A stretch of 64,000 nucleotides of DNA from Raillietiella orientalis (taxonomy: Eukaryota). Numbering within the stretch: the stretch's first letter is position 1; the number at the start of each line of letters is the position of its first letter. A program made the translations under genes and the position numbers. The stretch is taken from the NCBI GenBank assembly GCA_036172245.1, contig JAYWIR010000120.1, forward strand, positions 1 to 64,000, in the 5' to 3' direction. Below, one piece after another: positions 1 to 64,000 of the stretch. The notes under the pieces are model-generated. The model was not told the origin of the DNA. It saw nothing but the letters and a program-made list of their open reading frames with translations, and did not search any database.

Positions 1-533
1 GTGTTGGGCTTTCTCCACATCGCGAAAACGCTTGCGTATTTTTCCAGTTCAGCGCGGATGGCGTTCTCATCCATCCACACTGTTGTCCCTGTTAGGTGGA
101 CCACAATGGAGTGGTCCACCGTGTGTGGGAGTAAATTCCTGCCCTCAAATTGTACGGGCGTGCAGAGCATCTTGTGGGTAAGAGCTGCATCCTTGCAGAT
201 GAGCTCCGCCAACTGCCCTCCTCTCCGTATAGAGAGGCAAAGAATTTCATGGTCGGCAATGCCCATCTTTTTGATGGCATTGCCGAACTTTCGCGCCCTT
301 AACGGGGAATATAAATTGCCTACCTTGTACAGGAGGGCCGGATTGTAGCCCTCCTGGATGTAGGATTGGATTTCGGCGGCGACATCGGGCGTTTCCGCCG
401 CTGCCACCGCGCTCCAGGCCCTCGCCGTAGTGGCGGGTTCAGAAGAAGTGGTGGGGCGTGATCCCACCTCCTTTGGCTTGGGAGACGCGGTCTTCCCGCC
501 TCCCTCACCTGAAACTGCGGCGTTCACAGGCAT
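1..533 (-). CDS. LINE ORF1 (gag-like nucleic-acid-binding protein), partial, open to the window edge
   Basis: ATG at 533; MPVNAAVSG...AWSAVAAA...GYNPALLYKVGNLY...ELICKDA...DHSIVVHLTG...WRKPNT with no stop; matches ORF1 copies that carry CCHC knuckles downstream. Confidence 0.8.
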   Translation of the reverse strand, partial: MPVNAAVSGEGGGKTASPKPKEVGSRPTTSSEPATTARAWSAVAAAETPDVAAEIQSYIQEGYNPALLYKVGNLYSPLRARKFGNAIKKMGIADHEILCLSIRRGGQLAELICKDAALTHKMLCTPVQFEGRNLLPHTVDHSIVVHLTGTTVWMDENAIRAELEKYASVFAMWRKPN

Positions 534-618
534 TTCTGCCTGTCAACGGCCGCGAAACACACACGAAACACCAGGAAAGAAAAACTCCTTATCCACGGAG
601 CGCACAAAAATTGCGTCC
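1..618 (-). mobile_element. 5' end of L1/Tx1-like LINE (family H): 5'UTR and ORF1 N-terminal part, running off the window
   Basis: 5' motif GGACGCAATTTTTGTGCGCTCC (rc of 597-618); open minus-strand frame homologous to the other ORF1 copies in the window. Confidence 0.85.
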
Positions 619-3335
619 GCCGTGCACCGCGTAGTCAAGCGCTACTACTCCTCGTTGTACGCGGAGGAGCCCACGAAACGCAGTCTCTCCGAGCTGCTTT
701 TTCCGACGGGCAACCCTGCTATCGAGGAGGAGGAACGCGCCAGACTGGATTGGCCCTTCACGGCGGAAGAAGTATCTTTTGCCATAGCGGGCCTGAAGAG
801 GAGTAAGGCGCCTGGGGAGGATGGCCTGCCCGCGGAGTTGTTTTAGTGCTTCGCGGCGGAGCTCGTCTTCCTGGTGCTAAGACTTTCCTCGCTGATGCGT
901 GAGACGGGAGATGTTCCCGCTTCTTTCCGCTCAGCAAAGGTGCGGCTCCTGCCGAAAGGCGGTGATTTGCGCCACCTCAGCAACTGGCGTCCGATCACAT
1001 TGGTGAATTCGGACGTCAAGTTGTTCTCCAAGCTATGGGTGGCGCGCCTGGGGAGAATCGCGGAGTCCTTGGTAAGTCCGGAGCAGACGTATGCTGTTCC
1101 GGGGCGGACCATGGACGCGAATCTCTTTTTCGCGCGAACATGGTTCGAGTTGCAGCAGCGCGTGGCGCAGCAGAGCCAGGCAGCCGAAATCGCCTCTGCC
1201 AAAGGAAAGCGGCGGTGTTCAAGGCACGATGGAACGCCGGGAGCCTTAGCGGTCGCCGTCGATCTCTGCAAAGCGTTCGACAGCGTAAACCAGGACCTCA
1301 TTCTGGAGCTTCTGGGACGCCTAGGCCTCCCGACGCACCTCATCTCCTACTTGCGCTCCTGGTGGCGCCGCGCGTTATGCTGTATCTCTTTCAACGGGCG
1401 TCACGTGTACGGTGTTCCCATACGGCGGGGTATCAGGCAGGGAGAGAGCTTAAGCCCCCTGCTTTTCAGCATCTTCTTTGAGTTGGTGCTGAGGGCGTAC
1501 AGGCTGACGCTGGCCAACCTGCGGAGCTCCTGCCCGGGAACACCGGCCGTGGCCGTTTATGCTGACGACCTTCTCCTGCTGCTGTTCATGTCCACCCCGG
1601 CGTCCAGGCTCGAGGACTTCTTCAAGCTCATTCGTCGGGGAGCGGGCCTGAGCGTGAACAGGACGAAATCAACCGTTGTACCGGTTGGCTCTACGTGGGA
1701 TGGGCAGTCCGACTGGATCCGCCTGGGGATCCCCACGGGCAGGTGCTTGAAGTACCTCGGCGTTCCCTTGGGCGCCTTCTGTCCAGTAGAAGCGTGGTCG
1801 GACTGCCTTCACAAGGCCGAGACTGCCCTGGGCCCGTTCCAAGGCGGCAGGTTTCTGCTGTCGGAACGGGCCTCCGATTGGAACATTTTCGTTGTTCCCC
1901 TTCTCCGTCTTTTCTTTTTTGTTTGTCCTTCTCTCTTCTCGGCTAAGCGCCGCGCGCAACGCCCGTTGCTTAACACCCTGTGGGGACCGGCGAGGTCCAG
2001 GATACGCCTGAAGGATTTGGCGGCTCCTCGGCGGGATGCAGGATTGGGCTTCCTGACGCTGGAGCGGATCGGACTGCTAGTGCAGTTCCGCATGCTGGCA
2101 CTTTGTGCGCAGCTCTGGACTACTCCCTGGTGTGCTATAGCGCGGCTGCTGCTGCGGCGCAGCACGGGTGGCGACGGACTACGTTCGTTGCATCTGCGCA
2201 CGGAGCGCGCCCAGTGAGGATTCGGCTTCCCTTTGAAGCAGCTCGCCACGCTTCTGGGAAAGCATGAGTGGATCTCCTGCCGGCCGACGAATTTTAACGC
2301 CTGGAGGCAGGAAGCCTTATCGTCCTGGGCAGCGCAACCGGATGTGTCCCGTTTGGAACTCCGTTGCGTGAAACTTTCCCCATACTGTCCAGTGGGGGAG
2401 GTGCTAAGAGACCAGGACCAGTGGACACGCATAGCCGCTACGCCACTCGCCGAAGCACTGTGTGCATTGATGGTGGGAAATGACTGTGACCTGCCGGCGA
2501 GGTGGGAGATCACTTGCGAAATCGCAGGCGGAACCCGACTGCTGGGCGGCTGGCGGACTTGCGAAGTGGCAGACGCTGCCACACCTCGCATTCTTGCAAA
2601 GGGGCTACTTCGGTGGAGTGAGCTCCTCGGGGTGCCCACCGATGAACTTGTGGTCGCTTCTGCGTGTTTGGACGCGACTCTCTTCCCCCTTCGGTGAAAG
2701 CAGGAAGCTTTTCTGCTGGTGCATTGGGGTTTGTACTGCAACCTGCGGGCGCACCTGATTTCCGGGGGAGTTGCGTCCCCGAACTGTGCCAAATGCGGAG
2801 CGGTGGAATCGCTTCCGCATTTGCTGTTTGAGTGCGGTGCCCTCCAGGATCTGTGGCGGCGTCTCTCTTCAGCTCTCCTGCACCCTGGACACACCGCACT
2901 GGATTCGATGCGCCGCTTCTACACGCGTGGCGGTCTTTCTCTTGGAGCGGTCGTCGCAATCATCTGCTGCGTCCGCGCCATTGTCAGGGCCCGCCACGTA
3001 TTGCAGATGCGAGCAGTCTCAACATCGGTCCCCGACACCGCAGCCTGCAACCTGCAAATGGCAGCGGGGTGGCCACATCGTGGAGCAGAAGTTAGGACGG
3101 AGATCGGTGGCATTCACCGCCGGTTCTGAGAATAGAAACGGTTAGAATGCGTACCCCTCTCCCCGCGCTTGCACCCAATTTATTTATTTATTGTCCCACC
3201 CCCTCCCGTTCCGAACTCTCAGTGTGCCCGGACTGCGTTCCGGGAAATCTACTCCCCATTTTCTGTTCCCCTTGCCTGGGAACACAGTTCTCAGTTGATA
3301 TTATAGTGAACGTCCCGGCGCAACCGTGTAATAAA
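619..3335 (+). mobile_element. L1/Tx1-like LINE family A: ORF2 (linker, RT, C-terminal zinc finger) plus 3'UTR; decayed
   Basis: KAPGEDGLPAE, NWRPITLVNSDVK, DLCKAFDSV, GIRQGESLSPLLF, YADD (1558-1569), KYLGV, GLG, CAKCGAVESLPHLLFEC; in-frame stops at 844, 2215, 2695; stop at 3129; 3' hairpins. Confidence 0.93.
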
Positions 3336-4528
3336 CGACAATGCTGCATTCTTTAATTTGCTCGCTTGCCTGCTGTGTTTTCTGGCGGTACGCGTGCTTT
3401 TTCTCCATCCTCCTCTCCTTCTTTAATTTTATGGCCGTAGCCACCTGCCACCCAGGCTCCTGGCTTGTTCCCTTGACTTTTTCTGCGTTGCTCGCCGAAG
3501 TCTCGGGTTCGGCCTGGGCCTTGGGCGCGTGTGGCACAGCCTTCGCGGCAGCCTTCGCCGCCTGCTTTTTCTCCTGCAGCCGGGCGCGTTTTTTAAGGTT
3601 GCTCTTGGAAACCACCCGAAATGCTGCCTTAGGGGACACCTCCCTCGTGTGACCCATTGTGCCGCATACTTGACACTGCACGTTGTGACATCACTTTTTG
3701 AGGTGGCTCGACGTATTGCAGAAGCCTCAGTATTTCGGTTTCCCCACATACCAGAGGTCGACGGTTTCGCCTTCGGCCACCAGTTGTGGGGAAGAGTGCA
3801 GCCCTCCCGAACGGTCACGCGCGCAGCAGTGAGACCGTGTTGCAACCCCGTGTAGTCCTCGAGAGGACTTACTTTCGTCCACTGCTCGTGGACCGTTCCG
3901 AACTGTTCCAAAGCGGCGCGAACCTGTTCTTTGCGCATTCGCGCGGTTACGCCTAACAGGTGGACCACCATGCTGCGGTCCGCCGTAATAGGGAGGAGCC
4001 TGCGCGTCCCCATCACCACGGGGGTTTTAAGCAGTCGTTGGACCAGCTCTGCTTGTTTGCAGATGACCTCAACGTACTGACCCCCACCGCGGATGGTCAT
4101 AGCGCTGAGCTCCTCGTCTTTCACATCGAGAGCGCGCATGCCCTTCGAGAAGGCGCGCGCGCTCTCTAAAGAATATAAATTGCCCAACTTGTATAACAAT
4201 GAGGGGTTGTACCCCTCCTCTACATAGGCCGACAATTCCGCCGCGGCTGCAGTCGATGGCGCCGACACAACGGCGCTCCACGCCCGCGCTGCAGCGGGGA
4301 CCGATCCTGTGAGGGCGGATGCCCCCACCTCCATCGCCTCTGGAACGACGTTGCCGCCTCCCCCTCGCTCTCCATCGCCTCTGGGGGTGGCGTTGCCGCT
4401 GCGCCCTGGCCATCCCTGGGGTTCGCGTCAGGCATTGCTGCCTGATCGACCACCGAACCACACGACGCTTGCACCGGGGGAGACTTCCTGGCACGAGGAG
4501 CACCAAGAAAACACGACCACCCTGGAGC
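3336..4528 (-). mobile_element. LINE 5' end plus ORF1 (family J), frameshifted, truncated by the family A 3' end
   Basis: 5' motif GGTCGTGTTTTCTTGGTGCTCC (rc 4497-4518); GYNPSLLYKLGNLY, DRSMVVHLLG, degenerate knuckle CQVCGTMGHTREVSP, Lys-rich tail. Confidence 0.85.
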
Positions 4529-6427
4529 GCGCAAGGCGTTGGACTACGTGGACTAGGATCTCCTGCTGGAGCTCCTGGAACGCATGGGCTTCCCTTTCTC
4601 CCTACTGACCTACATGCGCTCTTGCTGGCGCAGCGCGCTAATCAATATCTTTTTCAGAGGTCAAATGGCATAAGGCGTGCCTGTACGGTGGGGCATGAGG
4701 TAGGGCGACTGTCTGAGTCCCATGGTCTTTAGCACCTACTATGAGTTGGTGTTGAGAGCGTACAGGGTGACTTTGGCCCCCTTGCCGAGCTCGTGCCCCG
4801 GCACGCCAGCCGTAGCGGCGCATGGCGACGATCTTCTGCTCCTCTTACCTATGTCCACCCCGGCGAAGGCGGTCCGAGATTTCTTCGACCTGCTTAGCCA
4901 CGGGACCGGAATTACGGTGAACAGGGCGAAGTCGTCGGTCGTGCCAGTTGGTGCAGCGTGGTCTGGGCAGCAGGACTGGGTCCGTCTGGTGATCCCCACG
5001 GTGATGTGCATCAAGAACCTCGGTGTGCCGTTGGGGGACTTCTCCCCTGCGGAAGCGTGGTCCAGCTGCCTCCAAAAAGTTGAGACGGCGATCGGCCCGT
5101 TCCTGGAAGGCAAGTTTCACTTGCCGGAACGGGCCGCGGTTTGGAACGCCTTTGCGACCCCCATCCTCCGCACCTTTGTTTTTTGTTTGCCCCGCCCCCG
5201 TGGAATCAAAAAAGCGGACGAAGGACCTCCTCCGCATAGCTCTTTGGTACAAGGGGAGGCCCCGAGTCCCTTTGGAGGACTTGTGCGCTCCGCGTCGGGA
5301 CGGCGGTCTCAGCATGCCGACGCTGGAGCGCGTGGAAATCCAGCTACGATGGCAAGCCCTCGCCATCGCAGCGAAGATGTGGAGCACCGCTTGGTGCATT
5401 CCGGCCCGCCTCCTGGCCAGGCGTGTGTCCCGCTGCGAAGGACTCGCATCGTTTCTTCTGTGCCCTGGCCGGAAGCTTCGACAATGCGGTATACTGCTCG
5501 GCCGCATGGCAACCCTGGCAAAGGAGAACGACTGGATGGTTTGTGGCCCTGCCAACTCCTTTGCTTGCCTGGAAGAGACTGCTGGCACCTGGGCCAAGCA
5601 GAACCAGAGGTGCGATGACCGGATGAACTGCCTGCGAGTCGGCTTTTACGCCCGCCGAACTCTTTGTGAAATTCTTGAATTTCCACCGAGTTGAACGTGG
5701 GCGGAAGGCACACCCCTTGTTACGGCGATGCCCTTCCTCCATAGGGCGCTTTACGAAAGCCGGAAGCCAAGGTGGCAAGTCTGCTGCCGTATCGTAGGCA
5801 GAGAGAAGATGATGAGCGGCTGGACCATGGGAGAGTTCACAGATGCAACGACCCCTAGTCTCCAGCCGCGTGGATCAAGAAGATGGGGCGATCTGCTCGG
5901 CATTCGATTGGATGACCTGAAGTGGCCCCCGGTTCTACTTGGATCTAGGATTCTTTCCCTGAAGTGGCAAGAATCGGCGCTTCTGTGGCTGTATTGTGGT
6001 CTACCCTGCAACGCGCGCCGTTTCCACTGGACGCGGGGAAGAGTAAATCCTGCGTGTGCCAGGTGTGGGGAGCGGGAGTCGCTCCCCCACCTCTTAGTTG
6101 AATGCCCTGCCGTCCAGATTCTTTGGGATCGTCTGAAAACGGCCCTCCGGATGCCAAATGGTGGCAATGTTGGATGTGTCTTCAGTTTTGTCTTCGTGCG
6201 GGACGCCCTCAGTCCAGCCGCAGCCCTGGCATCACTTTTCTGCATTCGTGGTATCGTGGCGGCCTGGAGTGATGCAGAAGATGAAGACTGCATTGTGAGG
6301 GACGTCATCGAGTATGCTTCTCGCTTCCTGCAGACAGCTTCCCAATGGCCGAATCTAGGAAAACTGAAAATGGAACTAGAAGGCATCCTGCAAAGGATGG
6401 GCGCTCTCAGCAGTTTTCTGTGATCTC
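4529..6427 (+). mobile_element. LINE family B ORF2 3' half (RT to stop codon), frameshifted, 3'UTR missing
   Basis: Starts at RKALDYVD (KAFD motif); YADD mutated to HGDD; CARCGERESLPHLLVEC; closely similar to 54432-56330 on the minus strand. Confidence 0.92.
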
Positions 6428-7057
6428 GAGTACTCTGGCGGAGGTTAGAAGCAGCTCTCCTGCCAACGGGGGACACCGCCCGAGATGTGCTGCGACGGTT
6501 CTTTCAAACGCGAGGACTTTCGACAGCTGTGATGATTTCCAAAGTTGGTTGTATCCGCGCCATCGTCACGGTCCGAGACGTGCTGGAGAACACTGGTCAG
6601 CAATGTTGTGTCACTAGGAATGCAGCCGACTTCATCAGGGCGGCAGCTGGGTGACTACACTTGAGTGAAGACGCAACGGAGAAGCTAACTGGTATCCATC
6701 GCCGGATTCGCAACGGTTCCAAACGACGATCCCGGTGATCCACCTCCATTCCCTTTAAACTGTATTTTCGTTGTCGCGTCCTTCCTTGCATTTGCTTCGT
6801 AGTGCTTTGGTGCTTCCACTCTGTTTTTCCCGGTGAATGCGGAGCGTCACTAAAGTTCCCTGGTGCAATGCTCTCATTTTGACTTTTCTTTTTTTGTTGG
6901 TAGTCCGCTCCTTCCCCATTCGTTAAGGTCCTTCCGTTTTTCTGGTCTGCGTACCAGTTGTATATCTCAGTTGCTGGTTTTTTGTAGTCGTTGGCTGGAA
7001 ACAACTGTTTCCTGCTATTTTATATTAGTAAACCTCACGGCGTGACCAAGTAAGGAA
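6428..7057 (+). mobile_element. LINE 3' fragment (A-related subfamily): ORF2 C-terminus plus 3'UTR
   Basis: LWRRLEAALLPTGDTARDVLRRFF...CIRAIV...GIHRRI resembles the family A C-terminus; CTGCGT hairpin 6942-6957; AGTAAA plus degenerate terminal hairpin 7027-7057. Confidence 0.8.
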
Positions 7058-9704
7058 ATTTTAGCGTTTGCCTGAAACGAGATGGGTCGAATCACGAGCG
7101 TGAACTGGTCAACGAGGTGTGCATGGCGGTGCACACCTGTAATTTGTTGGCCAGTGAAGAGCACCTGTGCACTTGCGTGGGCAGGCGCGGAAGTTTACCG
7201 TCCGAGTTGTCCGACCATCGCCTGATCGTGCTCCAGATTCATCCGCGCGACAGGGCTCCCCCTCTTCAGCGTGGTGGTTGCCTGCGGACTGGCTGATGCT
7301 CTTGGACGTGGCGGAACAAATCCTCGCGTTGATACAAAGCTTGACGCTGCAGACACTTCTGGAATTGGACCGCTTCAAACGATCAGTCCAGGGGATCTGC
7401 GACCAGTTCCCTCTGCACCGCCCACCTGTGGGATTTGGGGACGAGGTACGCAAAGAAAGGTCGTATCTACGTGCACGACGTTACGCCGGGATCCCCGACA
7501 TTCGCAGGCTGGTGGAGTACAAAGTGGGAGCCGAGAGGCAAGCCTTGCAGTCCGGATCGGCTAGTTTTCTGGACGATTTGGGCCAGGAACATTGAGCACC
7601 CGTTCAGATATTTGGTCTGCTGAATCGTTCTTATTCCTCCCTGTACGCAAGAACGCCTCCCGAGAGGGATGTCTGACGACTCCTACTTTCAAAAGGCGTT
7701 CCAGCGATCGATGAGGAGGAGAGAAAGTCCTTTGACGAGCATTTGACGATGGGCGAGATCATCTCCGCCATCGGAAAGGTTGAGAGGCGCAAGCCTCCAG
7801 GGGAGAACGACCTGCCCGCGGAGTTTTATCGAACTTTCGCGGTTGAGCTTACCCCCCTGGTACAGCAACTCACCTTGCTGATACGCGAGACAGTTGACGT
7901 TCCCGCCTCGTTTCGTTTGGCAAAGGTGCGGCTCCTCCCTAAGGGAGGAGATCTGAGGAGCATAAACAACTGGCGTCCCATCAGAATAGTGAATGCGGAC
8001 GCCAGGTTGCTAGCAAAGGTTTGAACAGAGCGCTTGGGACGGGCTGCAAACGCATTCATCAGCCCTGAACAGACGTATGCTGTTCTCGGACTAAGCATGG
8101 GGGAGAACTGTTCCATGCTTCTACCTGGATAGAACTCCAACAAGAAAGGGGCTTGGTGCGCAGCGGGAATTCCGGAGCGTTCGCCAGCAAGGGGTCAGAT
8201 GGTCGGGTGCGGGAGGGAACCCTTTCGGTCGCAGTCGACTTGAGGAAAGCATTCGACAGCGTCGACGAGAATCTCCTGCTGGAGCTTTTGGAACGCTTTG
8301 GCTTACCGGCCTCATAATTGACATATCTGCGCTACAGCTGGCGCGACGCGCTAATCAATCTTGCTTTTAGCGGGCAGACCGGTGGCGGTCTAGGGATGCG
8401 GCTAGTACTTCATCTTCAGTTCGGGATGTTGGCCGTTGTGCAGAAGTTGTGGTGCACCTTCTGGTGCGTCCCTGAACGTCTCCTCATCAAAAAACCCACC
8501 GGGAAGATGGGACTCACGTCCTTTCTTTCACTTCATCGCTCCTGCGTCAACCGTTGTGGGCTCCAGCTGCGGAGGGTGGCTGCATTGTTTCGAAAAAATC
8601 AAGGATGGATCACGTGTCGCCCCGCGAAAGGTAGTGCCTGGTTGCAGGAAACCGTTCGCACGGGGGCACAGAGCGGCATGCAACGCTACCAGCAGGAACG
8701 ACGGTTCCTGTTTGGGGGTTACAGAAGCTGCACGCTCCTAGAGATCCTGGAGGATCCGAAGAAGCAAGCGTGGTCAGGAAGAATCCCATCGCTGCTGCGC
8801 TGGACTCCCTAATGGAAGATCAGGACAGCGATGTTGCGGCGAAGTGGGAGGTTTTTGTCACTATCTCCGGGAAGGAGGAAAAGATAGAGTGGCAGACGGG
8901 CCAGTTAACAGACGCTGCGACTCAGAGTTCGCCTCCTCATGGACCTCTGCGATGGGGCGCGGTTTGTGTTCTCATTAAACATCTGAAGTGGCCTCCGATG
9001 GTTGTGAACTCCTCCACCCTTATTCAAAATGGCAGGATTCGGCAGTATTGTTGTAACACAGAAGATTCCCCTGCAACGCTCGCCAATACCATTTGACCTG
9101 CAAAGAGTTGAACCGAAATTGTGCTAGGTGTAGGGAACGGGATCTCTCCCATACGTACTTGTGGAATGTTTTGCCATCCAGTCTCTTTGGCTACGTGTTG
9201 CCGCGGTCATTGGAATCCTCTGTGGCAACCCCAGAGGCGCAGTTATATCCCCCTCCGTTTGCGACGGCCTTCGGCCAGCTGCATCGTTTGCAGCCATCTG
9301 CTGCTTTCGCGGGACCGTCGCTGCTTGGAGCAAGGCAACGGGAGGACCACGTGATAAGGGTGCCCTTCAATTCGGAGTCGAATTTATGAGGACAGCGACT
9401 GGATGGACCCATCTGGATTCACCATTTCAAGAGCAGCTTGCCGGCATCCTAGAAAGGATATAACTGCCGCACAGCAGACTGTGCGGCAGTTATATCCCCC
9501 CAGATCTTGTTTTTATATATTTTATTTTCGTTATATCTTTGTTTTGTCTCTGCCCCCTCTGCTGTCGTGGTGGACCGTACCGGACTGCGAACCGGTGACC
9601 CGGCAGACTTAATTGTTTGTTAGTGCGTGGCACGACCACCAGGTTGGCCACAGATTTTCGTTTTATTCGGAATAATAAACGCTCCGGCGCACCCGGGTGA
9701 GAAA
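7054..9704 (+). mobile_element. LINE family C ORF2 (from the EN GDFN region to the 3' end), with an internal deletion removing the RT core
   Basis: GNFSV...LVNEVC, PVGFGDEVR, KPPGENDLPAEFY, NWRPIRIVNAD, SPEQTYA; jumps from FSGQ to GGGLG at ~8375; CARCRER; AATAAA plus hairpin 9674-9704. Confidence 0.88.
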
Positions 9705-11065
9705 CTAGTTCGGGGATGGTGATCCCGAAACTCGCTTCCGGGATTACCAATCCCGAGCTCGCTTCACGGAAACCCGGAGGTGCTCACGAAGAAGTGCATC
9801 TGCCTTCAGATGGCTTAATATTTCGCCGGTATCCTCCAGTGGTTTAACATAGGCTCTATGCATGGTATAAGGAGCTCGAACTCAAACCTGTGATGGTCAG
9901 AAAATCCGGACGGCATGGGCCCTCTCTTTCTCACACGAGAGTGCAAGTTGTCATTGAGGAAGATGTGATCCGGCGATGTTTGCATCTCAGGCACTTTGAT
10001 CGTCAAGTTGGCGCGCACTGATGAGCACATCTCGATGGCCAGTGAGTGCTTCTTCAATCAGCTCCATCCGTCCGAAATTCGGTGGACGTTGAAGTCCCCT
10101 GCGACGAGCGGCGCCACTTGAGTGCCGGAGCTGCTGAGCCAGTAGCTCTGCACCTCGCCAAGGAAAGGTATTCTCTCTTCCAGGTAGAGAGAGGCACTCT
10201 GTGCTTGAATGTGACGAGATCGATGGACTTGGACCACTTGATGAGAAGTTGGCTCACGCTTTCGTGATCGTCGAAATGAACCCCATGCACCGTTTTAGCC
10301 AGTTTTCCTTTTGCGTTGAAAGCGCACGTGTGTGGGTCGCCGCACCGCTAAAGTAGCGTTGCTCCAGCCAGCATCTCAGTTCCGCAGCCTGCTCGTCGGA
10401 GATTACGTGAGTCTCCTGCAGGAGCGCGAGGTCGAAGAGGTGAGGTCGTTCGCAACCAAACGCCTATTCTCGTCGTTCTGCAGTCCATTCACGTTCCAAC
10501 ACGCGACAGACAGGCGACGAGAGGACGCGATTCCTCGCATAACTGCTGGAAAGGCGACGAAGTCGCTTTCTCCGGCGAGCGTACGGTAAGCAGCACGACT
10601 GGTTGGAGATCGCGATCGCCACCGTCCGCCAAAGTGCTGCAAGGAGACGAGTGTTCCCAGGAATGGCTGTTTCGTGCTCTGGGGAGTGCTCGAGCGCTTG
10701 AACGTCATGCGTACAGTTCCCGTTTGCGCGGGGAATTGCTTTTGCGCGTCGCGCACCCGCTCTCGCACGCGTGTTGCGCTTCTCGGCTGTATGGTTTGAT
10801 TGCATTTCGAAATTGCCTACTGTCGAGTTTTAGACTGGCACTTTACCTCTCGCGTAAAATCTGCGGGGCCTGTAGGACTTTTTTTTGCTTTGCGTTTTGC
10901 GACTTCTGTGTTTAACACTTTGGCAGCGGCTTTTGCCATTGCAAACGGAACCTTTGCGTAAGTCTTTTTCAGGAAGCGCAGGTTTTTCGCCCTGCAGAGT
11001 GTGACGGATGGAGGTTGATACTCATTACCAGTGATATTCATGGGGCGACGTCTATGTTGCCCCCA
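9705..11065 (-). mobile_element. LINE family G: internally deleted ORF1 plus ORF2 endonuclease
   Basis: ORF2 start MRGIASSRRLSVACWNVNGL at 10540; LLQETH; PDHIF, FSDHH, HWRIP. Confidence 0.82.
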
Positions 11066-11069
11066 GAAG

Positions 11070-11785
11070 CAATGGATGTGGAGCAACCGCCTCCACAGTT
11101 ATTCCTCCCGTGACAGAGCGGGATTTGTGTTTCGTAGCTGCGGTCATCGCCGGCTCTTCCCCAGTATGGAGCACAGACTCCTGTCGTTGCTGCCCTACTT
11201 TCGGCACACTAGGATAGGATTTGTCTTCCCGCTGAGGCAGTTGTGCTCGTTACTGGAAGCTTAATGCTGGATGTCCTGTTAGCAGTGGCCTATCTGCTGA
11301 GTGCGAAATCTGCAGCAGCAACCCAGGGGACACGAATTTCCTCGGAGACTGACGAACGAAGGAGCTGGCGCATGGCAATTGGACGAAGGGACTTCTTCGC
11401 AGGAGCGAAAATTCATGTGTGCCCATCGATGACATGGTGGTCCTCCCTGCTTTCATTGAGAGCTCGGTGTTCTCGTTAAGGTGGGAAGAAAATGTTCTGC
11501 TTTTTTTCAATGAGGTTTCCAATATGATTAGCGGCGTAACAGCGTTTCCTGGGGAGCTGCTACTCCAAACTGCTCTGTGTGCGAAACGACAGAGGAGTTG
11601 CCACATCTCTTGTACGAATGCGGTGACCTCAGCAAACTGTAGAGCAGGCTGATTTTAGCCTCTTCGTTACAGGGAGACACTGCAGAGGACGTGCTTTGCC
11701 GTTTCTTCATGCAAAACGGACTTTTAGTGGGCATGATACTGGCAACTTTGTTGCATTCGCTCCACCATCAAGGCGTCATCTAGAT
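11070..11785 (+). mobile_element. Old, decayed A-like LINE ORF2 C-terminal fragment
   Basis: PNCSVCETTEELPHLLYECG...GDTAEDVLCRFF matches the family A zinc-finger region. Confidence 0.72.
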
Positions 11786-11787
11786 CC

Positions 11788-12455
11788 TTGGTGACTTCCA
11801 GACGCTCTGAGGGGGGGGGGAAATTCCGCTTCGACCTCCTGCAGCGGGGATCCTCCCTCCGAGCAAGCTGGAGGTTTGCAGCCGAGGAAGGTCCTCCTGC
11901 AGACAGGCTCTTGAAGCTAGTCGGCTTCCGGTACCACAACCAACGCGGGATGAACTCATTGCCGGAGCGCCTGGCGACCAGGTACCCGGCGCTGTGCTCG
12001 CTATACTCCATCGGACATTCATTGGAAGGTCGTGAGCTCTGGATGATGCTGGTCACCTCGTCCCAGACCCAGAGGCCGACCCGTACGTCCGGTGGCTGCT
12101 GGACAGCACCCACGTCCACGTGATGCCCAGCATGAACTCGGACGGGTTCGACATGTGTCCTGAGGGAGAATGCAAGATAGGCAAGGGCAGGCTGAATGCC
12201 CTGGACCATGACCACAACAGGAACTTAAACGACATTTTCACCCCGAACCACATGGACATCTAGGAAGAGACATGGGCTATCATGAGCTGGATGTCCCAGA
12301 ACCAGTTCATCCTCTCGGCAAACCAGCACGGAGAGGCCATCGTGGCCAGCTACAACTTCCACAACAGGCTTCGAGTGGGCCCTTCGCCTTCTTCAGGAAA
12401 ACAAAATCCCTGACTCCCGACGACGACGTCTTCCTCTACCTAACGCCGACGTATT
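11788..12455 (+). pseudogene. Intronless M14 metallocarboxypeptidase (CPM/CPD-like, N/E subfamily) pseudogene, probable retrocopy
   Basis: FRYHN...RYPALCSLYSIGHSLEGRELW; after a frameshift DPYVRWLLDSTHVHVMPSMNSDGF...GRLNA..DHNRN; ETWAIMSWM..QFILSANQHG..IVASY; SLTPDDDVF; internal stop at ~12261, two frameshifts, HxxE segment absent. Confidence 0.88.
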
Positions 12456-12959
12456 TTTTCTAATCTCTATGGTGCATTTGAAAAAAATTCGAAAAGAAAA
12501 GTGAAAGAACTTCAAAAGTGTTGAATTATTTGTGTTCATAAATTCAGACTCATTACTTTTACAAGCGTTTCTTTCATACTGAGCAGCAATCATCGAAACT
12601 TTGTGGCACATAGATAAGATCTAGAAACATAAAAGTATTTAGCGGATGATATTACGTAGAATCCAAAGGTTTCTACTACTTCCTCCATACAATCCCTCTA
12701 TATAATTCCACATTGACAAAATTAGATTTCAAAAAAAACTTTACACTCCTGTGTTACACCTGCATTGAAAGAAAGACAAGGGCTCAATCTAGCTTGCATA
12801 AGGATGTGGTTACAAAACCAAAGATGAGTCTGGAACTACGATACAGTACAAGAGAAATCTCGTATATCCAACATTAAATTTTCCTTTAAGAGATTTTCGT
12901 TCAATATAAAAGTTCATTAGCTTCAACGCTGGCCCAGAAGTATAAATATGAAGACTTAC

Positions 12960-12998
12960 TTGCAAGAGAACCTCATAAAAGTTCCTGATGACTTCCAC
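12960..12998 (-). other. Candidate 39-nt exon (VEVIRNFYEVLLQ) of an unidentified minus-strand gene
   Basis: tgttcag acceptor and gtaagt donor, phase 0-0, in a tract that is T-rich on the minus strand. Confidence 0.35.
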
Positions 12999-13410
12999 CT
13001 GAACACTAAAGCAGTTCTGGTTGAAATCATGCTTAAGTTTTTGATTGCCATCCAAATACCAAGCAAACTTTGATCTAAACAACTGCGTGCAAACAAAACA
13101 AATGAATACAGGACGTAGCTTTGCTCCTAGGTTATAGAGAAACAGCACCAAGGAGAGCAGAACATCAAAAAGAAATAAGGAAATACTGACAGCAGTGATT
13201 ATCAGTGGACTGAAATACTCGGCACTATTTAAAATTGAAACAAACATCAACGTTCATATCGCATTCAGAAGGTCTCAAATTTCTGTGTGCTTTGAACAAT
13301 GTCCACAAATCTCATAAGAAAGGCCAACAAACCGACACGCTTTCGGAAATTTGAGAAACGCGGATCCGCACACAGAGTGAACACAATGTATGTACGATTT
13401 CTACAAGAGC

Positions 13411-16400
13411 AACAAGCCCTACAACAGTTACGTCCCTCTGGAGAGGTGCAGCTACATATCGAAACCTGCACTGTGTGAGCAGAAAACCCTTTAAGAAGAA
13501 AGACCGAAAAGCACTTTCAAGCAAACGCGATCATGCATGAGAACCTCACGTCTACGGAAAACGGGAAAAACAGCACAACGCTCTCAGGGTCACCAAAGAA
13601 GCACACGGGCACAATGGTCTGCCGTGTCCATTCCTCGAAACGCCTTCATCAGCGACAACTTTATCCGCCTTTCATCTAAGCATGCGCACACCGGGTCACA
13701 AAAAAGACGGGAAAAGACAAAGCATTCTCTCCACAACAACGACGAAAAGTATCCGAACGTGCAGAAGCATTAGACTGGAAGAGACTCAAGCACTCACAGA
13801 AAACGATTAATGAGCCGTAGCCGACAGAGACAGAGTACACCAGAAATGGATTCGCAGCAATGACGTCTTGTCGGATCAAGATTGAGGAGCATCAGCATTG
13901 CAACCAGATGAAACTCAAGGATGAGATTTCCTCATGAGTACAAACGCACTTTAGTGTTTGCAGAGTGTGTTTCGATTTCTCCAGGAATTAATAAAGTGCA
14001 GAAAAAGCATGGAAAACATGTCCATTGCCGAGATCGAGAATGGAAATTTCACAAAGTCTCGCTCCCATGCAGGAAAAAGCACGAAACGTGCATTCTGCGT
14101 AACCATCTTGGCTCACGCAGAATGACCTCGAGCGTGCATCACTTGAAAGAGGCGGCATTCACCGAACCATTGCAACATGTGCATAGGGGAAACCGCTTAG
14201 CACTTCTCAACGTGCTAAGTGATGATAAATGTCATTTCATGAGCCGTTCATTCCATCCTTGTTCCCACCATTTCTTTCACAGTGAACACCGTAAAGATCT
14301 CCCATCTCATGACTGGAATGGACCACTGCCGACGCGCTTCCAATGCCCGTCGACACTATCGTGATTCTTGCATGACAAACACAGGGAAAGACCCCTTGAA
14401 AGAAGAGCAAACCATCACTTAGCGGAATGCAAACACATGCAGAGCATATTCTTGCACTATCGAGTTCCACATTCCAATCGCTCTCATCGCAACAAATCGA
14501 ATGGAATGCTCCAACATTCCTTCAGATGCAATATCCTAGCAACTCAAGGGTTTGGCATGAAAGGGTCAAGTGCCACGTCAATGTACCAGCTGTCGAATAT
14601 TGACATACGCGTATGCCGTGGGCTGCTCTCGACAACAGGCGCGCGTGCTATCCCCTTGTCAGCAGAAACCAAAGGCGGCATCGAAATGAGAATGGAGATC
14701 GTATGGCCTGCTCCGATGCCTTCCCATGAGAGTCGGCTGTGGTTGTCGACCAAGAGTTCAGCGAGGACAGATTCCCGCCTTCGAAGTGCATTAACATTGC
14801 TGCCTCGCAGTACGGAAAAGGCAGTCAGCAGTCGACTCAAACAGCATCAATAAATAACCAGGAAGCGAACCAGTATAGTCGGTGTGCGCCCAAAATCCAA
14901 TGAAAGCACGAAGTTGCCAACGGCTGCTGCGCTGCGCTTCCAGGGCAAAGTACACGACGCTTCGCTCTCAAATGTCATGCAAAGCGAACCTCGCCTTAAA
15001 CGCACACCCAGTGGTCACCTTGCAAACCAGCAGCACGACAGTCAATTTTCGCACAGGACAGAACCGGAGGGATATCATCTGCGCAGCAACAAAAAGTGCT
15101 TGTTTCGGACGGAGAATTTTTTGCATCCTCGTTCATCTTTTAGTCCACCAACATCCCAGGAAGCTTGAAAGCGATTCAATAGTCTCCTGCAGGATGACCC
15201 CTAAATACGCCTCCACATGAAATGTTCAAGAAAAGGAGAAACGTCGGCAACTCATCGGTGATTCAAAACCAATCAGTGGACCTCGCGTAGTACAATCCAA
15301 CCCCAATCTCTTCTAGGGGCTAGAAGGCTTCCACAGCCGGTTTCTTCAGAGTAACCGTCCAACGCGAAGATGTGAACAGGCGGAACGAGGGAGAGCAGGT
15401 TAGGAAGACATTCCGCAAAGAATCAGCACAGCAGTATAGAGGTAATATCTCTGTGTCGACTCGGAAGTGAGCCGATTTGAGCACACAAGAACCACAGCGC
15501 AGTATAAAATTCCTCCGCACACTTATGCTGGATTTCGTGAAGCAACCCCCTCCAGATTACCCTGTAAGCGTATCTACAAGAAAAGACAACATGTCAGTTT
15601 GAGCATCCCTTTCGCCCGCGCTATTCTATTCCCCCCGAGAAAAAAAACAGACAAATTCAGGAGAGCCAATAGATAACTTCGACACAGAGATTACAGTGCA
15701 AATGCAGAATCAAACGAATTTCGCATTTCCAATGCAATTTCTGGATTCATCGAAGCAATATTTCATCCGAGGTCACCATCCATCATGATTTCTGCAAAAC
15801 ATGAACTCTCAACGGTGACGCCTACATGCAAGAAGTGAGAAAGCTTCACAGCAACGTCAGTATACTTCTGATGCATTCTTGCGTAAAAAGGACCTGAGCA
15901 GATTTGGAACCTGCTTGTTCGTTAGGGATCATCAGCGCGCAGGGTGAACCTGGTTACTGATAGACTCATCGTCCACCGGGAAAACGGGACTTTCGACGCC
16001 GAAGACAGCGAGAGACGCTCCTGCACGGAACCGAAAACATCATAACGGATGCAATACATCCTTGTGTTGCCAAATAATTTACTTGTGCGCGCGCTCTGTC
16101 CAAAGAGGCAACGCAGCAGCACTGCGAAATGAGAAACGTCCACGATGATCATCTCGTGAACAAAAGACCGCTCAAGCTCAACCCACAGTAACGCTGTGGG
16201 GCGCATGCGGAAAACGGTTCGAAAAAGATAGGAAAAGGAAACACTAAATGTCCGTTCGGAAACATCATCTTCGATAGAAGGGCCAGGAACCGTTTCGAAA
16301 CGAACTCTCCTTCCAATACTGCGAAATGGAATGCAAGCCTCAATCCAGAAGGAACGCTTCGGGACTAATTGCTTCGGGACTTCTATTAAAAGCAGCGAGC

Positions 16401-19400
16401 CGATACGTTCCGCTGTTGTCCTGCGACGACCAAAGGGCCGATTGCTCAGAAAAAGAGAAGCTGCCAGAGCATGAAGCAGACAAGAAGAAGGATGACAGAA
16501 AAAAATGCAGGATCTGATAATGTCGACGCACGCAAACAGCGACCACTGAAGCACTAGCACTATACTTCCACAAACAGACACTTTGTATGCCCGAGTGTCC
16601 ACGAAGATACCTCATCCTTAAAACTTGTAGCACCAAAAGAACATTTCGGTGCAGCTGGCAAGTATGCGAACCGCCGATTTCTCATGCGAACAGGAACAAT
16701 TCGACACACTCAGAATTTCGAACAGCCGTCTGTCTGGAAGTCGGAAAACACAATTTTTCTTATCAAAAGAAAGCACGAAGCAAAGGATACTGCACTCTCC
16801 TCGAAGGTAATCCGTGACATCGGGAACACCTCAGCCGAGGAAGGTCCCAAGAAAACTAACATTCGGCAACTCACACTCATGCACGTCTCGAGTCGAACCA
16901 TGCATGCGAGTTAAACCGCTTCACGCGCCAGCAAGCTCGTGAACCACGTTAGTCGTGGAGCGGCCGACTGGAGTGGAAAACCAAAGCTTCTGACGGACGC
17001 AGAGTTGCGCTGCGGCATGCAAAACCTTCGATCATTCAGCCGCCGCGCACCGTTTCCCGCAACGTCACCATGTTTTCTCTTTTCAGACAAAACACAAAAA
17101 CCGCGTGAGCATCCTTCGAACAAGAACAACAAGTGCTAGTTTTGCAGAGACCATCTGTACTGAAAGAACTCTCTCGCAAACCACTTCTAATGGACACGAG
17201 CAAAGCCACCGAGGTCAAACAGTACCACTAAGACTTCAGGATGTGCAGAAACAAGAAAACCAGTCGATGCACGCTATACGCAGGACCAGGAAAACGGAGA
17301 ACCCCTTCCACTTGGTGGCGCGCATTTGCAGAGCTTTCCTACTGCCGAATTCCGTTACAATACAGCTGGAGACGCTCCAGCAGTGACACGCAACGTTACG
17401 ATGGAGTCATACATTCAGCGCTAGATTGCAGGGCAGCCCTCTAACCGTCGCTGCTTCCCGTGGCACAACACCGTCGCCTTGTGCCATCCGTCAATGCGAT
17501 TCCTGTACCGCAAACCCATCTCTCTCTAACATCCTCGAGCTCTCTTATCTGAAGCTTGTCATCCATGAAGACCGATGATTTCATGTAAGCTCATTGGAAT
17601 GAGCACGCCGCAAGAGCACGAAAACAAGCGCACTACTATGAGGTAATGAATCGGGTGCGAAAATCATGACAGAGGAAAGCCTGTCATTGCAACAGCCAAC
17701 ACCAAGGATAACTTTATGCAACGATGGAGGCACGGAATCGGTTGAACCCATTATATTCCGGCTGTCCACCACACTGGATGTTGAATTCATGTCCATCTGC
17801 TCAAATCTGCAGACACATCAAGAAGAATATCCAACCGAAATTTCTGTGCTTCAAGGGAAGGACGCGCGATGCAAGAACAAGAAAATGCACTGAAAAGAAG
17901 AGCGCCTTGGAAGAGAAGAAATCCAGCATATTTCCAATGAGAACACGCTGTGAACATCAGGGCGGAGGAAGCCTCTTCACTTTTGCGGTTGGTCACTCGC
18001 TCTGAACAAGGAAACTGTCCTTATCCAGAAACAGTCTGAGGGGATTAAAAAGGGCTGCGCAGAAACAGAATACTGCGCCATACTTCCACAGCAGCATCAA
18101 TTATAGCTTCACTGAGAAATAAGCTAAGGAGCACCCTCGAACCGGTCCGATACGTGTGCGAGAGACATCAAGCAGGAATTGGGTTCTTCGAAGCAGGCAA
18201 GCTGGCTGAACGGGCAGCAATCTGCCCTTGCAGAAATACGCCCACGTGCTAAGCACAGACTGGCTATGCAATGAGAGGCGACAGGGGCAAAACGTGAGGA
18301 CTAACATTCCGAGATTCACCACCGACACTCGGCAACGCACACAATGTTATGTCGGTGTCTCCCCACTCAGTAACCTCTTGCCTTGCGCGCATCACTTCCT
18401 CCAGCGACGACATCTTTCAGACTAACGGGCGCGCGCAGGCCGAGTGGTGAACGGAAAAGAAACGGAAATCCATCGAAGAAACGCCCAATCAGCTCGGAGT
18501 TCCCTCAATCGCCCATCTCAAACAGTTTGTTGGGCTCAGAGGAGCAAACAGCGAGAACGAGAGAGGAACCGTGGTCGTGGTGAGCGTCGAATCGACTCGC
18601 CCGCGAAGGCAGCCCCCTTGATGAAGCACACCGGAAGCTCGCAGTGCAACCTGCACTCCACACCAAACGGCCATGCAGCTACCTCTATATGTTGTGCCAA
18701 GATTAGGCGAGTGGCCAATCTCGGTACGGTACCGCAAAAAAAGAAATACCGATCAAAAAATGCGAAACCCCCCTCATCTCTTTCCAGGTGTTTCCTTACA
18801 CAGTCATCATCAGCAGCTTATGTTCAATCGAAATTCTTTCCGCGATGCCATCAAACCAGCTGAATATCCGCCAAGATGGAAGACAAAAAAAAAAAGGGTC
18901 CAATGAAGGAAAAAACGCTGCTCGAATTCCCGGACGGGAATCCAATAGCCTAATGATGAGCCTATTCAAAACAGTAGTGTTTCAAGAGGAGCTGAAGATA
19001 CACAAGACAGAGGAGGGAAAACAAGGAAGCATAAAAGGAGAAAATCTTTAAACTACGCGTGGAGGATGAAGAACATACAAAACTCCCTGATGCCACACCA
19101 TAGGATGGCAGTCACGACGGAAGGATCAGCCAACTCGTGACCAACGAGTCCACATACAGGAGCCGTGAACAAGGCGTGTCCTGCAAGATAGGCGACAACG
19201 GATAGCCTACATCTTAGTAGTTTGCGGAGCTCACTCTCAACATGTGAGCCTTCGGGACCGCAGGGCTCCCTCGGGTAGCTGCGTATGCCGATCTCGTGGG
19301 ACGAACATGACGGAAAAAACAATGTGATCCCGCCATCTTTTCCTGCTGCGCATCCAAGGATGCTTGCTGCCCAATTGCGTGGCTGCAGTATTTTCCTTCA

Positions 19401-21929
19401 CCGAACTGGCTACTGCACAAACGGACGTCGAGACTTCTACCCCTTCTTAGTTCTTCACGAACAGAAGAAGACACTTTCGCGGATTTCCGAAGGACGCCTC
19501 GAAGGACCAGTCAGCGATGTCGCCGTGGCAGTGAACCCGCACCGTGCGCGGGAACGCCTCCTGTACTGCTCTGAGCAGAGAGCCAAAGGCTCGCTTGCCC
19601 TTCGGTTTCCGCTCAGACTACCCCAAGACCCCTGTCCTGCAGGAACCATGTCCAAAGACTACGTGTGTCTTAGGTGTGTTTCCACCTACAAAGATTCACA
19701 CTGAGAAACAGCGCGAAAATCGAAAAATACCCTCTCACGTTTCAAGTCCAGATTTCCAGGGCTTTCAAAAGCGGGAAGGGCAAAGTGACAAAGATGGTGC
19801 GAGAATGCAACTTTTCTTGAACTGCTTCCAAATCATGCGTTCTGCCTGCTTCCTTCCACAGGAACAGGTGGAAGCAGCGAATGAAGCAAAGTCGCAGGTG
19901 GTCACCAATTCTACTCATCATGCGCATTCCTTCGCATTTCGCAGCGGAGCGTGCGATGAGTCAGGTCTGCCCATCTCGCGCGAGCCGATGGATACCACTT
20001 TTCCTGAAATAACCTGAGCAGACCCTGAGCAGACTCCTTCCGGGAGCATCCGTGATTCGCAGTCGATTCTCATTGCATTTCCCCACGAACCCTTTTTCTC
20101 GCAGGAGGCCACAGTGCGATGGAGGTCCGGATAGCAATATCCGTGTTGCATGCAACGACGCGGCACGATGGACCCATTAGTTGGTCAGAGACGACTCCTT
20201 AGGAGCACAACGAGCAACTCCAAACATTGGAGCGATGCCAATGTCCTCGCTTTGAACCAAACAAGCAGTCTTCGAAGCATCTGAACAGCCCCCTAAGCGA
20301 AAAGGTCAAGAACGAAAGGCCACGTTGCCATTCGAGCAACCAGGCAACCGTTCTATAGGAGAGGGCAGACATTCACGCTGCGTGACCACCAGGCCGGAGG
20401 GCTGCACGCAGTCAACGCACACGACGTTTTCCAGGAAGCTCAGGTAGTAGATTCCTACGTGCAGAGAAATGCTGCTTGCAATATAGGGGTTGGTAAGTAA
20501 AGAGTGCTCATCAGCATCTTTGCGTTCTGAGCAACCGAAATGCTGCGAAAACTTTCATCGCTCCCTTCCTGAGTAAGGTGGTCGAAGCGTGAGTTTCGCA
20601 AAGAGCATCAAGAAGAAAATCATAAGTAGTGGCCAGGACCCCGATCCGGAGCGGGGGGACCTGTCTCCCGTGTAGGAGTGGGACGCAGCGGGACCACACG
20701 TCGCTTCCCATGGTTAGAAATCTCAAGACGCGTCACTTTTGAGAAACCGCGATGGGCTTGAAACGGAACCCCGTCGCACACTCGCCGCGAGCAGGAAGCG
20801 CGTCGAGCACCTCAGTCTCACAGTTGGCTCATCGGTCCGCGACTACGGATTCCCTGGAGCAGCAGCAGGGATCGCTTTCTCTCCACGAAGTGTTGTTCCC
20901 AGCACGGAGCGGGTGGAGGTGGCTACTGCAGTTGGTCTTCCGGGACGCGACTGACCGACGCATAGCGTTTGCACCGACTGCCGCACGCGCACCTTACGCG
21001 CCAAATACCGCTCCACGCTGCCGTTCAGGAAGGCAATCCTCAAGCGGTAGCGGTTATCTGCGACGGTTCGGCACTCCGATAAGTGGCCATCGCAGTGCGT
21101 ACGACCTGCAGCGGACGTTGGCTGCGGAAACTGACTACGCATTGCGCGCTGGACCGAAGAGGCCGACAGAGGAATGAGGCACTCGACATCAGGCGGAATG
21201 ATTCGCCAGACGCGGCTGACATCAAACATCGGTGTGGCGAAAGATAGCGCACGATGACGAGACGCTTCCAAGGTGGGCACCCGAGCGCCGGAAATTAGGA
21301 TTAGCCGAAACGCGGAAACCACACCGCGTTGAATGAGCACGACAGCGCGAACCATCGGCTCAAAAACAGCTGCAATCGCGATGTGCAATGCACTTTTGGT
21401 ACAGAGGCTGCAAGTGAGCTGCCCGAAGCAGTCACAATTCCGGATAGGAAACAAGGTGCACAGGAGAGCAGCGGACTGACTGCGTGTGTCTGCAGGAACC
21501 ACGCAACGGAATGCGTGCGAGCAACACGCACTCATTGCAAGCTGCTAGATAGTTCCCACAGCGCGGGATGCAGCAATGCGTCAGGAGAAATCTACGAGGT
21601 GTTACCGACGACGCCAGAGCAAGGGACCACCTCCATGTTCTAGAGCACGTTGGCGCAACGAAAAAGTTCCATCCCACTCACCTGTCGGGTGCTGCAAACA
21701 GAGGTTTCCCCTTGGGAGATGGCATTGCTAGTGCGTCCCGCCGTCTGCGTCGACGTCGCTCCCTCATTTAGCGCAGCCGTGCCACCTTCAGCACCCTCCA
21801 GGAGCCGTGGACTCCTGAAGAGTTACCGCCGATCTTGTTGCTTCGCTGCTTCGCGCTGCCCGAGAACTGCGCTGGAACGGCTTCCTACCCGACTTTGTAG
21901 CTAATCGTCTTCTAGTCAGGGTTGCCAGA
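13411..21929 (-). repeat. Left arm (~8.52 kb) of a large inverted duplication
   Basis: Reverse complement of 24368-32885; mirrored ORF tracks (coordinate sums 46296/46297); about 14 differences seen, including one 1-bp indel near 15548. Confidence 0.98.
21918..21929 (-). promoter_or_regulatory. CTGGCAACCCTG-type (RFX/X-box-like GTTGCC) motif at the inner arm boundary; the right copy reads CTGGGAACCCTG
   Basis: cagggttgccaga at the inner end of the arm, immediately upstream of a GC-rich first-exon-like tract. Confidence 0.3.
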
Positions 21930-24367
21930 GCTGAGATCTTTTATTATGGTAACCCTATTAGGAATAGGTTGCAGCAAGAGTTGAATGGGACTTTGCTTTG
22001 TAGCCGATGCTTTCAAGGGCCGACGGGCATTTCAATTTGTGTTCTCTTGTTCTTGTTTTTCAGAAGGTAACCTTTCAGAAGGGGAACTTTTGAACAACAA
22101 ATATCCTCTTGGTTGATTATTAGAAGATTTTCGATTTTACTTTTTTTTTCAAGTGTCGTAAATCCATAACATGGTTTTTCTTCCGATTCGTTTACAAGAT
22201 GAGATGCTTATAGAGTTGGGAAAAATACGGAATGCTTCTGCAATAAATGGAGGTACATTTTTCTCTGGGTGTGTATTACTCTTTTGTGCTGGCATCATGA
22301 AAGTTTAATTCATGAGTTCTAGTGTTGGCAGCAGAAGAGTTGGTGATTAATTGACACTTTCTTTCTTAGAGAAGACTACAATAACTGTTTCCAACTGATT
22401 GTGTGTTCTCGGGGTTACGGTTGGAATGCTTCTCTTTGAATTTCCTCTGAAAGTGATGCATTACAGAAAGCATAGAAATGGAGCAAGCTGTTTGAGAGTA
22501 TTGAAGTTCGGATTCATTTTTTTCTATTTCCAAGTGAATTTATGATTTTTATGTATGCAGTTGCCCATAGAAAAACCTGAAATTTCTCTGCAGTTATTGC
22601 AAGAACTAGGGTCTGATCACAATGTCGCCGTGTTCGTGCGGTTTGTGTTCCTGATGCGTGCATTACATGAAAATCGAAACTTCACAAGGGCATTTATCAG
22701 CGCATGGGTATAGCCTCTTATTCCAGTGGCCATGATGTAAAACGAATATACAACGATACGTGTCACATCAGAGTGTATGAGCAGCGGTCGAATAACCATG
22801 AAGAAACTGATGTTTGCTGCACCCGGTAGGGAGAATCACCAAACTGCTAAGAAGTGCTGAATGCACCGTCATGAGGTGTACCGAAACCGGTGTGCATTGC
22901 CATGTGAGAAAAAGTTCCCGTGTATCTGCCGAATATTTCCTTCTCTCACAGTGGTCCACATTGAAAACTTCGCATAGAAGGGTTCCGTTATTCTCTTGAT
23001 AATTGTAATAGCCACACAACGTTTCCATTTCAAAAACTGCGGCTTATGGAACACAGACAACATGAAGTTTTCTCCAGTGTACATCTTGTCTCATGAATTT
23101 TGGATGACTCGTCTTTTAACGTCATAACAGTTTATGACAGTTTACGTGAACTCAGCATTTTTGCCTCAGAATATCCATGTGTCTCTGCGGTACCAAATAC
23201 AGAATTAGAACGAAAACACTTCTTGAAGGGAAACGATACAGTGATAAAGCGCGGCTTGGAAACTTGTGGAAGAATGGCTTCCAATACTCTACTATAAACG
23301 TCTTTATGTCTATGAGAATCAAATAAAAATTCAGATCCCACTGTTGCGTAGATAAAAATGGCTTTATGAAACCATGTCAGAACTCAAAAACCTCCGTGCA
23401 TTCTGAATTCAAGTTCCCCACTTGGCCTGAGGGAAAATATTCATGCATTCAGGAAACTCCGGTGAGGCAAGTGATCGCATTTTTCGAATAGCGCCTTTTA
23501 CGTTAATTCTCATGAGAGGAAAAAAAAATGGAATCTAACAGAATCAAAACGTGCAAAATTCCCGAAAACTAACACTTTGTCCGTGAATCCGTTGCAAAGC
23601 TGAACATAAAAATTGATTTCTCCATCCACACATAGGACTGTCGAACTACAGCCAAGTATACGTCATCGGCTTTCCCCACGGTAACCCAATAAAGTGCACA
23701 ACGCGATATGCTTCCTCAGCAGCCTCATCAAAAGATACCACTTATAAATGCAACTTGACACAAAAAACAAGGCTGTTCATAAAAAATGAAATTATTATGA
23801 AATATAACAGCAAAATGTCGACAGCAGGCACACATTTAGAATTATGTCCACTGTTAGCTTTCTGGAATCTTAAATTGCAGAGCCGGAAGACAAAGCACAT
23901 CTACGTACACGGAACTTGATCTCAATTTCTCAAATAATCTGCTCAGATTCATCCAGAAATTATTCACCCTACTTGTAAAGAAACCTTCTAAAGACAATCC
24001 TCACAAATGTCTAAGACTTTTCATAAAGCATAAGCAACCAAGGATAACGTCAATTGAGGAGGTAAAAAGACATAGTTACAACGGAACTGCAGGCTCTTCG
24101 CAAACAAAAAGGAACCATGAAAGCACAGCGACACTGCCAAACGCATCCACGTTGCAAAACCGATTTTCGGAATGCAATAAAGAAAGCAATGCTACAATCT
24201 GATAATCACTAGAGTGCAAGCATTTCCAGGGTGCTAAATTCTGGAAGCAAATCAGTGCACTTCCATGTGAACCATACGCAGATCACATGCGTTCTCAAAG
24301 GACGCCTTACTTTTCAAAACCACCAGATGACATTTGCTGAGTTCGCCACCCGAACACGGTGAGAAGT

Positions 24368-27300
24368 TCTGGGAACCCTGACTAGAAGACGATTAGCTAC
24401 AAAGTCGGGTAGGAAGCCGTTCCGGCGCAGTTCTCGGGCAGCGCGAAGCAGCGAAGCAACAAGATCGGCGGTAACTCTTCAGGAGTCCACGGCTCCTGGA
24501 GGGTGCTGAAGGTGGCACGGCTGCGCTAAATGAGGGAGCGACGTCGACGCAGACGGCGGGACGCACTAGCAATGCCATCTCCCAAGGGGAAACCTCTGTT
24601 TGCAGCACCCGACAGGTGAGTGGGATGGAACTTTTTCGTTGCGCCAACGTGCTCTAGAACATGGAGGTGGTCCCTTGCTCTGGCGTCGTCGGTAACACCT
24701 CGTAGATTTCTCCTGACGCATTGCTGCATCCCGCGCTGTGGGAACTATCTAGCAGCTTGCAATGAGTGCGTGTTGCTCGCACGCATTCCGTTGCGTGGTT
24801 CCTGCAGACACACGCAGTCAGTCCGCTGCTCTCCTGTGCACCTTGTTTCCTATCCGGAATTGTGACTGCTTCGGGCAGCTCACTTGCAGCCTCTGTACCA
24901 AAAGTGCATTGCACATCGCGATGGCAGCTGTTTTTGAGCCGATGGTTCGCGCTGTCGTGCTCATTCAACGCGGTGTGGTTTCCGCGTTTCGGCTAATCCT
25001 AATTTCCGGCGCTCGGGTGCCCACCTTGGAAGCGTCTCGTCATCGTGCGCTATCTTTCGCCACACCGATGTTTGATGTCAGCCGCGTCTGGCGAATCATT
25101 CCGCCTGATGTCGAGTGCCTCATTCCTCTGTCGGCCTCTTCGGTCCAGCGCGCAATGCGTAGTCAGTTTCCGCAGCCAACGTCCGCTGCAGGTCGTACGC
25201 ACTGCGATGGCCACTTATCGGAGTGCCGAACCGTCGCAGATAACCGCTACCGCTTGAGGATTGCCTTCCTGAACGGCAGCGTGGAGCGGTATTTGGCGCG
25301 TAAGGTGCGCGTGCGGCAGTCGGTGCAAACGCTATGCGTCGGTCAGTCGCGTCCCGGAAGACCAACTGCAGTAGCCACCTCCACCCGCTCCGTGCTGGGA
25401 ACAACACTTCGTGGAGAGAAAGCGATCCCTGCTGCTGCTCCAGGGAATCCGTAGTCGCGGACCGATGAGCCAACTGTGAGACTGAGGTGCTCGACGCGCT
25501 TCCTGCTCGCGGCGAGTGTGCGACGGGGTTCCGTTTCAAGCCCATCGCGGTTTCTCAAAAGTGACGCGTCTTGAGATTTCTAACCATGGGAAGCGACGTG
25601 TGGTCCCGCTGCGTCCCACTCCTACACGGGAGACAGGTCCCCCCGCTCCGGATCGGGGTCCTGGCCACTACTTATGATTTTCTTCTTGATGCTCTTTGCG
25701 AAACTCACGCTTCGACCACCTTACTCAGGAAGGGAGCGATGAAAGTTTTCGCAGCATTTCGGTTGCTCAGAACGCAAAGATGCTGATGAGCACTCTTTAC
25801 TTACCAACCCCTATATTGCAAGCAGCATTTCTCTGCACGTAGGAATCTACTACCTGAGCTTCCTGGAAAACGTCGTGTGCGTTGACTGCGTGCAGCCCTC
25901 CGGCCTGGTGGTCACGCAGCGTGAATGTCTGCCCTCTCCTATAGAACGGTTGCCTGGTTGCTCGAATGGCAACGTGGCCTTTCGTTCTTGACCTTTTCGC
26001 TTAGGGGGCTGTTCAGATGCTTCGAAGACTGCTTGTTTGGTTCAAAGCGAGGACATTGGCATCGCTCCAATGTTTGGAGTTGCTCGTTGTGCTCCTAAGG
26101 AGTCGTCTCTGACCAACTAATGGGTCCATCGTGCCGCGTCGTTGCATGCAACACGGATATTGCTATCCGGACCTCCATCGCACTGTGGCCTCCTGCGAGA
26201 AAAAGGGTTCGTGGGGAAATGCAATGAGAATCGACTGCGAATCACGGATGCTCCCGGAAGGAGTCTGCTCAGGGTCTGCTCAGGTTATTTCAGGAAAAGT
26301 GGTATCCATCGGCTCGCGCGAGATGGGCAGACCTGACTCATCGCACGCTCCGCTGCGAAATGCGAAGGAATGCGCATGATGAGTAGAATTGGTGACCACC
26401 TGCGACTTTGCTTCATTCGCTGCTTCCACCTGTTCCTGTGGAAGGAAGCAGGCAGAACGCATGATTTGGAAGCAGTTCAAGAAAAGTTGCATTCTCGCAC
26501 CATCTTTGTCACTTTGCCCTTCCCGCTTTTGAAAGCCCTGGAAATCTGGACTTGAAACGTGAGAGGGTATTTTTCGATTTTCGCGCTGTTTCTCAGTGTG
26601 AATCTTTGTAGGTGGAAACACACCTAAGACACACGTAGTCTTTGGACATGGTTCCTGCAGGACAGGGGTCTTGGGGTAGTCTGAGCGGAAACCGAAGGGC
26701 AAGCGAGCCTTTGGCTCTCTGCTCAGAGCAGTACAGGAGGCGTTCCCGCGCACGGTGCGGGTTCACTGCCACGGCGACATCGCTGACTGGTCCTTCGAGG
26801 CGTCCTTCGGAAATCCGCGAAAGTGTCTTCTTCTGTTCGTGAAGAACTAAGAAGGGGTAGAAGTCTCGACGTCCGTTTGTGCAGTAGCCAGTTCGGTGAA
26901 GGAAAATACTGCAGCCACGCAATTGGGCAGCAAGCATCCTTGGATGCGCAGCAGGAAAAGATGGCGGGATCACATTGTTTTTTCCGTCATGTTCGTCCCA
27001 CGAGATCGGCATACGCAGCTACCCGAGGGAGCCCTGCGGTCCCGAAGGCTCACATGTTGAGAGTGAGCTCCGCAAACTACTAAGATGTAGGCTATCCGTT
27101 GTCGCCTATCTTGCAGGACACGCCTTGTTCACGGCTCCTGTATGTGGACTCGTTGGTCACGAGTTGGCTGATCCTTCCGTCGTGACTGCCATCCTATGGT
27201 GTGGCATCAGGGAGTTTTGTATGTTCTTCATCCTCCACGCGTAGTTTAAAGATTTTCTCCTTTTATGCTTCCTTGTTTTCCCTCCTCTGTCTTGTGTATC

Positions 27301-30300
27301 TTCAGCTCCTCTTGAAACACTACTGTTTTGAATAGGCTCATCATTAGGCTATTGGATTCCCGTCCGGGAATTCGAGCAGCGTTTTTTCCTTCATTGGACC
27401 CTTTTTTTTTTTGTCTTCCATCTTGGCGGATATTCAGCTGGTTTGATGGCATCGCGGAAAGAATTTCGATTGAACATAAGCTGCTGATGATGACTGTGTA
27501 AGGAAACACCTGGAAAGAGATGAGGGGGGTTTCGCATTTTTTGATCGGTATTTCTTTTTTTGCGGTACCGTACCGAGATTGGCCACTCGCCTAATCTTGG
27601 CACAACATATAGAGGTAGCTGCATGGCCGTTTGGTGTGGAGCGCAGGTTGCACTGCGAGCTTCCGGTGTGCTTCATCAAGGGGGCTGCCTTCGCGGGCGA
27701 GTCGATTCGACGCTCACCACGACCACGGTTCCTCTCTCGTTCTCGCTGTTTGCTCCTCTGAGCCCAACAAACTGTTTGAGATGGGCGATTGAGGGAACTC
27801 CGAGCTGATTGGGCGTTTCTTCGATGGATTTCCGTTTCTTTTCCGTTCACCACTCGGCCTGCGCGCGCCCGTTAGTCTGAAAGATGTCGTCGCTGGAGGA
27901 AGTGATGCGCGCAAGGCAAGAGGTTACTGAGTGGGGAGACACCGACATAACATTGTGTGCGTTGCCGAGTGTCGGTGGTGAATCTCGGAATGTTAGTCCT
28001 CACGTTTTGCCCCTGTCGCCTCTCATTGCATAGCCAGTCTGTGCTTAGCACGTGGGCGTATTTCTGCAAGGGCAGATAGCTGCCCGTTCAGCCAGCTTGC
28101 CTGCTTCGAAGAACCCAATTCCTGCTTGATGTCTCTCGCACACGTATCGGACCGGTTCGAGGGTGCTCCTTAGCTTATTTCTCAGTGAAGCTATAATTGA
28201 TGCTGCTGTGGAAGTATGGCGCAGTATTCTGTTTCTGCGCAGCCCTTTTTAATCTTCTCAGACTGTTTCTGGATAAGGACAGTTTCCTTGTTCAGAGCGA
28301 GTGACCAACCGCAAAAGTGAAGAGGCTTCCTCCGCCCTGATGTTCACAGCGTGTTCTCATTGGAAATATGCTGGATTTCTTCTCTTCCAAGGCGCTCTTC
28401 TTTTCAGTGCATTTTCTTGTTCTTGCATCGCGCGTCCTTCCCTTGAAGCACAGAAATTTCGGTTGGATATTCTTCTTGATGTGTCTGCAGATTTGAGCAG
28501 ATGGACATGAATTCAACATCCAGTGTGGTGGACAGCCGGAATATAATGGGTTCAACCGATTCCGTGCCTCCATCGTTGCATAAAGTTATCCTTGGTGTTG
28601 GCTGTTGCAATGACAGGCTTTCCTCTGTCATGATTTTCGCACCCGATTCATTACCTCATAGTAGTGCGCTTGTTTTCGTGCTCTTGCGGCGTGCTCATTC
28701 CAATGAGCTTACATGAAATCATCGGTCTTCATGGATGACAAGCTTCAGATAAGAGAGCTCGAGGATGTTAGAGAGAGATGGGTTTGCGGTACAGGAATCG
28801 CATTGACGGATGGCACAAGGCGACGGTGTTGTGCCACGGGAAGCAGCGACGGTTAGAGGGCTGCCCTGCAATCTAGCGCTGAATGTATGACTCCATCGTA
28901 ACGTTGCGTGTCACTGCTGGAGCGTCTCCAGCTGTATTGTAACTGAATTCGGCAGTAGGAAAGCTCTGCAAATGCGCGCCACCAAGTGGAAGGGGTTCTC
29001 CGTTTTCCTGGTCCTGCGTATAGCGTGCATCGACTGGTTTTCTTGTTTCTGCACATCCTGAAGTCTTAGTGGTACTGTTTGACCTCGGTGGCTTTGCTCG
29101 TGTCCATTAGAAGTGGTTTGCGAGAGAGTTCTTTCAGTACAGATGGTCTCTGCAAAACTAGCACTTGTTGTTCTTGTTCGAAGGATGCTCACGCGGTTTT
29201 TGTGTTTTGTCTGAAAAGAGAAAACATGGTGACGTTGCGGGAAACGGTGCGCGGCGGCTGAATGATCGAAGGTTTTGCATGCCGCAGCGCAACTCTGCGT
29301 CCGTCAGAAGCTTTGGTTTTCCACTCCAGTCGGCCGCTCCACGACTAACGTGGTTCACGAGCTTGCTGGCGCGTGAAGCGGTTTAACTCGCATGCATGGT
29401 TCGACTCGAGACGTGCATGAGTGTGAGTTGCCGAATGTTAGTTTTCTTGGGACCTTCCTCGGCTGAGGTGTTCCCGATGTCACGGATTACCTTCGAGGAG
29501 AGTGCAGTATCCTTTGCTTCGTGCTTTCTTTTGATAAGAAAAATTGTGTTTTCCGACTTCCAGACAGACGGCTGTTCGAAATTCTGAGTGTGTCGAATTG
29601 TTCCTGTTCGCATGAGAAATCGGCGGTTCGCATACTTGCCAGCTGCACCGAAATGTTCTTTTGGTGCTACAAGTTTTAAGGATGAGGTATCTTCGTGGAC
29701 ACTCGGGCATACAAAGTGTCTGTTTGTGGAAGTATAGTGCTAGTGCTTCAGTGGTCGCTGTTTGCGTGCGTCGACATTATCAGATCCTGCATTTTTTTCT
29801 GTCATCCTTCTTCTTGTCTGCTTCATGCTCTGGCAGCTTCTCTTTTTCTGAGCAATCGGCCCTTTGGTCGTCGCAGGACAACAGCGGAACGTATCGGCTC
29901 GCTGCTTTTAATAGAAGTCCCGAAGCAATTAGTCCCGAAGCGTTCCTTCTGGATTGAGGCTTGCATTCCATTTCGCAGTATTGGAAGGAGAGTTCGTTTC
30001 GAAACGGTTCCTGGCCCTTCTATCGAAGATGATGTTTCCGAACGGACATTTAGTGTTTCCTTTTCCTATCTTTTTCGAACCGTTTTCCGCATGCGCCCCA
30101 CAGCGTTACTGTGGGTTGAGCTTGAGCGGTCTTTTGTTCACGAGATGATCATCGTGGACGTTTCTCATTTCGCAGTGCTGCTGCGTTGCCTCTTTGGACA
30201 GAGCGCGCGCACAAGTAAATTATTTGGCAACACAAGGATGTATTGCATCCGTTATGATGTTTTCGGTTCCGTGCAGGAGCGTCTCTCGCTGTCTTCGGCG

Positions 30301-32885
30301 TCGAAAGTCCCGTTTTCCCGGTGGACGATGAGTCTATCAGTAACCAGGTTCACCCTGCGCGCTGATGATCCCTAACGAACAAGCAGGTTCCAAATCTGCT
30401 CAGGTCCTTTTTACGCAAGAATGCATCAGAAGTATACTGACGTTGCTGTGAAGCTTTCTCACTTCTTGCATGTAGGCGTCACCGTTGAGAGTTCATGTTT
30501 TGCAGAAATCATGATGGATGGTGACCTCGGATGAAATATTGCTTCGATGAATCCAGAAATTGCATTGGAAATGCGAAATTCGTTTGATTCTGCATTTGCA
30601 CTGTAATCTCTGTGTCGAAGTTATCTATTGGCTCTCCTGAATTTGTCTGTTTTTTTTCTCGGGGGGAATAGAATAGCGCGGGCGAAAGGGATGCTCAAAC
30701 TGACATGTTGTCTTTTCTTGTAGATACGCTTACAGGGTAATCTGGGAGGGTTGCTTCACGAAATCCAGCATAAGTGTGCGGAGGAATTTTATACTGCGCT
30801 GTGGTTCTTGTGTGCTCAAATCGGCTCACTTCCGAGTCGACACAGAGATATAACCTCTATACTGCTGTGCTGATTCTTTGCGGAATGTCTTCCTAACCTG
30901 CTCTCCCTCGTTCCGCCTGTTCACATCTTCGCGTTGGACGGTTACTCTGAAGAAACCGGCTGTGGAAGCCTTCTAGCCCCTAGAAGAGATTGGGGTTGGA
31001 TTGTACTACGCGAGGTCCACTGATTGGTTTTGAATCACCGATGAGTTGCCGACGTTTCTCCTTTTCTTGAACATTTCATGTGGAGGCGTATTTAGGGGTC
31101 ATCCTGCAGGAGACTATTGAATCGCTTTCAAGCTTCCTGGGATGTTGGTGGACTAAAAGATGAACGAGGATGCAAAAAATTCTCCGTCCGAAACAAGCAC
31201 TTTTTGTTGCTGCGCAGATGATATCCCTCCGGTTCTGTCCTGTGCGAAAATTGACTGTCGTGCTGCTGGTTTGCAAGGTGACCACTGGGTGTGCGTTTAA
31301 GGCGAGGTTCGCTTTGCATGACATTTGAGAGCGAAGCGTCGTGTACTTTGCCCTGGAAGCGCAGCGCAGCAGCCGTTGGCAACTTCGTGCTTTCATTGGA
31401 TTTTGGGCGCACACCGACTATACTGGTTCGCTTCCTGGTTATTTATTGATGCTGTTTGAGTCGACTGCTGACTGCCTTTTCCGTACTGCGAGGCAGCAAT
31501 GTTAATGCACTTCGAAGGCGGGAATCTGTCCTCGCTGAACTCTTGGTCGACAACCACAGCCGACTCTCATGGGAAGGCATCGGAGCAGGCCATACGATCT
31601 CCATTCTCATTTCGATGCCGCCTTTGGTTTCTGCTGACAAGGGGATAGCACGCGCGCCTGTTGTCGAGAGCAGCCCACGGCATACGCGTATGTCAATATT
31701 CGACAGCTGGTACATTGACGTGGCACTTGACCCTTTCATGCCAAACCCTTGAGTTGCTAGGATATTGCATCTGAAGGAATGTTGGAGCATTCCATTCGAT
31801 TTGTTGCGATGAGAGCGATTGGAATGTGGAACTCGATAGTGCAAGAATATGCTCTGCATGTGTTTGCATTCCGCTAAGTGATGGTTTGCTCTTCTTTCAA
31901 GGGGTCTTTCCCTGTGTTTGTCATGCAAGAATCACGATAGTGTCGACGGGCATTGGAAGCGCGTCGGCAGTGGTCCATTCCAGTCATGAGATGGGAGATC
32001 TTTACGGTGTTCACTGTGAAAGAAATGGTGGGAACAAGGATGGAATAAACGGCTCATGAAATGACATTTATCATCACTTAGCACGTTGAGAAGTGCTAAG
32101 CGGTTTCCCCTATGCACATGTTGCAATGGTTCGGTGAATGCCGCCTCTTTCAAGTGATGCACGCTCGAGGTCATTCTGCGTGAGCCAAGATGGTTACGCA
32201 GAATGCACGTTTCGTGCTTTTTCCTGCATGGGAGCGAGACTTTGTGAAATTTCCATTCTCGATCTCGGCAATGGACATGTTTTCCATGCTTTTTCTGCAC
32301 TTTATTAATTCCTGGAGAAATCGAAACACACTCTGCAAACACTAAAGTGAGTTTGTACTCATGAGGAAATCTCATCCTTGAGTTTCATCTGGTTGCAATG
32401 CTGATGCTCCTCAATCTTGATCCGACAAGACGTCATTGCTGCGAATCCATTTCTGGTGTACTCTGTCTCTGTCGGCTACGGCTCATTAATCGTTTTCTGT
32501 GAGTGCTTGAGTCTCTTCCAGTCTAATGCTTCTGCACGTTCGGATACTTTTCGTCGTTGTTGTGGAGAGAATGCTTTGTCTTTTCCCGTCTTTTTTGTGA
32601 CCCGGTGTGCGCATGCTTAGATGAAAGGCGGATAAAGTTGTCGCTGATGAAGGCGTTTCGAGGAATGGACACGGCAGACCATTGTGCTCGTGTGCTTCTT
32701 TGGTGACCCTGAGAGCGTTGTGCTGTTTTTCCCGTTTTCCGTAGACGTGAGGTTCTCATGCATGATCGCGTTTGCTTGAAAGTGCTTTTCGGTCTTTCTT
32801 CTTAAAGGGTTTTCTGCTCACACAGTGCAGGTTTCGATATGTAGCTGCACCTTTCCAGAGGGACGTAACTGTTGTAGGGCTTGTT
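24368..32885 (+). repeat. Right arm (~8.52 kb) of a large inverted duplication
   Basis: Reverse complement of 13411-21929. Confidence 0.98.
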
Positions 32886-35830
32886 ACTCATGCATAAATC
32901 ATGTGGAATTAGAAAGGGAATCTCTCAGTCTGGACGAGGAAGTGGCACTTTTGTGCAGGTTGCAGTAAACACCTCTGCGTTCCAGGAATTTTAAATGAAT
33001 GTTGCTGTGTCTGTTGACTTGAACGCCGATCATGCTGGAGGTCTCTTGTGACAGTTTATTTTACCTATTTTTCCGGCAATTTTCCCAGCCGCAGCGTTTA
33101 CCCTTTACTTGGATGATGGTTCACTTCTCTTCTGCTACTTTAAGTGGTTCTTGCTACAGTTCTTCTACTGCAGGATCTCAAAGCTCGATGCATTTGACTT
33201 CTTATGCTTCTTGAAGGCCAAGGTGATCACCTGTTTTGAGTCAAAAATAAAAACGGGTGTTTGGGGCGAAGTGAGCTCCACAAACACAAACAGTTTTCAC
33301 TTCTGGTACGCACCCGGGAATTCCAGCCGAATTCACAGGTTGCATTTTTTATCCTGGAATAAGTGGAATTTTCTGTTTTGCCGAAATTTTTTTCTCCACT
33401 TCGGATCGTAAGCCTCACTCAAATTCAAAAGTTAGTTGCTGCTCCTTACGATTGCTGCACGAACTCTAGAATGGAGGGCTATCTTTAAACGGATGCGTTA
33501 TTTCCTTGAAAAATAAATGTTTAGAATGTATTTTGTTATGAATAATTGTTGCACAGCCTTTAGCAAGTAAAACGGAATTACGTTGATTGATTCCAAAGGG
33601 GCTTTTATCTGTTTTTGATACGACAGCGTATCGTGCTTAGGTTTTCCTCCTTGGATTCCCTCATGTGCATTGCATGGATCACACTTGGCAGGGTCCCCAG
33701 AATCGCACTCCTTGCATGCAAACTAGCGTTATTTCGGTATAGTGGCAACACCTTTCGCAATTCATTAGGTGTGTATTGAGGGTTGTTTCCGTCTTTATAC
33801 AGCAGTCGAACACACCGCCGTGCTGCGATGAGCCCCCGAGGCGTTTCTTCTGAATGGAAATTTGCATTCTGTTTTAAAAAATTCCACGAAACGCTTCTGC
33901 GAACACGTCTGCGGAAGATAATTTTCCCTATAGGCAATGAAGCTGCTTTTCCTCGCTTTTTCTTGAAGCTGCACTTGCTTCCTGCAGTATTACTGTGATT
34001 TTGTCTTTTGTGGTTGTTTCGTAAATGTAACTGCAATGAAAAGGATACCTTCACTGCTGACGCAGGGCATTCCTTTCTTGCATTGATGCTCATGTTGTTC
34101 ATGTGGGAAGCATCACATGGTAGGCGTCTGTTTTCACCCTTGGGTGCGCCGCGGCGTTTGTTTCTACAACAAACTAAACATATGTACGCCAGAAGAAACT
34201 CATTCTGTGCTAGCCTCTCTAATTCCGTAGTATAAGATTACCAATTAGGTCTCCCTATTAGCTGATGTTCCATCTCGGTAGCGTGCGCAGGACGTCACTG
34301 CAGTTTTATGGAAGTCCTCGCTAGTAAGCTAGTTTACATGGAGCCGCGAACGCCATGAATTATCTGCGTACACTTTTGAAGGAAGCAAGATGAGCTTTTA
34401 CATTTGTCGATATTCCGCTGATTTTCCGCTTCATACATCTCTTTACTCCTGTGGTTCCTTATTTTCTATGCTGAGAAGCAGGACGTATTCTCTGTAGAGT
34501 TCCGTTGAAACAGCTCATTGCTGATACGCTTTCATATTTTTGGAAGCGTGATGATCCAATCTGCGACAGCTTCCAAGGAAGGCTCACTGATTCTCCTTGG
34601 TGCTCTTTGGACCATGTCAACCTTTTTGGATCATCTTCAAGTCAGCTTGTCGCCTAGGAGACAGTCAAGGCGCAGAAGGATCTTACTTGTGTCAGGGTAA
34701 ACAGAGCATCATGGGAACACGGGCTGAACCTGGAAGACTCCGCATGGCAGAAAAAAATGAAGCTTTAGATGCATTCCTGGGAATCATGAGCTTAAGAAAT
34801 GCCGGGTGGTTCCATTTCCGTCCCTTGAGAACACACACACTTGATAGCTGCTCTATCAATTGTGTGTGCAGTTATTTCTTGCGTCCTGCAGTTATTTCTT
34901 GGTATGCAACTTCTCTTAAAGAAATGGCTTTTGTCGGCGTGTCTCGTTTTCTGAAAAAACACTTTGGGAAAGTATGTGCACCTTGTGAACGGCACATGCA
35001 AATTGATCTATTCTTCCGACGTTACTGTGATCGCGTGGTGTCGATTCAGGAAGTGTAGTCCGTTTTGTCTCATTATAGACATCTCTCTGTTCTTTTCCTT
35101 CTTTCTTCTGTTGTTTGATGATCATTTGCAGGTAGTTGCTTCTGCATTCGGCGCAGAACCGATGCAAGGTGAAGAAATGCCGAGTTTTCATAGTGCGCTC
35201 AGAAGCGCGCATCGAGAGGCGGCATTCTGCATATGAGGGAATTCCCGTAAAGTAACCTTTCAGTCGGTGTTGAAGACTACTGTTATGATGTTTCTCTTTA
35301 TTCCATTCGGCAAAACATAGCTTGTTAGCGTTTCTCTTGTTCCATCTTTCGGAGGTGCGTTCTTTATTTTCTTTATCTTGTCTCGCTGATGAGATGGCAT
35401 AGCGTAAAGATCGCTCCTCCATCTAGCATCTGCTGTTCATAAAAGATATGTGCACAAACATCTCTAGAGAGATCAACGCATTTGCTCGTGTATTAAGTCG
35501 ATTGGTTAACTTTATATATGGTTGCTTCTGTTCCATATAGATAACTGTGCTAAAGGATACACTCTAGAAGTTGTTTGACTTCTATAGTGTATTCAATTTT
35601 CGTTCCTTTTCTTTGATGCACAATTTGTGTTCCCTTGTTACAGTGATTTGTACCTGATTGTATTCCATGCTCAGTAATGAGTTAACTGAATAAGATGAGT
35701 TCAAACACATTTATATTATATTTTTGTAACACACTAACACTGTTTTTCTGAACTCGCAGTGGCACAGCTCTGCAAAAGCTATTTTTTTCCTTCAAAGTGG
35801 CACATAAAGTAAAATAAATTTACACACTAT
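24390..35830 (+). other. Putative spliced host transcription unit, product unidentified; the left arm would be a 3'-truncated copy
   Basis: GC-rich first-exon-like tract ending CAG|GTGAGT (~24615); AAG|GTGCGC (~25303); persistent T-over-A skew with many polypyrimidine-AG sites; strong acceptor at 35130; AATAAA at ~35813. No complete ORF could be assembled. Confidence 0.35.
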
Positions 35831-38800
35831 TTCGCTATATACTTCATAATTCTTTTCAAGACAGAATTGCCGAGACTTGGGCTTAAGACTTCCGAGTTTT
35901 GGGCTTCATCTTTATGGGACATTTTCATACGACCCCGAATACGACTGCTTGCTTTGCTGTATTTGGTAACATACAGAGGAAATTTCTTACGTGACTGTTT
36001 ATTCAAAAGGAAGCTTTTCCTGTCTTTCATGTGCACTAGATGACACTCATGCAGTCGAATCTGTGGAAATTAACTCCGTTCGTGGGCGCTTAACAGAAGC
36101 TCTGAGTATCCGTCGATGAAGCGCTACGAAGAGCGATTGGTTGCGAAGGACTGGCGCCTCGCCCCTCGCGTGGTGGCAAATAGATGTGGAAGTTTCCCTC
36201 AAGGCAGCTTTTCAACTTAACCACGACTTACATATTTCATGTTGACGTTGGCGTGCTAGGTAATTTCTGTGCATTGTGACCAACAACCTCTCTTGACTGT
36301 TTAAGCATGCAAGTGTTGTCTTCCTTGAGATCTTTGTTAGGAAGAGGTCGTTCTGCAGAGCACCTTCTCGGTATCGGAATGTCATCATAATATAGTTTTG
36401 GAGTGTTTCATAATTTAACTTTAGCAGTGCAGCTACAGAGAGTTCTGCTGTGCCAAGGCGCCAACAAAACGAGTCTATGTGCTCTAAAAGCGACTGACTG
36501 AACTTATAAAGCACCATCTAGTGCTTTCTTACTATCTGGAGAAGTCATCTTAGTTGATAAAAGAATGACAACATGGTCACCATTCATGAAACTAAGGTTT
36601 CCTTTCTCATATGTTTTATCGTGGTTCAGATTCTCAGAAACTGAATACATGTCGATCATTTGGATACTCCAATTAGAAACTTCAAATGAGGGTCAGGCAA
36701 TGAAACCTTTCGCGTCCATCGCTCATCGCACAAACTTCTGGTTCGATGCAAAATCCACCTCACAAGCCTGGCAAATCCTTGCAACGTTTGAATAAATTCC
36801 AGCAGTCCTTCTCCAGAAATTCTTCGTTATCCTTACCCTCAAGCCTTTTCGTCAATGTGATCGTACCGAAGGTTTTTACCAGGTTGATTTTCATATTTGT
36901 TTTCCCGATGGGAAGGCGGGAAGCCGTAAGGCTAATGAACGTATCTGGTAGAGGAAATGTGCAGGAAGACCGTAATATCCAACCGAAGCAGAAGTTCATT
37001 TATATAGGCTATCAACTTGTGCGCTCTTAAGTGCTGCTTATTTCAATGGTCATTGTGATTTGCATGTTGAATCCTTGAGACAGCGTAACCGCTCAAGGCA
37101 CTTTATGGCATAATAACTTTGTTCGCAAGGTCCTCATATGAGAAAACTGCTCTGCGAGAATGGTTCCTGTTCCTACCGTTATCAGAAGGATATCTTGGAT
37201 TCCATCCTTGATATAAAATCTACTAGCTCTGCACTCTTCGGCGATTTTCTAAGTAGTGTTCTCTAACGTGAGATGCTTTACAGCAGGTTCGAATAACCTC
37301 TCGGCAATAAGAACATCAAATTTGTGCATGGCAGGAAACAGGCAGAGAACGCTCTCCTTTCCTCCTCAGCTGGAAAAGTTGGCAGAATCACTTCCCCTTT
37401 TTCGATGGTCATGGAACTCTTCGCACTAAGTTCATAGTGGCCATCAGCTGCGCCCAACGCTACTGCCACCGGTTACCTGCTAAAAAAAAAAGTTCTGCGT
37501 GAACCATGGCAAAGCTTCCAGTGTTTCTAGTAAGACTCTGAAGTATGCCAGGCAAAGAATCCGTGTTAGAGGGATCAAGGTTCTTGCAGCATCGGCGAGG
37601 TGCTGTTCATGGTTTTTGACCTCCAGATTTTACAGAAAACCTCCGAATTTGCCAGCAGGCGAGGAGCATGAGTCTCACAAGCAACAGTTTTTAGCAGGTG
37701 CGTACCCTCTTTAGACGCTTGTGCGAATGGAACCTTGCAAATTTCCTGGATGGAACGTAGCTCAAAGTCTGGTGGTATGGGGAGGATTGTCATTACCTCG
37801 TCATGGTTTGACCACGAAACCTTGGGATGCTTGGCTCTGACAGACTTTCTTTGCGCAGAAATGTCAGTGCTCCTAATTTATCGAAGCTTATGAATATGCA
37901 CCTTTTTGTGTGTTGGGGTTCTTGCACCCACCCCATCAGATCCAAAAACACAGATCTAAAAACCGGTCAGCACAAACCAGACGAAGTTGCAGCGCACAGA
38001 CTGTCTCGGTCCTTTACAGCACAGAAAAGGGAACTTCATTGTTCGTTTTCCGACGTCCTCAGCACCTTACCCGTGATATTCGCAAGTTAAAACGAACTTG
38101 TGAAACAAAATGGTTTCCCAGGTGGAGCCATCTCGCGGTGATCCTCAAGTATTTTGCCCTGCGGACTCCATCGCTTCCATTTTTCCCCTTGTTGCGGAGA
38201 GTCACAAGAAATAGCGGCGAAGAGCTGCCTAGCACGTGATAGACGTTGCTCCAGAAACCGTAGAGACCATAGGGCAACTCGGTCAAAAATAAGTTTTTTT
38301 TTCGCAACATTGCAGTTCGAGGCAAACACTTTCTCGAATCCGGTGACGAAGACGTCATATGCGTTCAATTCGAGCTGCGAGTTCAATACGAGATGAGCAA
38401 CGCCGCCTCCTATAACTTTACACGAAAGGCAAATCTTCCCATCCAACAAATATCACCAGAACTTGTGTGTGAGACTCCAGAAGCTGGGCCTAGAACTTGT
38501 CGGTCCTCTGTAGCACCCGTTCACTCCCGTTTGTCTACTCACCTAGAACTTTTCCTTCTGTCGCATTTCTGTTAATAAAGGACATCTCTCTTCTTGTCTT
38601 ATGATGTTGCGCCGATATTTGCCTTCCTGATTGAGACAGCGCTTTGACAAGGGACTTAAACTTCACCAGTGAGATCTTCCGTGGGTTGCTTGCTATCTTT
38701 TTCAGCGACCCACGAGGGTATCTGCTACACTCCAGACAGACGAAACTATTCCGCTTTTGTGTCAACCAGCGATACCAGAGATTTCTGGAAAGTGATTTTT

Positions 38801-39052
38801 GAATGCCGGCAGTGCAGTTTGCAAGGAAGCAAGACATTCATGGGTTCTTCACCGACGCAACCATCTGTACAGTTGCAGAGTTGATAGCTTCAGAAGACTT
38901 CGGTTGCTGGCCATGTAAATTAAAGATGGCTTCTCATGAAAATCCGGCGCGCTTTCGCAAACAACGGCACTACTCGAACTCTTCAAAACTTATTTACTTT
39001 AATAAATGCTCTTGTGAAAATCAAGGATGTTATCACTGAACAGTTTAACGAA

Positions 39053-39660
39053 GGTGGAACTTCCTGTATATATCTCTTGAACGATATTTATTCTTTCATC
39101 CCCAGTACCTGCTTCTTTCAGTATTTCCATGATAGTTTCATGAGGGACTGTGCCGAAGGCACTCGCACAGTCCAAAAATACCGCGCAGAAGTCCTTCGAC
39201 AAACGACACGCAGCAACCATTCTTCTTTGTAGGATGAAGTTTTGTTCAAGCACTACATGAAATGGCAGGAAGCTCTTCTCCTGAGTGCCGACAACTTTAT
39301 TCTCCAGGATCCATCTTCTGAGTTTGAAGGCCAAGCATTTGACATATAGCCTGCAGGCACTGCTGCCAATAGATATTGCCCTCCAGCTGGAGATGTCATC
39401 TGCTGCTGTGAGGTTTTTTGCTATGAGGACCATTCTGGTACACTTCCACTCTTCCGGGATCAGACGAAAACCTCTTATCAGATTAGAAATTGTGAGCTAT
39501 TCAGCTTCTGGATCAATGCTCCTCCTCCCGCCATGCGTGATTTAATCTTTTCCGGGGTATGAGTTCTCCGCACTGCGCAGTATCACCGCTGCCTCCTCGG
39601 GTGAATAAAGATAGGTCCGCGGGGTCAGCGTCGGAGGTATGTATTCTATTAAGGCGTTGG
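39053..39660 (-). mobile_element. RLE-type (NeSL/Utopia-like) non-LTR retrotransposon RT fragment, decayed
   Basis: SPEEAAVILRSAENSYPGKD..IDP..IPEEWKCTRMVLIAK..WRAISI..QEKSFLPFHVVLEQNFILQ..FCAVFLDCASAFGTVPH..IYTGSST: RT domains 0-3 in R2/NeSL style, unlike the Tx1-like elements. Confidence 0.8.
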
Positions 39661-40469
39661 AACCCTGGTAGTTTGCTGCAACACGTTTTCTTTGTGGAGC
39701 AAAATACATTGTTCTCAGCATAGCCACACACACGTGCACATATACGTATGTGTATACGCATTCATGTATGTGTATCTACTTCAAATTCATTTTTAGAATT
39801 TTCGAAATTTCGATATTCGAATTAAATCAATATTTCACTCACAACTGAGATATAATAGTCTTTTCCACTCTTCGGAGAAGAGCTGGAATTATCCTCATAC
39901 TCTAAAGTAGCCTAGGAAGACATATTTAATGTTCAGCAATGAATCGGATGAATGATCACACTCCTCCAGCATCATCCACTCGCATGCACTGTGATATTGA
40001 TGACCTTATTTGAAAGTGACTGTCGGGGTATGTCCAGCTGGTAAAACCCAAGTTTATTCATGAACTACAGGGTATGGAGGGTCAAGAACTTTGCCGCAAG
40101 CGAAATTCGTCGTTTCGGAGCTGACGCTGCAATTGTTTATGCTTCAAAATGGCTGCACATCCGTCCGAATGTGGAACACAAATGTCTCTCTTGCGGACTG
40201 TGCTTTAAAGAGTTTTTTGGAGGTGTAATCAAAAAATTTACCTAAGAATTATTGCCTGGACTCATTATGTGGTCTATTATGAAATAATTAGAAATAATAT
40301 AAAAATAATATGAAATAATAACAAACAGAAGGTGTTACTCATGATGTTTACAAAATGTTTTCCTTCCTAGAAGTGGTCCGAAAGCGCCATACGAAGCAAA
40401 ATGCCTCGAAGGAGCAGCTTTTCTCGAGTAGTGCGCGCAATGACGTTGGTACAAACAAGATAGGCAAAG

Positions 40470-41095
40470 GATAAAACAAAAAGAACAAAAAATCATATAA
40501 GTGTGTCAATGTTTTAAGGAAAAGTACGCCGCTTGAAGGTCACTGCATCCGGTTTTGGATGCGGACAAGTGCCGGTAATTCTTTTCTCATCCGGCGCCAT
40601 CGGGGAGCCCTCTTACTAAAGATGACTGCCCAATGAATTGTATCCCTGCTTTGTTGTCCTCTCCTTGATGCGGTCCACTTCCATATGATTCCGCGTAGGC
40701 AGCAAACAACTGCAACACACGCGGCTGCTGGCAGGGCGTTCGGCATCAGCAGGCGAAGGAAAATGTCTTTTGGGTCGCTCACCGGGATGTTCATAATCGA
40801 CGAGAGAAGATTCCATGTAAGCAGAGAGCGACACACTGGATGAGGAGGTAAAGGAAGGTTTCCCTTTCCCCGCACTTTGCACAATTGGCATCTACACCCC
40901 CTGATGCCTAGTAGGAAAGGCGTACTCTGCAAAGAAGTCCCAATGCAGCACTAGCGGTACCGTCTCCTACCAATCCAAAGGAAGGGAGCCGTTGTCCCAA
41001 TGCGTTGGGGGCCACTTCATATCCTCTGGAGGTATACCGAGCAGCTTGCTCCAGCGCACAAGCCCATTTGGCAATGCCACCCGGGATACGTCCAT
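40470..41095 (-). mobile_element. LINE family E 3' fragment (ORF2 C-terminus, partial 3'UTR)
   Basis: LLGIPPEDMKWPP, NIPVSDPKDIF..CCLRGIIWKWTASRRG..LVRIQNRMQ matches 60320-60880. Confidence 0.85.
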
Positions 41096-43179
41096 TCAAA
41101 CTCTCAGGAGAGCGGACTCTTGCCAATTCAGAGGAAGAATCCTGGATCCATTTAGCACTGGGGCCACTTCTGGTCATCTGGATGGATGCCGTGCAGCTCG
41201 CCCTGTTTCCTCAATCTTCTAGGCTGGACGCTCGGGGTTGTGACGTCCTCCAGCTTTCGCATGGTCCAGGTGTTCATCAGCTTCTCTGTGCCTGCGATAC
41301 GGCAGGAGACTTGCCAACGTAACGTTCGGCTGCTGTGAAGCGCCCTCTTTAGGAATGGCATCGTCGTAGCTAGAAAAGTTGTCTCAGCCCATATGCAGCT
41401 CGTGGGAAAAACCAGTATTTTCCACAGAGTAGGGCGGGAGTAAAAGCCATTTTGCAGGCAGTTCCACGTCTCGTGGATCCTCTTTTATAACTTCGCCCAC
41501 GTGCCAGTAGTCTTTTCCAGCCATGCAGTAAAGTTTGCGGGGCTGCAAACCATCCAGCTGTTCTCCTTCGCCATGGTTGCCATGCGTCCTAGCAGAAGGC
41601 CGCAACTTCGTATCTTTCGGCCGGAGCACAAAAGATAAGACGTGAGTCCTTGAACCCTGGAGACACGGTTGGCGAAGAGACGTCCTGAAACGCACCAAGG
41701 GGTGCTCCACATCTTCGCTACGATGGCCACGGCTCGCCAGCGCAGTTGGATTTTTAAGCGCCTTGGCGTCAAGAGACCAAGACCGCCATCCAGAAGCGGA
41801 GTGCACAAGTCCAGAAGATGGAATAGCGGCCTCCCTCTGCCTCAAAGGGCAATGTGTAGGAGGTCCTTCCTTCTCTTTCTCAACTTCGCTGAGGAAGTGA
41901 CAAACAAAAACCTGGGGGCCGATGAGGGAAGCCGTAAACGCGTTCCACATCGTGGCCCGTTCCTGCAGGAAATAAATGCCGTATTGCAACGGACGGATCG
42001 CCGTCTGTAATTTCTGGAGGAAGCTGGACCACGCATCTGCTGCGAGATAATCCCCCAACAGAACGCGAAGGTACTTCAGATACCTCGCCGTGGAGAGCCC
42101 CAAGCGGATCCAGTCCTGCTACCCTGTCCACGTCGCACCAACCGCCACCACCGACGACTTTGTCCTCTTCACTCTTACCCGGTGCCCCGACTTAGCAAGT
42201 CGAAGAAATCTTCTACCGCCGAAGCTGGGGTGGACATAGGGAGCAGCAGAAGAAGGTCGTCCACGTAACCGAGACAGCAGGCGTACCCGGACGATGGCGT
42301 GGCAGGTGCTTCAGGGTCGCCCTGTACTCTCTCAGCACCAATTCGAAATAGGCTCTCAAGAGAAAGGGGTTCAGGCTGTCTTCCTGCTGTATGCTGCATC
42401 GCACCGATACGCCATGCGCAATGTGCCCGCTGAAAAAGACATTAATAAGCGCATCGCACCAGCTGGAGCGCAGATAGACCAACAAAGAGGCCGGAAATCT
42501 CAAGCGTTCCAGAATCTCTAGCTGAAGACTCTAGTCGACGCAGTAGAATGCTTTATGCAAGTCGACTGCTACTGCAAAGGCTCCTCTGCGCACCCCGACC
42601 ATCCGATCCATGGCTGACAGACTCACCGGAATTCCGGCTGCGCATCAAGTCCCTTTCATGTTGGAGCTCTAGCCAGGTGGAAGTGTGTAACAGGTTCGCC
42701 TCCATGCTTCGCCCGGGAAAAGCATATGTCTGCTCCGGGCTGATGAAGGCGTTTGCAATATGTCCCAAGCGCTCAGTCCAAACCTTAGCTATCAACTTGG
42801 CATCCGCATTCACTATTGTGATGGGACGCCAGATGTTCATACTCCTCAGATATCCTCCTACGAGAGGAGCCGCACCTTTGCTGAGCGAAACGAGGCAGAA
42901 ACGTCACCTGTTTCGCGGATGAGCAAAGTGAGCTGATATACCAGTGGGGTAATCTTTGCCTCGAAAGCATGATAGAACTCCGCAGGCAGGCCGTCCCCTC
43001 CCCTGGAGCCTTGCGCCTCTTCAGCTTTCCAATGGCTGAGATGATCTCGCGCATCGTAAAAGGCTCGTCGAGGGTCCTTTTCTCCTTCCCGATTGCTGCA
43101 ACACCTTCCGGAAACAGAAGTCGTGCGACATCCCATTCCGAAGGCGCTCTCGCGTACAGGGAGGAGTAAAACTTGTGAC
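41096..43179 (-). mobile_element. LINE family F ORF2 (linker, RT, thumb), frameshifted
   Basis: KFYSSLYA, KRRKAPGE, WRPITIVNADAK, SPEQTYA, YVDD, KYLRV, DGGLG, WQESALL. Confidence 0.9.
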
Positions 43180-43288
43180 GGATGGGAACGGACGCCGCCG
43201 CCTCGCTCCCATTCTTGTTTACTTAGTCTTCGGAACTTTGAGTGCTGGCAGCAGCGAGTTCGAGAGTGCCGCACTAGTCGATGGTGGA
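43180..43288 (+). mobile_element. Possible 5' stub (5'UTR to ATG) of an antisense-inserted LINE
   Basis: GGACG...GCTCC at 43190-43209 (20-nt variant), UTR-like sequence resembling the family H 5'UTR (gagtgctggcagc), ATG at 43281. Confidence 0.45.
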
Positions 43289-44430
43289 AATCCACGACGA
43301 CGCAACAACTTTTAATTTTCTCGCGGCGAGGTGCGGTTTCGCTTCGTTTCGCGAGTTTCTGTGCCTTTATGGCATTTTTGTTTTTTGAGTTGACCTCCTG
43401 CCAACCTGGCGCTTGGCCGAAGCCCTCAACCTTTTCGGCGTTTTCTCTCTGAGCCTCCGAGCTGGCCTTCGCCTTGGTGGCGGAGGTTACCTCCTTGGCT
43501 GCAGCTCGCCCTGTTAGCTTTTCCTCTTTTTTGCCGCGCGCTTTCTCGCGTACCTTTCAGACGCAACACGGTGTAAATTTTGGGGGCACACTTGACGGGT
43601 GTGCCCCGCTTGCTTGCACTGCTAGCACTGCACGCTCAGGCACCTCATTTTGAGGTGACCAAAACTGCTGCAGCAGCCGCTGAACTTGGGTTTCCCCACG
43701 TACCATACGTCAACGGATTCATCGTTGATGCATAGTTTGTGGGGAAACTCGCACCCTCTGCAAACCGTGACTCGCGCTGCTGCGAGTCTGCTAATCACTT
43801 CGTCGTTATCCACGAACGGATTGGGCCTAATCCACAGTGCGTGCACGGTTGCGAACTTTTCTAATTCGTTCCGAACGGCCTCTTTGGTAATCCAGTACGT
43901 TAGGCCGGTCAGGTGAACATCACCGACCGGTCCTCAGATATCAAGAGGAGGCTCCGGCTTCCTATCAGCACGGAAGATCTGAGGAGTCTCTGCGAAAGAG
44001 TTGCCTCCTTGCAGATGACTTCGACAAATTGTCGCCGCTTCTGATGGACATCTCCAGAAATTCCTCTTTTTGAACACCGAGAGCGCGCATCGTCTACGAA
44101 AAGTCACGTGCGTTCTCGGGTGAATATAAACCACCTACCTTGTATAGGAAAGGTGGGTTATACCCTTCCTCCAGATAGGCACGCATACCTGGCATAGTCG
44201 CAGGCGTTGGTGCTGCAGCCACGGCGTTCCAAGCCCTGGCTAGGGACGGGGGCGTATCCGTGTTATCGGAAACCCTACTTCCATCTTCTCCGAGGGTGAT
44301 GAGGTGATCACCCCAAATCCTCCCTGGTGATGGCATTAAGCATTCCTACCTATACCACCACTCACACCACACAGAAGCGCAGTAAAAAAACACAAATAAA
44401 GGAGCGACTACAGAACACGTCCGATCGCGG
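43289..44430 (-). mobile_element. LINE 5' end plus ORF1, decayed
   Basis: 5' motif GGACGTGTTCTGTAGTCGCTCC (rc 44401-44422); GYNPPFLYKVG; PHKL..VDVWYVGKPKF..C..GHLKMRC. Confidence 0.87.
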
Positions 44431-45675
44431 CTTCGCGTCTTCAGCGACAGCTGATAGTGTCGCGTTCGACGATCGACGATCGATCGAAGGAACGCGCTTG
44501 ATTGTAATGAGGCATTCCCTTAACCCCACTCGTAGGTTAATTTTTTTAATGCCGTTTGCGGTTTTTTTCGGTATACTTTCGTTCTGATTTGTCGATTTTT
44601 TTGTTTTCTCTATATTTGAATTTTAATTTTTTTCTTTTTTTGGCTGCGACTAATTTCCAGCCGTCCTCGCCAACAGTTGGGCCAGAAGTCTCCTTTTGAG
44701 GCTCCTGCTCCTTATGTGTGGCTTTTTCTGAGGGAAGTTGGAGGTCGCTTTTTGTGAGATTTTCCGCCTTCTTCCCTTCTTTTGATTTCGGGGTTTTTGG
44801 CGTTGGAGCGGCGTTTTTCGGACACACAACGCTTGTGTGGCCCTTAGCGCCGCACGTTGGGCATGTGGCGTCCGGGCATCTCTTTTTGAGATGACCAAAC
44901 GTGTTGCACATCTCGCAGTATTTTTGTTTCCCTACGTACCAGAGATCAACGAGCTCGTCGTTAATCTCCAGCTTGTGGGGAATTTCAATGTTTTCGCGGA
45001 GAGTTACGCGAGCTCCAAGTCGCCCACTAAATGCGCCTCTATATGTGAAGGCGTTGGGCTTCTTCCACATCGCGTAAATCTCTGAGAACTTGTTAATTTC
45101 AGTGCGAATGGCTTCGTCGCTCATCCGCACCGTTGTTCCTGTTAGTTGGATCACTATAGAGTGATCCACCGTGTGTGGGAGGAGATTCCGCCCTTCAAAG
45201 GGAACGGGCGTGCAGAGCAGTTTGTGCGTTAGCGCTGCATCTCGGCAGATGAGCTCCGCGAACTACCCTTCGCTCCGTACCGAGAAGCACAGAATCTTTT
45301 CCTCTGTAATGCCCATCCTATGGATGGCGTTTCCGAATTTCCGCGTTGTGATTCTTGAATACAAATTGCCTACCTTCTAAAGGAGGGCAGGGTTGTAGCC
45401 CTCCTTTATGTAGCCTTTTACTTCTGCGGCTACGTCCGGCGGAGCCGCCGCGGCCACTTTGTTCCATGCCCTCGGCGGGGCGACGGGGGCTGATTTTGTG
45501 GTGGGGCATGATCCCATTTCAATTGGTTGGAAAAACGTGGGTCTCATGCCCCCCTTTGCTGGTGCTGCGGCGTCTTCACGCATTCCTGCCTTCCAGCTGC
45601 AGCACTTCCATACTTTAGAAAACTTCCTTTTGGCCTGCTCACGGGAGCTAACCAAAAACGCGTGCGACCCATACT
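44431..45675 (-). mobile_element. LINE 5' end plus ORF1 (family H)
   Basis: 5' motif GCACGCGTTTTTGGTTAGCTCC (rc 45644-45665); two CCHC knuckles CEMCNTFGHLKKRC and CPTCGAKGHTSVVC; same family as 1-618. Confidence 0.9.
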
Positions 45676-46655
45676 AAGGTGATCCGAATCTTGCGGAACT
45701 TCTACTCCGCTTTTCCCGCGAGCTGCATGTGGGCGGAGAGGACCCTCTTGCTACGGTGACGCTCTTTTTGCGGAGGGCGCTTCACCGCAGCCGCAGCCAA
45801 GGTGGCAAGTACTCTGCTAAATCGCAGGCAGAGAGTTGATCAGCGGCTGGACCATATGAGAGCAGGCGGACGCCACAACCTCGAGCGTCTAGCCAAGAGA
45901 ATTGTGGATTTGGGGCGACCTGCACGGCATCCAGACGGATGACTTGAAGTAGCCCCGAATTGTAAATGCATCCAGGATTCTTTCCCTGAAGTGGCAGGAT
46001 TTGGGGCTCCTGTTGTTGCATTGATGTCTGCCCTGCAAAGCGCGACGCTCCCACTGGATGCGGGAAAGTGTAAACCAGGAGTGTGCCAGGTGTGAGGAAA
46101 GAGAGCCTTTCCCCTCCTCATAGTTGACAGCCCTACCGTCAGGATTGAGTGTGAACGTCTCAAAGCGACCCTTTTGAAACCTGTTGACAGAAACTCCAGA
46201 AATGTTTAGAGTCTTCTCATCGTGCCAGAGGTCCTGATGCCAGCCACAGCCCTGGCATAAATTTGCTGCATCGGTGGCGGCATGGAATGTAGCCGAAGAT
46301 GAAGATTCCAACGTAACGGACGTCATGCCATATGCTATTTGGTTCCTACAGAGAGCTACCGGATGATACCAGCTGTGCAGATTGGAGAAGGACCTTGAGG
46401 GCATCCTACATAGGATGGATCTTCCTCCCATTGGGCAGTGATCCCTTCCCTTCCGTCCAAAAACTTTTTTGGTCATTGTTTTAATTTTTCTTTTATTTTT
46501 TTCTTTTTCCTTCCACTGTCGAGAAGAGTAACGCTGGCATGCGTCCAGGCGTCCCGGCAGATCCGCCGAAATGTTGGCCGTTAGTGAAGCCTTGTACCAC
46601 GTATTGTACTGACCTTTGGAAAACTTGGAATAATCTTCCCGGCGTATCCGTTTGA
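45676..46655 (+). mobile_element. LINE ORF2 remnant: short linker piece fused to a B-like C-terminus plus 3'UTR
   Basis: KVIRILRNFYS then FPASCMWAE; CARCEER; terminal AATAAT-CCCGGCGTATCCG at 46629-46651. Confidence 0.82.
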
Positions 46656-47826
46656 CATCGACGCAGCATCAACCTATGTAGGCTCCAGCTATAGACGATA
46701 GTTACCTTGATTCGGAATAATCAAGGATAGATCACGTGTCGTCCCGCGAACGGTAGTGCTTGACTGCAGGAAACCTTGCGCATGGAGAACAGAGCGGCAT
46801 GCAACTTGCCCAGCAGGAACGACGTATCTTGTTTGGTTCTTACAGAAGTTACACGCTCTAGGAGATCTTAGACGATCCGAAATAGAGAGCGTGGTCAAGA
46901 AGAATTACTCTCGTTGCTGCGCTGGCTTCCCTAATGGAAGATCAGTACACCGTTGTTGCGGCGAAGTGGGAAGTTGCAGTGACGATCTTCGGTAAGGAGA
47001 AAAAGATAGGAGAGTGGAAGATGGGCCAGCTAACAGACGCTGCGAACTCGAGGACGCCTCTTCATGGACTTCTGCGCAGGAGCGCCTTGCTCGATGTTCC
47101 CATTTTACATCTGAAGTGGTCCCCGATGCTTATGAACATTTTCACCCTCCTCTTGGAATGGCAGGATTCGACTCTACTGTTGCAGCAGTGGGGAATCCCC
47201 TGCAACGCCCTCCGTCTCCATTGGACCTGCAAAGCGTTGAACCAAATTGTGTTAGGTGTGGGGAACGGGAATCCCTCCCCACCTACATGTCGATTGTGTT
47301 GCCCTCCGGTATATTGGGTACGCTTTGCCACGGCTATCGGTATCCCCTGCGGCAACCCCAGGAACGCATTCAAAGCCCTCTTCCTTGTCGACACCCTTCG
47401 GCCTTAGGCCCGTTAACATCCATGTGTTGCCTTTGGGGGATTGTTGCCAGTTCGAACAAGGCTATCAAAGAACCTTGCGATAAGAATGCCATCCAGCACG
47501 CCGCAGAATTTTTGAGGAGGGCATCGCAACGGCCCCACCTGTATCCAAGAGTATAACAAGATCTTGCCGGCATCGTACAAAGAATGCAACGTCCGCATCA
47601 GCAACTGTAATCCTTTCCCTTACCTTCCCAAACTTTCTTTTTTAGTTTAGTTTTTTTGTTTATTTCCTTTCCCCGTGCTGCCGTGGTGGTCTGTGCCGGT
47701 CTGCAAACCGGTGACCCGGCAGGCTCTGTGTTTCTCCGTGGGTGGCTGGAGTCCTGATCCAGCCACAGTATGTCCTTGTCAAAGTTTAGATTTTTAATAG
47801 ATGCCCTGGCAAAAGCCGGTTGAAAA
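46656..47826 (+). mobile_element. C-related LINE 3' part plus 3'UTR
   Basis: Homologous to 8530-9704 (AAKWEV, LTDAA, LKWSP, CVRCGERESLP); terminal AATAGA-CCCTGGCAAAAGCCGG-TTGAAAA. Confidence 0.87.
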
Positions 47827-48648
47827 TCGGACGCCTTATGGCGATTCACCGCGTTTGCTAGGCCCCCCTTTCTTAGCCAGGTTTCCCTTTCCTGCTGGTT
47901 GGCGCCCGCAAAAGTGAGGCTGCCAAAAATCCGTTCCTTTTCGTTAGCACACTTCTGCACATAAAACCATGTGCTCTCGTAGAAGAAGTTGACTTCCATA
48001 ACTCGCTCTGGAACAGCGTAACTCTGTTCCATGATAATTATGGAGTCTGCCATGTACCCCAATTGCGACGTCCACAGCCCGGCAATCAACTTGTCTTCCG
48101 TGTTCACGATCGTGATCGGTCGCAAGTACTTGAATTTCCTTAGGTCTCCTCGCTTCGGAATAAGCCTCACACTGGCTGACCGAAACGAGGCGGGAACATC
48201 GCCTTCGTCTCGGATTAGCCTTGTCAACGCGAGTACCAAGAGAACCGCTCCAGGGCGAATCATTGAACACACTCTGTGGGCAGACCGTCATCCTCTGACG
48301 CCTTACGCCTCTTGTGCTTCCTAACTCCGGCGAGAATCGTGCCGGTCGTAAAAGGCTCGTCGAGACTTTCCATCTTTTTCTCCCCTATTGCCGGGGCACC
48401 ATCCGGAAGCAAGCGTCAGGAAACCACTCGTTCCTGGGGGGCCCTGGAGTAAAGGGAGGAATAGTAACTCTGCACGAGATTCCGTTCCGACGCCGGGGAT
48501 GAGCGTTCCCGGCCTTGATCCTCCAGCAAACTGGCGGACTCGGATCTCCAGGCTTGTCTCTCGACCCCAGCTCAATATATGGCCAGGAGATGGACATTGG
48601 AGTTCCTCTCGTAATGGCGGGCATGTAAGTACACGCGCTTGTTGCGAG
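47827..48648 (-). mobile_element. B-like LINE ORF2 middle fragment (linker to RT KAFD motif)
   Basis: RNKRVYLHARHYER, YYSSL, RDEGDVPASFRSA, RPITIVNT, EQSYAVP, NRHKASD. Confidence 0.85.
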
Positions 48649-49667
48649 AGGACGTGTTTTTTAGCGCTTCGAATGCGCGGATCGGAGAGTGCTATTGTGT
48701 CGTTTTGTGACTGTACACATAGTCTGTATCCAATGGCAGCGCTTTCAGAGGACATCACGATGGAGGCTGATGTAAGGGAGGCCTGCCTTCCCAAAACCTG
48801 CAGAATCAGGGGCAACAGCCTCAGGATCACCCCTGCCGCCGGAAAGGAGCTGGTGCGCCATGTTGGCAGCGCTGAGTGCAAGCTTTAGCGGAGATGGCTG
48901 CGTATAAGGCCTCAGGATGCAAAATATCGTGTATACCACCTAGGTCCTTTATTCGACTGCGTGACACTACGCGCGTTTTGCTGCAGGCGGCAAATGTAAA
49001 AGATCTTAACGGCTTCTCCGTTCTTAGTGGGGTTCAGCGCGTCGAGGTAGCCTATAAAGACATCATCTTTGCCCTATGCCTGATGAATACCCCTGTAATC
49101 GCAGATGGCCGCAAGGTCTTGCCGGTGTCGATGGACCGGTCCGTCGCGATTTATCTCTGGGATCAGAAACCGCATGATCCGGTCTGCTGTTAGTGATGAA
49201 TTCAAAAAATACTGCGATGTACACGCGCTTTGTTCCAAGCCCACGATATTCGATGGCTACAATAGCCTTTTCAGGTGCCGTGCTGCAGTGCGTGTCATAG
49301 TTAAAGATGATTGTGAGTTTCCCACAATCTAGTGCTGGCCAACGAGGCGGTCGACCTCTGGTACGCAGGGAAACTCCGGTATTGTGGGTACTGCAATATA
49401 GCAAGGAACCTCCGAAAGAGGTGTTCAAACTTTAAGTGCCATTTCTGCGAAAAGAAAGACCGACTTGCCAGGATTAGCACTGTAGTGTCCTTTCGCGGTT
49501 GGATCTGCACAGCTAGTTCGAATGTCAGAAAGGTGCGAGACGAAGGCAACAGAAGGGATACAGCCGACACCCTGCATGAGTTCGACATGGCCCTGCTGCA
49601 GATCATCCACGTAATCACCGCGGCGGACGTCTAGGAGAACAAGACGATTGCGGAAGGTCGGCTGTTT
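48649..49667 (+). mobile_element. B-like LINE 5' end, ORF1 and start of EN, with an internal deletion
   Basis: 5' motif GGACGTGTTTTTTAGCGCTTC at 48650; VLSGVQRVE, VDLWYAGKLRYCGYC, CHFCEKK; then ICTASSNV..FDMALLQ..GRLF. Confidence 0.85.
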
Positions 49668-51270
49668 ATCATCCGGGTGCGCCGGGGCGTTTATTAAAAA
49701 CTATCCGAGAACAGAGTTCCTGGACAATGGGGAAAACAAGATACGAAGGGGGTGGGATCCCCGACACGCAGGTTGGTATGGCGAAAGTCCGGAACGAAAG
49801 AGAGGGGACCACAAATAGACTACTATAAAAAATAAAAATAAAAATATGGTGGGCAGGGGACAGGGGTCTTTGGTGAGTCCGTTCCTTCCTTTCAAAACCG
49901 GCGATGGATGCCGGCGATCTCTCTCCTTACGTCCTGTGGCAGATGAGCCCACTTGGCAACCGACGACATGCATGTGCTGGCTAATCCGGTGGGCTGACGA
50001 ACGATGGCCAGCTTCTATAACTCTCGGTGGGCCTTGTCGATGGCACGCCTCAACACATGGTTGCAACGACAGCACCCAAATACAGGCCGCCTGGCGTGAA
50101 GAAGCGGCGCATCAAGTCCCTCGCGGTGTCCCCCTGGTGCAGTAGAGCTGAAACCGGCCTCCGCTAAAGTCCTAGAAGGGCACCGCAGTCCAGGAGCAGG
50201 TGCGGGAGCGTTTCCACTTCCCCGCACCGCTTACAGTTTGGGGAGACAAACCCCCCAGAAACACGGTTCGTCCGCTGGTTGGAGTGAAAACCCCAATGCA
50301 CCAGCATGATGACGTCCTGCTTCCACGAAAGGGGGAACACAGAAGTGTTCAAACAGGAGGGAGGGACCACAACTTCTTCGGGGGGCACACTCAAGTGTTC
50401 ACTCCACCGAAGGAGTTTCTTCGGAACGTGGAGAGGCGTGGCGGCGTCCGCCAGCTAGCAAGTCCTCCAGACGCCAATACGTCGTATTGTTCCTGCGATG
50501 GTGCAGGCGACCTCCCATCTCGCCGTTACGCAGCTGTAATCTCTTGCCCTGAGGGCTGACAGCGCGTCGGCGAGCGTGGTGACGGCCAGGCGAGTCCACT
50601 TCTGATGGCTGTTGCACACCTCGTCCACCGTGATATACGGAGACAGCTGAGCGCAACGAAGTTCCAGGAGGGAAACATCCTGGTACTTTGCCCAGCCATG
50701 CAACGGTTCCTGCCGCCAGGCTTAAAAGTTCGTTGGGCGGCAGGAAGTCCATTCCTCGGTTTCCAGGGGCCGGTAGAACGGTTTCAAGGGGAAACCGAAG
50801 CTTCTTGTGGCGCGCTCGGTATGCGGCCGCAGCGACAGAAGTCCATCGCTGCCTGTGCAGCGTTGCAGAAGCAGGCGCGCGGGAGCGCACAACGGAGTGG
50901 ACCAAAGGTTGGCGCACATGGCCAACATCCGAAGCTGCACCTGCAGCTCGATTCTTTCCAGCGTCAGGATGCCTAAGCCAGCATCGCGACGCGGAACCGC
51001 CAAGTCTTTCAGGCGGATCCTGGACCTCGCAGTACCCCACAGAGCATTCCTCAACAGGCTGTGCGCCTGGAGCTTCGCCGAGTAGGGGGACGGGCAAACA
51101 AAAAGCAGGGCGCGCAAGAGGGGCGCTACGAAGGTGTTAAATATAGCAGCCCGCTCTGACAGGAGGAGCCTGTCATGCTGGAACGGGCTCAGAACACTCG
51201 TAGCCTTCCGAAGGCAGTCCGACCACACTTCCACTGGGCTGATGTTCCCCAGCGGAACGCCCAGATATTG
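49665..51270 (-). mobile_element. Family A LINE 3' part (RT end to 3' tail)
   Basis: YLGVP, WGTARSRIRLKDLAVPRRDAGLG, CKRCGEVETLPHLLLDC; AATAAACGCCCCGGCGCACCCGGATGATAAA. Confidence 0.9.
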
Positions 51271-51660
51271 CATGGAGGAAGCCGTCGAGCAAGTCTTACC
51301 CAGCGTCTGCTCCGTACAGCTGTTCTTCTGGGGAATCGCCGGCGCCTCCCAATCACGGTGGATAGATCTATCATGATCCATCTCCTCGGAATCACATTCC
51401 GGATGGCCAAAGAGGCTGTCCGAAAGGAATTAATTAAATTTGGAACCGTCCACGCGTTGTGGAAAAAGCCGACTCCGTTTTAAGAGTACGATCTGCTGAA
51501 TTGCGGTCTGGCTTCCGCGCGAATTACGGTCCGCGAGGGTTGCTCCTCACCAAACAAGCTGGAGGCCAACGGCGAACCCGTTGACATCTGGTATGTTGGT
51601 AAGCCGCATTTCTGCGGGAATTGCAGCACTTCAGGTCACCTGAAAAAAAGGTGCCCTTAC
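51271..51660 (+). mobile_element. LINE ORF1 internal fragment
   Basis: PITVDRSIMIHLLG..FGTVHALWKKP..VDIWYVGKPHFCGNCSTSGHLKKRCP. Confidence 0.85.
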
Positions 51661-53224
51661 TTGCTGTGGGGGCCTCCTCCGCGGAGGCGCCTCCAAAGAA
51701 GACGGGACGCAAATCCAAGAATCCTAGGAAGCGACTGCCGACAAAGAACGAGGATGGGGACGCACCGGCAATCGGATCAGTATCACCTTCTTCAGGTGTC
51801 TTCACCGCGGCCGGGCTTCTCAAGAATTTTCGCGCGGGGATCTCGTGGCCGACGAGTGCAGCCTCGAGCTCTTCCGCCGCCTGCTCGAAGGCGGCATCCT
51901 CGATTACGGACAGCGCATCGTAAGGCTCCACCTCTGTTTTCAGAGAGGGTTGTCCTTCGGTGATCGCGGCTTCCACGCAAACGAAGCGAAGGATATCTCC
52001 CCCGGTGGTGACCTCTAAGGCCTCCACGCGCTCTAAAGTGACCGAGCTTCCGCAAAGCAGTGCGCAGCGCTCTCTTTTATTCAGAGATTTCGCCGCTGGC
52101 TCTGCTTTCGTGGCTACGGTTTTCTTTGGTTTCTTTTGCTTCACCGTCCGCCAGCCTTCCTCATCAGTGCCGTTGGGAGTTTTCTCGACCGGCGTTTGCT
52201 GAGAGGTTTCGAGATCTGGCTTCTGGCTACGCCTTGCTGTAGCCTCCTTTGGATTCGAAGTTTTGTCCGCGCGTGTCCCCTGAGCTTTTTTCAAAGCGGG
52301 GCGAGCCAAAGTTACGCGCTTTAAGCACATTTTCCGGAGGTGGCCCTTTTCTCCGCACGAGAAACACTCGATGTGGGGCACCGTTTTTTCAGGTGCCCTG
52401 TCGCATCGCAGTGTCCACAGAACTTGCTTTTCCCCACGTACCAGCTATCGACCTTTTCGTTGCCGACGTCTAGCTTGTGGGGTAACCCACCGTTCTCATG
52501 CACGGTTACACGCGCTGCGGCCATGCCACTAAACAGCGTTCCATAGGACTGTAAGACGTTGGGCTTGCTCCAAAGCGCGTGAACCGTGCCGAACTTGCTG
52601 AGTTCCTCCTGCACGCCCTTCGTCGACATGCGGAGGGTAACTCCCGTGAGGTGCGCCACTACCGAGCGGTCCTCAGTTACAGGTGAGAGCTTTCTGCCTT
52701 CCAGCATAATGGGGGTGTTTAGCAGGCGTTGAGCCAGGCTTGCATCCTTACAAGTCAACTCCACCCGCTGACCACCGCTTAACACTGAAAGACCTTCCAA
52801 CTCTTCTTCTTTAACATTAAGCCGCTGCAACTCCCTCTCAAAGTGGCGAGCGGTATTTCCAACAAAGATATTGCCTACCTTATAGATGAGGGACGGCTTG
52901 TACCCTTGTTCTTGATAGGCTGTTTGTTCGGCCATGGCATCAGCGGATGGTGCTGCATCCTCGTCGTTGGCGAGGATGGCTCCGAGGACACGCTTGCACC
53001 CTTTTTCAAGTGAACCGATGCCCTCGCCTCCGTGTAGGCAATCGCCCCCACCACCATGGGCTGGGGAGAGACACTCGCCTCTCCTGCTCCAATCTCCATC
53101 GCGGTGTCCGCTGGCATTTCTGCCATGGGACACCGACGATGCGTTACACACTCTATCAAACGAAAAGAAATAAAGAAGAATCCCCAAGCTGAAGCGGTAG
53201 GAGTGCAGGAAAAACACGTCCGTT
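51661..53224 (-). mobile_element. LINE 5' end plus most of ORF1 (family K)
   Basis: 5' motif GGACGTGTTTTTCCTGCACTCC (rc 53200-53221); GYKPSLIYKVG; CGHCDATGHLKKRC and CFSCGEKGHLRKMC. Confidence 0.9.
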
Positions 53225-53430
53225 CAGTTCGACGAGGAAGGTCGAGTTGGGCAACTTGTCCTCAAGTGGTCAGACTCTATCGACCTCGTGCTCACGAACG
53301 TATACGCGCCCTGCAGCAGCCACAGGCGCGGAGAAGGCACTGAGTTCTTTCAAGCCCTGCGGTGAGACTGGTTGGCAGAAGCAGGCGTGCAGCGGGCGCA
53401 CCTGATAGCGGGATACTTCAAGCGGGAGAC

Positions 53431-53505
53431 TTTTTTTTTGTTTGTTTGTTTGTTTGTTTGTTTGTTTGTTTGTTTGTTTTGTTTTGTTTTTTTTTTTTGT
53501 TTTTT
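53431..53505. repeat. (TTTG)n / T-rich microsatellite
   Basis: About 10 TTTG units followed by TTTTG and poly-T. Confidence 0.95.
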
Positions 53506-53783
53506 CTCACTTCCGCCCTATTAGACTCCGCAACATTTTAGGTGCTCTCTATTTGAATGCCCGTGAGTACGGAGCTTCACCAAAGACCCGTTACCCCTCC
53601 CTCCAGATTTTTTTTTTTTTTTTTATGTGTTACCTCTCTACTCCCTCAGTGTTCTTGGAAGCGGTTTGTTAACCAGGCCTGTGTGCCGGTAACTTCTCTT
53701 TGCTCCTTGTCGTTTCTTTGGTTAAGTACATCGTCTTTGACCGGTTTATTCTCAATAAACGCCCCAGCGTGACCGGGTGAAAA
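53431..53783 (+). mobile_element. 3'UTR-only LINE insertion (~350 bp)
   Basis: T-rich tract, CTGTGT-loop hairpin (~53672-53690), AATAAACGCCCCAGCGTGACCGGGTGAAAA; ACTT(CAA) target sequence on both sides. Confidence 0.8.
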
Positions 53784-54207
53784 ACTTCAACATCCGCCTG
53801 CTGTCGGAAGCGCCCGACATACGAGCACAATTGGTAAACGAGTTGTTTGCGTCGTTGCACGCGCGCAACTTCTTGGCCGATAAAGCCGACGTGACACGCA
53901 GAATCGACCACGTGTTCCTCGACAACCACCTGTGCAAGCGGGTGGGGACTCGAGGAGCACTTGCGTCGGAGCTGTCCGATCACACTTGGCTAGTGCTCAA
54001 CATCCATCCGCGCAACAGAGGTCCAGCCCCCGAAGAGTGGCGCCTGCCGGGAGACTGGTTGCGACTCGCAAGAGCGCGCGAAAATCTGCACGCATTCCTG
54101 CGTGGTTGCGAACTGCAGACTCTCGCTGACTGAGATAAAATCAAACGCTCAGTCCGAGAGTTCTGCGACCAGTTTCCCCTCCATCAACTTCCTCCAGGTT
54201 TCGGCAA

Positions 54208-57200
54208 TGCCACCAGGATACGCCGGGACGTTTATTAAAAACATTTCAACAGTTAATACAGAACCTGGTACAAAGCCCCACTGACGGCCACGCAATAAAG
54301 GAACTGCTGGGACACCGGGACGCAGCCCGGTGTGAATCTCCTCGGCAGTGGAGGGGGATGGAAGAGAAAACAAAAATTAAATAAAAAGAGAAAAACAAAC
54401 AACAAAAGGAGTTTGGAGGGCCGGGAAAGGATCACAGAAAACTGCTGGGAGGGCCCATCCTTTGCAGGAAGCCTTCTAGTTCCATTTTCAATTTTCCTAG
54501 ATGGGGCCATCGGGTAGCTCTCTGCAAAAAGCGAGAAGCATACTCGATGACGTCCTATACGATGCAGTCTTCATCTTCGGCATCACTCCAGGCCGCCACG
54601 ATACCACGAATGCAGCAAAGTGCTGCCAGGGCTGCGGCTGGACTGAGGGCGTCCCGCACGAAGACAAGAGTGTAAACACATCCAACGTTGCCACCATCCG
54701 GTATCCTAAGGGCCGTTTTAAGACGATCCCACAGAATTCGAACGGCAGGGCATTCAACTAAGAGGTGGGGGAGCGACTCCCGCTCCCCACACCTGGCACA
54801 CGCAGAATTTACTCTTCCCCGCGTCCAGTGGAAGCGGCGCGCGATGCAGGGTAGACCCCAATGCATCCACAAAAGCGCCGATTCTTGCCAATTCAGAAGA
54901 AGAATCCTGGATACAAGTAGAACCGGGTGCCACTTCAGGTCATCCAATCGAATGCCGAGCAGCTCGCCCCATCTTCTTAATCGACGTGGCTGGTGACTAG
55001 GGGTCGTTGCATCTGTCAACTCTCCTATGGTCCAACCGTTCGTCATGTTCTCTCTGCCTGCGATACGGCAGCAGACTTGCCACCTTGGCTTCCGGCTTTT
55101 GTAAAGCGCCCTTTGGAGGAAGGGCATCGCCGTAAAAAGAAGTGTGCCTTCCGCCCACGTGCAACTCGGTGTAAATTCAAGAATTTCACGTAGAGTTCGG
55201 CGGGCGTAAAAGACGACTCGCAGGCAGTTCCTCCGTTCTTCGCACCTCTGGTTCTGCTTGGCCCAGGTGCCAGCAGTATATTCCAGCCAAGCGGAGGAGT
55301 TGGCGAGCCCACAAACCACCCAGTCGTCCTCCTTTGCCAGGGTTGCCATGCGGCCGAGCAGTAGACAGCATCTTCGAATCTTCCGGCCAGGGCACAGAAG
55401 ACACGATGCGAGTCCTTCGCAGCGGGACACAAGCCTGGCCAGAAGGCGGGCCGGAATGCACCAAGCGGTGCTCCATATCTTTGCTGCGATGGCGAGGGTT
55501 TGCCATCGTAGCTGGATTTCCACGCGCTCCAGCGTCAGCATGCTGAGACCGCCGTCCCGACGCGGAGCGCACAAGTCCTCCAAAGGGACTCGGGGCCTCC
55601 CCTTGTTCCAAAGGGCTATGCGGAGGAGGTCCTTCGTGCGCTCTTTAGATTCCACGGGGACGGGGCAAACAAAAAGCAAGGGGCGAAGGATGAAGGCCGG
55701 GAAGGCGTTCCAAACCGCGGCCCGTTCTAGGAAGTAAAACTTGCCTTCCAGGAACGGGCCGATCGCCGTCTCGACTTTTTGGAGGCAGCTGGACCACGCT
55801 TTTGCACGGGGAGAAGTTTCCCAACGGCACACCAAGGTACTTGATACACCTTACCGTGGGGATCCCCAGACGGACCCAGTCCTGTTACCCTGCCCACGCC
55901 GCTCCAACTGGCACCACCGACGACTTCGCCCTGTTAACCTGTAATCCGGCCCCACGGCTAAGCAGGTCGAAAAAATCCCCGACCGCCTTCGCTGGTGTGG
56001 ACATAGGTAAGAGGAGCAGAAGATCGTCGGCATATGCCGCTACGGCTGGCGTGCTGGGGCACGAGCTCGGCAAGGGGGCCAAAGTCACCCTGTACGCTCT
56101 CAGCACCAACTCAGCGTAGGTGCTAAAGAGCAGGGGGCTGAGGCTGTCTCCCTGCCTTATGCCCGCCGTACCCGCACGCCATACACTTTTTGACCACTGA
56201 CAGTAATCGAGATTATCGCGTTCCTCCAGCAAGAGCGCAGGTAGGTAATCAAGGAGGGTAGGAAGCCCATGCGATCCAGGAGCTCCAAGAGGAGTTCCTG
56301 ATCAACACAGTAGAATGCCTTATGGAGGTCGACTGCGATCGCTAAGGCCCCTTTCCCGCATAAGGGTCCCTACCCTGTCCCACTGGCGGCCCCAAAGTAG
56401 GGTTGCAAATTTTCCCTTTCCTTTCTTTCTTACTCCGCTGCGCGTGCATCCATGTGTTCGCGAAGAAGAGGTTGTCCTTCATACTTCGCCCGGGAACAGC
56501 GTAAGTCTGCTCCGGGCTAATTATGGAATTGGACACCTGCCCCAATTGCGACGCCCACAGCCCGGCAATCAACTTGGCGTCCGTGTTCACGATCGTGATC
56601 GGACGCCAGTTGCAAAGTTTCCTGAGGTCTCCTCCCTTCGGGAGGAGCCTCACCCTGGCTGACTGAAACGAGGCGGGAACATCGCCTTCGTCTCGGATTC
56701 GCCTTGTCAACTCGAGCACCAGGGGGGCCAGCTCTTCCGCGAAACTCTGAAAGAACTCCGCGAGCAAGCAGTCCTTCCCTGGCGCCTTACGCCTCTTGAG
56801 CCTTTTGATAGCAGCGAGAATTTCACCGGTCGTGAAAGGCTCATCGAGGCTTTCTCTCTCCTCCTCCCCTATCGCCACGGAACCACTCATGAGCAATCGC
56901 CGCGATGCGTCTTGTTCGGGTGGTGTTTTGGCGTAAAGGGAGGAATAAAAACACCGCACGAGATTCCGTACCGCAGACGGAGACGAACGTTCCCGGCCCA
57001 GGTCATCCAGCAAGCTGGCCGACCCGGATTGCCAGGCTTGGCGTTCGGCCCCGGCGCGGTACTCGGCCAGGCGACGGACATTAGGGGTTCTCTCGTACCT
57101 ACGAGCCTGTAAATAGGCCCGATGGTTGCGAGCACCCTCGCCGAATCCGGGGGGCAGGCGATCCAGGGGGAACTGCTCACAGAACTCGCGGACGGATTCC

Positions 57201-59873
57201 TTAAAAAGGTCCCAGTCCTGGAGATTCCGGAGCGTGACACCTCTCAGGTATTCGCGAAGGTATTCCTTCGCACCTGAGAGTCGCGTCCAGTCCCCCGGCA
57301 GACGCCAATTCCTGGATGGCGGTCCCTTGTCGCGCGGGCGCATCTCGAATAATAACCGGGAATGGTCCGACAGCGTCGATCCAAGTGTCCCTCGTTTTCC
57401 GACCCGTGTGCACAGGTCTTCGTCGAAGAAGACGTGGTCCACGCTGCTGACCATCCCACTTATTTCTGTCAACCAGTTGCGCGCGCGCATGGTGGCGCAC
57501 AACTCGTTGATCGCGTTCCCCTGTGCTCCGGGCTGATCTGAGAGCAGACGGACGTTGAAATCCCCTGCTATCAGATGCGCCTTTCGCACGTCCGCGTCCA
57601 CCAGCCATTCGCGCTTCAAGGTTTCCAGTAACGCGTTGCGCTGCTGGTATCCCTGTTTACCGCTAGGAGCGTACACATTGGTGACGATGAGGTCGATCGA
57701 CTCGGACCATCTGAGAATCAGTTGGCCGATCCGTCCGTCGTCCCCAAAGCGCACGCCCTTCACGGCCGCGTTAATGGCTGGCTTTAGGAAGAACGCGACC
57801 TCACAAGTGTTGCGGGCGCCGCATCGCTAGTACAACCGCCCTCCCGCGATCGTTTCGATCTCCTGGGCGTCTTTTGCGGTGATCACGTGGATCTCTTGCA
57901 AAAGCACCAGGTCGAAATCTCGCAAGGTGGCGGCTGTATCTCGTCTGTTTCCGTCGTCGCGCAGCCCGTTAACATTCCAACTGGCCGCGCAGATCCGACG
58001 GCGACAGGCGAGTCCAGGTGTTATTCCTGGGAACCTGGGGGTGGTGCTCCCGCCACCTTTTGGGGCGGGTCGCTGGACGGGGTTGGCGTCTTGCCCACCA
58101 ACTCCCCATCCTTCTTTCGTGCCGACGTCTCCGGCTGCCCGTGCGAAGGGGGTGTTGTTCGTACCTGTTGGCCCACATCCATTGGTGCGGGTGGTTCAGG
58201 TTCGGCGGTTTCAGAGGGCATTGCTGACCCCTGGTTACCCTCCTCCATTGGAGTCGCCTCCTCGTCGGCTTCCGCACGTGGCTGATGCCCGACTTGGGCT
58301 CCCACGCTCCCATCCACTGGTTCCTCCACCATTGCATCCCCCTCGCGCGGAGGCGGATTGTACCTTCGGGGTTTCTGGGATTTTCGCCCCGCTTTGCTTG
58401 GTGGTGCTTCCGCAGAGGGGGATGCACTTCCGGCCTACCGGTCCGACTCACCTGCGGGGGCCACTTTAGCCGCTGCCGGCCTACGCAACCCCTTTCGCGA
58501 AGGGTTCTCGCGTTCGGCAAGCGTTGCCGCAAGCTCCTCGGCGGCCTTCTCGAAGGCTGCGTCCTTGGTTTCGGCAATTTGGTCGTCCGGCTGACCCTCT
58601 TCGCAAGCAGGGGGTGGGTTTTCGCGCGCATTCGTCGCGGCGGGAAAATCGATCGAAGCCGTATCGCCTCCGGTGGTGTCGGCGGGAACGTCAATGCGCT
58701 CCAGCGTAACCGTGCATTCTCGGAGAGTTTTTACGCGCGACACGGATTGAGCTTTTGTTCCGGCCGCCGCCTTCTCTCCTTTCTTCGGGACATGCTTGTC
58801 CTTTTTCTCTTTTTTGGCTTTGACTAGCTGCCAGCCCTGTTCTCCCTCTGCGGTTTCCGGAAGATTTTTCTCCGATGCCGCGCTTGGAGCTTGGGTTATT
58901 AGAAGCTTTTCTCGGCCAGTTTCACGGGTTTCCAATTTTTCTTTCCCCGCGCGTTTCCCTTGCGCCTTTTAGGCGGCCGAGGAAATTGGGGTGGGGCGTT
59001 TAAGGCACACGCGACGGACGTGTCCTTTCTCCCCACACAAGTAGCATACGATGTTTGGACACCTGTTTCGGATGTGTCCGACCGCATCGCAGTAGCCGCA
59101 ATACCGTGGCTTGCCCGCATATCAGAAGTCTACCGGTTCTCCCGCGACCTCAAGTTTGTGGGGTAGCTTCGCTTCGTCTTTTGGGGTTACGCGTGCCGCG
59201 GCGAGGCCCCCGAAGTGGCGTCCGTAGCCCTCAAAGATTGTGGGCTTCGGCCACAGCGCGTGTACGTCCACGTACTTACTTAATTCTGCTTTTACGGCAG
59301 TGCGCGTCATGCGCTTGGATATTCCTGTCAAGTGAACCACTACCGAGTGGTCCATTGACACAAAGAAGATCTTACGGCCGTCCATGATCAGCGGGGTATT
59401 CATAAGGCGATCGGCTAGGCTGATGCTCTTGCACACCAGCTCAACCCGCTGCGCCCCGCTGAGCACGCACAGACCTTCCAGATCTTCCACACGGACATTA
59501 GCATTTTGAAGCGCTCTGCTGAAAGAGCGCGCCGTGTTCCCTTCAAAAAAAGGGCCTACCTTGTATACAAGCGATGGCTTGTATTCAGAGGCCCGATAGG
59601 CGGCTTCCTCGGCCATGGCCTCTGCACTGGGGGCGGCGACCATTTCACTCCAAGTCTTCGCCGGCTGCGAAGACGTTCCAGGGACTCTTGCCCCCATAGC
59701 TGTAGGTCATGTGGTAGGACTTGCCTCCCTCACAACTACATCCATCGCGGTGTCCTCTGGCACGGCTGCCATCGGACACCGACGACCCACACTTTACACC
59801 TGACTACACTGAAAACTCCGGCTGCTTCCCAGACAAGCGCTGGCGGAGCGACCAAAAAACACGTCCACCCACA
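54208..59873 (-). mobile_element. Full-length (~5.67 kb) family B L1/Tx1-like LINE, decayed; ORF1 ~59772-58021, ORF2 ~58020-54432
   Basis: 5' motif (rc 59845-59866), ORF1 with two knuckles, EN (SWNVNGL, NVYAP, GDFN, DH, SDH), RT (YADD ~56025-56036), zinc finger, 3' hairpins; imperfect 14-bp TSD ccaggtttcggcaa / ccggctttcggcga. Confidence 0.95.
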
Positions 59874-60054
59874 CCGGCTTTCGGCGAAGGCGTGAGGAAC
59901 GACAGGAACTATCTCCAGGCCCGTCGTTTCTCTAACAAGCCCGACGTCCGTCGCCTGGCGGAGATCAAGGCTGCAGCGGAGAGGCAGGCCTGGCAATCCG
60001 GGTCTGCCTGCTTGCTGGACGAAGAAGGCCAGGAGCACTTATCTCCAGCGCAGG

Positions 60055-63000
60055 TTTTTCACCCGGGTATGCCGGGGCTTTTATTACTAAAATTTTGAAA
60101 TTACAAAATTTTGTAACAAAGTCTATGTTGTTAAAATTTTTCTTTTTACGACGTCAGAAGTTCAGTTCAGAAGTTCAGTAGCACTTGTCCTTACCGACCC
60201 GGAGGTCGATAAGGCCCTTCACTGTCGCCGGGACGGGAAAAATAAAACAAAACAAAAACAAAAAAAAGAAAAACGTCTGGAGGGCAAAGTTTTCTGGGGA
60301 GGGGGAGGGCGGGAGGGGATCACGGTGCGCCGTGAGCAGGCCTTTGCATCCGGTTTCGGATGCGAACAAGTGCTGGCAAATGTTTTTGAAGTCGGCGCCA
60401 ACGGCACGCTTTCTCCAAAGAGATCGCTGCCCAGTGGATGGCATTCCGGCTGGTCCTTCCTCTCCTAGACGCGGTCCACTTCTCCAGGATACCGCGTATG
60501 CAGCAAAGCACTGCTACGCTCCCGGAGGCTGGCAAGCCGTCTCGCGTCAGAAGGCGTCTGAATAGATTTTTCGGATCACCCTCCGGAATGTTGAGGATCG
60601 ACGAGAGTCTGTCCCACATTTCGTGGAGGGCAACACACTCCAGAATCAAGTGGGGGAAGGTCTCCCTTTCCCCGCACTCTGCACAACTAGCATCCACATT
60701 CCCCGATGTCCAGCGAGACAGGCGTGCTCTGCTTAAAAGTCCCCAGTGGAGCAGAAGCAACGCCGTCTCCTGCCACTGCAGGGGAAGGGTGCCGTTGTCC
60801 CATGACGCTGGGGGCCACTTAACCTCCTCCGGAGGTATACCGAGCAGCGCGCCCCAGCGTGAAAGTCCGTTCGGTGGGACACTCGGGGTACTAGCGTCCG
60901 CTAGTTCCCTCGGCGTCCACGCCTTCAGTGATTTCTTCCTGCCTCCGATGAGGCAGGACACTTCCCAAGATGCCTTTTGGTGGCTGTCCCGAACTTTCCT
61001 GAGGAAGGGCAGCACTGGGGCAAGGGGGGTGAAGGAAGCCCACAGAAGTTTCCGTGGGTTAGAAACGATCTCCTGGAGTGGCTGACCAGCGTGCCTCCCT
61101 CTGCGGAGGCAGGAGAAGTCCTCATCGCTGGTGCCATTGATCTTCGCCCATGCGGATACGGACTCCTGAAGCCAGGTAGTCCAGTCCGCTGGGATGCAGG
61201 AGATCCAAGGGTTGTCTCTCATCAGAGCAACCAAATCCCGCAGCTGATAACCACAATGGTTCTGGCTGCGTTCGTTGGCTACCAGGATTGAAGTCAATCC
61301 GACGCAGCCGGTGGCCCTGTGAGCAAGGAGTCTTGCTGGTGCACACCAGGGTGCTGTCCAAAACTTTGCCACAAGGGCAAGTTTTCTGAATTGGAGCTGT
61401 CGCTCCATGCGCTCCAACGTCTGGGGACCAAGTCCACCGTCCCTGCGTGGAGCGCACAAGTCTTTGAGCCGGAAGCGAGACCTCCGGTTGCCCCAGAGGG
61501 CTTTACGTATAAGGCCCCTAGTCCGTGTCCTAGTTTGGTAAGGTGTAGGGCACACAAAAAGTAGGAGGCAAAGGAGGGGGGCCGCGAAAGCGTTCCATAC
61601 CGTGGCCCGTTCCTGCAAGTGGTACTTGCCGTCCCGGAACGGGCCGATCGCCAGCTCCACCTTTTGTAGACGGTCGGACCAGGCTTCTGCAGAGCAGAAG
61701 TCCCCCAACGGAACGCCAAGGTACTTGATGTACCTGCCCGTGGGGATCCCCAAGCGGATCCAGTCCGACCGTCCGGCCCTCGTCGAGTCGGTGAAAAGCA
61801 ACGACGATTTCGTCCTGTTTACCTGGAGGCCTGTCCCACGGTATAGCAACTCGAAGAAATCCTTGAGCGCCGATGCCGGGGTGGACCCAGGAAGCAGGAG
61901 CAGAAGATCGTCGGCATAGGCCGACACGGCAGGCGTGCCGGGACACGAGGTCGGCAGGGTTGCCAAAGTCTCCCTGTATGCTCTCAGCACCAACTCAAAG
62001 TAGATGCTGAAGAGCAAGGGGCTGAGGCTGTCACCCTGCCGGATGCCACGACGAACCGGCACGCCGAACACGTGCCGGCCGCTGAAATTGATATTGATGA
62101 GCGCGAAGCGCCAGCAGGAGCGCAGGTAGGTCAGAAAGACGGCCGGAAATCCCAAGCGTTCCAGGAGCTCCAGAAGGAGCTCCTGGTCGACGCAGTCGAA
62201 AGCTTTACGCAAATCGACTGCGACCGCAAGGGCTCCAGGCACCGCATCTTCTTCCCGGCTTCCCTCCCTCCTATCAATAGAGAGTCCAGGACCTTCCCGA
62301 CGTAGCTGCGCCTCGCGTTGCTGCAACTGCCAGAATGTGCTGGCGAGGAACAGGTTGGCCTCCAAGGTATGTCTGGGAACAGCGTATGTCTGTTCCGGAC
62401 TGACCACGAAGTCCGCAATCCTTGCCAGGCGCTCAGCTCACAGTTTGGCGAGCAACTTTGCGTCCGCATTCACTACAGTGATGGGACGTCAGTTGCCAAC
62501 GTTGCGCAAGTCTCCTCCCTTAGGAAGGAGACGTACTCTAGCTGACCGGAACGAGTTGGGGACAACCCCACGTTCACGGATCAGCATACATAGTTTTAGC
62601 ACCAGGGGGGCCAGCTCTGCCGCGAAGTGTTGGTAGAATTCAGCTGGCAGGCCGTCTTCCCCTGGTGCTTTGTTTTTTCTCAATTTAGTGATGGCGGAGA
62701 TTATCTCCTCCATTGTGAACTCTTGGAGGAAGATGTTTATTTCTTCCTCCCTCAACGCGGGAGCACCCTCTGGCAGCAAACGCTGCGCAAAGGAGCGCTC
62801 TGGTGGTCTCAGCGCGTAAAGGGAGGAATAGAAATTCCGCAGAATGCGGCAAACCTGCTCTGAAGATGAGTGCTCCTGGCCTTCTTCGTCCAGCAAGCAG
62901 GCAGACCCGGATTGCCAGGCCTGCCTCTCCGCTCCAGCCTTGATTTGCGCCAGGCGACGGACGTCGGGCTTGTTGGAGAAACGACGGGCCTGGAGATAGT

Positions 63001-64000
63001 TCCTGTCGTTCCTCACGCCTTTGCCGAAACCTGGAGGAAGTTGATGGAGGGGAAACTGGTCGCAGAACTCTCGGACTGAGCGTTTTATTTTGTCCCAGTC
63101 AGCGAGAGTCTGCAGTTCGCAACTACGCAGGAATGCGCGCAGATGTTCGCGCGCTCCTGCGAGTCGCAACCAGTCCCCCGGCAGGCGCCACGCTTCGGAG
63201 GGTGGACCTCTGTCGCGCGGATGAATGTTGATCACTAGCCGAGGGTGATCGGACAGCTCCGACGCAATTGCTCCTCGAGTCCCCATCCGCGTACACAAGT
63301 GGTTATCGAGGAACACGTGGTCGATTCTGCTTCTCGCCCCGGCTTCATCTGCCAACAAGTTGCGTGTGTGCATAGCCGCACACAACTCGTTGACCAATTG
63401 TGCTCGTATGTCGGGCGCTTCCGACAGCATGCGGACGTTGAAGTTTCCCGCTATCAGATGCGCCCGCCGCACGCCTGCTTCGACCAGCCAGTCTCGCCGC
63501 AGGGCTTCGAAGAACGCAGTGCGTTCTGCGCGCCTGTGGCTGGTGCAGGGCGCGTACAGATTCGTGACTACGAGGTCGATCGATTTTGACCACTTGAGGA
63601 CAAGTTGTCCGACTCGACCTTCCTCGTTGAACTGTGCACTGCGCACCGCATTGGCGACGTCCGGCTTCAGCAGGAAGGCCACTCCGCGGGAGTGGTCTCC
63701 TCCACCACGCCAAAGTAGCCTCCCCCCTGTGAGCCTCTCGATTTCCTGGACGTCATCTGCTCTGAGGGCATGCACCTCTTGGGGAAGTGCCAGGTCGAAT
63801 GGTCGCAGGGTGTCGGCCACGCTACGCCTCTTGCTTTCGCTACGCAGCTCGTTGACATTCCAACAGGCTATACGCAGCTGCCGGCAAGAGGCGATTCCAC
63901 GCATCATACTAATGATGGTGGTGGCGTGTGTATTGCCGCCTCCTGTTCGGGAGGCGGCTGGTCGTTGTCCATCTGCGGTGGTGGCGTTTCGGCAACGACC
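60055..64000 (-). mobile_element. Young family E LINE: ORF1 end, whole ORF2 and 3'UTR; continues beyond the window
   Basis: Terminal AATAAAAGCCCCGGCATACCCGGGTGAAAAA; ORF2 colinear without frameshift. Confidence 0.95.
60320..63907 (-). pseudogene. LINE ORF2 (APE endonuclease, RT, zinc finger), ~1195 codons, one premature stop
   Basis: ORFs 62489-63907 and 60320-62407 share a frame; only GN*RPI (W to stop) interrupts; WNVN, QE, NLYAP, GNFN, RIDH, SDH, DLRKAFD, RQGDSLSP, YADD, KYLG, CAECGERETFPHLILEC. Confidence 0.93.

Follow-up and report, generated by a model that had tools for sequence, protein, structure and literature searches.

The known targets of target-specific LINEs are rDNA, snRNA genes, microsatellites, telomeres and a small number of DNA or LTR transposons; self-nesting is known from LINEs of the Zepp type. 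In the sections of PMC8226300 on which we draw, Zepp (Chlorella/Coccomyxa) and ZeppL-1 (Chlamydomonas and relatives) are described as L1-type LINEs that are hardly ever found outside clusters, which grow as new copies insert into those already present; the Zepp arrays are for the most part tandem rows of 5'-truncated 3' ends from a single family. The corresponding sections of PMC4494074 list, among Tx1-clade targets, the piggyBac element Tx1D for Tx1, Mariner-N4_AMi for Tx1-Mar, LTR retrotransposons for Tx1-8_Crp and Tx1-4_AMi, and Harbinger for Tx1-9_AMi, with Keno, Kibi and Koshi as further target-specific members. According to the same sections, sister families differ in target, tandem copies sandwiching a target-site duplication (TSD) occur, and pairing of a read-through RNA 3' end with the target is mentioned as having a possible role.

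The window described here, that is, the whole stretch of DNA analysed, comprises 64,000 nt of Raillietiella orientalis (GCA_036172245.1, contig JAYWIR010000120.1, positions 1-64,000, forward strand). LINE fragments fill two GC-rich blocks, ~1-11.9 kb and ~38.6-64 kb, with LINE sequence on both strands all along them. A sequence-only reading had described positions 1 to 64,000 as one self-targeting community; that extent has to be withdrawn, since 11.9-38.6 kb, ~42% of the window, is not LINE nest. The blocks resemble the Zepp and ZeppL clusters in being GC-rich, gene-poor islands and in consisting of LINEs inserted into existing copies. Sixteen of 17 recognisable termini adjoin a member of the lineage; the earlier claim that every junction does so fails at a minus-strand tail at 34135, which lies in non-LINE DNA. 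The differences from Zepp and ZeppL are that several diverged families are present here rather than tandem 3' ends of one family, that many 5' ends are full length (eight carry a 5' motif), that 12 of the 16 junctions are antisense, and that landing positions recur in coding motifs.

With the Tx1 clade the locus shares the choice, by APE-type LINEs, of one sequence inside another repeated element, a likeness in behaviour. This preference for one repeated sequence was found within this window alone. The tandem copies around a TSD may also have a counterpart: on one contig of another public run an I2-like 5' end is joined to an I2-like 3' end with only target/TSD letters between, a hint of a tandem pair at one site. 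The targets differ: the inserts lie in coding motifs that belong to sibling LINEs or to their own family, and not in DNA transposons, LTR elements, microsatellites or snRNA genes. Like R1 and R2, the elements insert with codon or nucleotide precision at a conserved multicopy target. Unlike them, they do so in a window where the Rfam gathering scan of the full length gave 0 matches, with no rRNA or other RNA gene; the flanks of the inserts are LINE coding sequence, not an RNA gene as for R1, R2, Keno and Utopia, and among solved structures ORF2 is closest to L1 ORF2p. By these comparisons we would class the nest as Zepp/Tx1-like and target-selective.

Pfam recognised APE endonuclease, RT and zf-RVT domains in the ORF2 reading frames of the window and CCHC in ORF1 (Exo_endo_phos, E = 1.6e-8; RVT_1, down to 2e-22; zf-RVT also matched), and the best relatives of ORF2 with a solved structure were human L1 ORF2p chains (E = 1.5e-21). 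ORF2 carries an N-terminal APE endonuclease followed by RT, the defining feature of the L1/Tx1 superfamily of APE-type LINEs. In protein searches the best database relatives reached no more than 32% identity and none was a named reference element; a protein cluster atlas returned generic RVT_1/zf-RVT clusters only. The families are diverged from one another (~30-65% amino-acid identity in ORF2), and none of the ORF2 copies in the window is intact, the best (I3) having two in-frame stops. In metagenome collections the ORF2 alignment gave 264 pattern matches, of which 0 were confirmed, and the 3'-tail pattern gave 0. In one public DNA run 9% of sampled window words were present, with contigs mostly 90-95% alike. 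Overall, the nest would hold at least two dozen copies of several related L1/Tx1-type families, whose shared build would be an ORF1 with a CCHC knuckle, an ORF2 with APE, RT and zf-RVT domains and, at the ends, a conserved 5' motif and a 3' box that is likewise conserved and lacks poly(A).

The termini were well defined. The 5' ends share the motif GGACGTGTTTTT..GCTCC, of which 7 copies are clear. The 3' box, AATAAACGcCCCGGCGyAyCCgGGTG, had 8 matches compared with 0.55 expected by chance; a hairpin in this tail was considered and dropped (consensus energy -0.7 kcal/mol, 3 pairs). All 16 junctions that had been listed earlier are present, at most 6 nt off, and their orientations (12 antisense, 4 sense) agree with that list. 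The offsets arose because the A-rich hexamer (A.AAAC) after ...GGTG had been counted as tail; as the hexamer can be assigned to tail or target, the position of a junction may be uncertain by as much as 6 nt. The left block is a Russian doll of six levels:

1-618, minus strand: E_a, 5' UTR and first part of ORF1, running off the window at the left; its 5' end at 618 bears the GGACGCAATTTTT motif and lies antisense in E_b at ORF2 codon ~382.
619-3330, plus strand: E_b, ORF2 codon 382 to the 3' end, host of E_a; its tail ...CCCGGCGCAACCGTGTA is followed by ATAAAC, antisense within the ORF1 of E_c.
3331-4529, minus strand: E_c, 5' UTR and ORF1, broken by E_b at the 'RECSIVVY' codons; its 5' end (4529) adjoins the KAFD codons of E_d.
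4530-6427, plus strand: E_d, ORF2 codon 598 (R-K-A-L-D) to the stop, its own 3' UTR absent; 89.7% identical to I2.
6428-7053, plus strand: E_d', ORF2 C-terminal end and 3' UTR of a different, I1-related family; its 3' end adjoins E_e codon 185, sense.
7054-9699, plus strand: E_e, ORF2 codon 185 to the 3' tail (9674-9699), antisense within E_f; an internal deletion near 8401 has removed codons ~650-855.
9700-10600, minus strand: E_f, degenerate endonuclease region, codons 13 to ~343, the outermost host.
11383-11790, plus strand: E_g, degenerate ORF2 C-terminal fragment at the edge of the block.

The right block contains the following:

38580-39496, minus strand: O, RT fragment, divergent or degenerate.
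40290-43180, minus strand: K1 (as far as 41077, from codon 1041 through the last) and K2 (41105-43180, with codons 384-1082); ~40 codons are duplicated at their join, with no terminus between. K2 is broken at codon ~384, and the 3' end of K1 (~40.3 kb) has no definable limit.
43181-44430, minus strand: N, 5' UTR and ORF1, its 5' end at 44430 placed within U in sense orientation; the initial ~33 nt (43181-43213) could, uncertainly, be a plus-strand 5' end, M, GGACGCCGCCGCCTCGCTCC.
44431-45676, minus strand: U, 5' UTR and ORF1 with two CCHC knuckles, its 5' end at 45676 antisense at P codon ~383; 76% nucleotide and 62% amino-acid identity to E_a.
45677-46654, plus strand: P, which opens with 32 nt from codons 383-393 (VIRILRNFYS), skips to codon ~981 and continues into the 3' tail (46638-46654); its 3' end is sense in Qe at codon ~909.
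46655-47825, plus strand: Qe, ORF2 codon 909 to the 3' end (...GCCGGTTG + AAA), antisense at the KAFD codons of R.
47826-48648, minus strand: R, ORF2 codons ~329-602, broken at both ends, by J and by Qe.
48649-49669, plus strand: J, 5' end (AGGACGTGTTTTTT), short ORF1 and ORF2 to codon 107; antisense in R and host of G2.
49670-51294, minus strand: G2, codon 751 to the 3' tail.
~51295-51660, plus strand: T, ORF1 fragment.
~51660-53223, minus strand: G1, 5' UTR and ORF1, 5' end at 53223; the joins among G2, T and G1 have no termini.
53224-53421, 53784-54207 and 59879-60057, plus strand: H_A, a host of the I3 family, codons 123-383, split by I1, I2 and I3.
53422-53783, plus strand: I1, 5'-truncated piece of a 3' UTR containing a (TTTG)n tract, sense at H_A codons 186-188 (G-Y-F-N).
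54208-59878, minus strand: I2, 5' UTR, ORF1, ORF2 with frameshifts and 3' UTR, antisense at H_A codons 325-327 (P-P-G-F-G).
60058-64000, minus strand: I3, ORF2 and 3' UTR with the tail at 60060-60076, antisense at H_A codon 383, running off the window at the right.

Two insertions, I1 and I2, lie whole inside one host, and their TSDs could be read directly (7-10 bp): ACTTCAA for I1 (53422-53783) and TTTCGGC(G)AA for the full-length, 5.67-kb I2 (54208-59878). Alignment of the H_A pieces with I3 gave 9-nt overlaps exactly at these two positions. For the other 14 of the 16 events one side only is inside the window. H_A is 88-95% identical to I3, which makes I3 an insertion into a member of its own family. 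J and H_A were considered as halves of one host split by G and rejected, as identity to I3 in the endonuclease region is 47% for J vs 78-88% for H_A.

Five joins (6427, ~8401, ~41077-41105, ~51295 and ~51660) lack an element terminus and have the look of a deletion, a template switch or a rearrangement; rearrangement is thus also shaping the nest. These joins, together with an inverted repeat in the middle region (8.5-kb arms at 13396-21932 and 24365-32900, 99.77% identity) that could be an assembly fold-back, are what would be expected if repeat reads had been mis-joined or dispersed copies had recombined ectopically. We nevertheless regard an artefact of this kind as highly improbable: each of the 16 junctions coincides exactly with a conserved 5' or 3' terminus, TSDs flank the two complete insertions, host pieces pick up at the right codon past the insert, and contigs of another public run span much of 49-63 kb at 90-99% likeness.

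The insertions were not scattered over ORF2. In aligned host coordinates, 10 of the 14 ORF2 events lie no more than 12 nt from another event of the same orientation, a level reached by 0 of 200,000 uniform simulations; omission of one doubtful event leaves 9 of 13 (P = 5e-6). The sample is small, namely 16 listed junctions, 14 in ORF2, from one window. Codon ~383, just upstream of FYSSLY, received three clear events and one doubtful one, all antisense: H_A ends ...CAGGTTT directly before the I3 tail (60057), at these codons E_b begins with GCCGTGC (619), P begins with AGGTGAT and agrees with the site of I3 at 22 of 30 nt (45677), and K2 starts 3-6 nt away (43180). The host position at 45676 had previously been taken for a C-terminal region, and extrapolation had given codon ~971 for 45677; the flank sequence places this junction at ORF2 codon ~383. 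Two events, both antisense, hit the RT KAFD codons, where E_d starts CGC AAG GCG TTG GAC (4530) and R ends CAT AAG GCG TCC GAT (47826). Two more, both sense, hit the endonuclease G(D/N)FN codons, with the I1 and E_d' 3' junctions within ~4 nt of each other. A putative single site near codon 325 ('site h~325') was resolved into three neighbouring but distinct spots, used by I2, J and E_e (codons 325, 329 and ~343).

Hosts that share a site have ~45-57% amino-acid identity to I3 and carry different inserts; the events are therefore not copies of a single junction. In two cases related inserts use a common position: the relatives E_a and U are both antisense at codon ~383 in different hosts, and I1 and E_d', with related 3' UTRs, are both sense at codon 185-186. 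These observations suggest that the LINE copies aim at their own relatives. Targeting of relatives, as proposed earlier, was borne out in that copies land in relatives at recurrent codon-precise ORF2 positions, with I3 in its own family; it does not extend to every junction. The relatives are inactivated only trivially, by the splitting of hosts. In our judgement the two blocks are probably a target-selective LINE nest, in which some families land at fixed positions in the conserved coding stretches of other LINEs.

An A-rich core (..AAAC in insert orientation) is present at most 3' junctions, and six of ten 3' junctions begin with A.AAAC or AAAAC. This raises the alternative of a regional pile-up without site specificity, in which elements with an L1-like taste for A-rich nicks would accumulate in a tolerated or chromatin-marked (centromere-like) region, nesting would be a by-product of density, and the repeated positions would be hot spots owing to a chance occurrence of the motif in conserved codons. 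E_b and G2 fit this alternative, as their 3' ends are 72.5% alike over 80 nt yet their targets differ (ORF1 vs ORF2 codon 107) and have only ATAAAC in common. The isolated tail in the middle region fits it as well:

34135-34162, minus strand: LINE 3' tail, AACAAACGCCGCGGCGCACCCAAGGGTG, bordered by AAAAC and then by DNA that shows no similarity to LINEs.

Zepp and ZeppL clusters are moreover known centromeric L1 nests (PMC8226300). Against a pile-up, the clustering of positions far exceeds the uniform null, and positions are common to related inserts. The codon-383 junctions have no common motif at the nick (CAGGTTT, GCCGTGC and AGGTGAT in the three hosts); the feature recognised is therefore not simply the nick sequence. 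In addition, the non-LINE middle is richer in A.AAAC (3.9 per kb vs 2.1-2.9 per kb in the LINE blocks), yet it holds one recognisable terminus, compared with 16 events in the blocks. A Pfam scan of 183 ORFs there (62 + 121, some in both) gave only Peptidase_M14 fragments and one RT fragment above cut-off. The A.AAAC motif alone is not enough for targeting, being denser where insertions are scarce, and we consider a non-specific pile-up unlikely.

The strand bias bears on the same question. In ORF2, A.AAAC occurs 6 times in sense and 20 times in antisense, which predicts ~77% antisense insertions, near the observed 11 of 14, in favour of a pile-up. The looser motifs AAAC and AAAAC give only 54-59% antisense, and strand composition was rejected as the full cause of the bias. 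The description 'mostly antisense' is correct as a count (12:4); as a property of the lineage it is not established (two-sided binomial p = 0.077). Orientation is fixed for each site, so the events are not independent; by distinct sites the ratio is ~8:3. With orientation fixed for each position, 'mostly antisense' follows from the positions in use. The antisense excess, together with LINE sequence on both strands across the blocks, would also suit an array kept by the host as a source of antisense small RNAs that silence these families, in the manner of a piRNA cluster. Such host selection is required by nothing in the sequence, and the bias is weak and bound to a few fixed sites; we find this origin improbable.

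For the target-selective nest we propose the following course. Copies would enter one another by target-primed reverse transcription with 7-12-bp TSDs, giving Russian-doll stacks, and at least some families would each keep to a single position within the conserved coding stretches of other LINEs, their own family included. Three such positions are seen here: before FYSSLY (codon ~383), at the RT KAFD codons and at the endonuclease G(D/N)FN codons. We infer that selectivity comes from the endonuclease or from pairing of the RNA 3' end, perhaps read through into the old target, with the nicked new target; the A-rich core at the 3' junctions would suit either route. Selection against insertions elsewhere, or targeting at the level of chromatin, may act in place of sequence targeting.

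A wider version of this proposal, to which we would give an even chance, is a guild of sibling families, each homing to its own fixed conserved-codon position (KAFD, G(D/N)FN or pre-FYSSLY), so that LINE-only islands renew themselves and host genes are unharmed. Each family would pass its position on either by the specificity of its endonuclease or by read-through 3' flanks able to pair with the next target.

A full-text literature search found no paper on related LINE families landing in conserved codons of one another's ORF2. If the proposal is true, conserved ORF2 codons, whether in sibling LINEs or in an element's own family, would add a new kind to the targets known for LINEs. The endonuclease/RT proteins of these families, closely related but differing in their short DNA targets, would then offer a natural series useful for the study of site choice by APE-type LINEs. 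It would also explain the growth and the confinement of LINE-only islands, which are possibly centromere-like.

The LINE content of the window was mapped in two ways: by tblastn, with the best ORF2 (60320–64000, minus strand; the copy I3) and the ORF1 and ORF2 of I2, a full-length copy (54208–59878, minus strand), as queries, and with a profile made of the window's own ORF2 fragments. The two approaches agreed. LINE fragments of one broad lineage lie on both strands at ≈ 1–11.9 kb (left block) and ≈ 38.6–64 kb (right block). The GC content is 53–60% at 1–12 kb and 42–64 kb, and 39–56% in between. Stop-to-stop ORFs of the GC-rich parts contained the Pfam domains Exo_endo_phos, RVT_1, zf-RVT and one zf-CCHC. 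Human L1 ORF2p is the nearest solved structure to the ORF2, of which the window holds no intact copy.

The sequence-only reading had listed 16 junctions between LINE copies. Reading the ends and flanks in the window, we found all of them in the relative orientation stated.

Junctions between LINE copies (named copies and fragments), with position and relative orientation
618, antisense: 5' end of E_a against E_b
3336, antisense: tail of E_b, ending at 3330, against E_c
4529, antisense: 5' end of E_c against E_d
9705, antisense: tail of E_e, at 9699, against E_f
43180, antisense: K2 against a possible 5' end
45676, antisense: 5' end of U against P
47826, antisense: tail of Qe against R
48649, antisense: 5' end of J against R
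49665, antisense: tail of G2, at 49670, against J
53224, antisense: 5' end of G1 against H_A
54208/59873, antisense: I2 inside H_A
60055, antisense: tail of I3, at 60060, against H_A
7057, sense: tail of E_d' against E_e
≈ 44430, sense: 5' end of N against U
46655, sense: tail of P against Qe
53783, sense: I1 inside H_A

Coordinate offsets of ≈ 6 nt from the earlier reading arose because the latter counted an A-rich hexamer as part of the tail. Eight 5' ends have GGACG(T/C)..TTTTT..GCTCC in common, after a variable leader of 0 to 16 nt. The 3' ends have no poly(A) and carry a common box, AATAAACG.CCCGGCG.A.CC.GGTG; a search of the window with this pattern gave 8 matches against 0.55 expected, and none of 100 shuffles gave 8. 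A hairpin in the box was not supported. Beyond the final GGTG there are 0 to 4 additional bases, chiefly A, and then host DNA, and the first six letters past the 3' end read A.AAAC or AAAAC for 6 of the 10 ends. In K1, no 3' end could be pinpointed. Several families have T-rich tracts in their 3' UTRs, and a (TTTG)n microsatellite of ≈ 18 copies (53433–53502) lies within the 3' UTR fragment I1.

Two insertions, I1 and I2, are complete within one host. The three pieces of this host, H_A, are 88–95% identical to I3 and overlap by 9 nt at both breaks; the target-site duplications are ACTTCAA flanking I1 and TTTCGGC(G)AA flanking I2. The left block can be read as a Russian doll of six levels (E_f > E_e > E_d'/E_d > E_c > E_b > E_a), the hosts of which are visible in the window by their right-hand half alone.

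To locate the insertions within their hosts, we placed the junctions on the codon numbering of the I3 ORF2 and read the nucleotides. Four events, all antisense and one of them (K2) doubtful, fall at codon ≈ 383, directly upstream of the FYSSLY motif. At this site H_A reads ...GCG CAG GTT T(TT), followed by the I3 tail, and E_b starts with GCC GTG CAC CGC..., the same codons as at the H_A site. In P, the 32 nt past the 5' end of U contain GTG ATC CGA ATC TTG CGG AAC TTC TAC TCC (V-I-R-I-L-R-N-F-Y-S) and match I3's own codon-383 site at 22 of 30 nt. K2 starts 3 to 6 nt from the site and adjoins 5'-end-like sequence. In two of these events the inserts, E_a and U, are more closely related to each other than to any other copy in the window (76% nucleotide and 62% amino acid identity). 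Two further antisense events hit the reverse transcriptase motif D-L-(R/H)-K-A-F-D: E_d starts with CGC AAG GCG TTG GAC and adjoins the E_c 5' end, and R ends with CAT AAG GCG TCC GAT and adjoins the Qe tail. As judged from these flanks, both would be compatible with a single site and a duplication ≈ 12 nt long. At the endonuclease motif G-(D/N/Y)-F-N (codons 185–188), the tails of I1 and E_d', which have related 3' UTRs, adjoin within ≈ 4 nt of each other, both in sense. Single events occupy neighbouring yet distinct spots (I2 at codons 325–327, J at 329 and E_e at ≈ 343) as well as codons 107, 123 and 909, and two more lie in or just past ORF1.

For 10 of the 14 ORF2 events thus counted, another event in the same orientation lies no more than 12 nt away, a number reached in none of 200,000 uniform simulations on this window. 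Without the doubtful K2 event, 9 of 13 are clustered (P = 5 × 10^-6, uniform simulation). Hosts at one site have only ≈ 45–57% amino acid identity to I3. Since the hosts are so diverged and the inserts differ, events at the same site are independent. The clustering supports the earlier proposal that the lineage uses its relatives as target, and makes it more precise as recurrent codon-level sites in ORF2.

Most targets contain ..AAAC in the orientation of the insert:

A-rich motif at the target sites
Codon 383: CAAAC|CTG
Codon 326: CGAAAC
E_b and G2 sites: ATAAAC
E_e site: AGAAAC
Codon 185: GGAAAC

E_b and G2, whose 3' ends resemble each other, entered different targets with ATAAAC alone in common. 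Yet the motif is absent at the nick of the codon-383 junctions in E_b and P, and its density is 3.9 per kb in the non-LINE middle, where there is only one recognisable terminus, against 2.1–2.9 per kb in the LINE blocks. The short motif is therefore present but insufficient for site choice. On this evidence, we read the pattern as what may be a common A-rich nick preference combined with a position chosen per family. The position could be supplied by the endonuclease or by pairing between the nicked target and the 3' end of an RNA; such pairing has been proposed for other site-specific LINEs (PMC4494074).

The insertions had also been described as mostly antisense. The count itself, 12:4, stands, but a rule is not established (two-sided p = 0.077; in ORF2 only, 11:3, p = 0.057). 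Because every recurrent site is always entered in the same orientation, the independent count is ≈ 8 antisense to 3 sense sites. The strict motif A.AAAC occurs 6 times in sense and 20 times in antisense in ORF2, which would predict the observed antisense share, whereas looser motifs are antisense in only 54–59% of cases. For these reasons, we regard the antisense excess as suggestive only.

Nor does every junction lie inside the lineage, as had been claimed. An isolated 3' tail on the minus strand (34135–34162) adjoins AAAAC and DNA without LINE similarity, which shows that the lineage is able to integrate outside its relatives. In addition, five joins in the window have no terminus:

Joins without a terminus
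6427: E_d to E_d'
≈ 8401: deletion inside E_e
≈ 41077–41105: K1/K2
≈ 51295 and ≈ 51660: both sides of fragment T

At 6427/6428, an I2-family ORF2 stops 2 bases past its stop codon and runs straight into a different family's ORF2 C-terminus and 3' UTR, which suggests either a template switch or a recombinant element. In P (45677–45712), 32 nt of ORF2 codons 383–393 are followed by a jump to codon ≈ 981 on the same strand; P has either lost 1.8 kb internally or undergone a template jump.

The middle of the window differs from the two blocks and contains an inverted repeat; ≈ 42% of the window is therefore outside the LINE "community". The 8.5-kb arms (13396–21932 and 24365–32900) are 99.77% identical and separated by a 2.4-kb spacer. 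No DNA similarity of this region to the LINE blocks and no Pfam domains in the arms were found. Its GC content is below that of the LINE blocks, and its AT skew is strong and mirror-imaged. The repeat may be a genuine palindrome, an element of unknown kind or a fold-back produced by the assembly. Among 183 middle ORFs, scanned as two overlapping sets (62 and 121), only Peptidase_M14 pieces and one reverse transcriptase fragment scored above the curated Pfam cut-off. The former (zinc carboxypeptidase; 11956–12371, plus strand) are three pieces in three different frames with the domain partly missing. They directly follow a degenerate LINE ORF2 C-terminus (11383–11790) and are probably a pseudogene fragment at the nest edge. 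A more divergent reverse transcriptase fragment (38580–39496, minus strand; RVT_1, E = 2.4 × 10^-7) lies in the lower-GC zone between the middle and the right nest and possibly represents an earlier layer of this LINE lineage or of a different one.

In one public DNA run (X1), 9% of sampled words of 50–60 kb were present, and X1 contigs covered much of 49–63 kb, mostly with 90–95% likeness. In one contig, position 59890 is followed after two letters by 54200: the 5' end of an I2-like copy meets the 3' end of an I2-like copy, with nothing but target or duplication letters (≈ 22 nt of target sequence) in between. Because this is a single contig of depth ≈ 3, it gives only a hint that I2-like copies stand in tandem at a single target site, either in another strain or at a different place. 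The same arrangement is described for elements mobilised by Tx1-Mar (PMC4494074). Two metagenome scans for this lineage gave no confirmed match.

Zepp and ZeppL belong to the L1 LINEs and are restricted to clusters, which form as copies insert into those already present (PMC8226300); they are described as centromeric and as tandem arrays of the 3' ends of a single family (PMC8226300; bioRxiv 10.1101/2025.03.28.645958; PMC11005252). The targets of Tx1-clade families are DNA transposons, LTR retrotransposons, snRNA genes or microsatellites (PMC4494074). In its behaviour, the nest described here works like both. It differs from them in that insertion is into coding motifs of sibling LINEs, several families participate and full-length antisense insertions are frequent. 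A full-text literature search returned no description of a LINE nest that targets coding motifs of sibling LINEs. Within the window, the LINE nest is real, and self-targeting at recurrent codon-level sites is supported.
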